NCBI GenBank assembly: GCA_903825245.1
Contig: CAIJZX010000012.1
Location: 76,059-140,058, forward strand
From: Candidatus Kerfeldbacteria bacterium
GTDB lineage: Bacteria > Patescibacteriota > Patescibacteriia > SBBC01 > CAIJZX01
Length of the DNA: 64,000 nucleotides
Reading direction: 5' to 3'
Each line of letters opens with the position of its first letter. Positions within the stretch are counted from its first letter, which is position 1. The position numbers and the translations under genes were made by a program. Below are positions 1 through 64,000 of this stretch, in pieces. The notes beneath the pieces were generated by a model. It was not told the origin of the DNA and did not search any database. It worked only from the letters and a program-made list of their open reading frames with translations.

Positions 1-402
1 ATTACTAAACGAATCGATGGATAATACTGAGGGCAATCCTTTCAACGAGTTAGATTGAAATGGTGTTAATGTCACATCGCGACGTAAAACCGGTAACGAC
101 GGAATGGTGAAATCACCGGCCGTATAGATGAAGGTAATTGTTGACGGCGACGTACTCACCGCGCCTGAACCGGCCGACGTGGTGGCTAAATCTTTCGTCG
201 CTAACATTGGTACGGCCGCCTGATTCGCCGACCGAGGAGTGAGCGATGATGCAGATAATTCACCAAAAGCATTTGGCACTGACGACGTGAGAAACTGTTT
301 TGTAGATACTCCTTTGGGATGATCCGGCTTCGTTATCACAACCATAAATGTTATCGCCCCGATTGACAGGATACAAGCAACGGACAGGAGTATTTGTTTC
401 AT
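1..402 (-). CDS. Hypothetical membrane-anchored/secreted protein (3' end outside window)
   Basis: Manual translation from ATG 402: MKQILLSVACILSIGAITFMVVITKP..., open to window edge; TGGTATACT extended -10 just upstream. Confidence 0.7.
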   Translation of the reverse strand, partial: MKQILLSVACILSIGAITFMVVITKPDHPKGVSTKQFLTSSVPNAFGELSASSLTPRSANQAAVPMLATKDLATTSAGSGAVSTSPSTITFIYTAGDFTIPSLPVLRRDVTLTPFQSNSLKGLPSVLSIDSFSN

Positions 403-440
403 AGGTCAGAAGTATACCATACTACTCACGACCAAAATAT

Positions 441-950
441 CTACTTATTTTTCGAGACGCGATATTGAATTATCGTTTTTGCCTTCAGTCCAGGTCGAGA
501 AAGATAGACTTCTTCGTGCGCACCGATTAATTTCAATTTCTGCGTTTTGACAAACTCATGGAGCTTCATGATATTCGATCCTTCCGTAGCGTACGTCCCA
601 ACATGAAGAATCTGTGCATATGTTCCGGCCGGTAATGTCACGAGCTTGACTGGCAATTTCGGATTCTTTTGAATAAGATCTTTCGCTTTCACAAATGAAG
701 GTATTTCGAGGTTCCACACACCGATCCATTTCGACTTTGGTTTCAAATGCGCATCCGGCCAAAAAGCGGAACATTTGCCAATATCCATCTTCTTGCCTTT
801 CGGCTTAAAGACCTTGAACTTCGTGCCATAAGCGGTGCCATACAGCGATGGCATTATTGCAGCAGTTACTTTATTTGGATCACCAACCGTAGTAATTGTT
901 AGCACTGTACGCTTAGGGAGCTTGGTTAGCTCGGGCGTGGAGGATTTCAT
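441..950 (-). CDS. GyrI-like small-molecule-binding domain protein
   Basis: AQILHVGTY...HEEVYLSRP...KTIIQY motif typical of GyrI-like proteins. Confidence 0.8.
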   Translation of the reverse strand: MKSSTPELTKLPKRTVLTITTVGDPNKVTAAIMPSLYGTAYGTKFKVFKPKGKKMDIGKCSAFWPDAHLKPKSKWIGVWNLEIPSFVKAKDLIQKNPKLPVKLVTLPAGTYAQILHVGTYATEGSNIMKLHEFVKTQKLKLIGAHEEVYLSRPGLKAKTIIQYRVSKNK

Positions 951-968
951 ATGCGTAAAGAAGTATTT

Positions 969-1292
969 TTATTTCCACTCACGTTTCTTATTCATCTCTT
1001 CCTTGTCACGAAATGCCTGTTCAAGATCAATGCCGAGGTGGTTACAAATATCAAGCAAATAAATAAACACGTCAGCCGCTTCATGTTGGGCGTCGCTGAG
1101 CTCCTTGCCTTCGTGCGATTTCATTGCAGTTGATGTACGTGCTGAACGCGCTAATTCCCCACTCTCCTCGAGAAAGAGCATAAATAGCTCTGGCAGTGTT
1201 TCGTCGCTAAAACCTCGTTCTTCAACTAACGCTCGCACATACTTCTGAAAATCGCTTACCGTGGGTTTGGTTGGTAATTCGAGTGTACTCAT
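969..1292 (-). CDS. MazG-like nucleotide pyrophosphohydrolase
   Basis: LEESGELA...EAADVFIYLLDICNHLGIDL motif; start moved to MSTLELP. Confidence 0.85.
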   Translation of the reverse strand: MSTLELPTKPTVSDFQKYVRALVEERGFSDETLPELFMLFLEESGELARSARTSTAMKSHEGKELSDAQHEAADVFIYLLDICNHLGIDLEQAFRDKEEMNKKREWK

Positions 1293-1511
1293 ATTATTTA
1301 AGTCCTTATGTTGATGGCGTGATTGCACAAGGCAAGTATACACCTGAAGCAGGGGTATACAAAAAAACCGAGATTATGCCAACAATTACCGTTTTTTATT
1401 TCCCTATCTGAATCACCTGGTCAGCATCACCAGAAACAACTTTCCCGCTTGCAAGATCAACAATACCAAAAGCCCACTCCGCTCATAACGGAATGGGTTG
1501 GTGCAATCTGC

Positions 1512-1967
1512 TTACAACTTCATGTGGCCGTGGCCTGGTCCGACGAATCCAAGGTTTATCAATGGCGATGTGGCGGCATTATTAATCCATTGCTGGAGGA
1601 AAGTATTGGCCTCCGTTTGCGTCAGGTAGCCGACTTTGACCATGTCATTGAGTTTCGCCTGGTACGTGGCCTGCGCGCTGGCTTTCAACTTGTCATACGT
1701 TACCCCATGTTCGGCGGCAATTTGGTAGAATTGTTTGCCGGCGTTGAGCTCCGATTGGAGTTGCGAGGTAGTTATGCCAAGAAGTTTCGCCTCTTCGGTC
1801 AAGTTTTGACCACGGCTCGGAGGCGAACTATCATTCGTCGTTGGAGTTGTGGTCGATGTCGTTGACGTGGTTGAGGTGGCCGCGCGAACTGCGGTGGTAG
1901 CAACTGCGCCGACGCTAGCGATGCCAAGACCTGCGGAGAGGAGTGCTAATTTGGTAGAACGTTTCAT
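1512..1967 (-). CDS. Secreted hypothetical protein with Thr-rich linker and helical domain
   Basis: Signal peptide MKRSTKLALLSAGLGIASVG, T/S-rich linker, AKLLGIT..QLQSELNAGK..QIAAEHG repeat-like domain. Confidence 0.7.
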   Translation of the reverse strand: MKRSTKLALLSAGLGIASVGAVATTAVRAATSTTSTTSTTTPTTNDSSPPSRGQNLTEEAKLLGITTSQLQSELNAGKQFYQIAAEHGVTYDKLKASAQATYQAKLNDMVKVGYLTQTEANTFLQQWINNAATSPLINLGFVGPGHGHMKL

Positions 1968-2116
1968 AGGTGTATGGGTGTTAGTTAGTTGAGCTAATCT
2001 GTTATGAACACAGCGTAACATCACGTTCTGAATTATCGCTTAACCGACCTCATGAAATTCCTTCAGCAACATAAAAACCATCACCTAGCTGTGACGCTAG
2101 CGTTTGTCCTTGTTGT

Positions 2117-3373
2117 TTACTTCAGGCTTCGAAGAATTTCCGTCGCATCCCCTGCCGAAACCTTCCCGCTTGCCCGATCGACAATTTCGAATGCTTTGGC
2201 TGCCACTGTTTTACTGCTCACCACCACGCGCATTGGAATACCAATCAAGTCGCTGTCAGCGAATTTTTGACCAGCTGTCGCATCGATACGATCATCATGA
2301 AGTACTTCGATACCTTCTTGTTCTAAGGATACAATCAGATCTCTTACCCCGCTCGAGATGACAGAATCTTGTTTTGGATTTAGTTCAACCACGTGCACAT
2401 CAAATGGTGCAATTGCTTTCGGCCATACGAGACCTTTTTCGTCACCTAATACCTCAACTACGGTCGCCAATAAACGTCCCAGTCCAATTCCATAGCAACC
2501 CATCACTACCGGATGATGCTTTCCCGTTTCATCGGCAAATGTTAATCCCAGTGGTTCAGAATATTGTGTACCCAGCTTGAAAATATTACCGACTTCGATT
2601 GCTTTGACTTCATCGAAATCCTTGGTCGTTTTCTTGTACATCGTTAAGGCCTCGTCATTGTATACTTCCTTATTGATGGCGACTGATTTATCCTTCGCTA
2701 GATAAATCGTATCCTCGCCGGCGTCGGTCAACGTTTGGAATTCATGTGAGTATTTTGTAAACACCCCGCCGCTGGCAAATGTTTTATAAGTAACATGGCC
2801 GATGCCAACAGCATTGTATATTTTTTTGTACGCTTCTGCCGCGCGTTCGTAGAATATATCAAGGTCAGCTGTATCCTTCGTAAACGAGTATAAGTCTTTC
2901 ATTAAGAATTCTCGACCGCGCAAGAGGCCGGACTTTGCCCGTAATTCATTCCGGAATTTCGTTTGGAACTGATAGACAAATTTTGGCAAGTCACGATATG
3001 AGCCGATAAACTGCTTCATGATGCGTGTCAGCGGCTCTTCGTGTGAAAATGATAAACCAAGCTCGGTATCGTTCTTGAGTTTGGTTTTGAACCAATTATC
3101 GACGACCTTGTCGTCCCATCGACCGCTGGTTTTCCAAAGTTCCGGATCCTGCAAAGCCGTCATTGATACTTCCTGGCCATCAATCGCGTTCATTTCTCGG
3201 CGAATAATACTGACTATTTTATTTTGCACACGAAGGCCAAGCGGCAACATTGAATACACACCGGCTTGTTCTTTAAACACAAATCCGGCGCGAATCAGGA
3301 GTTTGGCGCTTTTTGCGGTCTCGTCCGACGGCGCTTCTTTGCGGGTTTTGGTAAAGAGTTGGGACTGGCGCAT
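2117..3373 (-). CDS. proS: Proline--tRNA ligase (short form without editing insertion)
   Basis: MRQSQLF, LLIRAGF, KFRNELR..GLLRGREFLMKDLYSF, MGCYGIG, anticodon-binding domain. Confidence 0.97.
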   Translation of the reverse strand: MRQSQLFTKTRKEAPSDETAKSAKLLIRAGFVFKEQAGVYSMLPLGLRVQNKIVSIIRREMNAIDGQEVSMTALQDPELWKTSGRWDDKVVDNWFKTKLKNDTELGLSFSHEEPLTRIMKQFIGSYRDLPKFVYQFQTKFRNELRAKSGLLRGREFLMKDLYSFTKDTADLDIFYERAAEAYKKIYNAVGIGHVTYKTFASGGVFTKYSHEFQTLTDAGEDTIYLAKDKSVAINKEVYNDEALTMYKKTTKDFDEVKAIEVGNIFKLGTQYSEPLGLTFADETGKHHPVVMGCYGIGLGRLLATVVEVLGDEKGLVWPKAIAPFDVHVVELNPKQDSVISSGVRDLIVSLEQEGIEVLHDDRIDATAGQKFADSDLIGIPMRVVVSSKTVAAKAFEIVDRASGKVSAGDATEILRSLK

Positions 3374-3383
3374 AGTGAAAAAG

Positions 3384-3947
3384 TTATTTGAAGTACACTG
3401 AATGATACCGATAACTAGCCATCGTTCGCGTTGATAAACGGATGAGCATAAAAACCACCAAAATAGTGATCGGCGAAATACGGCTAATCAAACTGATGCC
3501 GGAAAAGAACAGGGCCGCGCAAAACTCAATGAATTCGAATCGCTGCCAATTGACGAGAAACGGCCGATCGTGTAGATCGAGTTTGTATGATTTCTGCAAT
3601 CGCCACATCCAAACCAAATCAGCAAGTCGGTAAATGGCGAAAGCAAATAGTAATACAGCCAGCGATCGCTGAGTTGCAAAGACCAAATAAAACATCATAA
3701 AAATAATGACGAAGTGCAGCACCACGTCAATCTCCCGTTTGAACGGATAACGCTTCAAGACCGGCGAATAGTCGATCCAGTAATCAATCAGATTTAAATA
3801 AATGAAAATAAAAGCAATGTACTGCCATGGCTGATGGAGATTTGGCCACCACTGAAAACCTAAACCCAATACAATGCCGATCATGATATCGGCAAATTTC
3901 AAACTGAAATCGCGTAATTGTTTTTGTTCAGAAGCGTTAGCGGGCAT
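3384..3947 (-). CDS. Multi-pass membrane hypothetical protein
   Basis: Several hydrophobic helices; start MPANASEQ at 3947. Confidence 0.7.
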   Translation of the reverse strand: MPANASEQKQLRDFSLKFADIMIGIVLGLGFQWWPNLHQPWQYIAFIFIYLNLIDYWIDYSPVLKRYPFKREIDVVLHFVIIFMMFYLVFATQRSLAVLLFAFAIYRLADLVWMWRLQKSYKLDLHDRPFLVNWQRFEFIEFCAALFFSGISLISRISPITILVVFMLIRLSTRTMASYRYHSVYFK

Positions 3948-4147
3948 GTCTCTAGTTTGGCGAATTGGAGATTTTCCACTTAAGAAATATGTAAGTAGTA
4001 TGCCAGAAAGAAGCTTATCAGTCAAAGAAAAGCCTACCATGACACTACAATGGATCACGTCGTACCAGCTGTACAAAGAATACAACACCGCCGCTCAACG
4101 GCGGTATAATCCTAAGTCAACTATACGACTTTTTCAAACAACCAAAT

Positions 4148-4603
4148 TTACTGGCCGCGAATCTTGCTGGCTAATGACGCCAATGTCGCGTCATCCGCGC
4201 GTTGGAAATCGTGAGAAGAAATATATCCTTCGTAGTCATCAAAATATTTCTCAACATTAGACTTCAGCGGTTTCCAATCTTTCATCTTCGTACCATGCAT
4301 CGGGAAAAGTTTGGCATGCAGATGGTCGACGCCAAAACCTTCAAACATCACACCCGTACGTCCGACATCCTCGAGTTTTTCATCGAGCAGTTTAGCCACT
4401 GTTCGAACCGCGTGCATCAGCCCATCAAGTACGTCTATTGGAACATCAGCAAAATAACTCGGCTGGTGCGCCTTAGGAATAACGACAGTAAACCCTTTCG
4501 TATTCGGAAAGATCGACAGAAAGGCCATATACTTTTCATCCTGCCAAATCATGTGGGCTAGCGATGCTCCCTGGGCGATAGCGCAAAAAATACAGTCGTT
4601 CAT
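4148..4603 (-). CDS. HIT family hydrolase
   Basis: N-terminal DCIFC, VDHLHAKLFP HIT-like motif. Confidence 0.9.
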   Translation of the reverse strand: MNDCIFCAIAQGASLAHMIWQDEKYMAFLSIFPNTKGFTVVIPKAHQPSYFADVPIDVLDGLMHAVRTVAKLLDEKLEDVGRTGVMFEGFGVDHLHAKLFPMHGTKMKDWKPLKSNVEKYFDDYEGYISSHDFQRADDATLASLASKIRGQ

Positions 4604-5184
4604 GATGATTGCCGCTGTTGACGTTTATGAAAAAGATACATTAATCCAAGTACCAATAATCCACCAATCATATTCTGAAACAAATCGTGTGGGGTATCAT
4701 ATGGACCGCGGACGCGCGAGGTGTGGAACCAGAAATCACCAAGCCACTCACTCATTTCGTAGATTGCCCCAAGCATTTGCCCAATGAGAAAACCCATCCA
4801 AGCGGCAAATGGCCAATCAGCATTTAATTTTCCCGATTTTCGAAGTGCCAAAAAAATATCGATGAACAACGCGCTCAGTGCCATTCCGCCCATGGTATGC
4901 GTTATGCGATCCCACCACCAGTACCCGCCGTACAAATGCTGAAAATTCCCTAAGGCATCAAGCCATACCGATCCGGCCACGAAAAGAAAAGTAATAATCG
5001 AAAGTTTGCTCCCCTTGCGGAGCAGCCAACGGTCAAACCATAGCACACCAATCATTGTCGCTACATCGGTAATAGCTAAGGCTATTTGCCGTTGTGTTGT
5101 ATCATAGTGTGTGAACAGTTCAATACCAAGCAATACCAGTTGCACAAAGATAAACGACCAAACGATTATTTTTCTGTTATTCAT
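4600..5184 (-). CDS. Membrane protein, DUF2238/YjdF-like
   Basis: WWDRITH...YEMSEW...DTPHDL motif set. Confidence 0.65.
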   Translation of the reverse strand: MNNRKIIVWSFIFVQLVLLGIELFTHYDTTQRQIALAITDVATMIGVLWFDRWLLRKGSKLSIITFLFVAGSVWLDALGNFQHLYGGYWWWDRITHTMGGMALSALFIDIFLALRKSGKLNADWPFAAWMGFLIGQMLGAIYEMSEWLGDFWFHTSRVRGPYDTPHDLFQNMIGGLLVLGLMYLFHKRQQRQSS

Positions 5185-6428
5185 CGGAAGAATTGAATGA
5201 TAGTAAGAATACCCGAAGCAACCATGAGTGCAAATGTTGCCCAACCGATCGTGGCGAACGACCGTGGACTCGTGTTACCACCCATCACGTTCTTGTCCGA
5301 CGCGAGGCGAACAATGAACCACAGAATAACCGGCGCTAACAAACCATTCAGCACCGCCGCCAGGATAAGGAATGTAATCGGATTCGTGCCAACCATCGTA
5401 GCAATCGCGCCGCCAATAATGGCGACCGCGATCATGACGTAAAATGCCTTGGCGTCGCGGAACTTTTTCCCTAAACCTTCTTTCCACTGAAACACTTCCG
5501 ACATCGCATACGCCGCTGATCCAGCTAACACGGGAATTGCCAACAAGCCGGTACCGAGAATGCCGATGGCGAACAAGGTAAATGCGAATGATCCGGCGAT
5601 CGGCTTCAGAGCACTCGCGGCTTGATCTGCCGACGTGATGTTCATGATGCCAGCCTGATGCAGCGTACCAGCTGTGGCCACAATAATGAAGAACATGATG
5701 ACGTTCGACAGAATCATGCCGACCATGGTGTCGTGACGCATTTTCCGTATTTTTGTTTTCATTTCGATGCGTCCCTTCATTTTATCGAGCAACGACTCTT
5801 CCTCAACTTCCTCCGACGCTTGCCAGTAGAATAAGTACGGTGAAATCGTCGTCCCGAGAATGGCCGTGATCAAATACCACGACTCTTTCCCGCCGGTCAG
5901 CGTCGGCACAATTGTATGGAATGCAATCGCGCTCCAATCCTGCTTCGTCACCAACACCACGAGCACATAACTGAACAACGTAATCGTTAGCCACTTCAAC
6001 ACATTCGCGTACTTCGAGTAACTGACTGTTACTTCCAAAATGAGGATCAATACAGCAAAGCCGAATAAAAACGCTACCGCATTTCCCGGCACAATCAATT
6101 TCATCACCGCCGCCATAGCATTCAAATCGGCGCTGATGTTTATCGTATTCACAATTAACAAGCCGACCGCCAAACTCAACGCCACGCGTCGCGAAACATG
6201 ACGACGAATGACATTCCCCAATCCCTGTCGAGTTACCAAGCCGATCCGCGCCGACATTTCCTGAACCGCGATCATTAACGGCGTGGTAAATAGCGCCAAC
6301 CACAGGAAGCGGTAACCGTATTGGGCGCCGGTTTGCGAATACGTCACCACGCCCGACGGATCGTCATCGGAAGCGCCGGTAATCACGCCGGGGCCGATAT
6401 TTTTGAATAGTTTACGTGGGTGGAGCAT
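5181..6428 (-). CDS. NRAMP-family divalent metal transporter
   Basis: GPGVITGASDDDPSG, QEMSARIG, GTTISPY motifs; about 11 TM helices. Confidence 0.9.
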   Translation of the reverse strand: MLHPRKLFKNIGPGVITGASDDDPSGVVTYSQTGAQYGYRFLWLALFTTPLMIAVQEMSARIGLVTRQGLGNVIRRHVSRRVALSLAVGLLIVNTINISADLNAMAAVMKLIVPGNAVAFLFGFAVLILILEVTVSYSKYANVLKWLTITLFSYVLVVLVTKQDWSAIAFHTIVPTLTGGKESWYLITAILGTTISPYLFYWQASEEVEEESLLDKMKGRIEMKTKIRKMRHDTMVGMILSNVIMFFIIVATAGTLHQAGIMNITSADQAASALKPIAGSFAFTLFAIGILGTGLLAIPVLAGSAAYAMSEVFQWKEGLGKKFRDAKAFYVMIAVAIIGGAIATMVGTNPITFLILAAVLNGLLAPVILWFIVRLASDKNVMGGNTSPRSFATIGWATFALMVASGILTIIQFFR

Positions 6429-6488
6429 GAAAAGAAGGAGGATGAATAACGCCTATAGTGTACCATAATTCACTAGCAACTGCTGGGC

Positions 6489-6519
6489 AAAAGAAAAACC
6501 TATCGAACATGTCGATAGG
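6489..6519 (-). terminator. Intrinsic terminator of HD-domain orphan gene
   Basis: CCTATCGA-ACATG-TCGATAGG stem with A-tract on + strand (U-tract on -). Confidence 0.6.
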
Positions 6520-6533
6520 GTGCTAGAGAATAC

Positions 6534-7274
6534 TCACTTTGTGCTTCGCGAGACCTTTGTCCGCCGCGGCTTCTTCATCTGATCTTCGTGTTGATCGACA
6601 AAGGTCTGCATGTCCCGATCAAGCTTGGGCGACCATACCATGCCGAGGCACGGCAGAGCTTCCACCAGGGCTCGCAGTTTCGGGATCTGATTCCCAAGTA
6701 CGTGCATGGCAACTCGCACATTCTTCTTCTGCCGATACTGCTCCCAGGCATACACGAGGTAATCGTATCGCTCGACGAAGTCGAAAAACTGCGCTTCGCG
6801 GCGGCAGGTCATGCTGAGATCCGACATGATAACCTGCGCTTCGCGCGGGAAGCGGGAGTAGTCCTTCAAACAGAACTGCAGAAGATAGGCCTGCTGAAAC
6901 GACAGTGTGCTCCAGCCATGTTCCTTGAACAGCCGGAGGAAGGCCTTGTACTCAGCCACGTCGCTAGCCTGGCTCTTGTTGTTGTACAACACATCGCGAC
7001 GCAGAACGCCTTCAGGAATGTCGTGAACGATACAGGCGCTCAGTAGAAGACCGACATCGAGACTTGACTCCAGGCCGCTTCGGCCAATGACATTCTTCAT
7101 CATCAAGGCCAGACCCAGAGTGTGTTGCGTCGAGGTCTGACGCCGCACGCTTGGCCGGCGCCGCAGGAACACGCTCCACCGCACCACCTGATTCAAATCT
7201 TCTTGAACCGAGATCCAGGGCGCGAGTTCCCGATCGAGTTCATTCAGCGGCAGTGCTTTGCCATTTCGAGACAT
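6534..7274 (-). CDS. HD-domain protein (YfbR/5'-deoxynucleotidase-like)
   Basis: VVRW...QTSTQHT...CIVHDIPE..RDV pattern; GC-rich, GAGGAG SD. Confidence 0.7.
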   Translation of the reverse strand: MSRNGKALPLNELDRELAPWISVQEDLNQVVRWSVFLRRRPSVRRQTSTQHTLGLALMMKNVIGRSGLESSLDVGLLLSACIVHDIPEGVLRRDVLYNNKSQASDVAEYKAFLRLFKEHGWSTLSFQQAYLLQFCLKDYSRFPREAQVIMSDLSMTCRREAQFFDFVERYDYLVYAWEQYRQKKNVRVAMHVLGNQIPKLRALVEALPCLGMVWSPKLDRDMQTFVDQHEDQMKKPRRTKVSRSTK

Positions 7275-7402
7275 GCCGTCTCCTCGGTTTGGGTAAAAAG
7301 GGCAACGGGAAAAACAATGCCCGCACCTTACATCCGGTAAACTGCCCTGTCAAGATTGTCAACTACTATAGCAGGCGCCCTGTTCGGCGCCCACATGGAC
7401 AG

Positions 7403-7708
7403 TTACGACCGCAGATACTTCTTTCCATACTCCGCCATCGCCCGCTCAATAATCTTCAACCCCTCGCCTTTTCGCGTGGCATGATACACACCGTTGTTCG
7501 ATTTTCGTATCATGCCTTTTGACGACAGCTTCTGTAATTTCAACGTCAGCGTTCGTGAGGAAATATCTTCCAGCCAATCCTCGAGCTCCGAAAAACGCTT
7601 CGGTGATTCGGTCAGCGCCCGCATAATCAACATCGTCCAGGTATCGGACAATACTTCGGCCGTGCCCGTGATTGGGCATGTATGCTTGGTCGATGGCTGT
7701 TTTTCCAT
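7403..7708 (-). CDS. HxlR-family transcriptional regulator
   Basis: CPI...LSDTWTMLIMRAL...KRFSELE...ISSRTLTLKLQKL. Confidence 0.9.
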   Translation of the reverse strand: MEKQPSTKHTCPITGTAEVLSDTWTMLIMRALTESPKRFSELEDWLEDISSRTLTLKLQKLSSKGMIRKSNNGVYHATRKGEGLKIIERAMAEYGKKYLRS

Positions 7709-7733
7709 AGGCGGCAGTATAGCACGGGATATC

Positions 7734-7790
7734 ATACTTTACAAAGTAAAGTATTAGGAGTATGCTGTGGATAACTTTACATTGTAAAGT
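7734..7790. promoter_or_regulatory. Two palindromic operators (ACTTTAC-N3-GTAAAGT) between divergent HxlR and LUD genes
   Basis: ATACTTTAC-AAA-GTAAAGTAT (7734-7754) and ACTTTAC-ATT-GTAAAGT (7774-7790). Confidence 0.75.
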
Positions 7791-7822
7791 ACTTACTCAC
7801 TACGAGTCACCCCATATAACGT

Positions 7823-8440
7823 ATGTCCTACACCGACCTCGCCACTACTGATCAGTTGAATGCTACCGTTGTCACCCTGACCGCCAATGGTTTTTTACCG
7901 GCTATCATCGCAACAAAAGAAGAAGCTCTGAAAAAAATCAAAACCTTGATACCGCCAAATGCTTCGGTGATGAACGGCGCTTCAAAAACGCTCGAAGAAA
8001 TTGGTTTCATCGATTACTTAAAAGCCGGACAACACGGTTGGAAGAATCTTCATGCCGACATCCTCGCCGAAACCGACAAGGCGAAACAGGGCGATTTACG
8101 AAAACAAGCATTGCTGGCTGATTTCTATCTCGGTAGCGTTCACGCCCTGACCGAAACCGGAGAAATGGTCATTGCATCGAATACCGGCAGTCAACTCCCC
8201 CATCTCGTCTTCACGTCGCCGAATCTCATTCTCGTCGTGGGTGCGCAAAAAATCGTACCAGACATGGGCACGGCATTCGATCGGCTCACCACGCACGTGG
8301 TGCCGTTAGAGAACGCCCGGATGCAAGCTACGCGCGGCGTCAATACGCAGAACTCTAAAACGCTTATCCTGCACAAGGAAAACCCGATGATGGGTCGCAA
8401 GGTGCACGTGCTCATCGTCAAAGAATCGCTCGGGTTTTAG
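7823..8440 (+). CDS. LUD domain protein (YkgG/LutC-like)
   Basis: GASKTLEEIG, ADFYLGSVHALTETGE, VVGAQKIV. Confidence 0.85.
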   Translation: MSYTDLATTDQLNATVVTLTANGFLPAIIATKEEALKKIKTLIPPNASVMNGASKTLEEIGFIDYLKAGQHGWKNLHADILAETDKAKQGDLRKQALLADFYLGSVHALTETGEMVIASNTGSQLPHLVFTSPNLILVVGAQKIVPDMGTAFDRLTTHVVPLENARMQATRGVNTQNSKTLILHKENPMMGRKVHVLIVKESLGF

Positions 8441-8634
8441 AGGCCTCGGTACGCAAATACCAATCACTCATAAACGCATCGAGGGTGGTTTTGGTATTTG
8501 ACAGCAATTTCCTAAAGGAGTAGTACAAAGATAACCATTCAGATTGGTAGCTCCTGTCACTCATACCATCGAGTGGCATATTCATACGCCCCTTCCACCA
8601 AGAGTCGTTCACCATTAAAGCATCGGAGCTTATC

Positions 8635-8826
8635 GTGGACACCGATGTCAGTAAAGTACAGGGGTTCTGTAGCGTTTGTGAGCAGTACCATGGGGTCACC
8701 ATTCGGGCTGCATACGAAGCTCTCCCCGAGGGACACGAGGAACGGTACCTGACGGTTCAGCACAACCATCAGGGTAGCGAGTGCCTCGGATCTCAGCGCA
8801 TGCCGGAATTCGTGGTCAAGTCCTGA
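8635..8826 (+). CDS. Small Cys/His-containing (Zn-ribbon-like) orphan protein
   Basis: GGAG SD at 8625, GTG start, CSVC...H...C, own promoter (TTGACA 8498) and terminator. Confidence 0.6.
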   Translation: MDTDVSKVQGFCSVCEQYHGVTIRAAYEALPEGHEERYLTVQHNHQGSECLGSQRMPEFVVKS

Positions 8827-8840
8827 ATTCCAGCACGTCA

Positions 8841-8872
8841 CCCGCGGAAGCATTTCCGTGGGATTTTTCTTT
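8841..8872 (+). terminator. Intrinsic terminator
   Basis: CCCGCGGAA-GCAT-TTCCGTGGG followed by ATTTTTCTTT. Confidence 0.75.
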
Positions 8873-8925
8873 TATAAATCCACAGTATGCGGGCAATAAA
8901 TATTCAGAAGTGCTACACTTGTGAC

Positions 8926-10605
8926 ATGGGAATATCGCGACTACAAACAAAACAGGCAGCACAAAAACACCTTCCTATACTTCCTGTTTTCAGTCGAGTA
9001 GTGTTGCTCGGCGTCGTTGGTATGAGCTTACTGTTCTTTGGACGTTCATCACCGACACCAGCTAAAGCCGCAACGTTAGCCAACCCACCTAGTACTGATG
9101 TTTATCAGGTAAACTCCCCGCACTGGTCACATATCAATGTCATGGACTACGGTTCCGATCTTCGGCTCCTTCCAGCTGGAACGGTGCAACAAAGCGGCTA
9201 CGAATGGTACGCCCGCCACGTCGATTTTATGAGTGTCGCTATGGCCACCGACTCCTTCGTTGAGAGCCACTCCACACTTTCGGCTCAGCTTAAAACCATG
9301 AACCCAAGTATTAAAACATTCGGATCGACACTCGATCTGACCATTTGCCAACATCGGCCGTGTGCAATGGACCAGCCAGTCAACGATCTTCAAAACGCCT
9401 ATCCTGAAGATCAGTACCTCCATTTTTCCGAAGACACAACGATGACGTTTATCGATTTGGACCAGACGGTAATAAAAACTATCACTATCCCCGGCTGCCC
9501 TGAACCGCAACCGATTACTGCGGCTTGCCGCGCCCAAACATTTATTTGGCATGAGGCACGATGGTTTCCGAATTTGAATAATACAGCGTGGCGACAGATG
9601 ATGTCCGCTCAACTGATCGAAAGGTTAATTCACAACACCGATAACACTCCAGATCCAATTGACGACTTGTATCTCGATGAGCACGGATTTGATACAACCT
9701 TCGGTTACCAAGCCACCGTCACCAGCGGCGGTGCGATTCGCGAATATAATGGACTTGCGCCATGGAATAACGCCACCCCGTCAGTACGAAATGCCTTTGA
9801 CGCCGCCTACAACGCTGACGTGGTCAGCTGGCTGACCTACCTACGTGCACAAGTAACAGCCGCCGGAAAGACCATGCACATCAACACTGGTGAATATTTT
9901 ATGAATGCCCTGGAATTCCAGCAGGCATTAGCCGCCAAGGGCGTGATGACCGAATGGCTCAATGCACCGGATCACTTTCGTTTTGGGGCGCCGATGTACT
10001 CACAATTTATCGACCAGGTGCACCAGATGACTTCATCCGGCGGTATGGTGGATTTAGCATACTCGTGGTGTACCGAAATGCCTGCTGGTTATAATGCTGG
10101 AAATTATCCGACGAGCACCGATCGATATTCGATGTGGAATCTCGCTAGTTACTACATGTCGAAGGAATTCCCTAGCGAATCCGGCCGTGTCTACTTTAAT
10201 CCTAATTTATGTATCCATCCTAACGCCCCGGATCCGCTCGACTTTGAACAGCAGTGGCTGAAGGCTTACGAAAAAGATGTCGGACAACCAGTGGACACCG
10301 CCACTATTATTCAACATGGCGCCGTCAGTTGCTCTACCAATAACAAAGAATACGGTATCTTCGCCCGTCACTACACGAACGCGTATGTTCTGTTACGAAC
10401 GCGTGATGATTACAACTGTTTGGATTATGGCGACACCACTGCTGTCACTGTCCCTCTCGCCTCATCTATGGTTCTTCTTGAACCCGACGGCACGTTCTCT
10501 GCGCCGATGAATTCCGTTTCAATTCGCAACGGTGAAGCAGTCATTCTCTTTCCTGCACCGGATACAATCGCGCCGGCCAAGGTCACTGACCTGCACACAA
10601 AATAA
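8926..10605 (+). CDS. Membrane-anchored putative glycoside hydrolase (TIM-barrel, GHL15-like), paralog 1
   Basis: N-terminal TM; DDLYLDE and GVMTE acidic motifs; C-terminal RHYTNAYVLL beta domain; family call is inference. Confidence 0.6.
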   Translation: MGISRLQTKQAAQKHLPILPVFSRVVLLGVVGMSLLFFGRSSPTPAKAATLANPPSTDVYQVNSPHWSHINVMDYGSDLRLLPAGTVQQSGYEWYARHVDFMSVAMATDSFVESHSTLSAQLKTMNPSIKTFGSTLDLTICQHRPCAMDQPVNDLQNAYPEDQYLHFSEDTTMTFIDLDQTVIKTITIPGCPEPQPITAACRAQTFIWHEARWFPNLNNTAWRQMMSAQLIERLIHNTDNTPDPIDDLYLDEHGFDTTFGYQATVTSGGAIREYNGLAPWNNATPSVRNAFDAAYNADVVSWLTYLRAQVTAAGKTMHINTGEYFMNALEFQQALAAKGVMTEWLNAPDHFRFGAPMYSQFIDQVHQMTSSGGMVDLAYSWCTEMPAGYNAGNYPTSTDRYSMWNLASYYMSKEFPSESGRVYFNPNLCIHPNAPDPLDFEQQWLKAYEKDVGQPVDTATIIQHGAVSCSTNNKEYGIFARHYTNAYVLLRTRDDYNCLDYGDTTAVTVPLASSMVLLEPDGTFSAPMNSVSIRNGEAVILFPAPDTIAPAKVTDLHTK

Positions 10606-10671
10606 TACAAGCAAACGATTTGAAATACAGCCCGAGTGCTGTTTTATGGTTCCTGTGCTAAACTTTAGGAC

Positions 10672-12411
10672 ATGGAAGACACACATGGTGATGTACATAA
10701 GAGTGCGTTCAAGCCGCAACGAGCACGAGTAGCTTTGGTGGGTTTGATTATTATTGGTATAGGCACGCTTATTATCCAACCGTCTTCGACACCTATCGTC
10801 AAAGCTCAAACGACCACGGTGTCTACCTACAACACCAACTCCCCGCACTGGTCACATATTAATATTGCCGACTTCGGAACAAACCTCCGTGCCCTCCAAC
10901 CCGGAGCTATACAACAAGCCGGGTACGAATGGTATGCCAGTCATGTTGACTCCCTAACCGTAGGTATGAATACGTTTTCCTACCCTGATAGTACCTCCAC
11001 CCAGGCAGCCACGATGAAATCACTCAATCCAACCATCAATACCGTTGGAAGTGATATTGATTTATTCATGTGTGAGCACTTTGGTTGTTGGAAAACCAAT
11101 GCAACGAACACGAATCAAAACAACCTGCCGGAGGAGTACTACCTTCACTTTTCTCAGAATACGCATATCGATTTTTTTAACCATGATCACGTCACCCCAG
11201 TCGGCTCGGTTGATATACCCGGCTGTCCGGATACCGGTCCCGTGACTGCTGCCTGTCGAGTCCAACTCTTCGAGTATGGAGAAGATACGGCTTGGCTTCC
11301 GAATACAAAAAGTACCGCTTGGCGAACCTGGTACGCCGACAACCTGCTGAGCAATATGGCCGTCACCGGGAGCGTTAGTAATCCAATCGATACTGTTTTT
11401 TTCGATGGTCACGGCATGTCCGGTTTTTCCGGAGCCATGTATGTTGGTAGTGCATTGGAAAACAGGATTACCACTGGCGGCGGTATTCGTGAATACGGAG
11501 GCAAGGCGCCACGCGATTTTAGCGTTGACCCATACCACGGTGACACTTTAGCTCAGGCTGACGCGCTCGACACCGAGTGGTCATCCGATGTTACGAGTTG
11601 GTTGGCTTATTTACGGTCTCGTCTTGCTGCCGTCGGAAAAAATATTCGCATCAACACCGGCACGACAATTTATGAGCCGTTGATATTTCAAGAAGTGCTG
11701 GCAGCCAACGGCGTTTTACCGGAGTACTTCAATTCCGCATACGGATTCGCATTTGGTGCGACTCAGTATACACCGTTCTTGCACAGTGTCCGGCAAGTGA
11801 CCGCAGCTGGCGGAACGGTTGATTTATATTTCCGTCCCTGCGCCGACAAACCCGCAGATCTTGCTACGTTCTTTTATACCTCGCCCGGTAATTACGATAC
11901 CGCGGTCAACAGATTCCGAATGTGGAACTTAGCCGGCTACTATATGGCGAAAGAGTCGACCAACGAATCCGGGAAAGTGTATTTTGATCCAACATTCTGT
12001 TTTGATTACACCAGTACGACCCCCGCACAAGATCTCGAGGCACAGTGGTTGAAAGCCTATGAACACGACGTCGGCCAGCCTGTCGGCGAACCTTCGGTTA
12101 TCCAGGAAGGAAAGGTCACCTGTCCGTCTAATGGGCATACCGATCCATCGGACGCCTACCATATCTATTCTCGACAGTATTCGAAAGCGCTCATTCTGCT
12201 CCGTACTCGTGACGCTTTATACTGCGAAACCTACGGCGATCCCACCATCGTCAATGTCCCTCTCTCTTCGTCAATGGTCATGCTCGAAGCAGATGGCACA
12301 TACTCCGCACCAATGACGTCCGTACCGATTCGCAACGGTGAAGCAGTCATTATGGTTCCCGCTCCGGACACCACAGCACCCGGCGCCATACACGATCTAC
12401 AAACGAAGTAA
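10672..12411 (+). CDS. Membrane-anchored putative glycoside hydrolase, paralog 2
   Basis: Co-linear with paralog 1 (NSPHWSHIN, GYEWYA, IPGCP, MWNLA.YYM.KE, IRNGEAVI). Confidence 0.6.
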   Translation: MEDTHGDVHKSAFKPQRARVALVGLIIIGIGTLIIQPSSTPIVKAQTTTVSTYNTNSPHWSHINIADFGTNLRALQPGAIQQAGYEWYASHVDSLTVGMNTFSYPDSTSTQAATMKSLNPTINTVGSDIDLFMCEHFGCWKTNATNTNQNNLPEEYYLHFSQNTHIDFFNHDHVTPVGSVDIPGCPDTGPVTAACRVQLFEYGEDTAWLPNTKSTAWRTWYADNLLSNMAVTGSVSNPIDTVFFDGHGMSGFSGAMYVGSALENRITTGGGIREYGGKAPRDFSVDPYHGDTLAQADALDTEWSSDVTSWLAYLRSRLAAVGKNIRINTGTTIYEPLIFQEVLAANGVLPEYFNSAYGFAFGATQYTPFLHSVRQVTAAGGTVDLYFRPCADKPADLATFFYTSPGNYDTAVNRFRMWNLAGYYMAKESTNESGKVYFDPTFCFDYTSTTPAQDLEAQWLKAYEHDVGQPVGEPSVIQEGKVTCPSNGHTDPSDAYHIYSRQYSKALILLRTRDALYCETYGDPTIVNVPLSSSMVMLEADGTYSAPMTSVPIRNGEAVIMVPAPDTTAPGAIHDLQTK

Positions 12412-12537
12412 GCATTGAACCGGTTTTCAACGGTAGATGATTGACTGGATCAACGGAATTTGGTAGGGTTTTTATGTTAACGACCTTTCAGCAATTGTGC
12501 TGTGGGGCCGCTCTTTGACATCTCAAAGGAGGTTCAC

Positions 12538-14016
12538 ATGTCTCGTTCATCGTTCAGTCTGCTGTGCTTCTGCGTACTTCTCTTCGCCCAAAGTGTTCAC
12601 GCGCAAATTTCACCTTGGCCGTCAATTCAACACGACCAGTACCACACCGGTCGGACTTCAGTCACTGGACCGGCAACCGCGGACACTTCGTGGACGCGCC
12701 TGCTCGACGGCGACATACTGGGCGCAAATACCGCACCGGTCATCAGTACCACTGGCGCGATCTTGATCGGAACAACCCAGGGTCATGTCTTTGCCTACGA
12801 CGCATCAGGCCAGCGCCTGTGGAAGATCACCCTGCCCGGCACAATCAGTGCCCCGCTCGGCGTCGCGGATAATGGCCGAATCCTGGTGTCCACGGAAAAT
12901 GATTCATGCTACGTCCTTGATCCGAACGGCCTGGTACTCTCGCGACTCTTCATCGGTTTCGCCAACAGCGGACCGACCATGGTCGGCGATATCGCCTACC
13001 TATCTGGGAACTATAACGGCGCCGGTTTCGTTTTCAAGATCGATATGGATGTCCTGTGGTATACCGCGCAATCGAATAATCTATGGCAGATTGATCGATC
13101 GTCGCCCATCGTCACTCTTGGCGGGCAGGTCGTCGTCGGCACCACCGAAAACGTTTTCCCGTACAACTCGTCGGGTCATATTTCGGTGCTCGATGCGAAC
13201 TGCCAGGAGATCTGCTCCTACAACGTCGGATTTTTCAATGGCCGAGGTGTCCGCAGTTCAGTTTCACAAACCTCTACCGGTCGTATTGTTTGCGGTAGCG
13301 TCGGCGACAACGCATCACTGTACGGCGACGGCGCCTTCTGCAACAGTGACGTTACCTGCGGCGGTTGCGGTACAGGCGCCGGTCACTACTTCAGTTCTCC
13401 GGCGTTGTTAAGTAATGATACCGTCGTCCTCGGCACAAAGAATGGTCTCAGCCTGCGCGATCCGGCGGGGTGCGGACAAACCGCGCTCTATCCGACCGGA
13501 CCGATCCTCAATCCTTCACCGGTCGTCGACGGTCAAAACACGATCTACGTCGGCGACGATAATGGCAAGCTCTGGGCTTGGTCGTCTGCCGGCGTCAATA
13601 TCTGGAACCGTCAGCTCAACGCCGCCGCTACCGGCATCGCTATCGATGTACACGGCAACTTGTTCGTCGCCAGTACGCTCGGGCGATTGTACTGTTTCCG
13701 TGGTCCGAATCAGACTGCAGTAAATAGCGAACCTCAACCAGCGCACCTGCAACTGTCCGTTTGGCCAAATCCAGCGACCACGCAAACAACGTTGCAGCTG
13801 TCACCGCCGAAAGACGCTTTCGTCCACTGTGCCGTCTATGACCTGAGCGGCCGTCCAGTTATCACCCTTCTCGATGAACTTGTCACCGGTGGAACTCGAT
13901 CGATCACCTGGAATGGTCGGAATGAGCACGGCCAAAAAATCCCTTCCGGCATGTATTGGATTACTGCCCGTGCCGGCAACCAACGCATGACCAAAACCGT
14001 CGTCCTCCTTCCGTAG
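12538..14016 (+). CDS. Secreted PQQ-like beta-propeller protein with C-terminal FlgD-Ig/T9SS-CTD-like domain
   Basis: Signal peptide, WP..QHD..HTG, SSP repeats; tail VWPNP...YDLSGRPV..L...WNGRNEHGQKIPSGMYWI; AAGGAGGT SD. Confidence 0.8.
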   Translation: MSRSSFSLLCFCVLLFAQSVHAQISPWPSIQHDQYHTGRTSVTGPATADTSWTRLLDGDILGANTAPVISTTGAILIGTTQGHVFAYDASGQRLWKITLPGTISAPLGVADNGRILVSTENDSCYVLDPNGLVLSRLFIGFANSGPTMVGDIAYLSGNYNGAGFVFKIDMDVLWYTAQSNNLWQIDRSSPIVTLGGQVVVGTTENVFPYNSSGHISVLDANCQEICSYNVGFFNGRGVRSSVSQTSTGRIVCGSVGDNASLYGDGAFCNSDVTCGGCGTGAGHYFSSPALLSNDTVVLGTKNGLSLRDPAGCGQTALYPTGPILNPSPVVDGQNTIYVGDDNGKLWAWSSAGVNIWNRQLNAAATGIAIDVHGNLFVASTLGRLYCFRGPNQTAVNSEPQPAHLQLSVWPNPATTQTTLQLSPPKDAFVHCAVYDLSGRPVITLLDELVTGGTRSITWNGRNEHGQKIPSGMYWITARAGNQRMTKTVVLLP

Positions 14017-14200
14017 TACCTTCACCGCATATACAACAGTATGCGGTTTTTTCTTACCACGAAATTATGCTTCGAGGTTGGTGCTTGTATCATCTGCCGA
14101 CGATTTATAGACTGACGGCATTATACCGCCAGCGAGGCGAATTCTTTTTTCGCGAGCTTGAGGAGTTCTTGTTTGGAAATCATGCGCTCAATGATTAGTA

Positions 14201-14647
14201 TTAATAGTACCCGACCGACCACTCCACATTTTTAGGATTCACTTTAACAAACAGCTCATATGATGCTCCACCTGGCACGTCGGCGTAATAAAAAACGGAA
14301 TCACTATACCTTCTAACAGATAGCTCGCAAGTCTCCCCTTTTGGACAGTGAAGCGCTTGGTCTGCGTTAAAAAGTTGTTGTGCTTCCTGGTCGGATAATC
14401 GAAATGTACCGCGCATAGTTCCATCTCCCTTAAAGTCGGAATCTTCTTGAGATCGGATTAACTTCGTTTTATCAAATACAGCATCATTTTTTACCACCTC
14501 GTGGAGTGTAGTTAACAATCGTTGTGGCAGCGGCGGCGTGTGAATTAAGTAAAACACGTATGCTAGCCCGACTGAAATACAAAACAAACCGATTGCAATA
14601 CTAAATAACTGAATAATGGGGTGGAGCCGCTTCCAAAACTTGAGCAT
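14201..14647 (-). CDS. Hypothetical membrane-anchored protein
   Basis: 148-aa ORF with N-terminal TM. Confidence 0.6.
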   Translation of the reverse strand: MLKFWKRLHPIIQLFSIAIGLFCISVGLAYVFYLIHTPPLPQRLLTTLHEVVKNDAVFDKTKLIRSQEDSDFKGDGTMRGTFRLSDQEAQQLFNADQALHCPKGETCELSVRRYSDSVFYYADVPGGASYELFVKVNPKNVEWSVGYY

Positions 14648-14708
14648 AGTAGTCTTGCTTGTCTTTACGTTTGCATTCTCTTGTTAGAGAGATTTTTGGT
14701 TGAAGGAA

Positions 14709-15269
14709 TTAGCGGGTTTGACTCAGTAACTCGATAATCTCTTGCACAGTCCCCGTCTCACCAAGCCGCGGGAAAATTCGCGTGATACTATTTGTTTGCG
14801 CATCGATATTCATATCCGTCATAGCATCGATCGCTAATGTCACGCTGTACCCATGTTCGTGGGCTGAGCGGGCAGTGGATTCGACGCCAGCGCTTGTCGC
14901 AATTCCGCACACAACAACTTGCGTTACGCCGCAGTCTTTGAGATACGCATCAAGGTCAGTGTTCGTGAACGCGCCCCAACTGCGCTTCGTTACCAGTTTA
15001 TCGCTGGATTCTTTATGCAACTCCGGTACGAGTTCCGCCCAATCAGCCGGACGCTGTCCGACCGACATTTTTTGCTCTACCCGTCCTGGCGCTCCGCCGG
15101 TAACATTCACTAAGACTACCGGCAATTTGTGGTGATGGAAGACATCGAGCAGGTCGTTCGTTCGCGCCACAACATCATTCGCCGCCGTCAGATTGGGACG
15201 GCCGGCAATGCCTTTTTGGAGGTCAATGACGACCAGAGCGGTTTTTGGATCGAGGGTGGTTAATGCCAT
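14709..15269 (-). CDS. Isochorismatase-family cysteine hydrolase
   Basis: TALVVIDLQKG, KRSWGAF, GIATSAGVESTARSA (Cys position appears replaced by G). Confidence 0.9.
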   Translation of the reverse strand: MALTTLDPKTALVVIDLQKGIAGRPNLTAANDVVARTNDLLDVFHHHKLPVVLVNVTGGAPGRVEQKMSVGQRPADWAELVPELHKESSDKLVTKRSWGAFTNTDLDAYLKDCGVTQVVVCGIATSAGVESTARSAHEHGYSVTLAIDAMTDMNIDAQTNSITRIFPRLGETGTVQEIIELLSQTR

Positions 15270-15295
15270 GCGATAACAATGCGTATTGATAATTA

Positions 15296-15772
15296 TTAGA
15301 CCTCCGTTTCGCCATCCGCGGCATAGAGTTTTTCAATGCCGAGTTCTTTTTTCTTTTTATCGACAAGGTCAAACATTTTTTCCATCGCTTCGGCGCGAGC
15401 AAAAGGGAAATCACGGATTGCTTCACTAATCGCGGCCAACCGCGCTACCGGCTGATATTGCTGGTTCTCAGCCTCGCTCTTGTCTGCCAAATTTATGATC
15501 ATCCCAGCAAATAATTCTTGCGCCCGATTATCATAGAGCGTTTTCATCTCTTCTTTTTCTGGTCCTTCCCCTAATGATTCAATTTCGATTTCCCAAATTC
15601 GTTGCAATCGTTGCAGCGGTACGTAGTGCTCATTCCCTTCGACTCGATCTGGAACATTGAGGTGTTGCTTAATTTCAGCAAAAGAAAATTCTTCAGGATG
15701 TCCCTCATGGAGTGCATCTCGAGCGCCAGCTTCGGCCGCATCTTCTGGTGTTATTTCGTCTTCTGATCCCAT
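15296..15772 (-). CDS. Acidic hypothetical protein
   Basis: 158-aa ORF, TGCTATACT extended -10 upstream. Confidence 0.65.
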   Translation of the reverse strand: MGSEDEITPEDAAEAGARDALHEGHPEEFSFAEIKQHLNVPDRVEGNEHYVPLQRLQRIWEIEIESLGEGPEKEEMKTLYDNRAQELFAGMIINLADKSEAENQQYQPVARLAAISEAIRDFPFARAEAMEKMFDLVDKKKKELGIEKLYAADGETEV

Positions 15773-15848
15773 ATGTTTTCGTTGAGTAAATAAGAGAGAC
15801 TCGTGTAGTATAGCACTAGACCAGACTCTTCATGAACGATGGTAACAC

Positions 15849-16436
15849 TTAATCATTCAACCCCAACCCTTCAAGAATTTGCTCGGTGCATTTTTCCACT
15901 CGCGCCGCTCGTGTGGCGGAAAGTTTTGGCGCAGAAAAAAATAATAAGTACCCGTGTTGCCGTCCGGGCGTCAAAGATTCAAACGCTGTCTTCAACGCCG
16001 GATTTTTCACCAGCGCTTGCTGAAACTCTTCGGCCATAGGAAACTCGCTAGTTTTTTTTAGCGGCACTTTCGCCCCAGACTTTTCTATATTAATTGCCTC
16101 CTGGAGATATTTTTTCAAAGTGGATTTCAGCTTAACGATCTCCTGAACGCTGGTAAACCGAATGTGTCGTGCGGCCTGGACGTTTGACGTTTGTTGAACG
16201 AGTACATGCTTCGGATCTTTCAGTAAAACACCTTTCACCAACAGCGCCGCGCAGTAGTCTTTAAAGTAATGCAAGAGCGCAACATTTTTACCTGCGAGTG
16301 TGTATGTCGGCACGCCCCACTTTAATTCCTCGTTCAAACCGGCATCAAGAATGATAGCGCGTAGTTTTTTCAATTCCGCCTGCCATGGTGTTGGTTTGTT
16401 GAAGTACCAATCAACCTTAGGATTTGGCGTATTCAT
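15849..16436 (-). CDS. YdeI/OmpD-associated (DUF1801) family protein
   Basis: ELKWGVPTY, AFESLTPGRQ, ATRAARVEK; start MNTPNPK. Confidence 0.9.
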   Translation of the reverse strand: MNTPNPKVDWYFNKPTPWQAELKKLRAIILDAGLNEELKWGVPTYTLAGKNVALLHYFKDYCAALLVKGVLLKDPKHVLVQQTSNVQAARHIRFTSVQEIVKLKSTLKKYLQEAINIEKSGAKVPLKKTSEFPMAEEFQQALVKNPALKTAFESLTPGRQHGYLLFFSAPKLSATRAARVEKCTEQILEGLGLND

Positions 16437-16515
16437 AGTGGACTCAGTATAGCACGAACTTGTATGCGTTTCTGAAAAGCGTATACTACAAGTGTTTATC
16501 AATGAATTCACACCT

Positions 16516-17055
16516 ATGACCTCACCCACCCTGCGTGTCATCGCGCTCACCGCTCTCGGCGGTTGTGCCCTTCTTTTGGCTGGCTGTTCTAAAAAGACGG
16601 TCGATGAAACGGCCAATATCAACAAAGCCCCAAAGATTGCCGTTTGTACATCGGCTGGACTCACCGCGTCGTTGAACGGCATCACGGGTACGGCTGGCAC
16701 ATACTACACAACCCTGACCGTCACGAACACCGGCACATCATCGTGTGTATTGAAAGGGAAAGCAAAACTCGCACTCCTCAATGCCAATGCTGAAGAGCTT
16801 GGTAATGTCTCGTCACCGGATACGAATATGACACTCACCCCGGGTGAGCCGATTTACGCTTCGGTCGCATTCCCCGACGCCAGCAATTATGCCGATACGA
16901 ATGCCTGTAAATCCGGCGGCGTGATCGTGAACTTCTACGCCCCGGGTCAATCCGCGCCAATCCAAGCCTACGACACCCGTACGGTAAAAGCTAACTGGGC
17001 TGTTCACGCCTGTCCGGGGTTTGCCCTTAATGCGTTTTCAACGGTCAAACCGTAA
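16516..17055 (+). CDS. DUF4232-like lipoprotein
   Basis: Lipobox LLLAGC; CT...L...GTAG....L.VTNTGTSSCVLKG. Confidence 0.75.
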   Translation: MTSPTLRVIALTALGGCALLLAGCSKKTVDETANINKAPKIAVCTSAGLTASLNGITGTAGTYYTTLTVTNTGTSSCVLKGKAKLALLNANAEELGNVSSPDTNMTLTPGEPIYASVAFPDASNYADTNACKSGGVIVNFYAPGQSAPIQAYDTRTVKANWAVHACPGFALNAFSTVKP

Positions 17056-17071
17056 CACCAACAACGTTACC

Positions 17072-17098
17072 AAGGACCGCCGCCAGGCGGTCTTTTGT
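17072..17098 (+). terminator. Intrinsic terminator
   Basis: AAGGACCGCC-GCCA-GGCGGTCTTT then TGT. Confidence 0.75.
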
Positions 17099-17187
17099 TA
17101 TCCAGACGATAACACTCTTGACGCCTTTACTACTCGGTGATACTATCTACTAGTACTACGTATAACTATCTAGTTATCCACAACCCC

Positions 17188-17517
17188 ATGGACAATATTA
17201 CCGAAATGCTCAAAGGCGTGCTCGAAGGTTGCGTCCTCGAGATCATCAGCCGCAAGAAAACCTACGGCTACGCCATCACTGCCGCCCTTCGCGAGCTTGG
17301 GTTTACGGACGTGGTCGAAGGAACCGTGTACACGATTCTCTTACGCCTCGAAGCGAATAAGCTGGTGGACATCACGAAAGAACCTTCCGACGTCGGTCCC
17401 CCGCGGAAATTCTATACCCTGAACGCGAAGGGGCGCAAAGAGTTGGCCAGCTTTTGGGAAAAGTGGAAATTCATCTCTTCACACATTAACGAATTAAAGG
17501 GACAACATCATGCATAA
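17188..17517 (+). CDS. PadR-family transcriptional regulator
   Basis: EMLKGVLEGCVL...YGY...EGTVYTILLRLE...GPPRKFY. Confidence 0.92.
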   Translation: MDNITEMLKGVLEGCVLEIISRKKTYGYAITAALRELGFTDVVEGTVYTILLRLEANKLVDITKEPSDVGPPRKFYTLNAKGRKELASFWEKWKFISSHINELKGQHHA

Positions 17518-17851
17518 ATTCCTCAAGAAAATCATCGGCGATAAACAGGCGTGGAAAAAGTTAGAGGCGCGATCGAAAGCACTGCCGAACGACTATCAGA
17601 TCGTGTATAACGAAATAAAAAGCTACATGTTTAACCTGTGGCGGTTCGAGACCTCGGCCGGTAACGAAGCGGAAAGCATGGCCGTGTTAGAAGATTTACT
17701 CAACCTCTTCGAGGCGGGCGCTGGATCAGGAAAGACAGTGCTCGAGGTCACAGGCAAAGACGTCGCGGCGTTCTGCGATGATCTGTTTCACGCCACGGAA
17801 TCTTGGCGCAAGAAGCTCAACGCGAGTATTGCGAGAAAGTTGGGGCAGTAG
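17510..17851 (+). CDS. DUF1048 family protein
   Basis: ALPNDYQIVYNEIKSYM...LLNLFEAGA..GKTVLEVTGKDVAAFCDDL; typical PadR partner. Confidence 0.85.
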   Translation: MHKFLKKIIGDKQAWKKLEARSKALPNDYQIVYNEIKSYMFNLWRFETSAGNEAESMAVLEDLLNLFEAGAGSGKTVLEVTGKDVAAFCDDLFHATESWRKKLNASIARKLGQ

Positions 17852-17988
17852 CTGGAACGTGTGAGTTCTCGACACAGACCTACGAGCAGAAGAATATAAC
17901 CTATTCTATTACAGATTTCTCAAAAAACTGCTTGACATATACAAAGCCACAAACCATACTAGTAGAAGTATTCGATAATAAAACACTT

Positions 17989-18657
17989 ATGACAATAAAA
18001 CTTCCTGGTAATACCAATATCCCAGAGACCTACATCTGGCGACTTTCAGAACACAAAGCACCAAGCGGATGCACCTGGCGCGGGAAATCACTTATTTGGT
18101 CATTTGATCGAAGTAATCCAGCGAATGCCATCCTCAAAGCACGGGGTGGCCGAACTATCGCGCTCCGATGTTTGTGGATGGCAACCGCCACTATTATTGA
18201 CTCTTCTCGATTACTTATTCAAACGACGGTACCTACCGGCACTGATCTTCTCCTTGTTGATTTTCGTTCCCCGGTTGTGAAGAAAAGCAGACTCCACCTC
18301 CCCCATCAAACGTCGGGTACGCTTGCAATCCCATCAATCCCACCAGCGTTCCAAGCACTCGCGGAAGGTGGGCTCGACGAAATAGTCTTCTTTGAAGACC
18401 GTTCAAAGGATGTCGGCCAGGCCACTCTCCATATCGTCAATCTGTCCCAGAAACGTGATCAGATAATACCGCAAACGTGGTATCCAAAAATCAAGAATTT
18501 TGATCCTGGGTATACCTACCTCGTTGATGCGATTCGTTCAAAATCAGGTGGTTCGATTTTTGGCTGGGGTGCCCGACTTGGGTTCTTCCAACTTACCGCC
18601 AACGGACGTACACTGTCTAAATGGATTGTCCGCGATCCGTTTTATCTCATGCGGTAG
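17989..18657 (+). CDS. Hypothetical protein
   Basis: ORF from MTIKLPG; TTGACA-17-CATACT promoter at 17932-17960. Confidence 0.6.
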   Translation: MTIKLPGNTNIPETYIWRLSEHKAPSGCTWRGKSLIWSFDRSNPANAILKARGGRTIALRCLWMATATIIDSSRLLIQTTVPTGTDLLLVDFRSPVVKKSRLHLPHQTSGTLAIPSIPPAFQALAEGGLDEIVFFEDRSKDVGQATLHIVNLSQKRDQIIPQTWYPKIKNFDPGYTYLVDAIRSKSGGSIFGWGARLGFFQLTANGRTLSKWIVRDPFYLMR

Positions 18658-18680
18658 ATTCGTAATTGCACTAAAACGCC

Positions 18681-18791
18681 CTAGAGGTCACGGGCAAAGA
18701 CGTCGCGGCGTTCTGCGATGATCTCTTCCACGCTACGGAATCTTGGCGCAAGAAGCTCAACGCGAATATTGCGAGGAAGTTGGGGAATTAA
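18681..18791 (+). repeat. Diverged duplicate of the last 111 bp of the DUF1048 gene (17741-17851)
   Basis: Ungapped match at offset 940 with about 10 mismatches, mostly at third codon positions. Confidence 0.9.
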
Positions 18792-18812
18792 GACGACGGT
18801 ATAGTCGGTAAG

Positions 18813-19820
18813 CTAGTGATGACCCGGCCATATCGTCCAGAAAACCAAGACGATAGTCGAAACCGCTGCTAGAACCATGACAAAATTAAACCAAGTCCCC
18901 TGAAACCATCTCCTTGACTCTGTGTTTTCCTTTGCAAGGTGTAATACGGGGTGGTTGACGGTTCCAGTGCTTGCTTGTCCTACATTTCCATGAATGATTT
19001 GGACATTGGCTGCAGGAATAGGTATTTGAGTAACTGGTTTTGGTTGTGGCTGAATATCCCAGCACTCCTTGGTTTTGATTTCGGTACCAGTTGGGATTGA
19101 AGTAAATACATCATGATCCACAGATGTAACTTCTTCTTGCTTCCGACCCATTGCATCAAGAGTTGGAGGATTCGGAATATGCCGCTTTTCGTCTACCGGG
19201 GTTGTAAACCGAGCGAACACTGGAGCGTGTTTGCTAACATCTCTGATTAACGTTACGCTTGATACACTTTCAATGTTGTCTCCGGTTGGGTATTTAGCAA
19301 GCTCCGATTCACTTACCGGAGTAAATCTATCAAGGCGATAACCTAAAGCATTACGAGTTACACTATCCGGAATGTAGTATTTTTTATCTTTGAAAACTAC
19401 GAACTTTCGGTCGTTGACGTCTTGGATTAAGATCGCCTTACTCCATGCCCATTCAGAATCAAGTTGTTTTAATGTAAGTTCATAGGTTCGAGGGCTATTG
19501 TCAGTCCTAAACTTACGCTCGATTCTTCGTGATGGAAGACCCTTTTCAATTTCAATCCAAGACACTACCTGTGTAAGTTCTGTAAGTATATCCTCATCAA
19601 CTCGTTTTTTATTTGCGTCGTTACGAATCTGGTATCGAAGTAGGTCTTCAGAAATATCAACAAATATGTGCGTCACATCACCTGCGCTCCTCTGCGTCAC
19701 TTTAACAACCATTAGAGCCAAATCGTTGAATGGCCCCTCATACTGAAGTGGACTTATTTGAAGATCAAAAAGTCGTCCCTGTCTGTCCTGATATTCGGTT
19801 TGTATCGTTTGGCGTGGCAT
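18813..19820 (-). CDS. Hypothetical protein with two internal repeats and C-terminal TM helix
   Basis: KKYYIPDSVTRNALG...VSESELAKYPTG and EKRHIPNPPTLDAMG...VDHDVFTSIPTG; hydrophobic C-terminus. Confidence 0.7.
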   Translation of the reverse strand: MPRQTIQTEYQDRQGRLFDLQISPLQYEGPFNDLALMVVKVTQRSAGDVTHIFVDISEDLLRYQIRNDANKKRVDEDILTELTQVVSWIEIEKGLPSRRIERKFRTDNSPRTYELTLKQLDSEWAWSKAILIQDVNDRKFVVFKDKKYYIPDSVTRNALGYRLDRFTPVSESELAKYPTGDNIESVSSVTLIRDVSKHAPVFARFTTPVDEKRHIPNPPTLDAMGRKQEEVTSVDHDVFTSIPTGTEIKTKECWDIQPQPKPVTQIPIPAANVQIIHGNVGQASTGTVNHPVLHLAKENTESRRWFQGTWFNFVMVLAAVSTIVLVFWTIWPGHH

Positions 19821-19898
19821 AGAAAATAAACGCCTATAGTTTACGCCTGTCCGTTTCCCCTGTCTACAGCCCGCCGACGATTGACGAAATCCCCGATT

Positions 19899-20483
19899 TT
19901 ACGAAGTTAGGAGAGCGAGAAGAGCGTAGGCGCCAATTCCTAACAATACAGTCGGAAGGAGCACGGCAAAAGAACGGCGGCGATCTTTCCAAGAGCGGGG
20001 TAGAAAAATCACCATGATAATTCCGATCAGAATAGAAACCCAACCTGCTGGCTTATCCTGGATTTTAACCAGTTCATACCAACCTTCCGCGATAAAAACA
20101 CCACCCATCAGGGCTGAGCCGATAGCGGTGCGCCAGGAATTAGCCGCATGTCGCCACCAGTAACCGGACAAGCCGAATACAGGTCCACCAACCAAGGCAA
20201 CTGAACTCCACAATGCTATGGCAGAAAATCGATATGTGTACCCGAGAACGGCAGCAACAATTGTATAGCTTAGCAGTGCCAAAACGAGGCTGAGGAATCC
20301 CCCGACCATTGCCCATGTAGTCGATCGCATCAACGCTCCGACCACAAAGGCGGCAACTAGCCAGACCGCACCAGAGTTCGCGAAATGATTCCAGCTTCCC
20401 GGCAATGCTCCTTGCCCAAGAACCGTTAACGCCCCGCAGGCCAATCCGACGCCGATCATCAAGAATATGCTTTTTCGATTCAT
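19899..20483 (-). CDS. Membrane protein, DUF6518-like
   Basis: ANSGAVWLVAAF, GGPVFGLSG, FIAEG motifs. Confidence 0.65.
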   Translation of the reverse strand: MNRKSIFLMIGVGLACGALTVLGQGALPGSWNHFANSGAVWLVAAFVVGALMRSTTWAMVGGFLSLVLALLSYTIVAAVLGYTYRFSAIALWSSVALVGGPVFGLSGYWWRHAANSWRTAIGSALMGGVFIAEGWYELVKIQDKPAGWVSILIGIIMVIFLPRSWKDRRRSFAVLLPTVLLGIGAYALLALLTS

Positions 20484-20540
20484 GGCTTCAAGTATAGGTT
20501 GTATTCCTTCTGAATGGAAGGAGCACATTTAATAAAATGA

Positions 20541-20569
20541 TTGACATAATGCCTTATTTTCGCTACTAT
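20541..20569 (+). promoter_or_regulatory. sigma70 promoter of tRNA-Lys
   Basis: TTGACA-17 nt-TACTAT. Confidence 0.8.
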
Positions 20570-20586
20570 TTGCACGCTATCTTTTT

Positions 20587-20661
20587 GGGTTCCTAGCTCA
20601 ATGGTAGAGCAACGGCCTTTTAAGCCGTGGGTTCTGGGTTCGAGTCCCAGGGGACCCACCA
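20587..20661 (+). tRNA. tRNA-Lys (anticodon TTT), CCA encoded
   Basis: GGGTTCC/GGGACCC acceptor, GCTC/GAGC D arm, ACGGC-CTTTTAA-GCCGT, CTGGG-TTCGAGT-CCCAG, ACCA. Confidence 0.97.
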
Positions 20662-22418
20662 GCCAACAATTTGCGCCCCGAACTCATCCCGGCGATATGC
20701 CCAAGGATGTCTTGGGGCAACTTCAATTTAATACGTATTTCATAGGGTAAAAGTTGTTTTTCCTTACGTCGTCCGGCAATGCTGTCTTCCGCAGTGGAAG
20801 GACGGGAATATATAATGATCTCCTCGATCAGGGCATGAAGAAGCTGGTCGAGCTCCCGGCGGTCGCCAAAAATATCATTAAGTGCCTCCGAGTACTTTTT
20901 ATTGAACACATTAAGGCTAGAAATGTAGCTATCTGGCATTGCGTTTTTTGAAATGAGTAGGTCTAGCTTTTCCAATTCAGCTGTTAGTAGCACAATCTGC
21001 TTCTCCAACTTCTCCATTTCCTCTTTAAGCTTCGGCTGTTTGATATAACCAAGCTTATGCTGTTCCAAGATATTGTTTTTCCTCGCTGGCATTGCATCAA
21101 GCAACTGTCGCAACTGCTCTCTTTTCTTGGCGAAGTGTTTCTTTTCCGATTGTGTAGATTTTAGTTTTTGTTGGTACTTGAATACAGCCTCTGGGTTTTG
21201 TAAAAACTCTTTTGTCTTAGTAACTACATATCGTTCTATTTCTTCGGCTGGCAATGGAATTGTAAAACAATTTATTTCGTATTTGCTCGTATTTTTTCGA
21301 GCACACTTGTAGTAATAGGCAAAATTATCAGGCGCTGTTGTAAGCTTCTTTCGTTCCCCAATCCACCGATACATTGTAGGATCAGCGTCCGGCTTGAAAC
21401 ATGCATCACATTTAAGTAATCCTCTTAATAAATATATGTGTCCTTCTCGGGGCTCATCAATGATGTTTTTTGTCTGGGCAAGTATGTTTTGGGCTTTTTC
21501 AAAAGTCCCTACATCAATGATCTGTGGCAATGCATAGGGTGAAATACTCCACTTAGAAGGTTCTACCCGCTTACCGTCTCTTGTTTTACCAAAGTAGTAT
21601 TTACCAATGTATATGGGGTCTTTTAATATCTCTCTTACAATTTCCATTCGCCAAAAGTTCGGCGAACTCTTCTTTCTTATTGCCCCTTTATATTCTTTAT
21701 ACAAGACTGATGATGTTTCAGGTGAAGGCCGCTCCTCCTCCGTGAGTATCTTCGCGATCCGCTGTGCGGAAAGTTTTTGTGAAACGCACATGTCGAAAAT
21801 TGATCTGATAACTTCGGCTTCGGCTTCGAAGATGACCAACCTCTTTTCACTGTCTTTAATGAAGCCGTATTTCATGCCCGATCCCATGACAACTCCGTTC
21901 TTAATCGCTTGTTCCCGTCCGGCTTGTGTTCTTTGCTTGATCGTCTCAACTTCTAATTCAGCGATGACACCAATGATGTTCAAAATCGCCTTTCCAAAAG
22001 GTGTAGACGTGTCTATGCTCTCTGTTGCCGACAAGAATTGAACGTCGTATTCACCGAAAAAGTCGATAACTTCTAAGAGGATTTTTAATCGACGTGCGAA
22101 ACGATCAATTTTGTATACCGCAACTGCGTCGAAAGGCCTGTCTTCGGGTGTAGAGTTTGTGAGATCCTCTTGAAGTTTCGCAAAAGCAGGTCTCTCTGGA
22201 AGATCAACGGTACCGCTAATCCCTTCATCAAAATAAATATACTGATCCCCAGCGAGAACCATTGCATCAAGCCCATTATCGAGTTTTCCTCGGGCTTTTA
22301 TCAAGCCTAGTAACGCTTCTTGTTGGAGCTTTTTTCCGTACCTCTCAACCTGCTCATCAGTCGAAACCCGCAGGTAGAGAGCGACGCGGAGAGACGATTG
22401 TTGTTGGTTTCCGATCAT
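20598..22418 (-). CDS. Large serine recombinase (integrase)
   Basis: YLRVST.EQ catalytic Ser, DEGISG, RP.F, DRFAR, recombinase domain, LLRGLLKCDAC...YYKC zinc ribbon and coiled coil. Confidence 0.95.
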   Translation of the reverse strand: MIGNQQQSSLRVALYLRVSTDEQVERYGKKLQQEALLGLIKARGKLDNGLDAMVLAGDQYIYFDEGISGTVDLPERPAFAKLQEDLTNSTPEDRPFDAVAVYKIDRFARRLKILLEVIDFFGEYDVQFLSATESIDTSTPFGKAILNIIGVIAELEVETIKQRTQAGREQAIKNGVVMGSGMKYGFIKDSEKRLVIFEAEAEVIRSIFDMCVSQKLSAQRIAKILTEEERPSPETSSVLYKEYKGAIRKKSSPNFWRMEIVREILKDPIYIGKYYFGKTRDGKRVEPSKWSISPYALPQIIDVGTFEKAQNILAQTKNIIDEPREGHIYLLRGLLKCDACFKPDADPTMYRWIGERKKLTTAPDNFAYYYKCARKNTSKYEINCFTIPLPAEEIERYVVTKTKEFLQNPEAVFKYQQKLKSTQSEKKHFAKKREQLRQLLDAMPARKNNILEQHKLGYIKQPKLKEEMEKLEKQIVLLTAELEKLDLLISKNAMPDSYISSLNVFNKKYSEALNDIFGDRRELDQLLHALIEEIIIYSRPSTAEDSIAGRRKEKQLLPYEIRIKLKLPQDILGHIAGMSSGRKLLAGGSPGTRTQNPRLKRPLLYH

Positions 22419-22532
22419 AGGACAAGAGAGGTAACTAGCCCAGAACTATGCAAACATGATTATCATACTCGTTTTATTGCTATAAAGCCATAATTGCTAA
22501 CCCGAGGTAATTAAACTATAATTCAATCTGTT

Positions 22533-22703
22533 TCCGAGGCCTAGATGCTCATTTCTACAATTTACTTAGCCTAAACTTCGGCCTATGGCCGGGGCACGGC
22601 GATCAAACCAAGAGAGGCGAACAGCTCCTAGTCAGAGCACCTCTCTTGGTCGTGCGTGGAAACGCGCACGGGTGGCCGTAAGGTCATCGCTGGCTAGGGG
22701 CTT
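22533..22703 (+). ncRNA. Candidate multi-branch structured RNA (unassigned)
   Basis: 11-bp perfect stem, two GNRA-capped stems, closing helix; TTGCTA-17-TATAAT promoter at 22494-22522. Confidence 0.5.
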
Positions 22704-22743
22704 TGTGTTTGTACAAACCCGCCGCCAGATATTTACAAAATAT

Positions 22744-22971
22744 ATGGCACAGGCAAAAACTGTTGGAATTATGAGCTTGGTTATTCTCGGCACATTGTTG
22801 CTTGGGACTACTTTTTGGTGGTTTCAGCTACGCCCATTTTCTGACCATAGGGCATGCGCGAAATATACTACTACCCAAGCAGAAAAGATGGATTTTGACC
22901 TCCATACGCCCATTTACTTTCCCGGTTATGGTGTGGTTTATGACATGTGCTTACATGGTAAGGGCTATTAA
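22744..22971 (+). CDS. Small membrane protein
   Basis: MAQAKTV start, TM, FWWFQLRP...C...YDMCLHGKG. Confidence 0.6.
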   Translation: MAQAKTVGIMSLVILGTLLLGTTFWWFQLRPFSDHRACAKYTTTQAEKMDFDLHTPIYFPGYGVVYDMCLHGKGY

Positions 22972-22974
22972 CGT

Positions 22975-23835
22975 ATGCAAATACTTCTCTGGTTGGCTTA
23001 CGCCGTTGTCGGTATATTCGTGATAGTGTTTCTCGCTGGTGGAGTTACTGCCGCTGTAAAGAATTCAGGAAAAAGAAGGCGTCTCCATTCTATAGGGGCA
23101 GTAGCACAAATTCCTGCTGATTTAAGGATAATCATGCGTGAGATTTATACTGCACATAAAAAACAAGACGTTGCACTCGTAAACTCGGTTACCGTTTCCA
23201 CTGGCATCGTGCAACTAAATAAAATTCTAGAATTGATGAAGCCAGAAAACCGACTCAAATACCTATCAGCAGGTATGCAGGGCGATGTGACTGCTTTTAC
23301 GGCAATGGAGAACGAGCTAGTATCAAGAAACTACAAGGTCAATGCGGCAAAGATTGTTACTGGTATTATCCTGAATGATCTCGATGATCCGCTTTTGAAA
23401 ATGAAAGGGCAGGAGACAGCCCCACCTTCCCCAAGTGCTAAGAGTAAAATCCTTCTCTTTGAAGATGACAAGATATTACGAACTTTGTATGAAGCAAAAT
23501 ATCATCAACAAGGGTTTGACGTTGCTGGGTATGACAATCCAACCAGCGACCCGGTGAGCGTTGTTTTGAGAGAAAAGCCTGATGTGATTTCAATGGATAT
23601 TGTCATGCCAATTATGGACGGGTTTACTGCAACCGAGTTGCTGAAAACCGATGCGCGAACAAAAGGTATTCCCATTGTTATTTTTACTAACCATGCACAG
23701 CATAAGGACATTGATCGTGGCAAGGCATTGGGTGCGGCGGATTACCTGATCAAAGCACATTTTACGCCTGATGAGGTGGTGGATCGTTTTCGGCGGGTTC
23801 TCAATTTAAATGACGTAGCAAATCGTAAACTTTGA
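22975..23835 (+). CDS. Membrane-anchored protein with C-terminal response-regulator receiver domain
   Basis: N-terminal TM; KILLFEDD, SMDIVMPIMDG, IFTN, DYLIK. Confidence 0.85.
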   Translation: MQILLWLAYAVVGIFVIVFLAGGVTAAVKNSGKRRRLHSIGAVAQIPADLRIIMREIYTAHKKQDVALVNSVTVSTGIVQLNKILELMKPENRLKYLSAGMQGDVTAFTAMENELVSRNYKVNAAKIVTGIILNDLDDPLLKMKGQETAPPSPSAKSKILLFEDDKILRTLYEAKYHQQGFDVAGYDNPTSDPVSVVLREKPDVISMDIVMPIMDGFTATELLKTDARTKGIPIVIFTNHAQHKDIDRGKALGAADYLIKAHFTPDEVVDRFRRVLNLNDVANRKL

Positions 23836-23856
23836 AGCCGCTAATCGATTATACCT

Positions 23857-24855
23857 ATGAGCCACTTCACTCCTCAAACTAGAGCACTCTCGATCCTCAC
23901 TTTAATCACGGGGTTATTACTACTTGGCGCATCTTGCTCAAATAAAAGAGCGATAGATACGAACACAACTAACTCAAAGGTTACAGAAACCAACAATGCA
24001 GTATTGGCCAATATAAACACCACATATTCTAACCAGAATACTTCGGTTGTTGTAAATAACTCGGTAAATCCATCATCCAACTCGAATCAATCTATTACAA
24101 ACGGAAAAGTTGTTGTACAACCAAAAAACACGAATACGGAGAAAAAAGTATTAAATACCAACACGGCTCCAAAAGTGTTGAGCACCAACACTAACGTGGA
24201 TGTCCCACCAGCTACAACACCTGCGCCCACAGCGCGGCTAACAGCATCAACAGATTGCCCAGTTTTGCAACCGGCGGTGCTGACTTGGAATACAACCGGC
24301 GCTCAAACCGTCACATTAGAATCCTCAACGGGTGGGGATCGCCAGACGATAGACATACAAAATGCGGCTACGGGAAACGTAACTATAAATTCTCAAAAAA
24401 CCACGAGCTATTATCTAACTGCAACAAATCAAAGTGGACAGAAAGCAACGGCGCAGGTTCGGCTAGATCGCCCAAACGTAGACCCTAACTATCCGATTAT
24501 CACCGGCTACGCCGATACTTTGGGCGTGGTTTCTCATTCATCAAGCTATAACGGGTATGGCTGTGGTGGTAAGGGTCAGCCGATTGCACACATCGGCGAC
24601 ACCATAACGTTAACTGTTGACGCGTATGATCCGAATGGCGATCCGTTGGTATACAGATTCAGCTCAGTGTTTCCATCAGCCATGGGTGTAACCAGTGGTT
24701 GGACAAGCAGTAGCACCTATACGTGGACATTCACTTCTGCTGATGTGGGGTCGATGAGATGCGTCTATATTTCCGTAAAAGATAATGACGGGTATGACCG
24801 AATTGCTGATTATGACGATACAAGCCCTGCTTGCTATGATATTGCACACCCATAG
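23857..24855 (+). CDS. Lipoprotein with Asn/Thr-rich stalk and Ig/PKD-like domains
   Basis: LLLGASC lipobox; LTWNTTGA...TTSYYLTATN; DAYDPNGDPLVYRF. Confidence 0.75.
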   Translation: MSHFTPQTRALSILTLITGLLLLGASCSNKRAIDTNTTNSKVTETNNAVLANINTTYSNQNTSVVVNNSVNPSSNSNQSITNGKVVVQPKNTNTEKKVLNTNTAPKVLSTNTNVDVPPATTPAPTARLTASTDCPVLQPAVLTWNTTGAQTVTLESSTGGDRQTIDIQNAATGNVTINSQKTTSYYLTATNQSGQKATAQVRLDRPNVDPNYPIITGYADTLGVVSHSSSYNGYGCGGKGQPIAHIGDTITLTVDAYDPNGDPLVYRFSSVFPSAMGVTSGWTSSSTYTWTFTSADVGSMRCVYISVKDNDGYDRIADYDDTSPACYDIAHP

Positions 24856-24903
24856 TTACGTTAACAGCGCAGTAAGTAATCAACAATGATTAGCTAAAAC
24901 ATT

Positions 24904-25161
24904 ATGCCGAGATTAAATTCAAGTGACAACGAGGACGAGATGAGTTCAAGGTTACGGCAAGGGGTTCTTGCTACTGTATTGACTTTGTCGCTTATCGGAT
25001 TAGGCGCGGCTGTTTTCGACGTTCACCATGTCTGGTGGGAAAATGATACGGTACAGGGAATACAGATGCTCTCATTGATTGGTGTGTTCTACTGCCTATT
25101 GGCAACATTGCTCAAAATTCTTAATAAAAAGAAACTATCCGAGGATAACTCCGAGGATTAG
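24904..25161 (+). CDS. Small two-TM protein
   Basis: 85-aa ORF with two hydrophobic segments. Confidence 0.55.
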   Translation: MPRLNSSDNEDEMSSRLRQGVLATVLTLSLIGLGAAVFDVHHVWWENDTVQGIQMLSLIGVFYCLLATLLKILNKKKLSEDNSED

Positions 25162-25435
25162 CCCTTCCTGGTAATTTACTACTTAATTAACGAATCTTTC
25201 TTTGGCCGTATTTGTCAATACGTCGATAGATTTTTTAGTAACTTCCGGCGCACTTGTGCTGGCGTTTTTTTCTTTGTTGAAATGAGGGTGATCAATCGCT
25301 TTTTCATATAATTGAGTATACCATCCGCCCTTATCTTTCCAAGGGTACTCTTTGAATCAAGATAGCAAAAATTAGGAGGATGTGGTTTTATGGACTATAA
25401 TTGAGTAGTTAAACCGTGCAATCTCGTTATTGGCA

Positions 25436-28400
25436 ATGATCCTAAGTGCAGCATTAGACCGAATAAACGACCCCGAAGTGTCCTTATTTGTTTTGTTATT
25501 GCTTATTATGGTAGGAATCATCTACCTTTCCCGATGGATAGTTCAAAAGATCAAGGAGAGTGGAAATACAATTTCGGCAAAGACGAACAAAGAATACAAG
25601 AATCTATGTAAAAAAAGAGAGTTTTTTTGGCACAGGCTATTTAGGGATTTTTACGCCCCCTCAGTACGCTCTTCAATTGCAATGGGTGTAATCGCATTTG
25701 GAATATATGCGTTGTCACACTTTATCCAAACAAAGAGCCAAACCCTTTCTTTTGTTAATGGCAGTCACTACCAAAACTTGATCGCAATTTACTCTGGTAT
25801 CGCCGGCATTATCTTTGCACTTATAATCTTTGTCGCTGAAAGCTTGCGCGATGAGCAATCACGCGATCAAGCACGCGTAATACTTCGAACGACTTACCTA
25901 TACCCACTGGTGGTTCTTGCTGTTCTAAACTATAGCGTTTACGCATGGGGAGACGTCAATTCTCTTGGCGTAGTCCCCGTTTTATTTCTTGGAGCATTTT
26001 CTATTTTTTCACTTTTCCGTCTATTTAGAATACTCTTAGATAGGAGTGAAAACTTTAACCAAAAAATTAAGTTGCTAACCGATCGTTTGAGGCTAAGTAT
26101 TGATGGCGCTATTCGTCAGCGACTGGGTAATGTGATTTTATTTAAATGGCTTACTGATTATAAAATACCGATTTCCTTCTACCCGTTTACTACGGAGGGC
26201 TCAGCATACTACAATTTTACTTCAAAAAAATCGGGAATTGTTGCAGACATCGATCTGGGAAAACTCGAAGACTTTGCCAAAATGGTTGAAGAGGCGGCAA
26301 ACAAGAATGATTTTAGTTTTTTTGGCAGAGAAGGAAAGGCGCTATCGATCAATACATCGACGGATACGACGGAACCAAGTGAGGGCAGCACTAGAACGTA
26401 TTCAAAGAATGATCACGTATATTTTGGCAAGCTATACAGAGACGAGGTCAAGCTTGACGACGTGCTTCTTTCTGTTAAAAAAGACATCATCGGCGATCAA
26501 AAGAAGGTGCTAGATAAGCTCAATGCCACTTTTAAAAAAATCTACGTAGTAAAAAAAGAAGAGCACGGTATTTCCGAACAAAACCGACTAGAGCTTTCCG
26601 CACAGAAAGACCAATTTATAGCCGCTGTAAAAGCGGGAAGTATGGGAAAGATAAGAGAGGGCTCGGCAATATATTTAAGCCTTGCAGAGACTTTTCTAAA
26701 AGCCCTCAATGAATGTGGCGGGGGTTATAGTTTTGATCAAGCTCGCCGCGAAATGGGTTCGATAATTAGCCGTTGGAATGAAGCGGATTGGCTTCAAGAG
26801 GATATTAGCGAAATACATAGAGCAGCACTAGACACGCATGATCAAAACGTGATTGATGAAATTGCCTTTTTGCCTATGAAGATCGTGAGTCTAGCCATAG
26901 AATCACGAGACCATTTTATTTTTCAGACCTTCATTCAGTTTCAATTGAGGTTGTATCTCGGATCACTGCGCGAGAATGATACCGATTTAAAGAGGCATTT
27001 GCTTGATCGTTCATGGCGATATTTAAAAGAATCTGCTGATTTTTGGGTCGAGCACGAAATAACAAAGGAAGATAATGAGAAAGATATTCCTAGGTTGAAG
27101 GATTTTGCTATATACTACTTTTCTGTATTTCAGACCATACTGCGGGAAGCCGTAATAAAAAAGGACAAAGATGGGTTTGAGCTCTTCGCAGTTGCCCTTT
27201 CAGGCTTGTTTGATTCTTTCAAATATACCCTTGAAGATGAGCGCACTCGGCAACCAGTGGCTGATGCTATTAAGGAAATTTGGTTAAATAAAGACCAGAT
27301 GATATTTGGCCTAACGAGCTGGATTTTTTCAGAATATAAAAAGAATCCAAACAATGAGACAACAAAAAGTTCATACGGAAAAATTCAGTCCCTAATAAAA
27401 AACAATATAGTTGATTTAACGTCTACCTTTCTATCAGTTCATGACTTTAAAGTAGGTGATTTCTGGGGATGGGATCGTTGGGATATGATTGCCGATGGTC
27501 AGGTGCATACTATCGATGTTAGCGGGAAAATAGAAAGATATTTTATTGTTCGCGGGTTGAAGATACTAGCCACAATGACTGACGATAACATTCGAGCCAT
27601 AGAACTACCGACGAACCGAAATATGGCATTTCAGGCTGATAGCGGTGGCGGCTTGCTTATGGTATTGGAGCAAATTCAAAACAATCAAAGTGATTGGGAT
27701 GCGCACCTTACCCCGGTTGAAATTGGGAAAATTGATCTTTTTAAGGCACTTCTCCAAAAGGCGAAGGCGAAACAAGAATCAGACGAGCAAGAACAGGTAA
27801 AGGCTAGTCCAATCAGCGAAAAGAAGAGGAAAGAATTCATTCAGGAGTTTCTTGAAGGCTATCGTCAGTCGAGTTATTTCCGTCATATCGTGAAGCACTA
27901 TGGCAATTTGGTCGAAAAACCAAATGATCAAATTTCAGAAAACAGACTGGGCGTGAATATGGTGGAAGATAAGCAAGTCTTCTTTGAGCACTGGCACGTG
28001 CACTACTCCAAATGGGGTAACCAGTTTGGGCACGACATGGCCAGAGCCGAAAATGACAGCATACTTTCTAAGGTCGTTAGTTTTAGTGCAACTCTAAACG
28101 AGACGGACTTAGATCAAGTTATTGAAAGATTTACAGAAAAGAACGACATCATCATTATCGCTTTAAACCAAGCGATATTTGGATTCTTCCATCAATCAAA
28201 CAAATTTGAATATAAACGTTTTGATGATCCTGAAAAAATACCATCATACAGTCAGGAGGGGTGGTGGAAGATTGATCAAAACCTCCGTATCCCAGTTTTT
28301 GAAATCCATGACCGTAATCAGAACAACGCCATCCTAGTTTTAAACAAGAAAAAAATGGGTCGATTAGAACAATACTCGCCATTGCGTGATGCAGAACTGC

Positions 28401-28636
28401 CTAGTGACCAAGTTGAACATTTCTATTTTTCCATTAAAGCTTTCTCAGAGAATCCTGATTTGATGACAAAGATCATATCCAATCCGCCTGCTTGGTTAAC
28501 GGAGAAGGGAAATGAAGAACAACAAAAAGATCACCTCAAAGGAAAGGTGTGGATGAAAATATATGAGTCCTATGCCTATAACAAGGGTGATGATTTTGAG
28601 GGGTATATTTTCCCAGTTGCTAACCCGCTAGTCTAG
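25436..28636 (+). CDS. Large membrane protein (N-terminal TM bundle, DUF2254-like; long helical cytoplasmic region)
   Basis: About 1066-aa ORF, about 5 N-terminal TM helices, AT-rich; family call is inference. Confidence 0.7.
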   Translation: MILSAALDRINDPEVSLFVLLLLIMVGIIYLSRWIVQKIKESGNTISAKTNKEYKNLCKKREFFWHRLFRDFYAPSVRSSIAMGVIAFGIYALSHFIQTKSQTLSFVNGSHYQNLIAIYSGIAGIIFALIIFVAESLRDEQSRDQARVILRTTYLYPLVVLAVLNYSVYAWGDVNSLGVVPVLFLGAFSIFSLFRLFRILLDRSENFNQKIKLLTDRLRLSIDGAIRQRLGNVILFKWLTDYKIPISFYPFTTEGSAYYNFTSKKSGIVADIDLGKLEDFAKMVEEAANKNDFSFFGREGKALSINTSTDTTEPSEGSTRTYSKNDHVYFGKLYRDEVKLDDVLLSVKKDIIGDQKKVLDKLNATFKKIYVVKKEEHGISEQNRLELSAQKDQFIAAVKAGSMGKIREGSAIYLSLAETFLKALNECGGGYSFDQARREMGSIISRWNEADWLQEDISEIHRAALDTHDQNVIDEIAFLPMKIVSLAIESRDHFIFQTFIQFQLRLYLGSLRENDTDLKRHLLDRSWRYLKESADFWVEHEITKEDNEKDIPRLKDFAIYYFSVFQTILREAVIKKDKDGFELFAVALSGLFDSFKYTLEDERTRQPVADAIKEIWLNKDQMIFGLTSWIFSEYKKNPNNETTKSSYGKIQSLIKNNIVDLTSTFLSVHDFKVGDFWGWDRWDMIADGQVHTIDVSGKIERYFIVRGLKILATMTDDNIRAIELPTNRNMAFQADSGGGLLMVLEQIQNNQSDWDAHLTPVEIGKIDLFKALLQKAKAKQESDEQEQVKASPISEKKRKEFIQEFLEGYRQSSYFRHIVKHYGNLVEKPNDQISENRLGVNMVEDKQVFFEHWHVHYSKWGNQFGHDMARAENDSILSKVVSFSATLNETDLDQVIERFTEKNDIIIIALNQAIFGFFHQSNKFEYKRFDDPEKIPSYSQEGWWKIDQNLRIPVFEIHDRNQNNAILVLNKKKMGRLEQYSPLRDAELPSDQVEHFYFSIKAFSENPDLMTKIISNPPAWLTEKGNEEQQKDHLKGKVWMKIYESYAYNKGDDFEGYIFPVANPLV

Positions 28637-28707
28637 TTAGCTTTATCCGGCCAACATCAAAGTAAAATCGGACTTTTCATTTTGTTTTTTGGTGCTATGG
28701 TTAATTT

Positions 28708-29127
28708 ATGGCTACCAGTAAACAAATCAAAACGGCAAGAATTATGTCCGAAAATGTCCGAAAATCGGTGTCCGCCGCCATGCGCGACGCTGGTTATTCA
28801 AATCGCTCGGCCGAGAAACCACAGCGGCTCACTCGGAGCAAGGGTTGGCAGGACTTGATGGATGAACACTTGCCTGATAAAACACTGCTAGGCGTCCATA
28901 AAGGCCTGTTACGAGACCCTGATTGGCGGGCGCGGGATTCTGGTCTAGATATGGCTTATAAACTCAAAGGCTCCTACAAAGCCACCAAGGTAAGTGTAGA
29001 GGATTCACTTGAACACTTGTCAGACGATGAGCTTGATGTGTTACTAGCCGAGCAGAAGCCAGCTATTGAACGGTATCAGCAATACAAAAGAACAAGACGT
29101 CATCCCGCTGCGCAACCGATTAAGTAA
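28708..29127 (+). CDS. Terminase small subunit-like HTH protein
   Basis: SAAMRDAGYS.RSA..P..LT.SKG and C-terminal LEHLSDDEL pattern of phage TerS. Confidence 0.6.
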   Translation: MATSKQIKTARIMSENVRKSVSAAMRDAGYSNRSAEKPQRLTRSKGWQDLMDEHLPDKTLLGVHKGLLRDPDWRARDSGLDMAYKLKGSYKATKVSVEDSLEHLSDDELDVLLAEQKPAIERYQQYKRTRRHPAAQPIK

Positions 29128-29135
29128 ACGATTGA

Positions 29136-29318
29136 ATGACCATGTTGACCGACAAACAGATCGAGGAGTTTCAGGCGCTTTATAAAAAGAATTTTGGGAC
29201 TGATATTAGCCGAGAGGAGGTGCTAGAGTCGGCTATTCGGCTCATTAACCTGATCAAAGTGGTATACAAACCGATGACAAAAGAAGAGTACAAGAGGTAC
29301 TCCGACGATCTGAGATAA
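29136..29318 (+). CDS. Small hypothetical protein
   Basis: MLTDKQIEEFQALYKKNFG.DISREE...L.NL..VVYKP; I recall this type next to CPR serine-integrase elements, unverified. Confidence 0.7.
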   Translation: MTMLTDKQIEEFQALYKKNFGTDISREEVLESAIRLINLIKVVYKPMTKEEYKRYSDDLR

Positions 29319-29328
29319 ACTAGATGCC

Positions 29329-29589
29329 CTACTTTTTTCTTTTTCTTACGGCACTAAATAACTTGTGAAGTAGCTGATCGTCGTCACTTGCAGTTGAAGA
29401 TATAGCCACATTGATCTTAGTGCCTGCGTGTAGGCCGGTTCTTACGACTGGGGCGTTGTCCGTAGATAAATGTTGTTTTACCCGACCAGTATGATCCCAA
29501 GCGGTTGCAATAAGGGAATCACCAATGCCAAGTTTATCGGTTTTAGCTCTTGGTTTGATTAGCCTTTTGATTGATTGAGGTAACTTCAT
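29329..29589 (-). CDS. Small basic hypothetical protein
   Basis: 86-aa ORF at the right end of the island. Confidence 0.5.
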   Translation of the reverse strand: MKLPQSIKRLIKPRAKTDKLGIGDSLIATAWDHTGRVKQHLSTDNAPVVRTGLHAGTKINVAISSTASDDDQLLHKLFSAVRKRKK

Positions 29590-29722
29590 GTATATACCTA
29601 TTAGCTTGTCGTAGGGGGCTTTTACGGGCTCCTAGACGCTTAATGTGGCGGTCTAAGCCCACGCAGAGTATAACAAAGTTTAGCCCTTTTGGTATAATTG
29701 AGTTCGGGGTAGAATGTGTTGT

Positions 29723-29991
29723 CCCACCAAAAACTAGCTATTACCAGACATCTGTATCGAAGATACGGAGTGTTTGGATATGAAAAATTGGGACGAGAAG
29801 GGCCGAGCACTTGCGCCGGTGGCGCGAGAGCGCAGGCCCCGGCTCGACGAAGTGCCGTTGCCGGGAACCCCGCAGGGTCGGCAACAAGCTTCGGCGAGGA
29901 GTCCCAGGGGACCCACCAAAAACTAGCAATTACCAGACATCTGTATCGAAGATACGGAGTGTTTGGATATGAAAATTGGGACGAGAAGGGC
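29723..29991 (+). repeat. Tandem direct repeat (about 80 bp, 29723-29803 and 29912-29991) with GC-rich structured spacer and a 20-bp tRNA 3'-end copy (29899-29918)
   Basis: Direct sequence comparison. Confidence 0.9.
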
Positions 29992-30004
29992 TGTTTTGGG
30001 TTGC

Positions 30005-30661
30005 CTACGCCGCGTATTTGATGATGGCGAAGTAGTGCAGGACGGTTCCGGCGATCACGAAGATGTGCCAGATGAAATGCGCGTACGGCAGGCGTTTCGC
30101 GTTAAAGAAGGCAATCCCGCCGATATAGGCGACTCCCCCGGCGCCGAGCCAAGCGAGTACCCACGGCGACGCTTGCACCCACAGTGGCCGAGCCGCAATC
30201 ATAATCAGCAAACCCATGCCGACGTAGAGCATGTTCGAGAGATGACGATTCGAGAGTTTTCCTAAAGATTTCAGAACGATACCGCCGGCCGCGAGGATCC
30301 AGATCGCCCCGAACAACGGCCAACCCCAGGCGCCGCGCAAAACGCCAAGCGTGAACGGTGTGTACGTTCCGGCGATCAGCAGATAAATGCCGCTGTGATC
30401 AAGGACGCGAAAGACTTTCCGCGCTCGCGGATGTGGAATAGCGTGATACAACGTCGAACCGAGATATAAGAGTGAGGCACAGCCGATGAAGATGCTCACG
30501 CCAACAATATCCCAGGTGGTGCCGTGGTGAATCGCATGGAGAATCAAAAACGGTGCACCGACAATCACCGCGACAACGCCGAGGCCGTGGGAAATGCTGT
30601 TGGCGATTTCTTCGCCAATTGTTGGCTGGCGTTCACCTGGCCGCTCTTTGTCACTTTCCAT
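30005..30661 (-). CDS. Hemolysin III / PAQR-family membrane protein
   Basis: EEIANSISHG, STLYH, LDHSGIYLLIAGTYTPF, HFIWHIFV. Confidence 0.93.
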   Translation of the reverse strand: MESDKERPGERQPTIGEEIANSISHGLGVVAVIVGAPFLILHAIHHGTTWDIVGVSIFIGCASLLYLGSTLYHAIPHPRARKVFRVLDHSGIYLLIAGTYTPFTLGVLRGAWGWPLFGAIWILAAGGIVLKSLGKLSNRHLSNMLYVGMGLLIMIAARPLWVQASPWVLAWLGAGGVAYIGGIAFFNAKRLPYAHFIWHIFVIAGTVLHYFAIIKYAA

Positions 30662-30803
30662 AGATGTTGATTGGAACCAAATAGTGAACACTCTTGAACC
30701 TGCACCGTAACACAAGGAGGCTGAAAAATCAATGAAAAATGCTTGACGACACGGTGTATATAGCCTACGCTTGATGTAACACCAATTACCAGTCAACACG
30801 TCT

Positions 30804-31730
30804 ATGGACAATCCACCCCTCGTTCCGCCGCAACAGCCGCCACACCACGTGTCTGTCGGTAAGGCTATCGTCAAAGCTCTTGGATTTGGTTTGCTCCTAG
30901 CCATACCAATGACCTATATATTTACTTTGGGTATTGGAACTGTTATAAGCTATTTCCGACTGAGCTATCACTGGGGACTTGGTGGAATTTTTGTTGGCCT
31001 AGCAATCATCATCTACGCCTTTATCGTGAATGCGATCATCATGGTTTTGGCGACCTTTATCACCCTCGAACGATCATCGCGACCGTACGTGCACGCCATT
31101 TTGATTGGCCTACTCATCAACGTCATCGCTGTCGCCGGAGGCTGGGGGTATAATTTGTACACGCACCAAGGTCAACTTACACAACTCGCTGTCGATCGTA
31201 ACAACGACAAATATGTTGATGCAAAAAAATTGAGTGATTGTGCTAAGCTAACAGAAGTGAACGCTTGGACAATTTGTATCAAAGATAAGATCATTGACAC
31301 CACTACGTTAGCGACCTGCAAAACGCAAGCTGCACGATACGGTGGTTCGAATAGTGAAGCTGCATTAACCTGTCAGGATCGCTTCATTATCAATACCGGC
31401 GCTATAGCCCAATGCAACGATTTGCCGCTTGTTGGATCCGACCCAAACAGCCAACGGTATTGCCTGCTCGACACCATTGAGAAATCCTGGGAAAAGAATA
31501 ATCGAAAAACTCCGGCATCAATCGTGGCCGGATGCTCTGGAATGGCCAATGCCGCGGAAAAACAATTCTGCTATGTCGCTTCCCTTCGGCAGTTATCCAA
31601 AGGTGATGCCGCAGCCGCGGCCGCTTGCCAAGGTATCAATCCTGCTGTCTGGTTTGGTATTGTGAATAATGCCAATAATGATTTGACCAACATTCAAACC
31701 ATTTGCGGAATTACGATCACCGCGTCGTAA
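30804..31730 (+). CDS. Membrane protein with Cys-rich extracellular helical repeats
   Basis: 3 TM helices followed by regularly spaced Cys pairs. Confidence 0.75.
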   Translation: MDNPPLVPPQQPPHHVSVGKAIVKALGFGLLLAIPMTYIFTLGIGTVISYFRLSYHWGLGGIFVGLAIIIYAFIVNAIIMVLATFITLERSSRPYVHAILIGLLINVIAVAGGWGYNLYTHQGQLTQLAVDRNNDKYVDAKKLSDCAKLTEVNAWTICIKDKIIDTTTLATCKTQAARYGGSNSEAALTCQDRFIINTGAIAQCNDLPLVGSDPNSQRYCLLDTIEKSWEKNNRKTPASIVAGCSGMANAAEKQFCYVASLRQLSKGDAAAAAACQGINPAVWFGIVNNANNDLTNIQTICGITITAS

Positions 31731-31856
31731 TAACTCTTTTTTGTTTTTTTAGTCATTATGAAACATGCCTGTACTGGACATGTTCTATCTTGACTTCCGA
31801 AAAAATATATGATAAGACCGTACTAAATGTAGCTCCTTTTACCCGCGGAGATGCCC

Positions 31857-32174
31857 ATGAGCACTTCATCTGCTCCGACGACAATCATCACCGTTGTGGA
31901 ACAAGAGGGCAAGCGTCTCTTTCGCTTTCCCGACGGCACCGAAAGCGAAGCGTTGGCGGCACACCCATACGCAGGCCAGTGCTTGACAGTTCTTCGGGAA
32001 GGATTGGCCCTTGCCCGGACACGAGAAATTGCCATTGACGGCAACCATGGTGCCTGTACGTGTTTCTGCGGCCTGCCGTGGCCATTCGGATTCGAATCGC
32101 GCGTTCCCAGTAGTCACCTCGTCGCTAGTTGGTTTGTTATCGGCGATGAGCTCCGTATCAGCGATACTGCATAG
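31857..32174 (+). CDS. Orphan hypothetical protein
   Basis: GGAG SD 31847-50, TTGACT-17-TAAGAC promoter; H..C.C.C motif. Confidence 0.55.
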   Translation: MSTSSAPTTIITVVEQEGKRLFRFPDGTESEALAAHPYAGQCLTVLREGLALARTREIAIDGNHGACTCFCGLPWPFGFESRVPSSHLVASWFVIGDELRISDTA

Positions 32175-32190
32175 CACACTATGCAGTTTT

Positions 32191-32718
32191 TTATTTCTTT
32201 CCTTGAGCTCTCTCAATGAGCTTGTAGAAAACTTCCCGCGTCGTAATCACATCAATCAACGCGCGGTGCGCGCTCGGTTGCGGAATTTTGAGGTAGGCGG
32301 CGACGTTCGATAAACGGTAACTTGCGAGCAACAAATAGCGCTTAGCGATTTCCAGTGTGTCGATGTACTGATTTGGTAGCGGCTCTTTGCCGAGGCGCTT
32401 TAGGTGTTCGTTGATAAAACCAAGATCGAAGGTGACGTTGTGGCCGATAATCACACAGTCGCCGACAAAGGCGATGAGCTCAGGTATAACATCTGCCACG
32501 TCTTTCCCTTCGGCATCGATGTCAGCCTGGGTGATGCCATGGATTTTCGTGGCTTCGGCCGGAATCGGTTTTGTGGTTTTTAACAGCGACACAAACTCCC
32601 CGACGACATCGCGGCCATGGATCTTTTGGGCGGCAATTTCAATAACCTCGTCGCCGGCAGACGCATTGAGGCCGGTTGTTTCCACGTCGAGGACGACGAA
32701 ATCGAGGGGCAATGGCAT
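32191..32718 (-). CDS. DEDDh 3'-5' exonuclease (DnaQ/PolC epsilon-like)
   Basis: VLDVETTGL, GHNVTFD, HRALID. Confidence 0.93.
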   Translation of the reverse strand: MPLPLDFVVLDVETTGLNASAGDEVIEIAAQKIHGRDVVGEFVSLLKTTKPIPAEATKIHGITQADIDAEGKDVADVIPELIAFVGDCVIIGHNVTFDLGFINEHLKRLGKEPLPNQYIDTLEIAKRYLLLASYRLSNVAAYLKIPQPSAHRALIDVITTREVFYKLIERAQGKK

Positions 32719-32838
32719 AGAACCACAGTATACGGAATATCTGCCCAGTCTTCAAGACTGTGGATGAATTCGGTGGACAAGATGGTATCAACAGCCGTTG
32801 CAGGTAATGCCCTCCTCAGGTACACTACTTGAGCTATG

Positions 32839-32916
32839 TCCCGTTAGAAACTCCTTGGGACAAGCCTTAATTTCAACTATGGTTTTCGAACTCATTATAG
32901 GAAGTTTCTAACGGGA
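32839..32916. mobile_element. 78-bp MITE-like element at the dnaB start codon
   Basis: 14-bp perfect TIR TCCCGTTAGAAACT; CTATG duplicated at 32834-38 and 32917-21. Confidence 0.8.
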
Positions 32917-32918
32917 CT

Positions 32919-34289
32919 ATGGCCATTACTTCTGAACTCCGCATACCACCCCAGCAACTCGAGGCTGAACAGGCCGTCTTAGGGTCAATGCTGATTGACC
33001 GCGATGCAGTTATTCGAATTGCTGATACGCTGATTCCGGAGGATATGTATGCCGATAAGCATCGTTTCATCTACGATGCCATGTTGACGTTGTACCAACG
33101 CCACGACCCAATCGACATTGTCGCCCTCTCAAACCTTCTCGAAGAGCGCAAACAATTGGACACCGTGGGCGGACGAAGCTTCCTGGTATCGTTGTCGAAC
33201 GCAGTTCCGACCGCCGCTAATATCGTTCAGTACGCCCAAATTGTTCAAAAGAAAGCTACACTCCGGCGTTTACTCGACGCGGCTGGAACGATGCTCCAGC
33301 TCGGGTATGAAGAAACCGAGGATGTTTCTGCTTTGCTCGATAAAGCCGAACAATCAATCTTCAACGTTTCGCAACGCTACCTTCGCCAGAATTTCATTAA
33401 CATTCGCGACGTCCTCGATCAAGCTTTCGACCGTATCGACCAGCTCCACCATGATTCGGGACAATTGCGTGGCGTACCGACCGGCTTTACGAAACTCGAC
33501 TCACTTCTCGGTGGTCTGCAAAAATCCGACCTTATTATTCTTGCCGCTCGTCCATCTGTTGGTAAGACATCATTAGCGCTTGATATCGGACGCAACGTCG
33601 CGGTCAAAACGAAACAACCGGTCGGCATCTTCAGCTTAGAAATGTCCAAGGAACAACTCGTTGATCGTTTGCTCGTGGCACAAGCCGACGTCGATTTGTG
33701 GAAAATGCGCACCGGTCGTTTGAAAGACGATGAAGACTTTCAACGCATCGGCCATGCCATGGGCATGCTCGCGGAAGCACCGATTTTCATTGACGATAGC
33801 GCTAGCGCGAATATCATGGAACTCCGCACTAAGGCACGACGATTGCAAGCCGAACACAAAGGTCTCGGATTGATCATCATCGACTACCTCCAACTGATGG
33901 AGAGCCGGACGGGCGAAAACCGCACGCAGGAAATTTCGGAAATTACTCGCGGCTTGAAATCAATTGCTCGCGAATTGAACGTGCCAGTGCTCGCGCTTTC
34001 GCAGTTGTCCCGCGCCGTCGAACTCGAGCGGCCGCCGATCCCGAAACTCGCCCACCTTCGCGAATCCGGTTCAATCGAACAGGACGCCGACGTGGTCATG
34101 TTTATCTACCGTCCGGCCGTCTATGACCGCGATATCGAGGAAGATAAGAAGAACTTAGCTGAAATTATTGTCGCCAAACATCGTAACGGTCCAACCGGCC
34201 GCGTGAACCTCTCTTTCGTCGACCGACGAGCTTCCTTCGATAACCGCGAAGAACGCCCGGGCGAAACCGAGTTTTCGAGCGAGGGATAA
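32919..34289 (+). CDS. dnaB: Replicative DNA helicase
   Basis: PPQ..EAEQAVLG, AARPSVGKT, IIDYLQLM, LSQLSR, LRESGSIEQDAD, KHRNGPTG. Confidence 0.98.
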   Translation: MAITSELRIPPQQLEAEQAVLGSMLIDRDAVIRIADTLIPEDMYADKHRFIYDAMLTLYQRHDPIDIVALSNLLEERKQLDTVGGRSFLVSLSNAVPTAANIVQYAQIVQKKATLRRLLDAAGTMLQLGYEETEDVSALLDKAEQSIFNVSQRYLRQNFINIRDVLDQAFDRIDQLHHDSGQLRGVPTGFTKLDSLLGGLQKSDLIILAARPSVGKTSLALDIGRNVAVKTKQPVGIFSLEMSKEQLVDRLLVAQADVDLWKMRTGRLKDDEDFQRIGHAMGMLAEAPIFIDDSASANIMELRTKARRLQAEHKGLGLIIIDYLQLMESRTGENRTQEISEITRGLKSIARELNVPVLALSQLSRAVELERPPIPKLAHLRESGSIEQDADVVMFIYRPAVYDRDIEEDKKNLAEIIVAKHRNGPTGRVNLSFVDRRASFDNREERPGETEFSSEG

Positions 34290-34302
34290 ATTGACACAAA
34301 GT

Positions 34303-34329
34303 AAAAACCTACTACGTAGTGTAGTAGGT
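34303..34329 (-). terminator. Terminator between convergent genes
   Basis: ACCTACTAC-GTAGT-GTAGTAGGT with A-tract on the left. Confidence 0.65.
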
Positions 34330-34344
34330 GAAATTGTAATGCAG

Positions 34345-34767
34345 TTACAGACGCTTGAGCGTCGCCAGACCGACCATGCTGGCCATTTTCTTGACCGCCC
34401 TATTGATTGATTCATCCCAACGAACCATCGCCTCGAACATCGGCCTTCCGCCAGGATGTTGCGCCACATCAGGAACAACGTAGAGCACCGTGCCGGTTCG
34501 CAATCCGTCAACATAGCTCACGCGGTGACCATTCCACTCGATCTGGAGCTGACGAACAATATCCGCGCGACGAGCTGCGGTGATGCCCCTGACCCGGTTC
34601 CCCCACAGGACATACCACATGATACGCGTACACGTTGAGGATCGCGGGGCTCGTTTCAACCGATAGGTTTGAAAGAATTCCATAACCTCCGATTCAAGCT
34701 CATCGTCTGGTCTCATCCGATGGGAAATCTTATTCTTCCCGACTGTGCTCCTAGTTGAACTGCCCAC
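34345..34767 (-). CDS. Orphan basic hypothetical protein
   Basis: GAGGAGGT SD, GTG start, TTGACA-17-TAGGAT promoter. Confidence 0.65.
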   Translation of the reverse strand: MGSSTRSTVGKNKISHRMRPDDELESEVMEFFQTYRLKRAPRSSTCTRIMWYVLWGNRVRGITAARRADIVRQLQIEWNGHRVSYVDGLRTGTVLYVVPDVAQHPGGRPMFEAMVRWDESINRAVKKMASMVGLATLKRL

Positions 34768-34870
34768 AAAGCACCTCCTCGTGTAGAAGGAACAAACGAA
34801 TCAAAACGTGGCCGAATCCTAGTCCAGGATTATTACTATGTCAAGTTCACTATAAGAAAAAGCGTCCGGG

Positions 34871-35098
34871 TTACGAACGCGTGGTTTTTGGCTGTTGGGC
34901 AGCGATGATAGCGCAACCGATGCCGAGACCAGCCGAAAGACTGAAGATGTTCGTGACCACCGGTCTTGCAGCATCAAGGTGATTTGCCATGCAGATTGGA
35001 ATGACCACCAGGAGAATAATCAGTTCGATCAAGAGACAGGTGCCGGAGATGTTGCTAGCCAGTATCCGCGGTTGCATGTTCTTGAAGATTCGGTGCAT
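34871..35098 (-). CDS. Orphan small two-TM protein
   Basis: GGAGGT SD, TTGACC-17-TAGAGT promoter. Confidence 0.6.
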   Translation of the reverse strand: MHRIFKNMQPRILASNISGTCLLIELIILLVVIPICMANHLDAARPVVTNIFSLSAGLGIGCAIIAAQQPKTTRS

Positions 35099-35211
35099 GG
35101 AACCTCCATGGAAAAGGACTATAATCTACTTACAACGACTCTAAACCATATTATGTGGTCGGTCAACAAGGCGTTTGCCTAGATAGCCACTTTTTGATAA
35201 ACTATCGTCCT

Positions 35212-35517
35212 ATGACAATGTTTACCAAGCTCAAACAGTACAAAGACCTCCGCGATCAAGCGAAGGATATTCAGGGCGTTTTAGCCCAAGAAACCGTCTA
35301 TGCCGATAAGGCCGGCGGCAAGGTTCAGGTCGTGATGGACGGCAATCAGCACGTCAATGGCCTGACCATCGATCAAGAAATGCTCAAGCCTGAACGCAAG
35401 ATAGAACTCGAAAAAGCCGTTCAGGAAGCCTTCAATGATGCCGTCAAGAAATCACAGATGGCTATGGCTAAGAAAGCGCGCGAGATGGGCAATTTGAACC
35501 TCCCATGGCTCTCCTAA
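35212..35517 (+). CDS. ybaB: YbaB/EbfC nucleoid-associated protein
   Basis: GGKVQVVMDGNQ...AFNDAVKK; upstream of recR. Confidence 0.9.
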   Translation: MTMFTKLKQYKDLRDQAKDIQGVLAQETVYADKAGGKVQVVMDGNQHVNGLTIDQEMLKPERKIELEKAVQEAFNDAVKKSQMAMAKKAREMGNLNLPWLS

Positions 35518-35523
35518 AGGAAT

Positions 35524-36123
35524 ATGGCCACGTACCCGCCGGCCATTTCACGTCTCCTTGATGCGCTGACCACATTGCCAGGCGTCGGACCAAAGACCGC
35601 TGAGCGGTACGTCTTTTCGTTACTTCGACAATCCCCGCAACGCCTCCATGAACTCTCCGAAGCAGTCGAACATTTACGTGATCGTATCGTGCTCTGTTCA
35701 CGTTGTCATACCTTTGATGAACAGAATCCTTGCCGCTACTGCTCCGATAAGAATCGCGAAACCACCACGATTTGCGTCGTGACCGACTCCCCTGATGTGA
35801 TTGCGATCGAACACACCGGCGCCTACAAAGGCCAATACCACGTCCTCGGCGGCACGGTCAGCGCGATGGAAGGACGCGGTCCGGATCAGCTCTTCATCCG
35901 CGATCTTGTTGAGCGTATTGCCAAAGAAGGCATCACGGAAATTATCTTGGCCATGAATCCGGATATCGAAGGCGAAACGACCACGCTGTACCTAAAAAAA
36001 GCGCTCGAAGGTCAGCCAGTGAAAATCACTCAACTCGCCCGCGGCATTCCGCAGGGCGGAGACGTGACCTACCTCGACGAAGCGACGTTATCAGAGGCGA
36101 TCAGCCACCGACAGACGGCCTAG
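35524..36123 (+). CDS. recR: Recombination mediator RecR
   Basis: LPGVGPKTA.R, C4 zinc finger, YHVLGG, NPDIEGE, LARGIP.GG. Confidence 0.97.
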   Translation: MATYPPAISRLLDALTTLPGVGPKTAERYVFSLLRQSPQRLHELSEAVEHLRDRIVLCSRCHTFDEQNPCRYCSDKNRETTTICVVTDSPDVIAIEHTGAYKGQYHVLGGTVSAMEGRGPDQLFIRDLVERIAKEGITEIILAMNPDIEGETTTLYLKKALEGQPVKITQLARGIPQGGDVTYLDEATLSEAISHRQTA

Positions 36124-36125
36124 CG

Positions 36126-37244
36126 CTAGCTACACTGCTCCGTATTTTCATTTGCATCTCCCGAGCATTCGCGGATTTTTGTATTTGCCTGGTTGACCGG
36201 ATTAAAGGTGTATTCGCCAAACCAATACGCACCAGCATCGCCAGAACCACAACGATAGGAAATAATTCCAGTTTTTATATCCCAGGAAATGTGCCCAGCA
36301 CATTCACCACCGTAGATTGCCCGTCGAGGCGTTGCTTTAACGAAAGAGTCTGTCGCGATGGTGTACACACCAATAAGCGATTGCCCTTTGCTATCGTTCG
36401 ACTTTTCATACACCACCTGCTGTAAACTCTCATTGAGACAAGCTTCATTGACCGCCCAGCCATCAATAATTTGACTGGAGAATTTTTTCCACCATGGTTG
36501 AGATAGTACTGTATTGTCCGTGAAGGGCGCGGCAAAACAACGCAAACGATATGCAGCGGTCGTACTTGGATGGTCTGGAATGGTAAGGGTGGAAAAAATT
36601 TCAGCCGCGATGGACGAAGAGGTAGCGCCCCATACTGTCACGTGCAACAGCAGGTCTTGTTCTTGACCGAAGAATTGAAGTTGAGATTGAACCTGATCGG
36701 CACCGGACTCAATTGCGCCCCAAACAGCTGTTCCGCTCGAAAGCGATACTTGCGTTGGCTTTGTAATTATTTCACTATCGCTTAATCGCAGCACCTCCCC
36801 AAGTCGATGATCAGAAACAGAAACTTCAAGATACATCGAACCTGGAGCGGTTACTTCCTCCGGAGGATTTGGAGAATACGAACCAAAAACGAAATGCGTG
36901 GTACTTGCCGCGGAAGTATCAAAGGTTATTGTTGGCGGGTACTTGAATGAATAACCGTAAGTTTTATCTGTATACGTTTTCCAATCCTTCATTGTGTCGG
37001 AAGCGCCGTTGGTATTACTAACAGTGTTGGTGTTAGTTGCAGCATTTGTGTTGACCGCCGTATTTGCGTTCGCTGTTGTATTCGTCGCCTTGTGCACAAG
37101 AACTGGAGTTATTGTTTCGTCCTTTTCCGTCGGCCATTGCGAATAAGCGAAAACACCAACCAAGGCGGACATGGCTAAGATGACAGTCACAACCGGAATG
37201 AGATGGCTCGGTTGTTTTGGTTTGATTGGCGTGGGGTCGGCCAT
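36126..37244 (-). CDS. Membrane-anchored surface protein with PsbP-like domain, paralog A
   Basis: TM, Asn/Thr stalk, DWKTYTDKTYGYSFKYP. Confidence 0.75.
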   Translation of the reverse strand: MADPTPIKPKQPSHLIPVVTVILAMSALVGVFAYSQWPTEKDETITPVLVHKATNTTANANTAVNTNAATNTNTVSNTNGASDTMKDWKTYTDKTYGYSFKYPPTITFDTSAASTTHFVFGSYSPNPPEEVTAPGSMYLEVSVSDHRLGEVLRLSDSEIITKPTQVSLSSGTAVWGAIESGADQVQSQLQFFGQEQDLLLHVTVWGATSSSIAAEIFSTLTIPDHPSTTAAYRLRCFAAPFTDNTVLSQPWWKKFSSQIIDGWAVNEACLNESLQQVVYEKSNDSKGQSLIGVYTIATDSFVKATPRRAIYGGECAGHISWDIKTGIISYRCGSGDAGAYWFGEYTFNPVNQANTKIRECSGDANENTEQCS

Positions 37245-37270
37245 ATTGATGTTCGTTAAAGTATTTCGAA

Positions 37271-38446
37271 TTACTTTGTGAAGGTGGAGAGAATTGTGTT
37301 GTAAGTACTATATGAATCTGGGACATCTTGTGTCCAGCTAACAACAATGTAGGAGCTACCGGTCTTAAAAAAGGTTGCTACTTCAGCTCCGGCATAACTA
37401 CAGCCTTCAACTTGTTGTGGACGCTCTTCCCCGGCAACAGTCACATTTGTATGGGACGTCAGACAGGAATCTGACGGATAAAGAGTATTTTTCGTCTTTA
37501 CTACAACCATTGGTGTTGAATACATTTTACCTGAAGTACTTTTACCACTGAAAGTAACATTCGCATCAGTCTTGACAACATTCCAATCAGCTGGGTATTT
37601 CAATGTGTATGAATTATCGGTACTCGTATACGTCTTCCAATCGGCGGTTGGGGAGGTAAAGGAAAAGGTTGCAGCTATACTTTTCCAAATGTCTACGTTT
37701 TTTGTCGCTTTCCCTATAGCACCATCGAGCGGCGCTCCAGAACTGAAATTTAATTCGACAACTTGGTTTTTGTCAGTGTTAATGAAAAGAATACTATTTG
37801 TTAAAGCACCCATATCGCCGATACCGGTAATTGAACCGGTTGCATTAACACCAGAAATCGTTTTGAGTTGTGCATCGTGCATAGCGGTTGCTCCTTCGGC
37901 TACCCAGAAATCTTTTGTAGTTGCGTGGTAAACATAGATTGATCCACCCGGCGGATCGTTATAGGCGTATTTATTTAAAGGAAAGACATTAACCGTTAAA
38001 CCGGGATATTCGGCTTCGGTTACTGGATTTACTTTAAACGTTGCAAGTGCGGTTAGCGTACCTGATTCAGAAACCACTCCAGTACTACTTTCGACATAAC
38101 CAGTTTGTTGTTGGGTTGTTGTCGGGATGATAGTGCTATAGCCCTTTGGATAGCTGAACGAAAACTCATAGGTCGAATTCGAATACGCCTTCCAATCCTT
38201 AGTTACATCAGAGACACTGTTCGTATTTGTGGCCGAATTCGTGTTAGCGGTTACGTTTGTATTTACCACAGTATTGGCATTCGCCGTCGTATTCGTCGCT
38301 TTATGCACCACCACTGGCGTTACAGTATCCTCACTTTTTGTCGGCCATTGCGAATAGGCAAAAACACCGACTAAAGCGGACATGGATAAGATAACCGCCA
38401 CGACCGGAATAAGGTGGCTCGGTTGTTTTGGTTTCGGATCGGTCAT
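37271..38446 (-). CDS. Membrane-anchored surface protein with two PsbP-like domains, paralog B
   Basis: Same N-terminus as paralog A; DWKAYSN..YEFSFSYP and DWKTYTS....YTLKYP. Confidence 0.75.
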   Translation of the reverse strand: MTDPKPKQPSHLIPVVAVILSMSALVGVFAYSQWPTKSEDTVTPVVVHKATNTTANANTVVNTNVTANTNSATNTNSVSDVTKDWKAYSNSTYEFSFSYPKGYSTIIPTTTQQQTGYVESSTGVVSESGTLTALATFKVNPVTEAEYPGLTVNVFPLNKYAYNDPPGGSIYVYHATTKDFWVAEGATAMHDAQLKTISGVNATGSITGIGDMGALTNSILFINTDKNQVVELNFSSGAPLDGAIGKATKNVDIWKSIAATFSFTSPTADWKTYTSTDNSYTLKYPADWNVVKTDANVTFSGKSTSGKMYSTPMVVVKTKNTLYPSDSCLTSHTNVTVAGEERPQQVEGCSYAGAEVATFFKTGSSYIVVSWTQDVPDSYSTYNTILSTFTK

Positions 38447-38521
38447 AGGTTTTTCTCTTAGTTTTTTGTATTTTCAGAATAGCACAAAACCGCCTATAAG
38501 GCTACATCAGCTCCGTTCGCC

Positions 38522-38830
38522 TTAGGCGTTAATCTTGGTAATCGTGACCGTCGTCTGGAGTTGGCGATGGCCGAATTTTCGATGGTAACGGACTTTATTG
38601 TGGAACTTTACGCCGGTCACTTTCTCATGGCGGTCATGGTTCAACACCGTACCTTCAACGGTCACACCCTTCAGCTTCGGATCGCCGAGTGTCGCTTCGG
38701 TTTCTCCAGTCAGCAAGACATCGTCAAAGACGACCTTTTTTCCGGCCTCAACATCGAGCTTTTCGATGGTGATTGTTTGGTTAGCGGTGACGAAGTATTG
38801 CTTGCCACCTGTGCGTATAACTGCGTACAT
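38522..38830 (-). CDS. rplU: 50S ribosomal protein bL21
   Basis: MYAVIRTGGKQY...GHRQ. Confidence 0.97.
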   Translation of the reverse strand: MYAVIRTGGKQYFVTANQTITIEKLDVEAGKKVVFDDVLLTGETEATLGDPKLKGVTVEGTVLNHDRHEKVTGVKFHNKVRYHRKFGHRQLQTTVTITKINA

Positions 38831-38975
38831 AGGAAAATAGGAAAAGTAGTGCCCCGACAGTGTACCGGATTCGCTATTGACTGTCAACCCAGCACTACAA
38901 TAGTGCACTCCAAATATGGTGAATAAGCAAATAATGCACTAGAAAAGGAAAAATAGTCCACTAAAGTGGTTTTTT

Positions 38976-39518
38976 CTATTGTAGTGCTGGGTCAACCCCT
39001 GTATTGACCGTCTGGTGATTCGTGACCACATCAACCCTGGCCACATCCCCGACTTGGATCCCATGGCGTTGGATAAACCCACTCGATACTTCGAGAACAC
39101 CATCCACCTGGACGTCAGGCTGGATGATCGGTAAGTCGGTTGAAGTTGGGTTCGAGGGTGGTGGAACATCGGCTTCTACTTCCACAACCTGGCCGTTATT
39201 CAACCAAATGAAGTCTAATGGAATCAACATACCTTTCATCCAAAAAGACGGGCGCTCCGGCGTAGGATACTGCCAGTACATTCCCTCGTTATCGTTCAAT
39301 AATCTGCGTCCGCCAAGCCCAAGCTCCTGAGTGGCGCTCGTAGTCGGAATTTGTACGGTGATACTCGTATCAGAAAATTGAATACGAGCATGCGCGTAGC
39401 CTTGGGTATCAACATCCGACGTATTCGAGAATACGAGTTGTTTTTCATACGGCCAAAACAAGGCTACCACAAACAAGTAAAAGGCAGCCGCAACGATGAC
39501 AAACCAAAGCGATTTCAT
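38976..39518 (-). CDS. DUF192 family protein
   Basis: GLGGR, EGM, FWMKGMLIPLDFIW, VLEV..G. Confidence 0.9.
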   Translation of the reverse strand: MKSLWFVIVAAAFYLFVVALFWPYEKQLVFSNTSDVDTQGYAHARIQFSDTSITVQIPTTSATQELGLGGRRLLNDNEGMYWQYPTPERPSFWMKGMLIPLDFIWLNNGQVVEVEADVPPPSNPTSTDLPIIQPDVQVDGVLEVSSGFIQRHGIQVGDVARVDVVTNHQTVNTGVDPALQ

Positions 39519-40615
39519 GGGTTTATATTTTTACGATGTGCGATCCGATACATCACCCACCACACAAGCAATCCCATGACTACCAATAATGCACCGAGCA
39601 CTTCAATTTTTTGGATGCCGGTTACATATAATGTACTCATACCGAAGAGTGCCACTAAAACATACAGTGTGATAACACTCTGCCGTGTACTGAGCCCGGC
39701 ATCAAGCAATCGAAAATGTAAGTGCAATCGATCGGCGCTGGTGAATGGTGATTTTCCTGCTCGCAAGCGCTGAACAATTACCCACACCAGGTCGAGAATC
39801 GGTAACCCGAGGATGAGTAATGCCGTCGCTATTTTTCCGCCGGAAATAATCGACAGCGCCCCGAGCATAAATCCAATGTAAAGCGAACCACTTTCACCTA
39901 AAAATATTTTCGCCGGATACCAATTCCATACCAAAAACCCGGCACAGGCGCCGACTAAACTTAGTGCTAGTAACCCAACTCCGGTTTGACTCACTTCCGG
40001 CCGCAACGTCAACAGAAAAACAATGAGGGCGCCGATGACGCCAAAGCCGCTGACCAATCCATCGAGTCCGTCAAGAATCTTCGTCGTATACGATGATCCA
40101 AGTAACCACACGACGGTGAAGAGATCGGCCCACAGCGTCAGATGGTACGGCGTCGTGTGCCAGGTCAAGATGGTCCACTGCACCGTCGTTAACCGCAGTA
40201 AACCTCCGAACGGATTTGTGATATAGGCGACACCGATGCCTGAGGCACTGACTACGGCTACCGCCAGAACCATCCACCAAATTTGCTGTTTCGCCGATAA
40301 TTTCTTCTTATCATCAAGCACACCACCGAGGGCAATAATCAACCCGGCGATCATGAGTCCGATAATGTTTTTTTGTACGACATCTACACCAGAAAAATCG
40401 TGACGCCACAACAATACCCCCCACGTTATCCAGGTGCTCAGGATAATAGCTACTCCACCAAGTAGTGGTGTCGGTCGGGCATGGTATTTTCGGTCCGGTG
40501 CAATTGCCGGATCATCGATCACCCGCCACCGGCGAGCAAGATACATGACTAGCGGCGTTAACGCCGCCGCTGCCACAAGACTCACGGCTACGGACAGGAA
40601 TTGTGCGCCAGTCAT
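39515..40615 (-). CDS. Polyprenyl-phosphate GlcNAc-1-P transferase (WecA/TagO, MraY family)
   Basis: RKYH..PTPLLGG, GVLDD, LDGLDGL, NWYPAKIFLGESG, DRLHLHFRL. Confidence 0.9.
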   Translation of the reverse strand: MTGAQFLSVAVSLVAAAALTPLVMYLARRWRVIDDPAIAPDRKYHARPTPLLGGVAIILSTWITWGVLLWRHDFSGVDVVQKNIIGLMIAGLIIALGGVLDDKKKLSAKQQIWWMVLAVAVVSASGIGVAYITNPFGGLLRLTTVQWTILTWHTTPYHLTLWADLFTVVWLLGSSYTTKILDGLDGLVSGFGVIGALIVFLLTLRPEVSQTGVGLLALSLVGACAGFLVWNWYPAKIFLGESGSLYIGFMLGALSIISGGKIATALLILGLPILDLVWVIVQRLRAGKSPFTSADRLHLHFRLLDAGLSTRQSVITLYVLVALFGMSTLYVTGIQKIEVLGALLVVMGLLVWWVMYRIAHRKNINP

Positions 40616-41016
40616 GGCCGCTCACTCAAATACGATTCAAGCAGAAGCTGCGCAGCTAAACTATCTTCCTCTCCGCGTTGTAACTTCCGGCCGGCGCGCT
40701 GTTGTTCGCGCTGAACAGCTACACTAGTATTGCGCTCATCACGCTTGATAATCGGTACGGAACTCCGTTGTTTCCAGGCATCAATAAATTCTTGAACACG
40801 CGAACTTTGCTCACTATGACTGCCATTAGCGTGCATCGGCCATCCAACAATAATCGTTTCGATATGCTCAGCCGCAACAAGTGACAGTAATTCCGGCCAC
40901 GCTTCAGACCATAACGACACCAGGATTGCCGGACGCACAAACGCCATCCGCGTCTCCGAATCGCCGATCGCCAGACCGATTTTTTTCTCCCCGACATCTA
41001 TGGCCAGGACGCGCAT
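40612..41016 (-). CDS. ruvX: YqgF/RuvX family nuclease
   Basis: LAIDVGEKKIGLA, VGWP, DERNTS, DSLAAQLLLESYL. Confidence 0.92.
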   Translation of the reverse strand: MRVLAIDVGEKKIGLAIGDSETRMAFVRPAILVSLWSEAWPELLSLVAAEHIETIIVGWPMHANGSHSEQSSRVQEFIDAWKQRSSVPIIKRDERNTSVAVQREQQRAGRKLQRGEEDSLAAQLLLESYLSERP

Positions 41017-41020
41017 ACGT

Positions 41021-41770
41021 TTAGGGTTGAGTAATGATGTCGCACCCATTCTCCGTCACCAGAACTGTATGTTCGACATGCGCTGACGGCTGATGATCAG
41101 ACGTCACGACCGTCCAGCCGTCATCCAATGTTTCGACCTCAGCGGAACCAAGATTGACCATTGGTTCGATCGCTAAAACCATACCCGGCACGATCAGCGG
41201 TCCAGAATTTTTTCGGCCGACATTCGGAATCGCCGGAGCTTCATGAACCGTATATCCAAGACCATGGCCTGTGAGCTGGATAACGATTCCGTAGCCAAGT
41301 GGTTTTAAAAAATGTTCAATAGCAAAACCAATATCACCAATGTGATTCCCCGGCTTTACGGCTCGTAAGCCGATTCGTAACGCTTCTTCGCTATCGGTAA
41401 TAAGTTTTTTTATTGCTGGAGTGATAGTACCAACTGCCACCGTCCGCGCATGATCAGAAAATAGTCCCTGAAAATTCGTGCCGATATCTAGACCAATGAT
41501 ATCACCGTCTACTAGTACACGATTTCTTGACGGCATACCGTGCACCACTTCGTCGTTCACCGAGGTACACAAACCAAACGGATATCCTTCATATCCTTTA
41601 AACGCCGGTTTCCCACCAGCTGCGATAATCGTCGCTTCGGCGACAGCGTTCAGTTCGGCCGTGGTCACACCAGGTTTGACGATTGCCACCACTGCCTCGA
41701 GCGCTTGCGCCGAGATGCGGCCACTCGTCCGGAGCTTGTTTACTTCGTCGACAGTTGTGATGATAGCCAT
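41021..41770 (-). CDS. map: Methionine aminopeptidase type I
   Basis: CTSVNDEVVHG, GHGLG..HE.P, AIEPM, SAHVEHT. Confidence 0.97.
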   Translation of the reverse strand: MAIITTVDEVNKLRTSGRISAQALEAVVAIVKPGVTTAELNAVAEATIIAAGGKPAFKGYEGYPFGLCTSVNDEVVHGMPSRNRVLVDGDIIGLDIGTNFQGLFSDHARTVAVGTITPAIKKLITDSEEALRIGLRAVKPGNHIGDIGFAIEHFLKPLGYGIVIQLTGHGLGYTVHEAPAIPNVGRKNSGPLIVPGMVLAIEPMVNLGSAEVETLDDGWTVVTSDHQPSAHVEHTVLVTENGCDIITQP

Positions 41771-42414
41771 GGCAATCGTTTCAATTTTTTGAGCACTTCA
41801 CGGTAGACGACCGCAATTGGTTTCGAGGCATCGATTTCTACTACCAAACCTTTTTGTCGATACCAGGAAATAACGGGTTCTGTACGCGCATGAAAAATTC
41901 GTAAGCGTTTGCGGATCGCCGTCGGTGTATCATCAGCACGCTGTTTCAACGGCAGTCCGTCATGATCGCAATGACCGCGTTTCTTTTTCGGCGGGTCATG
42001 GCGCAAATGGTAAATATGCCCCTGCGGACAAACGCGACGCCCTGATAATCTTTTGATCGCGTCTTTATCGCGAAAATGTAGTTCAATCACCACGTTCGGC
42101 TTTCCAAACACATGAAATGGTTTTGCTTGTTCAATGGAGCGCGGATAGCCGTCCACAATCCAACCGTTACTGCAATCCGTTTGGCGGAGGCGATTCCGCA
42201 TCACAGCATTCGTCATGTGGTCAGGAATCATCTGGCCGCCATCAATAATGGCGCCGATTTTTTTCCCTAACGCCGTTTTCCGCGCCACGTTATCGCGCAA
42301 GATGTCACCGGTAGAAATATGAGGAATGTGCAATCGGTGCATCAAACGACCGGCTTGTGTCCCCTTACCAGCTCCTTGGGCACCGAGAATAACGATTCGT
42401 GGCGTCTGTTTCAT
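41740..42414 (-). CDS. adk: Adenylate kinase
   Basis: GAQGAGKGTQ, HISTGDILR, DGYPR, LID domain. Confidence 0.95.
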   Translation of the reverse strand: MKQTPRIVILGAQGAGKGTQAGRLMHRLHIPHISTGDILRDNVARKTALGKKIGAIIDGGQMIPDHMTNAVMRNRLRQTDCSNGWIVDGYPRSIEQAKPFHVFGKPNVVIELHFRDKDAIKRLSGRRVCPQGHIYHLRHDPPKKKRGHCDHDGLPLKQRADDTPTAIRKRLRIFHARTEPVISWYRQKGLVVEIDASKPIAVVYREVLKKLKRLPWLSSQLSTK

Positions 42415-42471
42415 AACGTTATGAGTATACCGAAAAAACACGGATTTGGCGAACCGTATTGAAGATACTGA

Positions 42472-43749
42472 TTAAAAACCTTCGTAATCACGGACGATAA
42501 GTTGTGATTCTATTTGCTTGACAGTTTCGATGACCACGCTGACCACAATCAACAATGATGTACCGCCGACAATGAGTGTGGTGACACCGGTAAAACGTTG
42601 CACGAGATTCGGCAAGATGGCGATCACGCCGAGGAAGAACGCGCCAGCTAACATGATTCGATTGGTAACGTAACCAAGGTAATCAGCGGTTTGCTTGCCA
42701 GGGCGAATACCAGGAATAAAGCCGCCCTGTTTCTGCAAATTTTCGGCGATTTGCGTTGGTTGGAAAACCACCGCCGTGTAGAAATATGTGAAGGAAAACA
42801 CTAACACGAAGTACAGTGTGTCATACAACCAACCACCCTGCTGAAATAGGCGCAGTGTTGTTGACGCAAAATGTTGCAGCCAGAGAATATGCGAATTCAC
42901 AAAGAATTGTGATACTAACGACGGCATTAAAACAATCGACACGGCGAAGATAATCGGGATCACGCCGGCTTGGTTTACCCTGAGCGGCAAGAATGTATCC
43001 GAACCGCCGACTAACTGCGAACCGCGAATTCGGCGGGCATAGGACACCGGAATTTTTCGCACCGCCTCGGTCACGAAGACCACACCAAATATTGTGACAA
43101 TGGCCATTCCGGCGAAAATCAGTGTCTGCACTAACTTACTACTATCGAAGACCGCCACCGTTTGTTGCAACTGTGTTGGAACGCGAGCCACAATTCCGGC
43201 GAAAATCATCAGCGAAATACCATTCCCAATCTTCTTTTCCGAAATCAATTCCCCTAACCACATCAGGAATACCGTTCCGGCGGTGATGGTAATCAATGCT
43301 GTCACGAATTGGTAGGCCGTCATGTTCGGTAAAATAGCCGCACTAGAACGACGAATGAGCGTGATAGTACCGAAACCTTGTAAGGCTGCTAATGGCACAG
43401 CGAGGTATCGCGTCCATTGATTAATTTTTTCCTGCCCGCGCTCGCCTTCTTTTTGTATTCGTTCCAACGATGGAATAATCATCGTTAAGAGTTGGAAAAT
43501 AATTGAAGCCGTAATGTACGGACCAACACCAAGCATGACTACGGAGAAGGTATCATAGCCGCCGCCAGAAAAGACGTTCAATAACCCGAGGAATTGATTC
43601 GAGGCGAAAAAGTTTTTCAGGGCCGCGATGTTCACGCCCGGTACCGGAATATGGGCGGCGGCGCGGAAAATTAACAACATCGCCAGAACAAACAGAATCT
43701 TGTTCCGAACTTCAGGTATCTTCCACACCAGTGAAAGTTTTTGCCACAT
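42472..43749 (-). CDS. secY: Preprotein translocase subunit SecY
   Basis: GVGPYITASII, GNGISL, GGFIPGIRPG. Confidence 0.98.
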   Translation of the reverse strand: MWQKLSLVWKIPEVRNKILFVLAMLLIFRAAAHIPVPGVNIAALKNFFASNQFLGLLNVFSGGGYDTFSVVMLGVGPYITASIIFQLLTMIIPSLERIQKEGERGQEKINQWTRYLAVPLAALQGFGTITLIRRSSAAILPNMTAYQFVTALITITAGTVFLMWLGELISEKKIGNGISLMIFAGIVARVPTQLQQTVAVFDSSKLVQTLIFAGMAIVTIFGVVFVTEAVRKIPVSYARRIRGSQLVGGSDTFLPLRVNQAGVIPIIFAVSIVLMPSLVSQFFVNSHILWLQHFASTTLRLFQQGGWLYDTLYFVLVFSFTYFYTAVVFQPTQIAENLQKQGGFIPGIRPGKQTADYLGYVTNRIMLAGAFFLGVIAILPNLVQRFTGVTTLIVGGTSLLIVVSVVIETVKQIESQLIVRDYEGF

Positions 43750-43763
43750 GGGCGTGTAGGTGT

Positions 43764-44249
43764 TTACGTTGTCGGCCGTTCACGCTTCGGCAGCGTTCGG
43801 GTCGGTTGAATCAATTGAATGACTGATCCGCCGGCTTTCGTGATTGCCTCAGCTGCGCCGTGCGAGAACTTCGTCGCTCGAACCGTCAGTTTCTTGGAAA
43901 TGGTACCGCTGGCGAGTACTTTGACACCAGGCCACGCGTTGGGGATAACGCCTAAACGGGCTAGTTCATTTGGTGTCACCTGCGCGCCATCAGCAAAGCT
44001 GTGCTGCAGTTGCGTCAACGTCACCACAAACAGTTTCGGCTTGTGACTGCGGAAACCGCGCGACTTCGGCGTCGGGAGAATCAACGACTTCAAACTACGT
44101 CGCGTTAATTTATTGCGGCCACCGGTTCGCGCGCGCTGACCTTTCGTTCCGCGACCAGCAGTCGTGCCTTTGCCTGAAGAATTGCCGCGACCGACGCGCT
44201 TGTACTTACCGCGGGTCGATGAGGCGCGAAGTGTGGAGAGTGTAATCAT
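43764..44249 (-). CDS. rplO: 50S ribosomal protein uL15
   Basis: RVGRG.SSGKGTTAGRG.KGQ. Confidence 0.96.
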   Translation of the reverse strand: MITLSTLRASSTRGKYKRVGRGNSSGKGTTAGRGTKGQRARTGGRNKLTRRSLKSLILPTPKSRGFRSHKPKLFVVTLTQLQHSFADGAQVTPNELARLGVIPNAWPGVKVLASGTISKKLTVRATKFSHGAAEAITKAGGSVIQLIQPTRTLPKRERPTT

Positions 44250-44779
44250 ACGGTTTTTCCTCGTCGTGCGGCCGCTTGTTCGCGTGTGCGCAGTTTCTGC
44301 AAAGCTTCCATTAAAGCATAGACGTTGTTAATCTTGTTCGATGATCCAAGAATTTTGCTGACCACGTTCTTGACGCCGGCCAGTTCCATAATCGCGCGAA
44401 CTGGTCCGCCGGCGATAACGCCACTTCCTTTCGGCGCTGGTTTCAACATCAAGTAGGCGCCGCCGTGCTTCATGAAAATAGTGTGCGGAATTGTATCATC
44501 AACGATCGGCACGCGAATCATTGTCTTTTTTGCCGCCGTAACTGCTTTTTGGATAGCATCAGAAACGTCCGATCCTTTAGCAATACCTAAACCAACCCGT
44601 CCTTTTTGGTCGCCAATAGCAACTGTCGCACGGAAACGCATGCGCTTACCGCCAGCGACCACGCGTGTCACGCGCGCTAAGTCGATGGTCTTTTGTTCAA
44701 ATTCACGTGGTTCACGCGGGCCACTCCGACGTCCTCGTCGTTGTCCGCCACCGCGCTGTTGTCCTGAAGGTAATGCCAT
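44246..44779 (-). CDS. rpsE: 30S ribosomal protein uS5
   Basis: RVTRVVAGGKRMRF, G.GVIAGG. Confidence 0.97.
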   Translation of the reverse strand: MALPSGQQRGGGQRRGRRSGPREPREFEQKTIDLARVTRVVAGGKRMRFRATVAIGDQKGRVGLGIAKGSDVSDAIQKAVTAAKKTMIRVPIVDDTIPHTIFMKHGGAYLMLKPAPKGSGVIAGGPVRAIMELAGVKNVVSKILGSSNKINNVYALMEALQKLRTREQAAARRGKTV

Positions 44780-44783
44780 AGAT

Positions 44784-45134
44784 TTAGAATGTCAGTCCGC
44801 CGGCTCGTGCGGCATCAGCTAAGGCCTTAATTCGGCCGTGGTATTGAAATCCACCGCGATCAAAAACGACGACGGTGATATTCTTTTCTTTGGCCTTGGC
44901 GGCAATCGCCGTACCAACGGCGGTCGCTAATTCCGTCTTTGTGCCTTTGGTCTTTAACGATCGATCCGTGACCGCTGCCAACGTCTTTCCTAAGGTATCA
45001 TCAACCAACTGCGCTTCAATATGCGCTAAACTCCGGAAAACAACGAGTCGCGGACGCGCCGACGTACCAGACATACGCGATCGGATACGAGCATGGCGAT
45101 TGGTTCGAGCGGATGATTGTGGTCGTGATGGCAT
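44784..45134 (-). CDS. rplR: 50S ribosomal protein uL18
   Basis: [21 protein letters not shown]. Confidence 0.97.
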
Positions 45135-45142
45135 ATGCGTGA

Positions 45143-45694
45143 TTACTTGGCGCCAGCGGCTTTAACAACTTTACCGGCCTTACGGCGAATGACTTCATCA
45201 ATATACTTGATGCCTTTGCCTTTGTACGGCTCCGGCTTCTTCATGCGGCGGATGGTGGCCGCGGTTTCGCCAACCAATTGCTTATCAATACCGCTGATGG
45301 TAACAATATTTTTATCAACCGCGATCGTCGTTCCTTCCGGAATCGGAAAATCAATCGGATGGGAAAAACCGAGGTTCAAATGTAAACTCTTTCCGGTCAC
45401 TGCGGCCTTAAAACCGACACCGTTAATTTCCAATTTCTTTTCGTACCCGGTGGTCACACCAATAACCATGTTCGCTACCAACATTCGTGTTAATCCCCAC
45501 AGCGCCCGATCTGATTGCAAATCCGGATTGGAAACCGTTATGGTCAAGATGTCGTTCTCTTGGTGCACCTGAACGTGCGAGTGCGCCGTTAACGACAGGG
45601 CACCTTTTGGTCCTTTGACATCGACAGCTTGTCCGCTAAGCGTCACGGTGACGCCGGTCGGAATAGTGATAGGGAGTTTACCGATACGGGACAT
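45143..45694 (-). CDS. rplF: 50S ribosomal protein uL6
   Basis: [16 protein letters not shown]. Confidence 0.97.
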
Positions 45695-45700
45695 ACAGTT

Positions 45701-46084
45701 TTAGAATATTTCGCAAATAACTTCGCCGCCGAGTTTCGCTTTGCGCGCTTCGGCGCTGGTCATCAATCCTTTCGGCGTGGAAATGATTGCCGTACCGAGG
45801 TTATTGACGACATTCGGAAGATCGTGACGATTGACGTAGACGCGGCGACCCGGCTTGCTGATTCGCTTCAGGTCATTGATGACCGGCGTATTTGCTTCGT
45901 ACTTCAATAAAATTTTCAACTTGGTATTCTGTTCCAAAACCGCCAAGCCGGTTATCCAGCCTTCGCGCTCCAACACTGACGCTAACGCATACTTCAATTT
46001 TGCGTACGGCAGGATGACTTCGCGCTGGCCAGCGAGCTGGGCATTGCGAATTCGAGTGAGCATGTCTGCGATTGGATCGGTCAT
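45701..46084 (-). CDS. rpsH: 30S ribosomal protein uS8
   Basis: MTDPIADMLTRIRNA, SKPGRRVY. Confidence 0.97.
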   Translation of the reverse strand: MTDPIADMLTRIRNAQLAGQREVILPYAKLKYALASVLEREGWITGLAVLEQNTKLKILLKYEANTPVINDLKRISKPGRRVYVNRHDLPNVVNNLGTAIISTPKGLMTSAEARKAKLGGEVICEIF

Positions 46085-46097
46085 AGAGGGCAGTTCG

Positions 46098-46283
46098 TTA
46101 CCAAGAAGCTTTGTGGACGCCGGGCACGTCACCTTTATTGGCTAATTCCCGGAAACAGATACGGCACAGTTCAAAATCTCGAATGTATCCGCGTTTGCGG
46201 CCGCAGCGCCAGCATCGTCGAACGCGTCGCGTCGAAAATTTCGGTTTGCGCTTCGACTTTGCAATTTGTGCGGACGTAGCCAT
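46098..46283 (-). CDS. rpsN: 30S ribosomal protein uS14 (zinc-binding type)
   Basis: RCWRCGR...LCRICFRE. Confidence 0.96.
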
Positions 46284-46285
46284 AG

Positions 46286-46831
46286 TTATATCGTGCTAAA
46301 AGGAAATCCCAAGTGTTTAAGTAAACTTTGTGCTAAAGGTTGGTCGTTTGTCGAAGTAACGATCGTAACCTCTAAACCGTGCAGGTGTTCGATTTCGTCG
46401 CTGCGGATTTCTGGAAAGACAATGTTTTCTTTAATGCCGATGGTAATCGAACCACTCTTACCCATCGAGGTCGCGGGAATACCGTGGAAGTCGCGGACGC
46501 GAGCTAAGGTGACATTCACGAACTTATCGAGGAATTCCCACATTCGTTCGCCGCGGAGGGTAACACTAGCGCCGATAACCATGCCCTGGCGGAGTTTGAA
46601 CGCAGCCACTGACTTCTTGGCCTTCGTTTTAACCGGATGTTGGCCGGAAATTCGTTCCAAGGTCAGCATGACGGTCTCTTCGTGTTTTGGATCCTTGAGG
46701 TGTTTACCAAAACCAACATTGAGCACAATTTTTTTGATCGTCGGCACAGCTAAGGTATTCGTTAATCCATATTGCTTTTTCAGCTCAGGAACAACGGTTT
46801 GACGGTAGAGTTGGTGGAGTCGAGAAATCAT
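46286..46831 (-). CDS. rplE: 50S ribosomal protein uL5
   Basis: ISGQ.P..TKAKKS..FKLR, RVRDF.G, FPEI. Confidence 0.97.
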
Positions 46832-46834
46832 GGG

Positions 46835-47152
46835 TTACGAGAGAGGTTCTTGAGAGACGATTGCTTTACGAACTTTTTTATCACCGACCATGGCTGATCC
46901 GACGCGGGTCGGCTTTCCCGATTTTGGATCAATCAACATCACATTCGAAAGATGGATTGGGCCATTGAACTGCACTCGTTGGCCGGATTCTTTTTCCTGC
47001 CGCGCCCGGACATTCTTGGTCATTTGGTTGACACCTTCAACCACGACGCGCCATTGCCCTGGGAATACCTGTAAGACCTTCCCCTTCTTGCCTTTGTCTT
47101 TGCCGCTCAGGATCAGGACTTGGTCGCCGGTTTTGATGCGTGGAGGTTTCAT
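46835..47152 (-). CDS. rplX: 50S ribosomal protein uL24
   Basis: GD.V.ILSGKDKGKKG, PIHLSNV. Confidence 0.96.
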   Translation of the reverse strand: MKPPRIKTGDQVLILSGKDKGKKGKVLQVFPGQWRVVVEGVNQMTKNVRARQEKESGQRVQFNGPIHLSNVMLIDPKSGKPTRVGSAMVGDKKVRKAIVSQEPLS

Positions 47153-47156
47153 AGCG

Positions 47157-47528
47157 TTACAATACTTCAGGTGCTAGTGATACAATCTTAGTAAAACCTT
47201 TAGCTTTTAATTCACGAGCTACCGGTCCAAAAATACGCGTGCCTTTTGGTTCTTTTGTCTTCGGGTCGACGATCACACCAGCATTTTCGCTGAAACGAAT
47301 GTAACTACCATCGCTGCGTCGGTACTCTTTTCGCTGACGGACAATAACCAAGTGAACCACGTCGCCTTTCTTGACCATGCCGTGTGGCGTGGCTTCTTTG
47401 ACTGAACCGGTAACGATGTCCCCGAGTTGGCCGTAGCGCTTCTTGTACCCGCCCCAAACACGGAAGACGGCGACGCGTTTGGCGCCTGTGTTATCGGCCG
47501 GTTTGAGAATGGATCGAAGTTGAATCAT
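47157..47528 (-). CDS. rplN: 50S ribosomal protein uL14
   Basis: [26 protein letters not shown]. Confidence 0.97.
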
Positions 47529-47529
47529 A

Positions 47530-47775
47530 TTAGAGTTTCTTGATCACGCGCCATCGCTTGGTTGATGACATCGGACGGGTTTCTTCAATCATGACTTTGT
47601 CGCCGGTATGATAGGCTCCCGATTCGTCATGAGCGGCGAAACGCTTGCTGGTTTTCAATTTTTTTCCGTACAGCGGATGGCTCAACGTACGGTCGACGCG
47701 GACGACAACCGTCTTCGTCATTTTGTCGGAGACGACGGTGCCGGTGAGTTGTCGACGTTGCGGTAGTGTAGACAT
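47530..47775 (-). CDS. rpsQ: 30S ribosomal protein uS17
   Basis: [21 protein letters not shown]. Confidence 0.97.
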
Positions 47776-47776
47776 A

Positions 47777-48007
47777 TTACGTAGTTGGAGTTGTTACCTT
47801 CGTTTCCTGTTGAGACGCGGTTATACCATCTTGCGTGCGCTTGGTCAAGAGACGGGCGATATCGCGCTTAATTTCTCGGATTTCCCGGACATCTTTGTGC
47901 TGTCCTTGCGCAACTTTGAATCGTCGATCGCGAAGCTGTTGATTTTTTTCCTGCAACAAACGATCAAGCTCCGTTTTCGATTTTTGCGTTATCTCTTTCC
48001 AATCCAT
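47777..48007 (-). CDS. rpmC: 50S ribosomal protein uL29
   Basis: Position in cluster; IREIKRDIARLLT. Confidence 0.93.
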   Translation of the reverse strand: MDWKEITQKSKTELDRLLQEKNQQLRDRRFKVAQGQHKDVREIREIKRDIARLLTKRTQDGITASQQETKVTTPTT

Positions 48008-48011
48008 AGCG

Positions 48012-48422
48012 TTACTGTTCTTTCTTGATGAACTTCGTCTTAACTGGTAGCTTATAGGCTGCGAGGCGCATGGCTTGACGAGCCACATCTTCCTTCACAC
48101 CATCCATTTCGAAGAGCATAGTTCCTGGTTTCACCACAGTCACATAGTGATCGACTGCGCCCTTACCGCCACCCATACGAACTTCATTACCTTTGATGGT
48201 GACCGGCTTGTCGGGAAAGACGCGAATCCAGACCTTACCACCACGTTGAATGAAGCGGGTCATGGCTCGACGAGCAGCTTCTAATTGTCGCGCCGTCACC
48301 CATCGCGGCTCCAACGCTTTCAGGCCGAACGTGCCGAAGCTCAATTCAAGTTTATCGGTCGCCTTTCCACGGATTCGTCCGCGATGCCATTTGCGATGTT
48401 TTACTTTCTTCGGGGTCAACAT
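48012..48422 (-). CDS. rplP: 50S ribosomal protein uL16
   Basis: [24 protein letters not shown]. Confidence 0.97.
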
Positions 48423-48425
48423 AAA

Positions 48426-49091
48426 TTATTTGAGAGGAGATTCCTTCTTATCTTTGGCGAACACTTCACCGGTATACACCCAAACTTTGATACCAATTTT
48501 CCCGTAGGTGGTATGCGCTTCGCCACGACCATAATCGATACCGGCGCGAATCGTCTGTAGTGGTAGGCTGCCATTCGATAACATTTCGGTACGAGCGATT
48601 TCTGCGCCGTTCAGGCGTCCAGCTAACATGACTTTGACTCCTTTTGCACCAGCCTGCATCGTCTGTTCAATCGTGTTCTTCATAATCCGACGGAACGGTA
48701 AGCGTTTTTCAATTTGTTCCGCAATGTTACCGACGATGATTTGGGCTGACAGTTCCGGATTTTCCACTTCTTGAACGTTCAATTTAACGTTCACCTTTCC
48801 CTGCCCCATATGGAGTCGTCGGACGGCTTGGCGGAGAGTTTCAATACCTTGACCACCACGTCCAATGACGACGCCGGGTTTCGATGTATGTACCGTGACG
48901 GTAACGTTTTGGAGAGAGCGTTCAATATCAATGCGCGCGATACCAGCATTGTGCAGTTTTCCTAATAGGTATTTTCGAATTTGCACATCTTGTCGTAACA
49001 AGGTGGCATAATTTCGGGCACTAAACCAACGGGAATTATAGGCGCCGGTAACGCTCAGACGGAAACTTTTCGGATGGACTTTTTGACCCAT
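48426..49091 (-). CDS. rpsC: 30S ribosomal protein uS3
   Basis: MGQKVHP, GRLNGAEIAR. Confidence 0.97.
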   Translation of the reverse strand: MGQKVHPKSFRLSVTGAYNSRWFSARNYATLLRQDVQIRKYLLGKLHNAGIARIDIERSLQNVTVTVHTSKPGVVIGRGGQGIETLRQAVRRLHMGQGKVNVKLNVQEVENPELSAQIIVGNIAEQIEKRLPFRRIMKNTIEQTMQAGAKGVKVMLAGRLNGAEIARTEMLSNGSLPLQTIRAGIDYGRGEAHTTYGKIGIKVWVYTGEVFAKDKKESPLK

Positions 49092-49095
49092 AGTA

Positions 49096-49632
49096 TTATT
49101 CCTTTCCCTGACGGCGGACCGTCACATCTTGAGCATCACGCGCCTTCGACTTGGCTGTGGACGATTTCTTGGCAACAACTGATTTCGACTTTTTCGGAAC
49201 TTCAATTCCCGAGGTGGCTGGCGCGCCGGCAACTTTTTCCGCAGCAATACTGATGGTATTCGCCTTTTCTACCTTCTTCTTGCCTTTCGGCGCCGAGGGA
49301 ACAATTTCATCCAAAATAATTGTAATATGCGTCATTTTCTTTAAAATCTCGGCAGCGCGGCCGAAGGCTCGAGGCTGCCAGCGTTTCAAACGTGGACCTT
49401 CGTTAGCCACAATCGACTTAATACGTAAATTGCTACGTTCCAGTTGAAAATTATGTTCGGCATTGGCGACTGCTGAATTCAGCAATTTCAACACCGGCAA
49501 AGATGAACCTTTTTGCAAAACACTCAGTTGATCAACCGCCTGTTCGACGGTCAACCCTCGTACCAGGTTTACAACTAAGCGAACTTTACGAGGAGCGATG
49601 CGGAGATAACGAAGATGAGCGCGGACTTCCAT
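49096..49632 (-). CDS. rplV: 50S ribosomal protein uL22 with basic C-terminal extension
   Basis: RIAPRKVRLV, SAVANA, PRAFGRA. Confidence 0.96.
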   Translation of the reverse strand: MEVRAHLRYLRIAPRKVRLVVNLVRGLTVEQAVDQLSVLQKGSSLPVLKLLNSAVANAEHNFQLERSNLRIKSIVANEGPRLKRWQPRAFGRAAEILKKMTHITIILDEIVPSAPKGKKKVEKANTISIAAEKVAGAPATSGIEVPKKSKSVVAKKSSTAKSKARDAQDVTVRRQGKE

Positions 49633-49635
49633 GGA

Positions 49636-49959
49636 TTATTTCTTAGGTGCTGGAGCGGCTGCGGCCGGTTTCTCTTGAGCGGCAGTTTCAATTTCTTTCT
49701 GCATTTTACCGCCGTGTCGAATAAATTTCTTGGTTGGTGAAAATTCACCGAGTTTATGACCGACCATATTTTCGACGACGTAGACCGGAAGGTGGACTTT
49801 CCCATTGTGGACGCCGAAAGTAAAACCAACCATCTGCGGCGTGATAACAGAATCGCGCGACCAGGTTTTGATAATTGTCTTATCGCCAATCTTCAACTTC
49901 CCGAGCTTCTTCAGCAGGTTTGGATCGACGAACGGTGCTTTTTTCAGTGATCGTCCCAT
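49636..49959 (-). CDS. rpsS: 30S ribosomal protein uS19
   Basis: RSLKK.PF, KTWSR, GHKLGEF. Confidence 0.97.
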
Positions 49960-49963
49960 ACAA

Positions 49964-50800
49964 TTATGCGCGTCGGCGACTAATAATTAATCGAGCTGAA
50001 TACTTCTTCTTATCGCGGGTGCGAACACCTAAGGCGTGCTTGCCCCACGGCGTCTTCGGATACTTCATACCAATCGGTTGGTTTCCTTCGCCGCCACCGT
50101 GCGGGTGATCAACCGGGTTCATGGCTTTACCGCGGACACTCGGACGGCGGTTCTTCCAACGCATGCGTCCGGCTTTGCCCCAACGAATATTCCCGTGATC
50201 CATGTTCGACATCTGGCCGATTGAGGCCATGCAGGTCTTCATGACTTTGCGAATTTCTCCTGATGGCATTTTCAACGAGACGTAATCGCCTTCGAAGGAC
50301 ATAATGGTAGCGACCGTTCCAGCCGAGCGGACAATAGCTCCGCCGCGTCCCGGCGATAATTCAATATTGTGGATCGGGATACCGGTCGGAATGAATTCCA
50401 TAGCGGTGCGGTTGCCGGTAGCGATTTCTACCGCTTTCGGCGAACTGACGACGATCGCTCCGACAGCTAATCCAGTTGGCGCGAGGATGTATCGTTTTTC
50501 ATGATCCGCGTATTCAATCAACGCCACGTGCGCTGAACGATTCGGATCGTATTGAATGCCGAGAACGGTCGCCGGCAAATCGTAGCGTTCCTGTTTAAAA
50601 TCAACTTGGCGATAGAATCGTTTGTTACCCGCGCCACGGTGGCGAACAGTGATTTTTCCTGAAAAGTTACGTCCGGCATCTTGCTTGATCGTCTTGAGAA
50701 GTGCTTTGTGCGGTGTTTGGACACCAACCAGCTCAGCATAGTCGTTGACTGACGACTTGCGGCGACCTGGCGATGTTGGACGATAGATGCGGACTCCCAT
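49964..50800 (-). CDS. rplB: 50S ribosomal protein uL2
   Basis: [21 protein letters not shown]. Confidence 0.98.
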
Positions 50801-50808
50801 AGGTGTAG

Positions 50809-51303
50809 TTAAACGCTGACGACGTCAATAGTTTTTCCAGCTGGCAGGGTGACAATCATTTTTTTCCGTTTTGCGGTGCGACCCATCATGCGACCGAAGC
50901 GGACTTCTTTGCCCAGCATGGTGATCGAATTCACGTTGATCGGCATGACGCCGTAGAGGTGATGGACCGCTTGGCGGACATCTGCCTTCGTAGCAGTCGT
51001 TGCGACTTCAAATGTGTACTGTGATTGAGCGCCACCGCGGGTGGACTTTTCGGTGACTACTGCGCGAATAAGCGCGCGCTTGATCATTTCTGAAGCTGGA
51101 TTGCCTTTAGCGACCGGGGCCGTTTTCGGTTCCGACTTGGCTTTCTTGGCGACAACTGGCTCTTTCGCGGCGCCGACTTCGGCGAACGCTTTCTTTTCCG
51201 CGTCTTTAACTTTATCCGCCTTCGTCGCTTTGACCACGCCGCGCTTCGGGCCAGCTGTCTGGTCCTTACCTTTTGTACTCGTGAAGCGATCAAAGAGACC
51301 CAT
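50809..51303 (-). CDS. rplW: 50S ribosomal protein uL23 with about 70-aa N-terminal extension
   Basis: VTEKS, YTFEV, KKMIVTL in the C-terminal half; position between rplD and rplB. Confidence 0.93.
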   Translation of the reverse strand: MGLFDRFTSTKGKDQTAGPKRGVVKATKADKVKDAEKKAFAEVGAAKEPVVAKKAKSEPKTAPVAKGNPASEMIKRALIRAVVTEKSTRGGAQSQYTFEVATTATKADVRQAVHHLYGVMPINVNSITMLGKEVRFGRMMGRTAKRKKMIVTLPAGKTIDVVSV

Positions 51304-51307
51304 ACAA

Positions 51308-51934
51308 TTATTTAGCGTACGTTGAGCGAATAATATCTAGCGCCGGTTTCACAATCAGTAATTGCTTGACGTTGACAACATCGTAGGTATTCAAGCTGTC
51401 GGCCCGAATGAAGGTCACACCTGGAACATTGCGACCAGATTTAATTAATGACATGCTGGTGGTCGGCACGATAACCAATGCTTTTTTCGTGACGGACAAC
51501 TTTTTCAACATGGTCGCGAAATCTTTCGTTTTCGGCGCCGCCATTATCATATCATCAACCACGGTAATCGCTGCACCTTCAGCTTTATCGCTGAGTGACA
51601 TCAGTAACGCTTTGCGCTTGGCCGAAATATTCATTTTCAATTCGAAATTGCGGTTCTTACGTGGTCCGAAGATAACGCCGCCGCCTTTCCATTGCGGTGA
51701 ACGAATAGAACCATGTCGAGCGCGACCGGTTCCTTTTTGCTTCCACGGTTTCTTACCGCCGCCGCGAACTTCACCCTTCGTTTTGGTGTGAGCAATTGCG
51801 ACACGTCGGTTGGCTAAGTGCGTGATGATCGCTTGTTCAATCAAACCGGCGTTCGGCTTGATGCCAAAGACTTTGGCGTCGAGTTCGACGTCGCCGATGA
51901 CCTCACCAGTTTGGTTGTAGAGCTTGGTGTTCAT
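51308..51934 (-). CDS. rplD: 50S ribosomal protein uL4
   Basis: KPWKQKGTGRARHGS. Confidence 0.97.
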   Translation of the reverse strand: MNTKLYNQTGEVIGDVELDAKVFGIKPNAGLIEQAIITHLANRRVAIAHTKTKGEVRGGGKKPWKQKGTGRARHGSIRSPQWKGGGVIFGPRKNRNFELKMNISAKRKALLMSLSDKAEGAAITVVDDMIMAAPKTKDFATMLKKLSVTKKALVIVPTTSMSLIKSGRNVPGVTFIRADSLNTYDVVNVKQLLIVKPALDIIRSTYAK

Positions 51935-52539
51935 GCGCGTGCTTGGACAATCACCATTCCGTTACGTGCGCCAGGAACTGCGCCGGAAATCCAGAGTTCA
52001 TTCTTTTCTGTATCGACGGCCACGATTTTCAAACCGATGACGGTAACTTTTGCGTTGCCGAGTCGGCCGGCCATGCGCGTGCCTTTCATGACGTGCTGTG
52101 GGAATGTTGCACCGATCGAACCAGGCGCGCGAAGGTTATCTTTGTGACCATGGGAAGCCGGACCGCCGCGGAAGTGGTGTCGCTTAACGACACCAGCAAA
52201 ACCACGGCCTTTCGAGGTCGCGGTCACTTGGACTTTATCACCAACGGCGAACGAAGAAACATCAACCTTCGCGCCGCGTTCTAACACTTCCGTTGACTTC
52301 GTTTCGCGAACGTAGCGGAAGAGACCGAGTTCTTTCCATTGTCCCTGTTGTTGCTTCGCCACACGGTTCTTTTTCTTGGTGCCGGCAGCGACGCTCATCG
52401 TTTTCATCTCCACGCCATCACTCGACCGGACGTTGGTAATAACGTTCGGTTCAGCTTTGACGACCGTCACCGGCACGACGGTTCCGTCGTCCTGGAAGAC
52501 TTGTGTCATCTGCAATTTGTGACCGATGATGAATTTCAT
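51931..52539 (-). CDS. rplC: 50S ribosomal protein uL3
   Basis: [23 protein letters not shown]. Confidence 0.97.
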
Positions 52540-52544
52540 TGGGA

Positions 52545-52714
52545 AACTGATTGATGAAGAGAAAAGCGCTCGCGGCGGCCAACTGGCCGCCGCGAGCGGC
52601 GATCCTGTTAGCTACCGTTGTCCTGGGATTACTTCTGCTGGTACCGGTCTTGTCATCCCTGGAACTGATGGCTGGATTGTAGAGTTAAGTTATGCCCTTC
52701 GACGGGCTCAGGAC
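52545..52714 (-). promoter_or_regulatory. Structured rpsJ-rplC intergenic leader with a 14-bp GC hairpin and a REP-like motif
   Basis: CGCTCGCGGCGGCC-AACT-GGCCGCCGCGAGCG (52567-98) followed by CTTTTCTCTT on - strand; GTCCTGAGCCCGTCGAAGGGC (52694-714). Confidence 0.55.
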
Positions 52715-53064
52715 TACGACTTAATCTCGATGTCCACGCCCGCCGGAAGATTCAGGTTCGTCAGGGCATCCACCGTTTTCGGCGTCGGATCGATGATATC
52801 GACCAGGCGCTTGTGCGTCCGCATTTCGTACTGCTCTCGCGAATTCTTGTGAGCGAAAGCCGAACGAATCACCGTGTACTGACTCCGTTCCGTCGGCAAC
52901 GGCACCGGACCTTTGATTTTTGCGCCGGTACGAATCGCCGTATCAATGATCGTCTTGGTCGACTGATCGATGATCTTGTGATCGTAAGCGCGAATCTTGA
53001 TCCGAAGTCGTTGGTGGACTTCTTCGTCGGGAGTAGCGGTGAGAGGAACGTGTGGTTCAGGCAT
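52714..53064 (-). CDS. rpsJ: 30S ribosomal protein uS10 (NusE)
   Basis: [28 protein letters not shown]. Confidence 0.97.
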
Positions 53065-53091
53065 GGAAAGGGCGAGAGATTGTCGTGGGTA

Positions 53092-54276
53092 TTACTTGAT
53101 GATCTTCGTTACCACGCCGGCGCCGACTGTGTGGCCACCTTCGCGAATGGCGAAGCGTTGCTGTTCTTCAAGTGCGACTGGAGTGATGAGCTTGATGACG
53201 AATTTCATCTGGTCCCCAGGCATTACCATTTCGGTACCAGCCGGTAATTCGATTTCGCCAGTCACGTCCGTGGTGCGAATGTAGAATTGCGGTTTGTAGC
53301 CTTTGAAGAACGGTGTATGTCGTCCACCTTCTTCTTTGGAGAGGACGATGACCTCAGCTTCAAACTCGCTGTGCGGGGTAACTGTACCTGGCTTAGCTAG
53401 CACTTGACCGCGTTCGACATCTTCTTTCTTCGTACCGCGGAGGAGTAAACCAGCATTATCGCCAGCCACACCAGAATCCAATTGCTTGTTGAACATTTCG
53501 ATACCAGTCACGACGGACTTGGCGGTCGGTTTCAGACCGACGATTTCCACTTCGTCATTAATCTTGATTTCACCGCGTTCGATACGACCCGTAACAACGG
53601 TACCGCGACCTTCAATCGAGAAGATATCTTCAATTGGCATCAAGAACGGTTTATCGGTCGCGCGCTTCGGTTCCGGAATGTATTCATCGAGCGTCTTCAT
53701 GAGCTCCATGATTTTTTCCTGGTAGGCCGGATCGCCTTCCAAAGCCTTCAATGCTGAACCGCGGATGATCGGGGTGGTATCGCCTGGGAAATCATACTTC
53801 TTTAACAAATCGCGGATTTCGACTTCGACGAGGTCAATCAATTCAGCATCATCAACCGTATCGCACTTGTTCAAGAAGACGACGATGTATGGTACACCGA
53901 CCTGCTTGGCCAAGAGAATGTGTTCGCGGGTCTGCGGCATCGGACCGTCAGCGGCCGAAACAACGAGAATTGCACCGTCCATTTGGGCAGCACCGGTAAT
54001 CATGTTCTTGACGTAGTCGGCGTGTCCTGGACAGTCGACGTGTGCGTAGTGACGATTCGCTGTTTCATACTCAACGTGGGCCGTAGCAATCGTAATACCG
54101 CGAGCCTTTTCTTCCGGTGCGTTATCGATATCATCAACGCCTTTCGTTTGCGCGATGAATCCCTTATCGGCTAATGTCTTGAGAATAGCGGCCGTTAATG
54201 TGGTCTTACCATGGTCGACGTGACCGATAGTACCAACGTTGACGTGCGGCTTACTGCGATCAAATTTTTCTGCCAT
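53092..54276 (-). CDS. tuf: Elongation factor Tu
   Basis: [23 protein letters not shown]; start MAEKF. Confidence 0.99.
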
Positions 54277-54611
54277 AGACTCGTTTGCGCTAGTTAGAAG
54301 AAAAAGGTTACAGAAATGCCTGGCGATTATAGCAGGGCTTGATAAACTTGGCAAGTGTCTACCCTTCAACCACAAGATCTAAACGAGGAAATTTTCAATT
54401 TTGGCTAATGTTAGCCTTTTTTTAATTTTTCCTGAGTTTTTTCCAAAAAATACACTCCATTTTCCGTTATACGCCTATATTTTAGCTAAAATTAGCCATT
54501 TTTTTATCCACAGGCTGTGGACTAACTTTTATTGAACTAACCATCAAAAATTGACTAATTCCATAAAAAGCCTAGTGTTCATGGGCGCTGATCTTTGACA
54601 ATGGAGGTTCG

Positions 54612-54989
54612 ATGCATCAACTGACGCCAAAGGACGCATCTGTACTTGCGATCGTGGTTGAGAACCCGAAGATGTCCGAGCGGCAATATCAAAGGCTGCT
54701 CACCCACGTCACTGACCCGGAACTACGGGAGCTCATCGGTGCTATTCGGGACAAGGATCTCGAAAAGCCTTTGACCGATCGTACGTGGCAATTTATCCCT
54801 GTTATACAAGATATTGAGGCTTGGCGTACCGCCAACGAAGGTCGACGCGGTCCAAACAACCGAACGCAGGAGGACGCAATGTATGGATTGGTAGGTGCAC
54901 TGATACTTCTTGGCGTCGGGTGGGGCGGTTTTAAACTGCTGACGTGGTCACTCGACAGACGTATTCGTCGGGTCAAGAAGCGGGTATAG
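54612..54989 (+). CDS. Orphan protein; internal in-frame SD-led start at 54879 gives a 36-aa TM peptide
   Basis: GGAGGT SD at 54603; AGGAGG before ATG 54879. Confidence 0.6.
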   Translation: MHQLTPKDASVLAIVVENPKMSERQYQRLLTHVTDPELRELIGAIRDKDLEKPLTDRTWQFIPVIQDIEAWRTANEGRRGPNNRTQEDAMYGLVGALILLGVGWGGFKLLTWSLDRRIRRVKKRV

Positions 54990-54999
54990 GAGAATCGTG

Positions 55000-55152
55000 A
55001 TGAGCACGAGAAGGTCTCTGAGAAGGTACCGTTCACTCGCGCCACGGAGATTACGGCGAGCTACTAGTAAAGCAGAGCTGGAAAGAATGATGCTCAAGCA
55101 CTTTCCATGGATGTCGATGATATCGAAGTCGACCCCCAACAAGAGCCAGTAG
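55000..55152 (+). CDS. Tiny Arg-rich orphan protein (50 aa)
   Basis: AGGAGA SD; manual translation MSTRRSLRRYRSLAPRRLRRATSK... Confidence 0.5.
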   Translation: MSTRRSLRRYRSLAPRRLRRATSKAELERMMLKHFPWMSMISKSTPNKSQ

Positions 55153-55175
55153 CTCAAGGGAGACGAGGAAACGCT

Positions 55176-55421
55176 ATGAACAAGCGCTCAGCTATCCCGA
55201 CTCCGCACGGACTTCGGCTGAAACGCGGCAAGAACGGAATCTTCACTGCACCCGATCCCGGTCCGGAAGCTCAACGTGAGGCAGTGAAACGAGCTTTTCC
55301 TGACACGAATGTGGATCCGCCTGAATCCAACGACAACACGATCATCTGCGATGAGTGCGGATGGCGTGTCGAGAAGGAACGAACCTGCTCGAACTGCGGC
55401 AAGACTATGTCGTGTCCATAG
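55176..55421 (+). CDS. Small C-terminal Zn-ribbon protein
   Basis: GAGG SD; CDECG...CSNCG. Confidence 0.6.
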   Translation: MNKRSAIPTPHGLRLKRGKNGIFTAPDPGPEAQREAVKRAFPDTNVDPPESNDNTIICDECGWRVEKERTCSNCGKTMSCP

Positions 55422-55430
55422 GAGGAAGCT

Positions 55431-55631
55431 GTGAGAACCTTCATCAGGCTGTTACCTGTGTTCAGCCTGTTCGTGATCATTTGCGGCCTGGTATTCGCCT
55501 TCACATATCCGGAAAGACTAAATTTTGGACGAATCGTCGCTTGGGCGTTTCTCAGCTATTTCCCGATCTCAGAAACTGTCTCCAAGTGGAGCGATCGTTT
55601 CATAACAAAGTCCGGATCGGCGAACTTGTGA
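55431..55631 (+). CDS. Small two-TM protein
   Basis: AGGAGG SD, GTG start. Confidence 0.6.
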   Translation: MRTFIRLLPVFSLFVIICGLVFAFTYPERLNFGRIVAWAFLSYFPISETVSKWSDRFITKSGSANL

Positions 55632-55671
55632 CCACCGCCAGTAGCAGTTTGTGCCCTCAAGAGGAGGCTCC

Positions 55672-55827
55672 ATGCCGAAAGCAGGCGTAGTAGTATCCGA
55701 GCAGATGGTGGCAAGAATGTTCTGCGGCGGAATCATTGGCGCACTGGTTGCGTCATTCCTGGGTCCCGAAGCCATCTTCGTGGGCGCGATCTTCGGTGCC
55801 GCGGCAGGTTTCGCAGTCACTCCGTGA
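55672..55827 (+). CDS. Tiny glycine-zipper membrane peptide (51 aa)
   Basis: GAGGAGG SD; manual translation ...GGIIGALVASFLGPEAIFVGAIFGAAAGF... Confidence 0.6.
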   Translation: MPKAGVVVSEQMVARMFCGGIIGALVASFLGPEAIFVGAIFGAAAGFAVTP

Positions 55828-55850
55828 TCAACTCAGAAGTCGTGGGAGGT

Positions 55851-55976
55851 ATGATGGAATTCCTCGCTGCAGTTGCTACCGTCTGTCTCTTGACCGCAGT
55901 CATGACGCTCGGGATACTGCGCTATGGCCACATCGCCTTCCAGGTCATGGGTCGTATCATGGGTATCGCGAAGTAG
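55851..55976 (+). CDS. Tiny single-TM peptide (about 40 aa)
   Basis: GGGAGGT SD; MMEFLAAVATVCLLTAVMTLGILRYG... Confidence 0.55.
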   Translation: MMEFLAAVATVCLLTAVMTLGILRYGHIAFQVMGRIMGIAK

Positions 55977-56012
55977 TCTGAACTACAACGTTACACACAA
56001 ACGTACAACCAC

Positions 56013-56042
56013 CCCGCTAGCACATCGCTCGCGGTTTTTTTA
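56013..56042 (+). terminator. Terminator of the small-ORF operon
   Basis: CCGC-TAGC...GCT-CGCGG hairpin followed by a T-run. Confidence 0.55.
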
Positions 56043-56092
56043 TGTAAGAAAAAACCGCATATCACCAGGACATACGGTTCGGTACAAAGAGC

Positions 56093-57115
56093 TTAGCTGA
56101 GCTGAGCGAGAAGCCCCTGAATCAGCGGAACGTCGCTGTCATTACCCAGACGACGATCGATAGCCAAAGACTGCTGGTACAACGCCCGGGCTTGTTGAGT
56201 CTCTCCTCCGCGAGCGTGGAGCGCTTCGGCGCGGCGGAAACATGACAAGGACTGGAGTGCGAGGTACGCTTGATTACTCGACGATTCCCCTAGCAATTCT
56301 TCGACAATGGAAAGCGATTTTTCGAAAGCGTCATCCGCCTCGTCAAATCGGTTCATCATCCGCAACAGCAAACCCATTTCTTCGTAGGCGGTGGCGATAT
56401 TCTGCCGGTGTTTATTCGTCACCATTCGAAACGATCCGCCAAAACTATTGATGTACAGTTTGCCGCCCATACTCTTGACGGTCATCATTTTGCCGCAAAA
56501 CGGACATCCACCCATTCCGCCGGAACCGGGATCGACCGGCACTTCTCCAGACATCCCGCAGTTAGGACAACCAATCCGCGCAGTACCGCGATACGAAACA
56601 TTGACCTCATCAAGATCAATGATTTTGGTACGCGTGCTGGTAGTTGTGCCTTTTTCCTGAGCATCAATGGACCGTTTGAACATGCGCAGAGCTTGCTGCG
56701 CCGCCGGAAAATTTTCCAACACCTGTGCATCACTACCCATCCGAACACCAGGCCGGTAATGTCGAGCGGTCCAGAATGTGGTTCTGAGGATGGCGCGGTT
56801 GTAGTCATACAAACCCGCCGCCAACACCACGTGACGGAAGAAATACATCCACACGATAGGCGGCCCGAAGAGAATCGCGCTGGTCACCCACAAATGCTGA
56901 TTGTTCAGGTAGTGGAATTCCAGGTGAAACTGCTTTTGCAGTAGACCGGCCGCCAACAACGTCAGCATGCCAACCATACTTGCTCCGACTGCCCGAGGGT
57001 TCAGTGGCCGCTGCAGACCCATTTCCCACAGTCCGTATCGCGCCCATTCGGTGGTCAAGACGCAGTTACAGACCAGTAAAATCGCCAACACGGCATATTC
57101 CACGCTCATAGTCAT
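56093..57115 (-). CDS. Membrane protein with Zn-ribbon and TPR repeats
   Basis: 3 TM helices, CPNCG...CPFCG, ATAYEEMGLLL..MNRFDEA...FEKSL TPR. Confidence 0.75.
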   Translation of the reverse strand: MTMSVEYAVLAILLVCNCVLTTEWARYGLWEMGLQRPLNPRAVGASMVGMLTLLAAGLLQKQFHLEFHYLNNQHLWVTSAILFGPPIVWMYFFRHVVLAAGLYDYNRAILRTTFWTARHYRPGVRMGSDAQVLENFPAAQQALRMFKRSIDAQEKGTTTSTRTKIIDLDEVNVSYRGTARIGCPNCGMSGEVPVDPGSGGMGGCPFCGKMMTVKSMGGKLYINSFGGSFRMVTNKHRQNIATAYEEMGLLLRMMNRFDEADDAFEKSLSIVEELLGESSSNQAYLALQSLSCFRRAEALHARGGETQQARALYQQSLAIDRRLGNDSDVPLIQGLLAQLS

Positions 57116-57118
57116 CCC

Positions 57119-57553
57119 CTATTCCCTAATGGCTTCAACAAACGAGAACATCCGGCTCATCGCAAAATTCGCGAAGAACATGATAAGGGTGACGCCCACC
57201 GTGATAAAAATCCGACCGATTGACGTCTCGGAAAGAAAGTGTCCTTGCGTCGCATACGCGGTGATCGTGCACACGATCCAACACAATCCGCCGACACTCA
57301 TCGAGAAGTGGCCACGCGGAAAGGTAGCGTCGTTATTCAAACCGACAAACAACCCAATAGCCAATCCGGGAATCGTGCCGTACCGAAGCGTCTGCTGCCA
57401 GATAAACGCCTGAACACCATCAGGCAACATCAACTCCGGCGACGTAATCGGTCCGCAGATGAGGAATTTTGCCGGAAGCAGGTAGTACAAAGAACCGAGC
57501 AAGACACCGAGGATGGCACCAGTCAGAACTGAAAGGCCGAGATTGTATCGCAT
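57119..57553 (-). CDS. Orphan four-TM membrane protein
   Basis: GGAGGG SD before MRYNLG; TTGACA-18-TAGGAT promoter. Confidence 0.65.
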   Translation of the reverse strand: MRYNLGLSVLTGAILGVLLGSLYYLLPAKFLICGPITSPELMLPDGVQAFIWQQTLRYGTIPGLAIGLFVGLNNDATFPRGHFSMSVGGLCWIVCTITAYATQGHFLSETSIGRIFITVGVTLIMFFANFAMSRMFSFVEAIRE

Positions 57554-57727
57554 ACACCCTCCATTGATATGGATAGGCTCCGGGACTTGGAACAAATTGT
57601 CAAACAACCGTACTGAATTGCGCCGTATCCTAGCCGTTTTTTCTATACGATGTCAAGTTGCGAACGACGCACCAGCCACAAGAAAAAAACACCCAATTGA
57701 GTGTCACCTATCATAGTTACTTGTTTA

Positions 57728-58348
57728 CTATCTGATTGTCGGCTGTGTTGCCTCGTCGAGGTGTGTTGAGTCGTTGATAATATGGGCGACGTGGGAGTCA
57801 TCATCGCGCATTTGGACAATCGTTACGCCGGTGTTGACGGTCCGAATTGGCGGATCTTTCTCGTAGTCTTGTTTCAGCAAATACACCAGCAGGGCACGAA
57901 TAAATCCCATGTGTGAGACGACCAGCACGGTTTTTCCCGCATATTCTTTCCGAAACTGTTGAATGAAGTGCGCAGCCCGGTCTCGCGTTTCCAACATTGA
58001 TTCACCATTGACCGGGCGATACTCATACCATTTCACGCCGCTTTTTTCGGCTGCGGCCATAAATTCTTCCCGCGGCTTGCCTTCCATCTCGCCCATGTGG
58101 CGTTCGCGAAGATCTTCGCTGATATGTAAGGCAATCCCCGGATGAAATTGCAAAATCCCCTGCGCCGTATCGCGCGCCCGCTCAGCGTCGCTCGTAAACG
58201 CGGCATCAATGTGTTCGTTTTTTAGCCGGTCAGCCACGCGCTCAACTTGTGCTTTTCCTTTTTCCGTCAGACGCGATGGACCGTGCGCGACCATCAGCGG
58301 TCCGACGTTATGTTCCGCTTCAGCGTGACGTACAATGATGAGTTTCAT
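57728..58348 (-). CDS. Histidine phosphatase family protein
   Basis: IVRHAE, SD..RA..TA, LRER, GES, VVSH. Confidence 0.92.
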   Translation of the reverse strand: MKLIIVRHAEAEHNVGPLMVAHGPSRLTEKGKAQVERVADRLKNEHIDAAFTSDAERARDTAQGILQFHPGIALHISEDLRERHMGEMEGKPREEFMAAAEKSGVKWYEYRPVNGESMLETRDRAAHFIQQFRKEYAGKTVLVVSHMGFIRALLVYLLKQDYEKDPPIRTVNTGVTIVQMRDDDSHVAHIINDSTHLDEATQPTIR

Positions 58349-58450
58349 CCCGTTAGAGGTGATTGAAATAAGAACTATCTGAATTGTTTCTGGTAGAAAC
58401 TTGAAATGCGACTTTCGGAATTTGCATAGTATTGGTCACCTCTAACGGGA
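58348..58450. mobile_element. 103-bp MITE-like element at the phosphatase start codon
   Basis: 15-bp perfect TIR TCCCGTTAGAGGTGA; TTTCA duplicated at 58343-47 and 58451-55. Confidence 0.8.
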
Positions 58451-58458
58451 TTTCATGA

Positions 58459-59085
58459 TTACGCGTTTTCTCCTTCTTCGTTAACATGTGTAAGATGACT
58501 AACGTCATTTATTAACATTGGCTTAGCCGGTCCTTGTATTGGAATGTCGAGTATCGTTACAGCCGTATTGTGATGATGGTATTCTTCTTTTTCCACATCA
58601 GCACCTTCTTCGAGCGCCCATTCCATCAATGTTGAAAGAAAGAGTCCATGGCTAACAACTACCACCGTGCGTTTTGCATCGCGAACACGATGGTCCTCAT
58701 ACCATCGCCGCGCACGTTCTTTCACCTCGCGCATTGACTCGCCACCCTCCGGTTTCCAATCGCGAAAATGTTGCCCGGATTTTATGAACGCTTCTTTTTT
58801 TGCTACTACCGGCTGGTGGGTAAAAACACCCGAATCCCGTTCACGAAGTTCAACTTCTTGTGCCTGTTTTGCTTCCGGATGATGTTCAGCGATGAGCGAT
58901 GCCGTCTGTTGGGCGCGAATCATATCGCTCGAATAGATGATATCGATTTGTTCATCAGCCAAACGCCGAGCCACAGCCGCCGCTTGACTTAGACCTACCT
59001 TATTCAATGCCATATCACTCGATCCAGCTAGTGTTTCAGATACGTTTCGATCGGTTTCGCCGTGACGGACGATAATGAGTTTCAT
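58459..59085 (-). CDS. Histidine phosphatase family protein
   Basis: IVRHGET, SSDMIRA.QTA, GGES, VVSHG. Confidence 0.93.
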   Translation of the reverse strand: MKLIIVRHGETDRNVSETLAGSSDMALNKVGLSQAAAVARRLADEQIDIIYSSDMIRAQQTASLIAEHHPEAKQAQEVELRERDSGVFTHQPVVAKKEAFIKSGQHFRDWKPEGGESMREVKERARRWYEDHRVRDAKRTVVVVSHGLFLSTLMEWALEEGADVEKEEYHHHNTAVTILDIPIQGPAKPMLINDVSHLTHVNEEGENA

Positions 59086-59597
59086 GGTTGCAGAATTTGC
59101 TCCCAGCCACCGTTTGGTGCCGTGCGCACAAATACAGACAGTTCTTCGATGTTACAGCTACCTTCTACGGTTTGAGATTGAACTGCGTCCCAAACCGATT
59201 GGAAAACATTATCCGGAATGTTGTTGGCAACGGTAACATGATACACAGAATCTCTTCCTCCCCGGTATTGACCGCTATCAAGGTGCTCAAGTTCCGGAAA
59301 TTTTTGGCGCAACTCCTTGGAAACACTTCTTAGCTCTTCTTGTCCTGGGTCAAGCCAAAGGACACTATGCTCGAGATGATGAAATGATTGCCATCCCTGA
59401 AAGGTAATATTCAGGGTGTAGCGGGTTGTGAAGATATGTTTTTTGATCGCTCCAGGTAAAGCACGAAATGGCGGAATAATCGTGATATGCGACGGCAATG
59501 TACTCTTCGTCCAACGATCGTATTTTTTTCGCAGCTGAACAAGTTGCGTTTGAAACGGCTCGGGTAAAACAGCGATAATGACATACTCGTAACCCAT
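59082..59597 (-). CDS. 2H phosphoesterase (2'-5' RNA ligase family)
   Basis: Two HxT motifs: HITI and HVTV. Confidence 0.85.
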   Translation of the reverse strand: MGYEYVIIAVLPEPFQTQLVQLRKKYDRWTKSTLPSHITIIPPFRALPGAIKKHIFTTRYTLNITFQGWQSFHHLEHSVLWLDPGQEELRSVSKELRQKFPELEHLDSGQYRGGRDSVYHVTVANNIPDNVFQSVWDAVQSQTVEGSCNIEELSVFVRTAPNGGWEQILQP

Positions 59598-59692
59598 ACA
59601 TGCAGTATATCACTTATTACCTTACATTTCTTAATGGGACTGAGTCCCAATAAGGAAATAACAACAACACCGCGGGTTTCCTCCCACCACCC

Positions 59693-59718
59693 AAAAGCCC
59701 TCCTCAGGCAGGAGGGCT
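59693..59718 (-). terminator. Intrinsic terminator after fusA
   Basis: AGCCCTCCT-CAGGC-AGGAGGGCT with A-tract on + strand. Confidence 0.75.
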
Positions 59719-59743
59719 AGTCGCGTTGTGAAGAATGGTATTG

Positions 59744-61822
59744 TTAGGCCTTCGCTTTATCCCCCACAATCGCTTCCGCCACGTTGCGCGGAACTTCTTG
59801 GTAGTGCGAGAATTCCATTGAGTATGATGCGCGGCCTTGGGTCATGGAACGAATTGCTGTTGCATACCCGAACATTTCGCCGAGCGGCACGTGAGCATCA
59901 ATAACTTTCGCCTGGCCGCGGTTGGACATTTCGTTAATGACCGCGCGCTTCGCGTTCAAGTCGCCGATAACGTCGCCCATATTCGCTTCCGGCGTAATGA
60001 CTTCTACTTTCATGATTGGTTCAAGCAATACCGGTTTGGCTTTGCGGCAGGCCTCTTTGAAGCCCATCGAACCGGCGATTTTGAAAGCCGCTTCAGACGA
60101 GTCAACGTCGTGCGATGAACCATCGAAGACTGTCGCCTTTACGTCGACCATCGGATAACCGGCGACCACGCCGTTGTCCATAGATTCTTTAACGCCTTTT
60201 TGAATTGGTTGGATGAATTCTTTCGGAATTGAGCCACCTTTTACTTCGTCGATAAATTCGAAACCTTTGCCTTTTTCATTCGGTTCAACGCGGATCCAAC
60301 AATGGCCATACTGACCGCGTCCGCCGGACTGCTTGATGTATTTACCTTCACCTTCTGCCATTTGGGTAATTGTTTCACGATAGGCAACGCGTGGCCGGCC
60401 AACATTGGCTTCAACTTTAAATTCACGCTTCATACGATCAACAATGATGTCGAGGTGGAGTTCACCCATACCGGAAATAATCGTCTGGCCGGTTTCTTCA
60501 TCACCGTGCACGCGGAAGGTCGGATCTTCTTCCGCCAATCGCGAGAGGGCCATGCCCATCTTTTCTTGGTCTTGTTTCGTCTTCGGTTCGATCGCGATGT
60601 CGATCACCGGTTCCGGGAAGACAATGTTTTCGAGTTTCAACGGATGATCCGGATCGCACAGCGTATCACCGGTAACCGTTCCCTTCAAACCGATAGCGGC
60701 GGCAATTTCACCGGAGAAAACTTCGTCCACATCTTCACGTGAGTTGGCATGGAGTCGAACGATACGGCCAATGCGTTCTTTATTGCCAGTGGTCGTGTTC
60801 AAGACATACGAACCTGCGGCTAAATGGCCGGAGTAGACGCGGAAGAACGCCAACTTACCAACGAACGGATCAGTAGCGATTTTAAACGCGAGGGCAGTGA
60901 AAGGCGCGTCATCGCTGGCCGGACATTCAATTTCGGCGTCCGTTTTCGGATCAGTACCGACGAGTGCTTTCACGTCAAGCGGCGACGGCAGGTAATCATT
61001 GACGGCATCGAGAAGGAATTGCACGCCTTTGTTCTTCAAAGCTGAACCGCAAAGCACCGGCACTAAGGTGTTGGAGATGACCGCTTTGCGCAAGGCGGCT
61101 TTCATTTCGGCAATTGAGGGTTCTTTACCGCCGAGATACATTTCTAAAAGTTTATCATCCGTTTCACAAACCGCTTCCACGAGACGGTGGCGATATTCTT
61201 CCACCTTGTCTTTCATGTCTGCAGGAACATCGGTCTGTTCAAACTCTTTACCCATTTCATCTTTGTAGATTTCGGCTTTGCGCTCGAAGAGATCGATAAT
61301 ACCAGTGAAGGTTTCGGCGGCGCCGATTGGCAGTTGTACCGGATAAGCGCTCGTCGTTAAGCGTTCATGAATCGACTTGATGTCAAAATAAAAGTCGGCG
61401 CCCATACGATCCATCTTGTTGATGAAACAAATACGCGGGACATGGTACTTTTCCGCTTGATGCCACACTGTTTCCGATTGCGGTTCTACGCCGGCTACAC
61501 CGTCGAAGACAACCACGCCGCCATCGAGCACGCGGAGAGAACGCTGCACTTCGACCGTAAAGTCAATGTGTCCCGGGGTATCAATAATATTGATACGATG
61601 GTCTTTCCAGAAACAGGTCGTGGCGGCGGCGGTAATCGTAATACCGCGTTCTTTTTCCTGTTCCATCCAGTCCATTTCGGCCGCACCCTCGTGCACTTCG
61701 CCGATTTTGTGCTTCTTGCCAGTATAGAAAAGAATGCGCTCCGAGACGGTGGTTTTTCCCGCGTCAATGTGAGCGATGATTCCGATGTTACGGGTTTGTT
61801 CGAGAGAGTATTCACGTGCCAT
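59744..61822 (-). CDS. fusA: Elongation factor G
   Basis: [31 protein letters not shown]. Confidence 0.99.
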
Positions 61823-61833
61823 ACAATATGTCC

Positions 61834-62649
61834 TTACTGTTTAACGAAATCAATCAATTGTTGAAGAGAAAAGTTTGTCGATTTTTGTCCGGTCGTCGGA
61901 TCGACGTTAGCGGTCAGAATTTTCTTGCTTTGATGTAAATACCATGTCCCCGGTTCGAGCGCATTCAGTTTTGCGTAGAGCTCCGTTAAATCGACATCGC
62001 TAGCGGCCGGAGCGCGGAAATCACCGAACGGCTTCGTCGGGTCGGTTTGGACGCGAAGGAGAAAATTGTGGTGGTAGGCGATCGCATCGGAACCTCGGAA
62101 ACTGCTATGGACACCGACCGCTTTACCCCATTTCGTATCGAATTCAATCCGCTGATCCCAATCTTTCAAAAATTTTGCGCGTTCATTGAGCTGAGCAACT
62201 ACGGCAGCCACGATATCAATACCCTTCTTCATCAAAATCTGGTCATCTTGTTCTATCATCCAAATCCCGCGCAGAATTGCCGGAATGGAAAAACTCGTGT
62301 AATTCGGATCGGTAATTTCCCATTGCCCAGTATCTTCTTTATGGGCGTAATCAACGAGCCATTCAATCGCCTTATCTTCATACTGGTCGTTCGGAATCAA
62401 CCCGCGATGCATCAAGTCTTGATAGACGAGCTGATTGCACGAGTGGCCGACTTTGAGTCCGTGTTCATCAAATTTTCCACGACCGACACCGATCGCTAAA
62501 TAGTTATCCCCGGTCGGAACATTGTGGCCATCAGTCGTATAGCCAACAAATTCAAATGTCGCGTCTTTCAGCGAGGGATCGAACGTGGTGAGTAGCCAGG
62601 CAGCTACAACTTCGTCGAGGTGTGGCTTTTTGTGGGTGACAATAATCAT
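61834..62649 (-). CDS. MYG1/DHH-like phosphoesterase
   Basis: [22 protein letters not shown]. Confidence 0.65.
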
Positions 62650-63350
62650 GATTGTTCTTTGTGCTGTTCGCGCCAATCAGAAGTGGCTTTCAACATGCTT
62701 GTATGTTCATCGTTAAGTTTATCTTGGGCTTTCTTTAAACATCGTGCTACAGCTTGTAATGTATATGAATCAAAATTGCGGAGCTTCACATCATCCTTTA
62801 ATACCGCAGAAACCTGTTCCATAGGAATTTTTCCTAACAATGTGCCAACATCTTGATAGGTCGTTTCAAAGATGTTTTTTGATTTGGTAACGATCTTTCG
62901 CATCGAATCCGGAACCGTGGTAACAGCAATATCCGCCATCATGGCAAGAATGTCTTGATAAAAGCCCGGAACGGATTCTGCATATTGCGGAATTTCGCGG
63001 CGTGCCTGTTCCTGGTCGTTCAACTCATGTGATTCAACATGATCGTTGATATGCCGCAGAGCCGTATCACTGGTTACCACTTGGGTGGCGACATACGGGT
63101 GCTCGGCTTGGAGACGTTTTTGAATATCGGCAATCGTATCCGGATCCGGATGTTCTTTCTTTTGCTCAACGGATAATTCGTCAATTAACACATCAACAAC
63201 ACTTAGCGGATCGCCTTCGATCTGCTCGGCGTGCTTCGCCATAATTTTTCCGGCAGCTTGAACTGCGGACTCATGATCGATGTCCGTGCGAAAATGGTTC
63301 TCACGCTCTGCGGAGAACTCGTCGAATCGGCCGGTGTCAGGATCGGACAT
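62646..63350 (-). CDS. Acidic helical hypothetical protein
   Basis: 234-aa ORF coupled to neighbours. Confidence 0.65.
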   Translation of the reverse strand: MSDPDTGRFDEFSAERENHFRTDIDHESAVQAAGKIMAKHAEQIEGDPLSVVDVLIDELSVEQKKEHPDPDTIADIQKRLQAEHPYVATQVVTSDTALRHINDHVESHELNDQEQARREIPQYAESVPGFYQDILAMMADIAVTTVPDSMRKIVTKSKNIFETTYQDVGTLLGKIPMEQVSAVLKDDVKLRNFDSYTLQAVARCLKKAQDKLNDEHTSMLKATSDWREQHKEQS

Positions 63351-63353
63351 AGT

Positions 63354-63842
63354 CTATGCTCCTTCCTCTCGCAAATGTACGGCCAGTCGCTCCTTGAGCG
63401 CAAGTACCTGACTATGCAATTGTAATAATCTAAATATGGTCACTTGAGGGTCAATCTTGCTAGCCGTTTCAGGATTCATTATTTCTCTAAAACGCTTGAT
63501 ATCTTCTTGTAAATCTTCACCGTATGCCAGCCACATATCTTCAAGTGTACTGCCGGGTTTTGGCCAATGATCTTTCATGAATCTAAATATCTCCTCATAA
63601 TTTTTCGGAATCGCTTTAATTGCTTCATTCCATTCAGGGAGTTCCTTTTCAAGTCGATGTAACTTCATTTGGTTCCGATCAGCACCAAGTACTTGTTGCT
63701 CGTTTAATGCACTTTCAAGCTCTCGAATAACATTTCCCGGTAAAAAAACATTACGATCAGCCTGTTCAGACTTCGGTGTAATTCCTTCAGCTGTCCGATA
63801 CTCTTCCGGCGATAATCGACCGCCCGGTTCCTGTTCGCCCAT
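63354..63842 (-). CDS. Acidic helical hypothetical protein
   Basis: 162-aa ORF directly after rpsG. Confidence 0.65.
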   Translation of the reverse strand: MGEQEPGGRLSPEEYRTAEGITPKSEQADRNVFLPGNVIRELESALNEQQVLGADRNQMKLHRLEKELPEWNEAIKAIPKNYEEIFRFMKDHWPKPGSTLEDMWLAYGEDLQEDIKRFREIMNPETASKIDPQVTIFRLLQLHSQVLALKERLAVHLREEGA

Positions 63843-63847
63843 ACGCG

Positions 63848-64000
63848 TTACGCGAAGTGAGCAAACGCGCGGTTCGCTTCAGCCATACGGTGGACGTCAA
63901 GCTTCTTCTTCATAGCATCACCTTGTCCGGTTGAAGCCAGAACCAACTCTTCGGCCAACTTGATGGCCATCGGACGACCTTTCTTCGATCGAGCAGCATT
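63848..64000 (-). CDS. rpsG: 30S ribosomal protein uS7 (3' part)
   Basis: Manual translation ...[22 protein letters not shown]. Confidence 0.97.

Follow-up and report, generated by a model that had tools for sequence, protein, structure and literature searches.

A boxA-like leader motif accompanies an SD-led class of mostly lineage-restricted genes in a largely SD-less patescibacterial genome

Patescibacteria are credited with little gene regulation, and orphan genes make up much of each of their genomes. The window considered here, a stretch of 64,000 nucleotides from a Kerfeldbacteria-like patescibacterium of 1.3 Mb (genome G000, 100% complete), raises the question whether dispersed genes sharing a promoter, a leader motif and an SD sequence form an expression class of their own, and for which machinery such a class would be written. 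A first-pass annotation had named eight loci of this type, all credited with a TTGAC-N16-18-TA promoter and an SD. The promoter stands at all eight (the named loci account for 8 of the 12 matches to the pattern in the window, and the -10 of the locus at 8635 ends in C), while a strong SD, meaning 5 nt or more, is present at six only, the starts at 8635 and 31857 having just GGAG. The units, with the resident genes that matter for the comparison, are the following.

Unit 1, 6534..7353, minus strand: promoter 7353-7325, box TGCCCTTTTTAC at 7304-7293, SD AGGAG; 246-aa HD-domain ORFan with a weak HD_3 match; hairpin and U-tract past the stop.
Unit 2, 8498..8826, plus strand: promoter 8498-8526, box CGCCCCTTCCAC at 8587-8598, weak SD GGAG; ORF of 63 aa at 8635-8826, plus strand; hairpin and U-tract past the stop.
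Unit 3, 12441..14016, plus strand: promoter 12441-12469, box CGCTCTTTGACA at 12509-12520, SD AGGAGG; 492-aa PQQ beta-propeller with an FlgD/T9SS-type C-terminal domain.
Unit 4, 31790..32174, plus strand: promoter 31790-31818, box AGCTCCTTTTAC at 31831-31842, weak SD GGAG; 105-aa ORFan.
Unit 5, 34345..34844, minus strand: promoter 34844-34816, box TGTTCCTTCTAC at 34794-34783, SD AGGAGG; 140-aa ORFan; hairpin and U-tract past the stop.
Unit 6, 34871..35166, minus strand: promoter 35166-35138, box AGTCCTTTTCCA at 35120-35109, SD GGAGGT; 75-aa membrane-type ORFan.
Unit 7, 54551..56050, plus strand, within the fusA-tuf interval: promoter 54551-54578, box TGATCTTTGACA at 54589-54600, SD GGAGGT; 125-aa ORFan, then small ORFs with SD-like starts at 55000, 55176, 55431, 55672 and 55854; terminator-like end near 56010-56060, plus strand.
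Unit 8, 56093..57656, minus strand: promoter 57656-57627, box GGTTGTTTGACA at 57609-57598, SD GGAGG; 144-aa ORFan at 57553-57119, then a 340-aa TPR protein, minus strand.
rpsJ (S10, that is, NusE), minus strand: box CGCCCTTTCCAT at 53063..53074, overlapping the rpsJ ATG.
Contrast set, 43764..54276, minus strand: tuf, S10-spc ribosomal protein genes and secY region, no SD.

Scored with a matrix derived from the genome itself (cut-off 7 bits or more), the eight leaders carry the boxA-like motif at 7.5-12.8 bits, so that what had been proposed for most of them holds for all, including CGCCCCTTCCAC at 8587-8598, which had not been listed. The claim that core starts lack an SD is likewise borne out, none of the 21 called genes of the S10-spc-tuf block having one (one call is probably spurious). 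Among the products, the sole match of the unit 1 protein in 304 candidates was itself, with HD look-alikes in the Atlas; the 63-aa ORF of unit 2 gave no match in Pfam or PHROG, and the first ORF of unit 7 (54612) no usable match in the Atlas.

Is this arrangement more than a coincidence of one window? The combination of TTGAC/-10 promoter, box and SD is confirmed as a real, genome-wide pattern, in a genome where 174 of the 1272 called genes have SD-led starts. The box, NGYWCHTTNMMA, stands at 7 bits or more in 57 of the 91 TTGAC/-10 leaders with a strong SD start, a rate that is partly circular because the matrix was trained on these very leaders (34 of which are boxless at that cut-off), against 13 of 163 SD-less -35 leaders and 9 of 264 extended -10 leaders, with 6/91 upstream and 2/91 antisense in the controls. 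In held-out material it was recovered in 21 of 45 SD-led leaders against 2 of 73 (genome G007), and in 17 of 46 against 16 of 233 (80 DnaB loci). The association is also seen from the side of the promoter: an SD-led ORF follows within 150 nt of 106 of the 269 intergenic -35 promoters (39%), as compared with 9.3% for 5000 intergenic positions drawn at random and with 27 of 318 for extended -10 sites. This specificity of the box for SD-led -35 leaders supports the coherent second expression class that the first-pass annotation had suspected.

Ahead of the SD the leaders have little G and much C and T, and some boxes contain TTGACA, so that one might see in the motif a mere pyrimidine-rich enhancer of translation (for bS1, for example) or a stray second -35. 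We hold this to be extremely improbable: positions G2, C5, T7 and T8 are fixed at 90-95%, de novo EM recovered the box with a log-likelihood of 193 against 38-46 in five composition-matched shuffles, the pattern of box, SD and ATG has 47 matches in the genome against 6 when the box is reversed, and the site is conserved on the SD-less rpsJ and on untranslated rRNA leaders. As for the promoters themselves, their -35 and spacer are identical in form to those of SD-less and stable-RNA promoters, the only shift being at the third -10 base (G in 52/91 SD-led and 38/163 SD-less cases). Since rRNA and six tRNA genes use the same form, the unit promoter is no foreign type; an alternative-sigma regulon was rejected because this form is common to rRNA, tRNA and SD-less genes. 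The genome encodes a long sigma-70 and two short sigma-70-region-2 proteins.

The motif matches the published boxA consensus GYTCTTTAANA (10.1101/091223) and the B. subtilis form AUGAUCUUUGAAA (PMC13753749). In the rRNA leaders a box, GWHCNTTGACAA, is present in 7 of 8 family genomes, usually with a G that only 3% of mRNA boxes show at the same position; in all eight a further copy (4.4-11.5 bits) is found 6-11 nt before a terminator-like hairpin, and the two copies of the genome under study score just 6.9 and 4.5 bits. An Rfam search of the rRNA leaders at 10 loci returned no match, and the main text of PMC5737381, one part of that source, contains no description of LOOT. The box on rpsJ has the highest score among 579 SD-less core genes; of the 26 genomes parsed, 16 have it at the rpsJ start at 7 bits or more (1/26 for the reversed box, 1/27 for rplC), and G002 lacks it, as do 8 of the 10 class-level genomes. 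Leaders of nusB reach this score in only 3 of 27. The genome encodes nusB, nusE (rpsJ), nusA and nusG, its NusB matching solved NusB structures with E 6e-25, and gave no Rho_RNA_bind match. Among the explanations offered at first, a Nus-dependent programme has thus gained ground, both because rRNA leaders and the rpsJ start carry the box and because nusB, nusA and nusG are present. The box looks like a NusB:S10 site that would be used inside this cell, and it is likely that the cell's own Nus proteins would control the tagged genes as one block, because accessory genes share their tag with rRNA and S10 leaders.

How far does the pattern extend? In 151 genomes of the phylum, compared by counting box, SD and ATG with a reversed box as control, there are 1233 matches against 661, with 15 of the 151 genomes reaching p<0.01. 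NusB is found in 140 of them and Rho in 31. The comparison for loss of nusB, which rests on pattern counts, gives no signal: 1178 against 632 in the 140 genomes with nusB (ratio 1.86), and 55 against 29 in the 11 without a match (ratio 1.9, from small counts, 10 of the 11 being under 90% complete). Comparing the 151 genomes by presence of Rho gave no signal either.

The place of the box invites a first account of its role, in which it would load an rrn-type Nus elongation complex, so that transcription proceeds through intrinsic terminators or pauses and expression is promoted. It lies within some 25 nt of the -10 (median 14.5 nt past it) and, in long leaders, closer to the promoter than to the SD, toward the 5' end; the rRNA-leader copy precedes a terminator-like hairpin in 8 of 8 family genomes, the rrn complex is reported to interfere with intrinsic termination (PMC13753749), and some units are multi-gene. 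Yet many units are single short genes, and a terminator-like element separates box and SD in only 1 of 34 long leaders, a count on which attenuators in unit leaders were rejected. Units moreover end in terminators themselves: such an element follows 38 of 64, against 13 of 70 core genes and 14 of 70 SD-less orphans, which upholds an early remark that several have their own. Rho was not found in this genome, and the box over the rpsJ start codon fits repression. Antitermination is accordingly possible, but we consider it doubtful.

The nature of the cargo bears on where the class comes from and for whom it is written. It comprises about 80 fast-changing accessory genes, almost all lineage-restricted; most had been labelled orphans, and a few belong to known families. 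Their codon set is distinct from that of the core. Most had also been said to look GC-richer, an excess that proved to be a shift in codon choice and not one of plain GC: plain GC-rich foreign DNA was rejected because four-fold sites are little different (0.63 against 0.58 in the genome under study) and two-fold sites shift, and the four-fold sites of cargo are below core in G007 and G002. Avoidance of A-runs is accounted for by codon choice alone.

That the genes, or their mRNAs, might be delivered to a host and written for its sigma-70, Nus, Rho and SD-reading ribosomes was the boldest of the early proposals. It would accommodate a cell without detected Rho, against which boxA usually protects, a codon choice unlike that of the core, cargo domains typical of two-membrane bacteria (TonB_C, OmpA, a T9SS-type tail), and a second dUTPase, RNase III and PilT. 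The evidence turned against it: the 16S anti-SD is intact, the cell uses the same grammar for genes of its own, in the promoters of rRNA and tRNA, in the boxes of rRNA and rpsJ and in the SDs of rpsU and csrA; the genome has C34 tRNAs for the codons preferred, AAG, CAG and GAG; and the units are scattered singly, with no shared end motif seen in comparisons of their leaders. Expression of the units in a host is unlikely, and the delivery account as a whole very improbable.

Phage morons are promoter-gene-terminator units lying between conserved genes, and the self-contained units found here between core genes could be morons from unsampled phages or mobile elements, their grammar being the mark of a donor and playing no regulatory part across the cell. 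Homologues exist for only 3 of 80 units in the examined 62% of a same-genus genome; part of the cargo is phage-typical nucleotide metabolism; and duplicated leaders occur on unrelated ORFs (alignment scores 138, 65 and 63; 21 pairs scoring at least 30 against 1 in the control), recalling the PeSL cassettes as presented in part of PMC2839356, clearly paralogous pairs being only 3 among 101 leaders. Phage capture, which had also been put forward, was nevertheless not borne out: of the unit genes 7 of 60 match PHROGs, as does 1 of 9 genes in the window, and every match is to a generic family of enzymes, regulators or repeats; neither that search nor one scan of viral contigs, which showed no relative, found a phage origin. 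Close homologues fall into small groups of 58-88% identity, below which the next level is at about 35-41%, and searches with three cargo proteins showed no recent transfer from a sequenced donor. Two other genera have orthologues of unit 3; these sit among different neighbours and keep box and SD at the same offset, with synonymous sites near saturation (pS ~0.7, pN 0.20-0.28), so that these signals are maintained under purifying selection across genera. The codon offset of cargo tracks each host genome, and resident rpsJ, csrA and rRNA share the box. Old capture is possible as the origin of the units; morons without a role in the cell are improbable.

We come back to resident genes. The anti-SD is intact, and in 21 of 26 genomes the SD of rpsU (bS21) is a strong one, pairing at -14.8 kcal/mol in the genome under study, as against a median of -10.2 and a 5th percentile of -13.8 kcal/mol for units; pairing stronger than -13 kcal/mol is reached by rpsU and not by most units. 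The csrA gene carries promoter, box and SD. CsrA/RsmA proteins repress translation at GGA motifs, and a canonical CsrA is present in 10 of the 11 genomes of the family and in 6 of the 7 of the sister family; a further 12 genomes at order or class level gave no CsrA, yet show the promoter and box. An ANGGA context as a CsrA signal was rejected: the A of this context occurs in 52% of 140 SDs, inseparable from anti-SD pairing.

We may now propose, at roughly even odds (a probability near 0.5), that the units are a resident second expression class in which a boxA-type site loads NusB:S10 and holds SD-dependent translation down. The housekeeping sigma factor would transcribe the units, NusB:S10 would bind the box as the RNA emerges, and the bound complex would repress translation as at E. 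coli suhB, with no need of Rho; rRNA synthesis would draw NusB:S10 away and release the units. As autoregulation of rpsJ would set the free pool of NusB:S10, the class would follow the state of ribosome biogenesis. CsrA and occupancy by bS21 might be further gates, more weakly suggested. The rpsJ box lying over its start codon suits repression. Counted against it are the box being nearer the promoter than the SD in long leaders, which suits elongation control equally, and the published course of suhB repression, which proceeds to Rho termination, Rho not being found here. A wider view, which we offer tentatively, is that of two translation programmes: an SD-less core read by ordinary ribosomes, and a boxA-tagged, SD-led accessory set (secreted and membrane proteins, nucleotide salvage) that would be switched together by titration of NusB:S10, by bS21-free ribosomes with released anti-SD, and by CsrA, each regulator bearing its own signal (box of rpsJ, SD of rpsU, promoter, box and SD of csrA). 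A tagged leader would then be the entry ticket for new genes into a host-attached growth programme.

Whatever its mechanism, a sequence tag on a class of orphans allows them to be retrieved from any genome and tested as a group. Should repression through NusB:S10 be right, Nus control would reach tens of mRNAs in a genome instead of a few, and would do so where no Rho was found; this would bear on why NusB is kept in so many more genomes than Rho. With the rpsU signal, sequestration of the anti-SD can be tested directly outside Bacteroidota.

It remains to set the class beside known systems. With CsrA/RsmA it shares an encoded canonical CsrA and an SD class offering GGA sites, which are putative targets, but the promoter and box occur also where CsrA was not found. 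Bacteroidota have bS21 autoregulation and anti-SD sequestration, F. johnsoniae showing an obvious SD on rpsU only (PMC9976891, PMC7797042); an SD-less core, intact anti-SD and strong conserved rpsU SD are common to both, whereas here far more genes have an SD, their pairing is weaker and sequestration is putative. Like morons and the T4-type PeSL described in part of PMC2839356, the units run from promoter to gene to terminator, some with duplicated leaders on unrelated ORFans; unlike them they are chromosomal, carry a box and a class-wide codon style, and mostly share short motifs in their leaders, with no near-identical repeat. The rrn antitermination complex unites boxA, NusB:S10, NusA, NusG, SuhB and S4 (PMC13753749), and the same motif in 16S leaders and the same nusB, rpsJ, nusA and nusG are found here, with the differences that a second box precedes a terminator-like hairpin and that the motif is spread over mRNAs. 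Closest is regulation of mRNAs by NusB/NusE at boxA, known for E. coli suhB and Citrobacter CKO_00699 and predicted for rpsJ, prsA and ribH-nusB (10.1101/091223 = PMC5725501); published work reports that boxA precedes rpsJ in three genera, and that suhB can be repressed with boxA and SD as much as 100 nt apart. Both have a boxA-like leader site near the SD, a tagged rpsJ and a prs gene as target, but here Rho was not found and core genes lack an SD; and while gammaproteobacterial genomes have 0-7 exact boxA sites each (10.1101/091223 = PMC5725501), this one has about 80, degenerate in sequence and with few exceptions on lineage-restricted genes.

The genome of this Candidatus Kerfeldbacteria bacterium (1.30 Mb, 42 contigs, completeness rated 100%) yielded 1272 genes with our own dicodon model, which favours SD starts through a bonus and may thereby have raised, to some extent, the number of SDs counted in short orphans. 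The window covers positions 76059-140058 of contig C12. About 80 of the genes, the units, combine a TTGAC/-10 promoter, a boxA-like box in the leader and an SD start. This pattern is real, well controlled and apparently unpublished; a literature search, with most subscription journals outside its scope, retrieved no description of boxA-tagged, SD-led gene classes in Patescibacteria. The eight promoters named in the window by the first-pass annotation were all confirmed, and the leader of each locus contains a box scoring 7 bits or more; the strong SD also claimed stood in six, two having just GGAG. Over the whole genome, an SD-led ORF lies within 150 nt downstream of 106 of the 269 intergenic TTGAC-N16-18-TAnnnT sites, against 9.3% of random positions and 27/318 extended -10 sites. 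EM on the 91 strong-SD leaders with a -35 produced NGYWCHTTNMMA, with a log-likelihood of 193 against 38-46 in five shuffles, and the resulting box was found in 57 of these 91 leaders (the training set itself), in 13/163 SD-less -35 leaders and in 9/264 extended -10 leaders. Held-out figures agreed, being 21/45 versus 2/73 in the comparison genome G007 and 17/46 versus 16/233 in 80 other loci (DnaB loci, the named DnaB relatives being mostly Patescibacteria). An extended -10 lying 5-9 nt upstream of the ATG precedes 49/543 core genes and 0/80 units. Other features of the window are as follows.

8887-12411: two tandem secreted-looking proteins of 570-580 aa, with similar ends, without clear Pfam family
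20587-29600: AT-richer island beginning at tRNA-Lys and including a serine recombinase
22568-22688: LOOT RNA of that island (Rfam, 79 bits), with a box-like TGCTCATTTCTAC about 20 nt upstream
54276-59744: about 5 kb between fusA and tuf, with two SD units, two histidine phosphatases and a 2'-5' RNA ligase-family gene

The units form a class apart from the core. As had been proposed, the SD is as a rule absent from core genes and the cargo is mostly orphan: an SD precedes 24 of the 603 genes having a reciprocal best hit in G007, and among 44 promoter, box and SD genes two have a homologue there and none a reciprocal hit. In 686 kb of the about 1.1 Mb of G002, from the same genus, homologues were found for 3/80 units and 391/579 core genes. 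Pfam matches, within gene subsets of fetched regions, number 12/60 for units, 5/31 for other SD orphans and 33/59 for SD-less orphans. Codon usage differs too (AAG 0.73, CAG 0.68, TTC 0.70 and TTA 0.03 in units, against 0.36, 0.37, 0.44 and 0.18 in core genes, which SD-less orphans resemble); in a leave-one-out test the codon score came out above zero for 91% of 67 units, against 4% of 566 core genes and 12% of 366 SD-less orphans, and the offset recurs in G007, more weakly in G002. The terminators noticed after several units extend to the whole genome, a terminator-like element following 38/64 units, 13/70 core genes and 14/70 SD-less orphans.

Could promoter, box and SD be the neutral signature of a donor? 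We think this unlikely, and the cargo is resident. Orthologues of unit 3, a PQQ beta-propeller gene (window 12441..14016, plus strand), occur in 2/11 other family genomes, both from other genera, with different neighbours, pS about 0.7 and pN 0.20-0.28; they retain the box (10.7 and 5.5 bits) and the SD at unchanged offset. Two cargo proteins have close homologues in small clusters (58-88% identity, falling then to about 40% or less), a third matches only itself, and the closest named homologue of one belongs to Ca. Kerfeldbacteria. Three pairs of clearly paralogous leaders each head unrelated ORFs; leaders can therefore be copied onto new genes. Phage capture, suggested at first, is unlikely, a PHROG search of the units giving generic families only and one viral scan for cargo relatives being empty; expression in a host, also suggested, is very improbable. 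SD-led cargo includes TonB C-terminal, OmpA and T9SS-type tail domains (L188:4426-4788, L189:3356-5182, window 12538-14016), typical of two-membrane bacteria. Elsewhere, at G000:C14:34469-39400 (L184), an array of small SD-led ORFs with near-identical repeated spacers and one boxed promoter lies beside a recA-like gene.

The box is probably used by the Kerfeldbacteria-like cell itself. Checking anti-SD and nusB, we found CACCTCCTT in the 16S tail and nusB, nusA and nusG in the genome, where Rho was not found. The promoter form of the units is shared with rRNA and six tRNA genes. Family rRNA leaders carry a GWHCNTTGACAA box in 7/8 cases and a second copy in 8/8, 6-11 nt upstream of a hairpin plus U-tract, the copies of this genome scoring low (6.9 and 4.5 bits); antitermination by the box is, for the units, a possible if doubtful reading. 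The rRNA leader (G000:C9:13315-13853, L001; relatives L087-L103) is conserved and structured over 440-700 nt, includes two boxes and an AACAG...CTGTT hairpin plus U-tract, and has no Rfam match. In the 16S spacer (G000:C9:15685-16017), tRNA-Ile and tRNA-Val are separated by a tRNA-like stretch that is interrupted and unannotated. At G000:C16:48756 a -35 promoter precedes what we take to resemble RNase P RNA, the start of which bears a box-like GCCTCATTGACA.

When 579 SD-less core genes are ranked by box score, rpsJ, the gene of NusE, comes first, its box lying across the ATG. This box scores 7 bits or more in 16 of the 26 genomes that could be parsed (3/29 loci were unparsed), that is 14/16 within the order and 2/10 beyond, as against 1/27 for rplC and 3/27 for nusB; that the box should be a generic enhancer is hardly credible. 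Site, placement and machinery are present, and we prefer, at about even odds, a form of the Nus-dependent option of the first-pass annotation in which NusB:S10 would load at the box of unit leaders and repress their translation, and rRNA synthesis, by titrating the complex, would ease repression. Promoter and box occur together in 31/31 relatives, most richly in the family, the built-in control being weak. Across 151 phylum genomes, the combination of box, SD and ATG was matched 1233 times and its version with a reversed box 661 times (102 genomes higher, 32 lower, 17 tied; 15 at p<0.01, kin genomes not being independent). The 11 genomes without a nusB match gave 55 versus 29, the same ratio as the remainder, which speaks, on small counts from mostly incomplete genomes, against the reading preferred here; among the 151, genomes with and without Rho did not clearly differ. 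Six of six genomes of one family (G037, G065, G090, G114, G137, G159; 84-93% complete) miss a nusB match, which suits them for testing the motif.

Two further genes show links with this grammar.

rpsU, G000:C15:57921-58199 (L255; also L240-L265): strong AAGGAGGTG-type SD kept across the class
canonical csrA, G000:C14:210-407 (L228): restricted to two sister families

A strong SD precedes rpsU in 21/26 loci, with three near-matches; other ribosomal protein genes examined lack one, unlike rpsU, with 0/21 in the S10-spc-tuf block. Here its pairing (-14.8 kcal/mol) ranks 16 of 1272, without box and with core-type codons; the same literature search, most subscription journals lying outside it, gave no account of this SD in Patescibacteria. 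csrA is present in 10/11 family genomes, 6/7 of the sister family and 0/12 others; the -35 promoter stands in all 12 leaders that could be parsed, the box scoring 7 bits or more in four of them and 6 bits or more in eight, and in this genome a CCCC...GGGG hairpin lies immediately upstream of the SD.

Some candidate phyla are described as SD-scarce (PMC10783764), and some Parcubacteria as having lost both anti-SD and bS21 (PMC9297842). In Bacteroidota, SD mRNAs are read by bS21-free ribosomes (PMC9976891), a system that our strong rpsU SD amid SD-less ribosomal genes mirrors. Since an extended SD was found necessary there and most units pair more weakly (median -10.2), a bS21 gate on the whole SD class is only a possibility. 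As for the box, the window site at 54589, that of unit 7, is close to the B. subtilis boxA consensus AUGAUCUUUGAAA (PMC13753749). According to 10.1101/091223, boxA lies upstream of rpsJ in three genera, usually one Nus gene is autoregulated per species, suhB is repressed when as much as 100 nt separates boxA and SD, and genomes have 0-7 boxA mRNA sites. The present system is best filed as a putative boxA/Nus control of mRNAs, unusually large in scale, in a genome where Rho was not found.

Follow-up and report, generated by a model that had tools for sequence, protein, structure and literature searches.

Can a serine integrase have its C-terminus replaced by its own recombination, and if so, which of the two resulting ends is more than an accident? 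In canonical large serine integrases attP lies outside the integrase gene. The question is raised by a gene in the window (the whole 64,000-nucleotide stretch of a Candidatus Kerfeldbacteria contig analysed here), whose reading frame was predicted to have no stop in its element, to end in an antisense tRNA when integrated, and to acquire a longer end when the element ends are joined. Each of these points was reproduced. The open reading frame (22418..20598, minus strand, 606 aa in the integrated state) has no stop within the element and terminates inside tRNA-Lys, 18 residues after a shared GG; the antisense overlap with tRNA-Lys is again 64 nt when recomputed, and joining both cores by script gives 647 aa, with 59 residues after the GG and a TAA at 29543-45. 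The parts of the gene are as follows.

20660..22418, minus strand: large serine recombinase body (about 586 aa), with resolvase, recombinase and zinc-ribbon domains, a coiled coil and a final beta-hairpin
20598..20659, minus strand: integrated-state end of the integrase, antisense to the tRNA, 18 aa after the GG with TGA at 20598-600; accidental
29543..29725, minus strand: putative excised-state tail, 59 aa after the GG, with no in-frame start codon before its motif
22431..22447, no strand assigned: motif of the AGTTC/GAACT type, resembling an arm, shortly before the integrase start

The enzyme is a large serine recombinase, as judged by its resolvase, recombinase and zinc-ribbon domains, its coiled coil and its attP repeat, an imperfect inverted repeat around a 2-bp crossover as is usual for this family. 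The body carries S19, D105-R106-x-x-R109 and C337/340/372/384. The N-terminal resolvase domain matches PF00239 (E 1.9e-30) and the recombinase domain PF07508 (E 1.9e-19); the zinc ribbon scores 20.7 bits with PF13408, below the 25.3 cut-off, yet its four cysteines are invariant. In the catalytic region, compared across 116 homologs, Y15, R17, S19, D105 and R106 are invariant and R109 is nearly so. The predicted structure (pLDDT 84) has coiled-coil helices at residues 420-492 and serine integrases as its top fold matches; its last strand and helix stop at about residue 579, and residues 580-606 are of low confidence. All canonical domains, and the catalytic S19 too, precede the core and hence lie within the body, which is the sole match in its own genome. 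The arm-like motif upstream of the gene is found by eye in most relatives, in either orientation, and is a possible autoregulatory site.

The element is an island of 9.07 kb at the 3' end of a tRNA-Lys(TTT) gene, with a GC content of 42% as against 49% for the genome. Its ends and contents are these.

20541..20569, plus strand: sigma70-like promoter of the tRNA gene (TTGACA-17-TACTAT), a consensus match only, with 5 such sites found versus 3.8 expected in the region
20587..20661, plus strand: tRNA-Lys(TTT), the target gene; the host (B) arm of attL consists of its T-arm and acceptor stem
20655..20661, plus strand: attL core CCCACCA, with the probable crossover at its AC dinucleotide, 20658-59 (the discriminator and the first C of CCA)
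20660..20686, no strand assigned: element arm P' of attP, within the last codons of the integrase body; the same arm motif occurs in relatives
22585..29318, plus strand: seven cargo ORFs, encoding a 128 aa membrane protein, a 286 aa receiver-domain protein, proteins of 332 aa and 85 aa, a 1068 aa membrane protein, and proteins of 139 aa and 60 aa
29670..29698, plus strand: promoter-like site of the extended -10 type (TG-n-TATAAT), within the P arm and directed across the core, with 1 found versus 1.4 expected
29699..29725, no strand assigned: element arm P of attP, an inverted repeat with the P' arm
29723..29729, plus strand: attR core CCCACCA, with the inferred crossover AC at 29726-27
29899..29918, plus strand: second copy of the tRNA 3' end, a host feature older than the element

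The two cores (20655-61 and 29723-29) bound the element, and on the inner side of each lies one half of an imperfect inverted repeat of 23 bp (20664-86 and 29699-721, 78% complementary), which is centred on the AC at 20658-59 and 29726-27. A genome of the same family (G009) has an empty tRNA-Lys locus (L006), in which the CCA continues directly into a homologue of the window from 29730 onward. Because of this empty site the element boundary is fixed, and since the inverted repeat also centres on the AC, the point of joining is not arbitrary. An alternative right end at the second tRNA copy (a 20-bp repeat at 29899-918, joining to which gives 644 aa) was rejected; it has no inverted arm, and because the empty relative carries it too, it is host sequence and not an element end. 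This copy belongs to a host-side 189-bp spaced repeat (window 29723-29991) common to the same-family genome (L006:1571-1860).

Among the cargo ORFs the receiver domain gives the only family match. The 1068-aa membrane-anchored ORF (25430-28636, plus strand) has no match in Pfam, NCBIfam or PHROGs, and two other ORFs without family matches (28708-29127 and 22585-22971, both plus strand) have relatives in 3 and 6 elements of the clade, respectively. Three elements (L286, L287, L288) share an ORF pair that by eye resembles a tyrosine-recombinase-type protein and one with a clamp-loader-like C-terminal domain. The tRNA promoter is directed toward the 3' end of the integrase gene, and convergent transcription from it could reduce int expression after insertion. 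By eye, 6 of the 19 distal ends have a similar extended -10 site, located at -35 to -46; the one in the window is encoded by the tail's I-I-P codons, and faces host DNA when integrated and runs antisense to int on the circle.

The gene spans its own attachment site, such that the circle would encode a 647-aa tailed enzyme and the chromosome a tail-less body. For four low-depth DNA contig sets of a single study, no circle or empty-site joint is listed, an uninformative result. The integrated ends differ widely among relatives. In 28 of these they range from 0 to 39 aa and are absent (an immediate stop) in 8, and within a single 90%-identity cluster (13 members) there are six versions derived from tRNAs, in addition to immediate stops. 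All three frames of the arm are in use among 120 proteins (58, 41 and 10 by pattern, with 11 unclassified). These comparisons indicate that the integrated tail is accidental and varies with the tRNA that is hit. The idea of state-dependent tails thus stands insofar as recombination of the element splits its integrase gene, but a reading of the 18-aa integrated end as that of a second designed isoform is not supported, and the switch is between a tail that is present and a tail that is absent. Of 30 integrated bodies, 28 are open from the start of the match through the core; in one exception (L282) a stop falls at the far 5' end (another figure gives it an open frame of 593 aa), and the other (L304) is frameshifted.

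We then consider the other end, which contains a recognizable motif.

29630..29683, minus strand: conserved 18-codon tail motif, a hydrophobic strand-like stretch followed by L-D-+-x-I-x-R-[IL]-G

Distal arms of related elements were located from DNA alone, using an iteratively trained matrix and requiring a core match; the hits of this matrix also served to train it, and a reverse-strand control reached 9.2 at most. Arms scoring at least 9.5 are present in 23 of 28 elements and give 31 candidate tails; four elements are short of flank, and the arm of L109 is low-scoring. The profile set comprises the 19 tails of at least 27 residues, all of which have the motif in common, with 12 short candidates left out, two of them from L300 and L303; in both of these elements the motif-bearing arm was chosen, which in L303 is not the nearest one. 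Because of the kinship among elements, these counts are not independent of one another.

All 19 tails score best in the frame of their own integrase (leave-one-out, three frames), above both the tRNA side and 200 shuffles. The window tail scores 11.0 bits with a profile of the 18 other elements, the second-lowest of the 19 scores, compared with -1.1 and -1.9 in the other frames and 5.6 for the best of 200 shuffles. The L109 tail, outside the profile, is also in frame (E 4.7e-5). Frames 0, 1 and 2 across the core all occur, and body and tail agree every time; because the frames differ among lineages yet the ends match, indels beside the arms must have been compensated on the other side, and the tree requires at least two frame changes. 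Past the distal core, the frame used is open for a median of 50 codons versus 9 in the others (20 tails). In seven hand-picked close pairs, pooled pN for the tail codons is 0.18 and pS is 0.61, and tail identity by codon position is 0.50/0.61/0.37. Tails are 27-127 aa long, with the motif internal and followed by few to many variable residues.

Homologs that stop before att, or tails random in length and sequence, would have counted against state-dependent tails; neither applies to the excised tail, which is conserved, in frame and under purifying selection. Neutral read-through, arising from compact placement of attP at the end of the gene, is a true description of the integrated tail; as the origin of both tails it is largely refuted, and we regard it as very improbable indeed.

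None of the top 120 homologs is a tailed protein (0/120), nor is any of 59 cluster members, and the tail profile has no Pfam match below E 0.028 and none in the PDB. A weak search with the profile found no longer protein, and its 43 matches among representative sequences are 41 short ORFs and two long, seemingly spurious proteins. Five related elements (L302, L267/L270, L268/L271, L266 and L269) have tails of 18-24 aa only, with the second half of the motif missing from the 8-30 kb searched, and one subclade may persist without a full tail. In one family at tRNA-Val (L302, L266, L267/L270, L268, L269, L300 and L303), attP-like arms are arrayed 1-7 kb apart, each followed by an 18-24-codon open frame, in a cassette-like arrangement.

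That gene callers list such distal ORFs as stand-alone proteins (as in the 43 matches) raises the alternative of a separate small peptide, acting for example in trans or coupled to translation of the companion gene described below, to which fusion with the integrase is secondary. Some in-frame GTG, TTG or ATG lies near 13 of 20 tails and the companion's start overlaps the tail, and separate expression is conceivable in some elements with nearby starts. But an in-frame ATG is absent nearby for 15 of the 20, there is no start codon whatever in 7, the window included, and a free peptide has no need to track the integrase frame through three-frame changes. We consider this explanation quite improbable. 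Since its frame tracks that of the integrase, and since it has no start codon here, the tail would matter only when fused.

A naturally joined gene is found in one genome (G703), in which tandem insertion has created an attP-like junction in the chromosome. The upstream integrase reads into the tail of its neighbour as one ORF (L283:7511-9418, minus strand; protein P0259, 635 aa), and a protein in the same 90% cluster (P0260) ends in an antisense tRNA. The C-terminal part of P0259 resembles DUF4368-labelled clusters at 0.91-0.92, which is a lead only. Production of a full-length hybrid by tandem insertion is also what suicidal-type control calls for, in which the tail is needed for any efficient recombination, and integration would inactivate the enzyme and lock the element until a circle or a tandem copy supplies the tailed form. 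Such control was proposed for DsiB by McMurdie 2011 (PMC3146451), is described as holding for archaeal SSV-type integrases (PMC7253208), and agrees with selection on the tail. It fits less well with a body that retains all of the catalytic and DNA-binding domains, with integrated bodies that are open to the core in 28 of 30 cases, unlike dead pseudogenes, and with a conserved companion suggestive of an excision pathway; we think it unlikely, though worth keeping in view.

The sites at which these enzymes insert are of one type. Among 32 distinct integrase genes, 30 terminate at the 3' end of a tRNA, the others being one contig end and one tandem case, and two broken genes (L034 and L035) with the same geometry were left out of this set. 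Valine tRNA genes account for 13 of the targets and lysine for 7, followed by Glu (4), Gly (2), Cys (1), Leu (1) and two unnamed, or six amino-acid types among 28 named. Placed from the T-loop, the core corresponds to the discriminator and first C, reading GT in 27 and GA in 3 on the integrase strand. The distance from the core to GTTC or GTTA is exactly 24 nt in 28 of 30 element (P') arms, as compared to 20 nt for the T-loop GTTC (in tRNA-Lys, GTTCG starts 20 nt from the crossover), an apparent 4-bp shift of the outer motif between the P' arm and the T-loop; the other host arm is without a clear motif. In LI integrase the outer (ZD) motif of attB is described as shifted 5 bp inward (PMC3783163), and the 24- versus 20-nt spacing resembles that shift, which suggests by analogy that the T-loop serves the enzyme as its host-side arm.

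With so many tRNA targets some restraint would pay, and the arm-like site upstream of the start codon might provide one route to it. The tail could therefore be a negative regulator on the circle (a degradation signal, autoinhibition, or repression of int) that limits repeat integration into essential tRNA genes. Its motif is internal, with variable residues after it, unlike a terminal degron, and the enzyme would be damped when integration is most needed; this we judge improbable.

Next to the tail is a small gene that is a potential partner in recombination.

29329..29589, minus strand: 86-aa companion ORF, starting inside the tail coding region in another frame; conserved in the clade

Companion ORFs (74-141 aa, with a conserved C-terminal motif) accompany 21 of 24 elements. 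They share the strand of the integrase in every case and either overlap the end of the tail (as here), lie just before the integrase, or are between the two. The window companion was matched at E 5e-9 before its entry into the profile. The three elements without a significant match (L280, L108 and L281) have weak ones at matching positions. The companion has no family match and no usable match in an atlas search, its predicted structure is of poor quality (pTM 0.25), and no similarity was found between tail and companion (probability 0.2%). Its size and linkage make it a candidate directionality factor, a class of proteins described as sharing no common fold (PMC11795197). In six elements the companion starts directly after the R-I-G codons, and conservation of R-I-G could partly reflect the companion's ribosome-binding site.

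The sequences establish that the gene is split, where the boundaries lie, that the tail is conserved and in frame, that the catalytic body is intact, and that tRNA 3' ends are the target. A plausible mechanism is that on the circle the tailed enzyme would pair attP with a tRNA 3' end, using the T-loop GTTCG as host arm and crossing over at the discriminator and C, and reading the T-loop and CCA in this manner would make many tRNAs usable as targets. After insertion the tail codons would lie 9 kb from the rest of the gene, with no start codon of their own, and the body would end at whichever stop the antisense tRNA provides. As the tail-less enzyme keeps all canonical domains and is the only genomic copy, any excision would have to be its work, probably with the companion as directionality factor, and excision or tandem insertion would restore the tailed gene. 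We favour this division of labour, with the tailed enzyme integrating and the tail-less enzyme excising together with the companion, because the body keeps the domains needed and is the sole enzyme present once inserted, and we give it about an even chance. A more specific version, which we put forward tentatively and with a chance well short of even, is that the tail is a module fused only on the circle that occupies or shields the companion-binding surface, so that the same gene would yield an integrase while the element is free and an excisionase once it is inserted, and that the T-loop and CCA constitute a one-armed site usable in almost any genome. A complex prediction weighs on neither side, with body residues 320-586 and tail residues 1-45 at 0.73 and one control at 0.67.

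The clade is sparse. Scoring of 8000 candidates gave 723 homologs at E <= 0.001, of which the best 120 are 45-56% identical and come from Patescibacteria wherever named. Members are present in 4 of 400 genomes of the phylum and in none of 300 genomes of the host's class, and none was found in viral contigs or a phage collection. Among 105 full-length serine recombinases of greater distance, six (L048, L058, L092, L119, L153 and L226; 27-28% identity) likewise have their stop within a tRNA or tmRNA read in antisense, so the habit of ending in an antisense RNA is wider than the clade. The available sections of the Islander 2015 report (PMC4383910) state that tRNA genes were not a known target of serine integrases, those of a 2025 TIGER note give no breakdown by family, and the word 'tRNA' is absent from the main text of Durrant 2022 (PMC10083194) as available. 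A literature search whose coverage excluded most subscription journals found no description of this integrase clade or of a conserved circle-only tail.

The direction of serine integrase reactions is currently ascribed to coiled-coil geometry and separate factors, and a cis module removed by recombination would be a further layer. Integrases of this clade mined from chromosomes are the truncated form, and screens may have tested the wrong protein. An enzyme with so broad a choice of tRNA 3' ends is interesting both for use as an insertion tool and as a path for gene flow in Patescibacteria.

The notion of a switchable tail has published precedents, including one with a serine recombinase (DsiB, PMC3146451; Mx8, PMC6070905), which we compare here as the available portions of the cited sources describe them. 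Dehalococcoides DsiB is likewise a large serine recombinase at an island end, with its 3' end running antisense into a structural-RNA gene, and its islands also occur in tandem. McMurdie 2011 (PMC3146451) notes that dsiB always overlaps attL and is maybe fully functional only on the circle or beside an adjacent island, a remark that our proposal would, if true, turn into a testable mechanism. DsiB differs in having a single tmRNA (ssrA) target whereas many tRNAs are used here, and in belonging to a six-gene module with a second serine recombinase whereas there is one recombinase here; none of the Dsi module families (DsiA, ParB-like, Mom-like) is among the scanned ORFs of the element. By description, DsiB C-termini are divergent and no conserved circle-encoded tail is reported in those portions, in contrast to the conserved tail here.

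In phage Mx8 (and Mx9), attP is inside int and integration gives a new 3' end (PMC6070905, PMC4383910); the altered Mx8 enzyme remains active with a changed site preference, according to a review (PMC6070905). Mx8 integrase is a phage tyrosine recombinase with a fixed target, and the effect was shown by experiment, whereas ours is a serine recombinase of a small non-phage island, with an effect predicted from sequence. The archaeal SSV1 and pT26-2 integrases (Badel et al. 2020, PMC7253208) are similarly split at tRNA genes, in antiparallel orientation and with many tRNA targets, and also form hybrids from tandem elements and mirrored frameshifts at att. They are, however, of the tyrosine family, restricted to archaea according to that source, and lose the catalytic residue with the part that is severed; in the present enzyme the catalytic serine stays with the canonical domains, and only a tail of 27-127 aa is cut off. 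With the canonical large serine integrases (LI/A118, SPbeta, Bxb1, phiC31) the enzyme shares domain order, zinc ribbon, coiled coil, an inverted-repeat attP and a 2-bp crossover, and possibly also an inward-shifted attB outer motif and, as a candidate here, a small separate excision factor (PMC3783163, PMC11795197); the shift is 5 bp there versus an apparent 4 bp here, where only one host arm looks conserved. The system would thus work like the gene-splitting systems of Mx8 and SSV, and is a member of neither of these, nor of the Dsi islands.

Follow-up and report, generated by a model that had tools for sequence, protein, structure and literature searches.

A 9,068-bp Island at the 3' End of a tRNA-Lys Gene, Most Likely Inserted by Its Own Large Serine Recombinase at the Discriminator/C74 Dinucleotide

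Introduction

Serine integrases are valued as tools because two short sites suffice for them; in nature, to our knowledge, they nearly always target a single protein gene. The tRNA islands of tyrosine integrases have reportedly been sorted into sublocation classes, with crossover at the 3' end of the acceptor stem or at the CCA. The stretch of DNA analysed here (the window, 64,000 nucleotides, in whose numbering all positions are given) comes from an uncultured ultra-small bacterium and carries an island at the very end of a tRNA-Lys gene; the left end of this island holds one large serine recombinase gene, the sole such gene in the genome. The island has two ends that form a dyad when rejoined, an intact recombinase and a layout that recurs in its relatives. 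It measures 9,068 bp from the centre of attL (20658-20659) to the centre of attR (29726-29727), and its own recombinase very probably inserted it at the AC composed of the discriminator base and the first C of CCA (C74).

Ends of the Island and the Exchange Point

The features needed to place the ends are the following.

20587-20661, + strand: tRNA-Lys(UUU) gene (ARAGORN; Rfam tRNA, 72.9 bits)
20633-20686, + strand: attL, made up of a B half-site in the T arm and acceptor strand of the tRNA, the central AC (20658-20659) and a P' half-site ending CCCCGAACTCA
29699-29753, + strand: attR, with a P half-site starting TGAGTTCGGGG, the centre AC at 29726-29727 and a B' half-site (the native tRNA trailer)
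29790-29918, + strand: separate small structured element outside the island, here called X, whose last 20 nt (29899-29918) repeat the 3' end of tRNA-Lys

Read from the sequence, the left end (20658-20686) consists of tRNA-Lys ...GGGGACCC-AC-CA followed by GC-CAACA-ATTTGCG-CCCCGAACTCA, and the right end (29699-29729) is TGAGTTCGGGG-TAGAATG-TGTTG-TCCC-AC-CA; CCCACCA is common to both, where the preliminary description of this DNA had placed it. From the placement of the tRNA, A20658 is the discriminator base and C20659 is C74; the tRNA-Lys gene is unbroken after insertion, and its terminal CCA extends across the exchange point. Rejoining the ends yields a dyad centred on the AC. The inverted arms returned by a repeat search (20664-20686 and 29699-29721) are 23 nt long and 78% complementary, with perfect outer parts of 11 nt and perfect inner parts of 5 nt, the latter lying 4 nt from the AC on both sides. 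The 56-bp symmetric attP with 11-bp and 5-bp arms around AC, which had been rebuilt earlier from the two ends, is therefore borne out to the base; 18 of its 26 arm positions are symmetric, and it has 7 nt of identity in common with attB. The outer 11-mer TGAGTTCGGGG is present in two copies in the window, one per strand and hence inverted (20676-20686 and 29699-29709), and still just twice when one mismatch is allowed, whereas by our own arithmetic the exact 11-mer is expected about 0.03 times. When the island was scanned for partners of the left arm with the same dinucleotide centre, the best was 29726 (16/24) and the runner-up site reached 12/24. No second, inverted attP was found inside the island upstream of the recombinase gene, the best internal match being 27/54; across the family of related loci described below, matches of at least 15/24 near the start of the recombinase gene occur in 13 of 55 loci, no more often than in a control stretch of DNA. 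For attB, the prediction is the end of the tRNA with AAAACTAGC after it; this prediction, already made in the preliminary description, is supported by the relative G008, in which tRNA-Lys is followed by AAAACTAGTC. The G+C content per bin is 0.37-0.47 in the island interior (21000-29499) and 0.42-0.57 outside, two ranges that overlap.

A perfect 20-nt direct repeat (20642-20661 and 29899-29918) offers a different pair of boundaries. In the style of tyrosine integrases it would enclose an island of 9,257 bp, the inverted ends being then incidental, and repeats of such length are the classical mark of tRNA islands. However, no tyrosine recombinase or Phage_integrase match was found among the island open reading frames scanned, the AC in the second copy of the repeat scores at most 12/24 as partner of the left arm against 16/24 at 29726, and 29 homologous islands terminate at the dyad. 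The repeat also occurs without an island: together with the ~110 nt before it, it forms a unit that is found after tRNA-Pro in the same genome, and the repeat and the same upstream element follow tRNA-Lys in G009 and G010, two relatives with no insertion at the CCA end of that gene. A direct-repeat island has thus the slimmest of chances; the longer 20-bp match at 29899 is part of element X and not of the island. The choice of 29699-29729 as attR over that longer match, as originally proposed, is supported both by the homologous islands and by the relatives that have the 20-nt tRNA-end copy and no island. The same flank contains a duplication of ~81 nt (29723-29803 vs 29912-29991, period 189) that is absent from the preliminary description.

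The Recombinase and Its Reading Frame

Two genes of the island, both on the reverse strand, bear on recombination.

20598-22418, - strand: large serine recombinase, 606 aa as integrated (Pfam Resolvase, Recombinase and Zn_ribbon_recom; translation)
29329-29589, - strand: 86-aa protein of a small family accompanying these recombinases, with the C-terminal motif SS.E.D..QLLH.LF

The recombinase matches PF00239 (Resolvase; 1.9e-30 over residues 12-176), PF07508 (Recombinase; 1.9e-19) and PF13408 (Zn_ribbon_recom; 5.4e-4), the last with 20.7 bits and thus below the gathering score of 25.3; a DUF4368 domain was not matched in Pfam. In a comparison of 36 family members, S19, R17, D105, R106 and R109 as well as the zinc-ribbon cysteines C337, C340, C372 and C384 are invariant or nearly so. 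The enzyme, which had been taken to be intact, is indeed full length and retains the catalytic Ser/Arg and the four zinc-ribbon Cys. In large serine integrases, a coiled-coil insertion in the zinc-ribbon domain controls directionality; here, heptad-like K/E/L repeats, judged by eye only, are abundant in the region 400-520. None of its public relatives is close, the best being 56% identical; identity to annotated phage integrases is at most ~30% (phiFC1), and the match to relatives in the PDB is restricted to the catalytic domain. The best NCBIfam matches, CcrC, XisF and CcrB at 94-97 bits and CcrA at 62.5 bits, stand against cut-offs of 375-900, so that the recombinase is not a member of these families. 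The SCCmec Ccr recombinases and XisF likewise belong to the large serine recombinases and act on an island, inserting or excising it, at the 3' end of a conserved housekeeping gene; their targets are rlmH and fdxN, respectively, and not a tRNA gene.

The reading frame of the recombinase crosses attL into the tRNA, and its last 18 codons are the antisense strand of the tRNA. The 3' end of the recombinase gene contains attP, so that integration gives the protein another tail, which is 59 aa long in the circle and 18 aa long when integrated; the whole protein would measure 647 aa in the excised form, as against 606 aa in the integrated one. In the family, the frame reaches or passes the centre dinucleotide in 53 of 56 loci. 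The intP gene of the Myxococcus phage Mx8 reportedly also contains its attP; in both cases the integrase gene acquires a different 3' end on integration, and the protein a different tail, but the Mx8 Int is a tyrosine recombinase. In the excised circle, the gene of the 86-aa protein would sit directly downstream of the recombinase gene, and integration would part the recombinase gene from this small conserved neighbour.

Homologous Islands

A single-protein search of genome and viral contigs confirmed no related loci and was insufficient; the family loci were gathered by an alignment-based search instead. The clade comprises more than 100 proteins that are 45-56% identical to the recombinase of the window, mostly from uncultured ultra-small bacteria. 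The island of G317, another genome, is 11,410 bp long and encodes a 605-aa recombinase of 53% identity, whose gene ends inside tRNA-Ala(UGC). The left end of this island reads CACCA-N14-CCCCGAAC and its right end GTTCGGGG-N15-CACCA, followed by a terminator; the resulting attP geometry, GTTCGGGG-N16-AC-N16-CCCCGAAC, is the same as in the window. The exchange at the AC of discriminator and C74, claimed from the window alone in the earlier account, is supported by this identical spacing and by 29 further family islands.

Of 63 loci with 38-61% identity, 55 have a convergent tRNA gene where the recombinase gene ends (3' end). Family loci were searched for right ends that complement the left arm at 15 or more of 24 arm positions about the same dinucleotide centre; a symmetric attP could be rebuilt around the discriminator and C74 dinucleotide in 30 of the 55 searchable loci, the window included, as against 1-6 of 55 when the arm was shifted by 1-3 nt. 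The other 25 fall below the symmetry threshold, some with too little flank, and the arms of a Val-targeting subgroup are less symmetric. Among the 30, the centre is AC in 23 and TC in 7, and all seven TC centres belong to tRNA-Gly genes with T before the CCA. Identity between attP and attB ranges from 2 to 14 nt in the family; beyond the dinucleotide it is absent on the left in 7 of the 30 loci, on the right in 12 and on both sides in one, locus L063, where AC is the sole identity. Half-site consensus sequences show a B' half that is nearly unconserved, while B keeps GGTTCGA.TCC. The motif GTTC occupies positions 22-25 of both P and P'; in the tRNA half of attB it occupies 18-21 and so lies 4 bp further in, and B' shows nothing that resembles it. 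Three family members turned up on viral contigs. Two of them are integrated, one at tRNA-Lys and the other at tRNA-Val; in the third (L134), the gene is not followed by a called tRNA, and the sequence there fits neither a tRNA nor a clean attP (its arm spacing is off by one).

Recombinases that are 98.3-98.8% identical occupy tRNA-Lys, tRNA-Glu and tRNA-Val with a single shared attP. Some serine transposases, such as TnpX and TndX, act with low specificity, and an enzyme of that kind, for which the tRNA end is one of many targets, would account for near-identical proteins at three different tRNA genes as well as for the unconstrained B' half-site. Against it, 55 of the 63 family loci lie at a tRNA 3' end, every exchange that could be mapped falls at one and the same position of the tRNA, and the recombinase gave no match to DUF4368, which marks the multi-targeting clade of Durrant et al. 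2022. A low-specificity transposase is thus highly improbable for this island, and insertion by a site-specific recombinase at the discriminator/C74 dinucleotide is the reading retained below.

Proposed Mechanism

Insertion would proceed by a two-base staggered exchange at the AC. By analogy with the serine integrase mechanism as outlined by Rutherford et al. 2013, one recombinase dimer would bind the ~52-bp pseudo-palindromic attP and another attB; the enzyme would cleave all four strands at the central dinucleotide and, once the subunits have rotated, reseal them, and this dinucleotide would be the only sameness required of both sites. The B half of attB would be the tRNA itself, and the B' half an arbitrary trailer. 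Both attP arms carry an AGTTCGG motif; the T-loop sequence GGTTCGA has its place 4 bp further towards the centre, and the zinc-ribbon domain may read it in this shifted position. The 20-nt copy at 29899 is a naturally occurring tRNA end that lacks the GGTTC of the T loop. We tentatively propose, as a possibility somewhat short of even, that the clade treats a tRNA gene as half an attB: the universal T loop would serve as the shifted zinc-ribbon motif and the discriminator with C74 as the exchange dinucleotide, the other half being free. A single enzyme could then use tRNA genes for Lys, Glu and Val as targets, and an attP centre of TC instead of AC would direct it to tRNA-Gly.

Comparison with Known Systems

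The island recombinase has the same three-domain architecture as the phage serine integrases whose att recognition has been solved or modelled (Listeria A118/LI, Bxb1, phiC31). These integrases and the island also have in common a ~50-bp pseudo-palindromic attP, each 25-bp half-site of which bears a distal 8-9-bp motif, and a non-palindromic central dinucleotide as the only required identity. In attB the motif lies nearer the centre, by 5 bp in the Listeria integrase model and, in the tRNA half alone, by 4 bp here. By contrast with the phage systems, attB is the 3' end of a tRNA gene rather than a protein gene, only one attB half-site is conserved and attP lies inside the recombinase frame. 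Like the tRNA islands of tyrosine integrases, the island lands at a conserved place, the 3' end of a tRNA gene, and restores the end of that gene; it differs from them in enzyme family and chemistry, and its family has no long direct repeat, only the 2-14 nt of identity given above.

Tycheposons and related elements of Prochlorococcus (Hackl et al., preprint) are likewise small cargo islands, with tRNA and part-tRNA genes on their maps, and 27 of 937 have a large serine recombinase in place of the tyrosine recombinase; the portion of the preprint drawn on here gives neither an exchange point nor an attP structure for elements of the serine type. Their host phylum is another one and the proteins are apparently unrelated. 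In the multi-targeting clade, according to Durrant et al. 2022, 63% of members carry DUF4368 and many unrelated protein genes are targets, whereas the present family is represented by an enzyme with no match to this domain and targets tRNA ends in the 55 loci counted above; in the main text of that paper, supplements aside, the word tRNA does not appear. In the literature on tRNA-targeting serine integrases in these bacteria, no description was found.

The whole clade appears to use one sequence feature that is common to nearly all tRNA genes, with an exchange point fixed to two bases, and would represent a common and so far apparently undescribed route of entry of small cargo islands into the genomes of these bacteria. 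If the half-site reading is true, it would show a serine integrase working with only one conserved attB arm, a natural enzyme whose target is defined by structure and can be retuned via the central dinucleotide; it would also provide enzymes with a predictable landing site for organisms without genetic tools.

Search for Movement and Empty Sites

Four sequencing runs from one lake-water study contain 22-38% of the sampled words; over positions 19300-31200 these runs gave short contigs at a depth of ~1-5, none of which crosses either junction, and no joint was seen. When metagenome contigs were scanned for exact words of the tRNA trailer, 0 matches were returned; no second copy of the island or circle junction was seen, and public data hold no strain-level empty site, the nearest genomes being only ~72% identical in the flanking gene. 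Serine integrases recombine attP with attB independently of host factors, and their excision reaction requires a directionality factor. No recombination directionality factor or excision factor was recognised among the island open reading frames with Pfam, PHROGs, PADLOC or NCBIfam. Such results, with the lack of a close relative in public data, would also be expected of a fixed relic that has the ends described above and is no longer able to excise, its recombinase or sites being dead or its directionality factor missing. Yet the gene is full length and keeps all conserved catalytic and zinc-binding residues, the family motifs are kept in both arms, and near-identical family members at three different tRNAs point to recent movement of the family. 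A dead relic is on balance unlikely.

Cargo and Other Features of the Island

Between the recombinase gene and the attR end, the remaining features all lie on the forward strand.

22568-22688, + strand: LOOT RNA (Rfam RF03000; 79.1 bits vs a gathering score of 46.4)
22975-23835, + strand: cargo, 286-aa membrane-anchored protein with a response-regulator receiver domain (PF00072, 1.1e-16)
23857-24855, + strand: cargo, 332-aa protein with a lipoprotein-like signal peptide and no family match
25430-28636, + strand: cargo, 1068-aa protein with a hydrophobic N-terminal part and no family match
28708-29127, + strand: cargo, 139-aa protein, 51% identical to the protein at the same place in the G317 island

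The LOOT RNA lies between the recombinase gene and the cargo genes. It was considered as a hallmark of the family and rejected, since besides the window it was found only in the G317 island, that is, in 1 of 7 other loci scanned; the main text of the paper introducing LOOT does not discuss it. In PHROGs, the receiver-domain protein alone was matched, to five families of unknown function; PADLOC gave no match on the island, and NCBIfam matched the receiver domain and the recombinase alone. Nothing in the island was recognisable as a gene for phage functions, conjugation or defence. The idea of an inovirus-like prophage (Roux et al. 2019) is unsupported, with no Zot-like or other phage gene recognised. 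The cargo is predicted to consist of membrane and secreted proteins, and a weak relative of the 1068-aa protein is present in 1 of 29 other islands.

Island ends and exchange point

The 9,068-bp island sits in the 1.3-Mb genome of an uncultured Patescibacteria (CPR) bacterium, at the CCA end of a tRNA-Lys gene, and its recombinase gene runs into that end:

20587-20661: tRNA-Lys(UUU) gene
22418..20598, minus strand: large serine recombinase ORF, 606 aa, with Resolvase, Recombinase and zinc-ribbon domains

The left end, straight after the CCA of tRNA-Lys, reads GC, CAACA, ATTTGCG and then CCCCGAACTCA; the right end (29699-29729), composed of TGAGTTCGGGG, TAGAATG, TGTTG, TCCC and ACCA, is its mirror image. 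A repeat search of the window gives inverted arms of 23 nt that are 78% complementary, and the outer 11-mer, even when one mismatch is permitted, has no more than two occurrences in the 64 kb, one on each strand. The shared CCCACCA joins both ends into a dyad centred between A20658/A29726 and C20659/C29727, the bases at its centre being the tRNA discriminator base and the first C of CCA. The preliminary description, which had read these symmetric ends and their dyad at the discriminator/CCA from the window sequence, was right to the base, and comparison with relatives backs the breakpoints and the attB that it predicted.

The tRNA-Lys end is also copied perfectly, over 20 nt, at 29899-29918, a candidate for the island end that three lines of evidence count against, which supports the earlier placement of attR at 29699-29729. 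First, this copy forms the 3' terminus of a GC-rich unit (about 110-130 nt; here called X) that recurs independently: in genomes G009 and G010 the order is tRNA-Lys, a short trailer, X and a 20-21-nt tRNA-end copy, with the CCA free of any insertion, and elsewhere in the window's own genome a tRNA-Pro gene is followed by an X that closes with a copy of the tRNA-Pro end. Second, the DNA to the right of 29729, AAAACTAGC followed by a terminator-like hairpin, resembles the tRNA-Lys trailer of another genome (G008), which starts AAAACTAGTC. Third, in a scan of the island and its right flank, the best AC-centred partner of the left arm lies at 29726 (16 of 24 positions; runner-up 12 of 24). The copy at 29899 has the exchange point and the trailer without the T loop and the island is in the full tRNA gene, a single case that proves nothing.

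Homologous islands and their tRNA targets

Recombinase matches at E <= 1e-20 were found in 11 of the 401 genomes of the class, just one of which, G317, has a 53%-identical recombinase. This gene has its end inside tRNA-Ala(UGC), and the island (11,410 bp) reads CACCA-N14-CCCCGAAC on the left and GTTCGGGG-N15-CACCA on the right, where a terminator hairpin comes next; its ends are spaced as in the window island. Of the protein-database candidates that were scored, 358 are relatives at E <= 1e-30, with identities of up to 56%, and those few whose source organism is named come from Levybacteria, the Parcubacteria group or Minisyncoccia. An alignment-based scan, with each species represented by one genome, yielded 78 loci, of which the 63 with 38-61% identity are taken as the family. 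In 55 of them the recombinase gene converges at its 3' end on a tRNA gene, and six of the remaining eight run into a contig end. Counting the window as well, the targets are tRNA-Val (20), Lys (13), Gly (10), Glu (9), Leu (2), Ala (1) and Arg (1), and the recombinase frame extends to or beyond the exchange point at 53 of the 56 loci.

At each locus the discriminator base and the C behind it define a dinucleotide; the 24 nt that follow served as query arm, and the DNA beyond the recombinase gene was searched for its reverse complement just before the same dinucleotide. At least 15 of the 24 arm positions matched at 30 of 55 searchable loci (29 and the window) and at least 16 at 24 of 55; when the arm was moved by 1, 2 or 3 nt either way, these numbers were 1-6 and 0-3 of 55, respectively. 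An earlier, less strict test with just the 8-mer had given symmetric spacing at 34 of 56 loci versus 6-18 at other spacings. Among the 25 loci at which no right end was called are some with short flanks and a Val-targeting subgroup whose arms are less symmetric. The 30 mapped islands measure 3.5-11.4 kb; 23 have AC at the centre and seven have TC, all seven TC cases being tRNA-Gly genes with T before CCA. Since the search demanded the same dinucleotide, the equal centre in both ends is built in, which is not so for the arm match and the absence of flanking identity. In 7 of the 30, attP and attB share nothing to the left of the dinucleotide, in 12 nothing to its right and in one (locus L063) nothing beyond the dinucleotide itself, which leaves the discriminator-base/C dinucleotide as the only place where exchange is possible.

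Three loci in three genomes (L043, L044 and L045) carry recombinases that are 98.3-98.8% identical and sit in tRNA-Lys(UUU), tRNA-Glu(UUC) and tRNA-Val(GAC), respectively; their rebuilt attP sites are identical and their trailers unrelated, which points to one element type having moved recently between tRNA genes and hosts. A further family member, on an IMG/VR contig of 10,084 nt (L134, 9840-10084), has no tRNA called after the recombinase gene; the DNA past the centre resembles either a degenerate T arm or an attP arm whose spacing is off by one, and the locus could be an unintegrated form or a pseudo-site insertion.

Proposed mode of target recognition

Both attP arms share the distal consensus AGTTCGGGGT. 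The tRNA half of attB reads GGTTCGA.TCC, its GTTC lying 4 bp closer to the centre than in the attP arms, and the other half of attB is nearly unconserved. In the Listeria integrase model (Rutherford et al. 2013), the zinc-ribbon motif at attP positions 16-24 repeats in attB 5 bp inward. We infer, and put it no more firmly because the shift in this clade is 4 bp rather than 5 and is seen on one attB arm only, that the layout of the tRNA half follows the same logic of a shifted zinc-ribbon motif.

The recombinase

Among 36 relatives, the catalytic Ser19, the conserved arginines and four cysteines show no or almost no variation; the presence of these residues and of the expected domains in the 606-aa protein bears out the earlier view that the integrase is intact. 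It is the only large serine recombinase gene in this genome. The closest annotated phage integrase is that of phiFC1 (30% identity), plasmid matches are no nearer, and the match to PDB relatives is confined to the catalytic domain. Against the NCBIfam models CcrC, XisF and CcrB the protein scores 94-97 bits, and 62.5 against CcrA, whereas the cut-offs are 375-900. Judged by sequence, the recombinase is thus distant from characterised enzymes. Its frame crosses attL, residues 1-588 coming from the island and the last 18 from the antisense strand of the tRNA gene; in the excised form, the frame would run on for 59 residues and overlap the start (29589) of a gene for an 86-aa protein by 47 nt.

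Cargo, a small protein family and LOOT RNA

22568-22688, plus strand: LOOT RNA (Rfam RF03000), between recombinase and cargo, 79 bits (gathering score 46.4)
29329-29589, minus strand: gene of the 86-aa protein, C-terminal motif SS.E.D..QLLH.LF, adjoining attR

The cargo comprises a membrane-anchored receiver-domain protein, a lipoprotein-like protein, an 85-aa membrane protein, three small proteins and a 1068-aa protein with a hydrophobic N-terminus. PHROGs matched the receiver-domain protein alone (families of unknown function), PADLOC matched none of the cargo, and NCBIfam detected nothing in the island proteins besides the recombinase and the receiver domain. The recombinase is the only gene common to all 30 mapped islands. 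Relatives of the 86-aa protein, which has no match in Pfam, PHROGs, NCBIfam or PADLOC, occur in at least 15 of the 30 with the C-terminal motif clearly present, co-oriented with the recombinase every time and located either just upstream of it or just downstream across attP, an arrangement in which integration parts the two genes; the protein is a candidate accessory or directionality factor. A LOOT RNA is also present in the G317 island (locus L036, 2246-2371, minus strand; 72 bits, same gathering score) and is absent from six other family loci scanned. That of the window overlaps the start of an ORF (22585-22971); this start is arginine-rich and probably spurious.

Mobility and relation to known systems

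The public data give no sign of current activity: in sequencing runs the island region is present as thin, short contigs, with no joints; neither an empty site nor a close relative of the island was found in the collections searched, nor a spare inverted attP inside the element in the window and the clade. The island is a serine-integrase system of a known kind, and comparison with relatives supports its breakpoints and attB. The literature search found no description of serine integrases exchanging at the tRNA discriminator; such targets may be listed in the supplements of Durrant et al. 2022. The nearest mention is of Prochlorococcus elements, 27 of 937 of which have a large serine recombinase and whose maps show tRNA and part-tRNA genes (Hackl et al., preprint). 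The variant, with a tRNA-end target, one conserved attB half-site and attP inside the recombinase gene, seems undescribed so far.

Element X beside tRNA genes

Window 29790-29918: X beyond the island
Locus L015, 1634-1769: X
Locus L021, 1637-1755: X
Locus L115, 1498-1630: X
Loci L118-L132: further X copies

X is GC-rich, structured and about 90-135 nt long. Its 17 matches fall in 8 of 61 genomes searched, all of family f1, to which the window belongs, with at most five copies per genome. Fifteen of the 17 stand close behind a co-oriented tRNA gene, with 31-170 nt from tRNA end to X start in the cases measured, and these tRNAs represent at least 11 anticodons and eight amino-acid families. In the copies inspected, the X 3' end repeats, exactly or almost exactly, the terminal 18-24 nt of a tRNA gene, nearly always the upstream one; at locus L122 it instead repeats the end of a part-tRNA copy located between that gene and X. 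The 5-9 nt before the conserved core GAAGGG are the reverse complement of the upstream tRNA's T loop and T stem, and thus vary with the tRNA. Over 14 copies, a three-helix structure has 84% of its cells paired, as compared with 35-46% for slid partners, and both sides have changed in 12 of 22 pairs. X matches no Rfam family, and may represent a small integrative element, a guide-like sequence or an RNA whose 3' end is tRNA-like.

At the tRNA-Lys locus, a stretch of about 81 nt, made up of trailer and the first 14 nt of X, is doubled (29723-29803 and 29912-29991; 96-100% identical, period 189), so that the order is tRNA end, trailer, X, 20-nt tRNA end and trailer again; this may reflect a tandem duplication or two X insertions. 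Elsewhere in the same genome (contig C2; L115, 1349-1450), a 49-nt partial copy of tRNA-Pro(CGG) stands between this gene and the X behind it, which suggests that events at this tRNA end were repeated too.

Follow-up and report, generated by a model that had tools for sequence, protein, structure and literature searches.

A LOOT RNA at the cargo head of a Patescibacteria serine-recombinase island: a candidate two-state leader

The island and the identity of its RNA

The window (the whole stretch of 64,000 nucleotides analysed) contains a 9-kb serine-recombinase island inserted in a tRNA-Lys gene, and a LOOT RNA heads the cargo of this island (Table 1). The features expected of an island made by a tRNA-targeting large serine recombinase are present: the domains of the enzyme, a tRNA 3' site and an att repeat, the 20-bp copy of the tRNA 3' end recurring 9,257 bp away. 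Two inverted arms (20664-86 pairs with 29699-721) flank the 7-nt core derived from the tRNA end. From the att repeats and these arms, we place the right end of the island near 29729 or 29918. The recombinase ORF terminates in antisense of the tRNA-Lys, across the left att site (20598-20661, minus strand), and its last residues would therefore differ between the integrated and the excised states. By record titles, homologs of the recombinase are mostly from Patescibacteria, and in 59 of the 61 related loci with enough DNA the gene ends no more than 500 nt from a tRNA. The tRNA-Lys loci of five relatives gave no usable synteny for an empty site; the contigs from four DNA runs of one study covered the island in short pieces without joints and were uninformative on excision.

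Among the cargo genes, the 139-aa ORF (28708-29127, plus strand) had no Pfam or PHROG match. Viral clusters make up most of its nearest neighbours in the Atlas, and one of these neighbours has Terminase_2 in 30% of its members; we regard this putative terminase-small-subunit-like protein as a lead that the island may be a satellite or a decayed prophage. At the right end, positions 29723-29991 carry a tandem duplication of about 189 bp (69-bp and 20-bp repeats). It encloses a hairpin pair of 97 nt (29804-29900), rich in GC, of which contig C2 carries a relative at 76%. The duplication may be what is left of a second integration event at this tRNA end. Further along the window, 36126-38446 encodes two neighbouring membrane-anchored proteins, paralogs whose N-termini are nearly identical.

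Table 1. Positions of the LOOT RNA, its helices and the surrounding island in the window.
Feature	Positions	Strand	Basis
tRNA-Lys(UUU), integration site, left end	20587..20661	+	Rfam tRNA match
Large serine recombinase, 606 aa	20598..22418	-	Resolvase and Recombinase domains; divergent from LOOT
Predicted sigma-70 promoter	22494..22522	+	Pattern 10/12; invariant -35/-10 columns in 6 related leaders
5' leader	22530..22567	+	19-nt gap in window row of leader alignment
LOOT RNA core	22568..22688	+	Rfam RF03000 match
P1 hairpin with conserved internal loop	22568..22600	+	Rfam match, alignment
P2 stem, 11 bp, 22-nt loop with inner hairpin (fold A)	22607..22650	+	Folding, covariation
Long-range helix, 5' strand, 13 bp, in P2 loop (fold B)	22623..22635	+	Covariation, duplex energies
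P3 hairpin, GAAA loop	22651..22670	+	8/8 pairs with two-sided change, 97.8% paired
P4 hairpin, GNRA loop	22671..22688	+	Rfam match, alignment
Long-range helix, 3' strand, beyond Rfam model	22690..22702	+	Covariation, duplex energies
U-rich tract, candidate termination site	22703..22712	+	At least 6 T in 10 nt in 84/104 copies
P5, downstream partner of tail	22713..22728	+	-14.8 kcal/mol with own tail (62nd of 104), -27.3 with best
First cargo ORF, 75 aa, one hydrophobic segment, no family match	22744..22971	+	
Further cargo ORFs: membrane-anchored response-regulator receiver; three unknown (332, 85, 1068 aa); 139 aa	22975..29127	+	
Right end: inverted arm 29699-721 beside 7-nt tRNA-end core, 20-bp tRNA 3'-end copy 29899-918	29699..29918	+	

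The initial annotation had presented the RNA as a candidate novel ncRNA, not recognised as SRP, RNase P, tmRNA, a known riboswitch or a ribozyme. An Rfam covariance scan, the check that it proposed, returned a strong match to a known family, the very outcome it had named as speaking against novelty. Over the whole window two matches exceeded their cut-offs, a tRNA (20587-20658) and LOOT (RF03000; 22568-22688, plus strand), and the latter spans the full model (1-121) with 79.1 bits against a cut-off of 46.4 (E 3.1e-13). The RNA thus belongs to LOOT, a bacterial RNA family already catalogued, and it shows the features of the family: P1 with its conserved internal loop, an A-rich linker, P2, P3 with a GAAA loop and P4 with a GNRA loop. 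The P1-P4 fold is the same over its full length in the Rfam family and in the window copy, but the Rfam model ends at P4 and lacks the tail, the long helix and the U-tract described below. No other credible Rfam family was found in 22300-23000 by an E-value scan (no riboswitch, ribozyme or C4-type family at E ≤ 10), nor did the covariance models of C4 antisense RNA (RF01695) and c4-2 give a match there at this threshold.

LOOT is typed as an sRNA by Rfam. It is a metagenomic family derived from ZWD according to a figure legend of PMC7779021, is given about 43 pairs in six helices and many cross-covariations in PMC7657543 and its preprint, and has a row in a table of PMC11701678. By term search, it is named neither in the main text of PMC5737381 nor in that of bioRxiv 10.64898/2026.10.21.760802. 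In the literature searched, which leaves most subscription journals outside its scope, only the Rfam papers and the CaCoFold paper name LOOT, and the main texts searched held no function or genomic context for it, part of which the supplement of Weinberg 2017 may already describe.

Another LOOT is present on contig C41 of the host genome (1.30 Mb), and a different recombinase lies 4 kb from it. At E ≤ 0.001, matches were found in 17/61 relatives, 41/151 genomes of the class and 34/151 of the phylum, three samples that overlap and include the host's own genome, and in 0/14 controls. Among the genomes searched outside the phylum, none of the 101 from the phylum of genome G314 and none of five single genomes had a LOOT. 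At least 120 stretches of viral contigs matched the pattern, one LOOT being present among the 80 loci listed, and the annotated phages gave no match.

Architecture and predicted competing folds

We collected 70 LOOT loci from genome matches (the weak match L023 was omitted) and aligned 68 of them (without L017 and L068) to build model R1. Searched against recombinase loci, R1 gave 24 matches in the 78 from genomes and 21 in the 80 from metagenomes. Merging sets of 70 and 44 (the cut match L191 was omitted) and removing 2 unparsed copies and 8 with an identical P2 left 104 copies; they share ancestry, and counts over them overstate independence.

All the motifs quoted in the initial annotation were found in the sequence. 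The segment is indeed GC-rich (GC 0.61 compared with 0.35 and 0.42 in the flanks), the promoter-like TTGCTA-17-TATAAT site aligns with invariant columns in related leaders, and the three stems with GNRA loops are present, namely P2 (22607-17/22640-50), P3 (GAAA) and P4 (GTAA). The likeness to a tRNA D-arm holds for the inner hairpin of the P2 loop (22624-27/22635-38) and goes no further, the sequence of this hairpin varying across copies. In contrast, the helix proposed to close the whole structure (22597-603/22686-92) was not borne out: 61.1% of the cells pair in 68 homologs compared with 62.5% after shuffling, and 453 of 500 shuffles were as high. Its strands can pair in the window copy, where the helix is present in some predicted folds and absent in others, and belong instead to the conserved P1, P4 and long helix. 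P1 and the 13-bp long-range helix had been overlooked.

A scan for promoter-like patterns gave 3 sites compared with 1.3 in shuffles, which is weak by itself. The −35 TTGC and −10 TA...T columns were invariant in six of six related leaders, picked by eye, and a −10 element stands 4-9 nt before an ACAAY-type motif in 52 of the 69 copies having this motif (17% in the control). We infer that transcription starts near 22530, 38 nt upstream of P1; the predicted 5' leader looks like a shortened version of the 5' hairpin of related copies. The folding z-score was −3.55 for 22494-22703; for 22568-22712 it reached −4.76 on the plus strand and −3.54 on the minus strand. On the plus strand, both stretches folded better than 200/200 shuffles.

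Only seven columns of the alignment are invariant, all of them located in the P3 tetraloop and in the P1 internal loop, which we take to resemble a GAAA-tetraloop receptor. The P3 loop is GAAA in 94 parsed copies, as well as in 8 misparsed copies inspected by eye, and a GNRA loop was called for P4 in 82/104 copies. In two copies, L117:9323-9485 and L209:1047-1210 (both minus strand), the P3 loop is GGAA and the P1 internal loop is altered too. This joint change fits a docking of P3 into P1 and may be one event.

Both P2 and the long-range helix between the P2 loop and the tail covary. For the long helix, 9/9 core pairs had two-sided changes and 94.8% were paired in the 68 sequences, the structure having been drawn from the same alignment that scores it, which favours it. 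Duplexes between a loop and its own tail averaged −22.9 kcal/mol compared with −14.4 kcal/mol for mismatched ones (n=66), and they ranked in the top tenth in 34/36 of the recombinase-locus set kept out of the model. Four further pairs, from the U-tract to the top of P2, extend the helix and covary as well (0/500 shuffles). The inner hairpin, which hides the loop strand, beat shuffles at p ≤ 0.1 in 89/104 copies.

When each fold was forced on the 104 copies, the energy of fold B (long helix) minus that of fold A (P2) had a median of 0.3 kcal/mol, and free minimum-energy folding gave fold A in 54 copies and fold B in 50. The energies of P2 and of the long helix were correlated (rho 0.45, compared with 0.07 and 0.00 for the P1 controls), a correlation that is partly built in since the P2 loop enters both terms. 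The long helix was dominant in 38/104 copies, and in 13 after read-through. For the window copy with its 38-nt leader, the nested models used here, which cannot represent pseudoknots, gave P2 a probability of 0.999 and the long helix 0.0; fold B wins in this copy only if folding starts at P1. From the topology we infer that P2 and the long helix exclude each other, since a loop of 22 nt would have to accommodate 13 bp, more than one helical turn, with the 3' end still in the grip of the polymerase. As the 3' end would need to be threaded through the intact loop, we take the long helix for an alternative fold rather than a static pseudoknot. The long helix and the U-rich tract directly after it, a candidate intrinsic terminator, are conserved, but the tract is interrupted by a G and able to pair itself, a weak terminator signature. 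No ordinary terminator or short local hairpin was detected at the tract by a pattern scan.

Recombinases and first genes around LOOT copies

A PF07508 domain was found within 10 kb of 58 of the 101 LOOT copies above cut-off (73 genomes), compared with a rough expectation of about 3.6%, and 44 of these 58 copies are divergent from the recombinase, as in the window. The other 43 copies, some on short contigs, have no recombinase within 10 kb. In 63 loci of close-clade genomes, all 24 LOOT matches (23 loci) were located upstream of the recombinase, 21 of them on the opposite strand, and none downstream in 459 kb; 40 of the 63 loci had no LOOT in the DNA covered, and 15 distant recombinase loci had none. 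This linkage supports the earlier suggestion of an element-encoded RNA. A first recombinase scan of the genomes gave no match. A profile of the window clade found a recombinase within 1.5 kb in only 2/70 loci, missing divergent families that PF07508 caught. Nine LOOT copies are 0.6-0.9 kb from a PF07508 domain (G229:C2, G032:C1, G134:C1, G288:C1, G062:C1 and others), and several of the recombinases at this distance have shorter frames (430-490 aa) that the window-clade profile missed or matched weakly.

On the other side, a same-strand ORF of at least 60 aa lies within 80 nt in 90/104 copies (16/104 in the control), and this comparison supports the idea, also put forward in the initial annotation, of a cis-regulator of the cargo operon. 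A hydrophobic segment is present in 78/98 first ORFs. A Pfam family was assigned to 31 of the 97 first ORFs scanned (L019, with a doubtful ORF, was omitted), leaving 66/97 without one; the families were zinc ribbon (6), SNase (5), tRNA_anti-like (4), DUF4352 (2), one Ltp lipoprotein and others found once. No common pathway or conserved partner protein emerged among the 97 first genes. In L003 and L004, a short same-strand ORF, which by eye resembles a MerR/excisionase-type DNA-binding protein, ends just upstream of LOOT.

The 5' strand of P2 recurs downstream, over at least 8 nt, in 30/104 copies compared with 0.95% for non-cognate pairs, and 27 of these 30 repeats lie within 10 nt of an ATG, so that the 3' strand of P2 could cover the cargo start. 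This repeat is absent from the window copy. A duplex test on start regions ranked 7/63 as best of all, fewer than the exact copies, since short or upstream ATGs were passed over when ORFs were called. The P5 partner of the window copy pairs imperfectly with its own tail and better with other LOOT tails, a misfit that may mean a leader swap. A leader swap, as may have happened in the window, is also suggested for L186:3871-4033 (minus strand): what precedes its cargo ATG looks like the P2 strand found in other variants of LOOT rather than like that of L186 itself.

Proposed function and known systems

LOOT appears to be a real structured RNA of an orphan family, with a plausible switch mechanism. 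The reading we favour, with a probability of about 0.55, is that LOOT at the cargo head acts as an attenuator-like leader with two folds predicted to be exclusive, fold A giving read-through and fold B termination as well as, in part of the family, a block of the start codon. Once transcription has begun, P1, P2, P3 and P4 would fold in order and the GAAA loop of P3 would dock into P1 (fold A). The emerging tail could then invade the P2 loop and displace P2, and the resulting helix, which encloses P3 and P4 directly before the U-tract, would serve as an intrinsic terminator (fold B). If fold A were kept, the polymerase would read through, the tail would pair downstream in P5 and the cargo would be made. 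In about three of ten family members, the window copy not being one of them, the freed 3' strand of P2 would also cover the cargo start codon and provide a second off switch. For the trigger, the leading candidate is terminated LOOT, a short RNA that would itself act in trans; cargo would then be made in a burst when the element enters and at a low level later. A broader proposal, to which we give little credence, is that LOOT would provide the serine-recombinase islands of Patescibacteria with self-immunity. It would be a leader with two stable states and a long-range, multiloop-closing terminator helix, and its short product would act in trans through the P2 3' strand to shut off the cargo and, in some elements, the integrase start codon.

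As the main rival to the leader switch, LOOT could instead be chiefly a trans-acting antisense RNA like P4 CI or P1 C4, the exposed P2 3' strand and the tail binding targets in new transcripts, some at the integrase start, and giving self-immunity; we consider this unlikely. A target-antisense-target layout can be traced, with the P2 5' strand and loop upstream and the P5 partner and start-codon copy downstream, and such targets of the P2 strand on both sides occur in 30/104 copies, although not in the window copy. Near other ATGs (97 loci, 1.55 Mb), the P2 3' strand had 8 matches at 9 nt compared with 1.7-2.2 for non-cognate pairs, whereas the loop (0 vs 3.4) and the tail (3 vs 1.8) showed no excess; however, the 8 matches fall in 6/97 loci, correspond to about 5 events and could be relics. 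The best match is that of L106 (LOOT at 7165-7338, minus strand), in which a 15-nt exact complement covers the integrase ATG on the opposite strand 2.7 kb away (about 9990-10005, plus strand) and a second copy lies at its own cargo start, but the match at the integrase may have been left behind by a previous leader. L173 and L180 have 9-nt matches in early integrase codons. A 9-nt complement between the P2 5' strand of the window copy and its own integrase start (22423-31) was rejected as chance, since it holds in 1/37 loci. The lack of any C4-type Rfam match at E ≤ 10 also weighs against an antisense RNA of this kind, as does the pairing of the P2 3' strand in fold A, the antisense parts of C4 being loops.

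A stand-alone sRNA with one compact pseudoknotted fold, binding a protein or acting as a decoy, with the tail as its 3' end and the cargo made by leak-through, would agree with the Rfam type, the invariant tetraloop and receptor-like motif, the position of the −10 element before the ACAAY-type motif and the highly varied downstream genes. This reading leaves the balanced folds, the inner hairpin, the start-codon copies and the short distance to the gene unexplained and lacks a conserved partner protein among the first genes; we hold it to be decidedly unlikely. The multi-helix fold, the candidate tetraloop-receptor docking and the expression platform are all reminiscent of a metabolite- or ion-sensing riboswitch whose ligand would hold fold A, but the few invariant columns are confined to the receptor-like loop and tetraloop, the first genes share no pathway and mostly lack a Pfam family, and no riboswitch family was matched at E ≤ 10, so that such a sensor is very unlikely. 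Finally, the tight link to recombinase islands could reflect a recombinase guide or cofactor, yet the longest word shared by LOOT and the att region was 7.96 for cognate and 7.88 for non-cognate pairs (26 loci), the distance to the recombinase domain ranges from 0.6 to 7.5 kb, and many loci of the clade are without a LOOT in the DNA covered. Given the variable distance and the lack of sequence shared with att regions, LOOT is not an obligatory partner of the integrase. A ribozyme finds no matching family at E ≤ 10, and the ssDNA origin considered in the initial annotation is not supported, given the RNA-type GNRA loops, the conserved G-U pairs and the folding z-scores (−4.76 as RNA vs −2.61 as DNA); a role as guide, cofactor, ribozyme or ssDNA origin is highly improbable.

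As one more member of a catalogued family, the locus is unremarkable; its value lies in the testable function proposed for LOOT. If the two-state leader is correct, an RNA-only switch would be frequent on the mobile islands of ultra-small bacteria, as judged from the 34/151 phylum genomes with LOOT, its terminator architecture would be unusual, and it would illustrate cargo control by elements whose hosts have few regulators.

Transcription attenuators and transcriptional riboswitches alternate between two exclusive folds, one of which ends in a helix followed by a U-tract. LOOT differs from them in that its candidate terminator helix would close a multiloop with P3 and P4 inside instead of a short loop, and in that no leader peptide or ligand pocket was found. 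In phage P4, CI is a leader RNA on an integrating element, with seqA and seqC as complementary targets upstream and downstream and with premature termination (PMC4825925). LOOT resembles it as a likely leader on an integrating element, with complementary sequences on both sides in part of the family; the two have no sequence or Rfam relation that we found, and LOOT precedes membrane cargo whereas CI precedes replication genes. The C4 RNA of P1 and P7 (RF01695) has variable antisense segments, one of them over a translation start (PMC5320573). It is a 77-nt RNA processed by RNase P with its antisense segments in loops, unlike the paired strand of LOOT, which C4 models do not match at E ≤ 10, but LOOT would be like C4 in having variable antisense segments, one of them over a translation start. 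If LOOT does confer self-immunity, it would have evolved independently as the equivalent of P4 CI and P1 C4.
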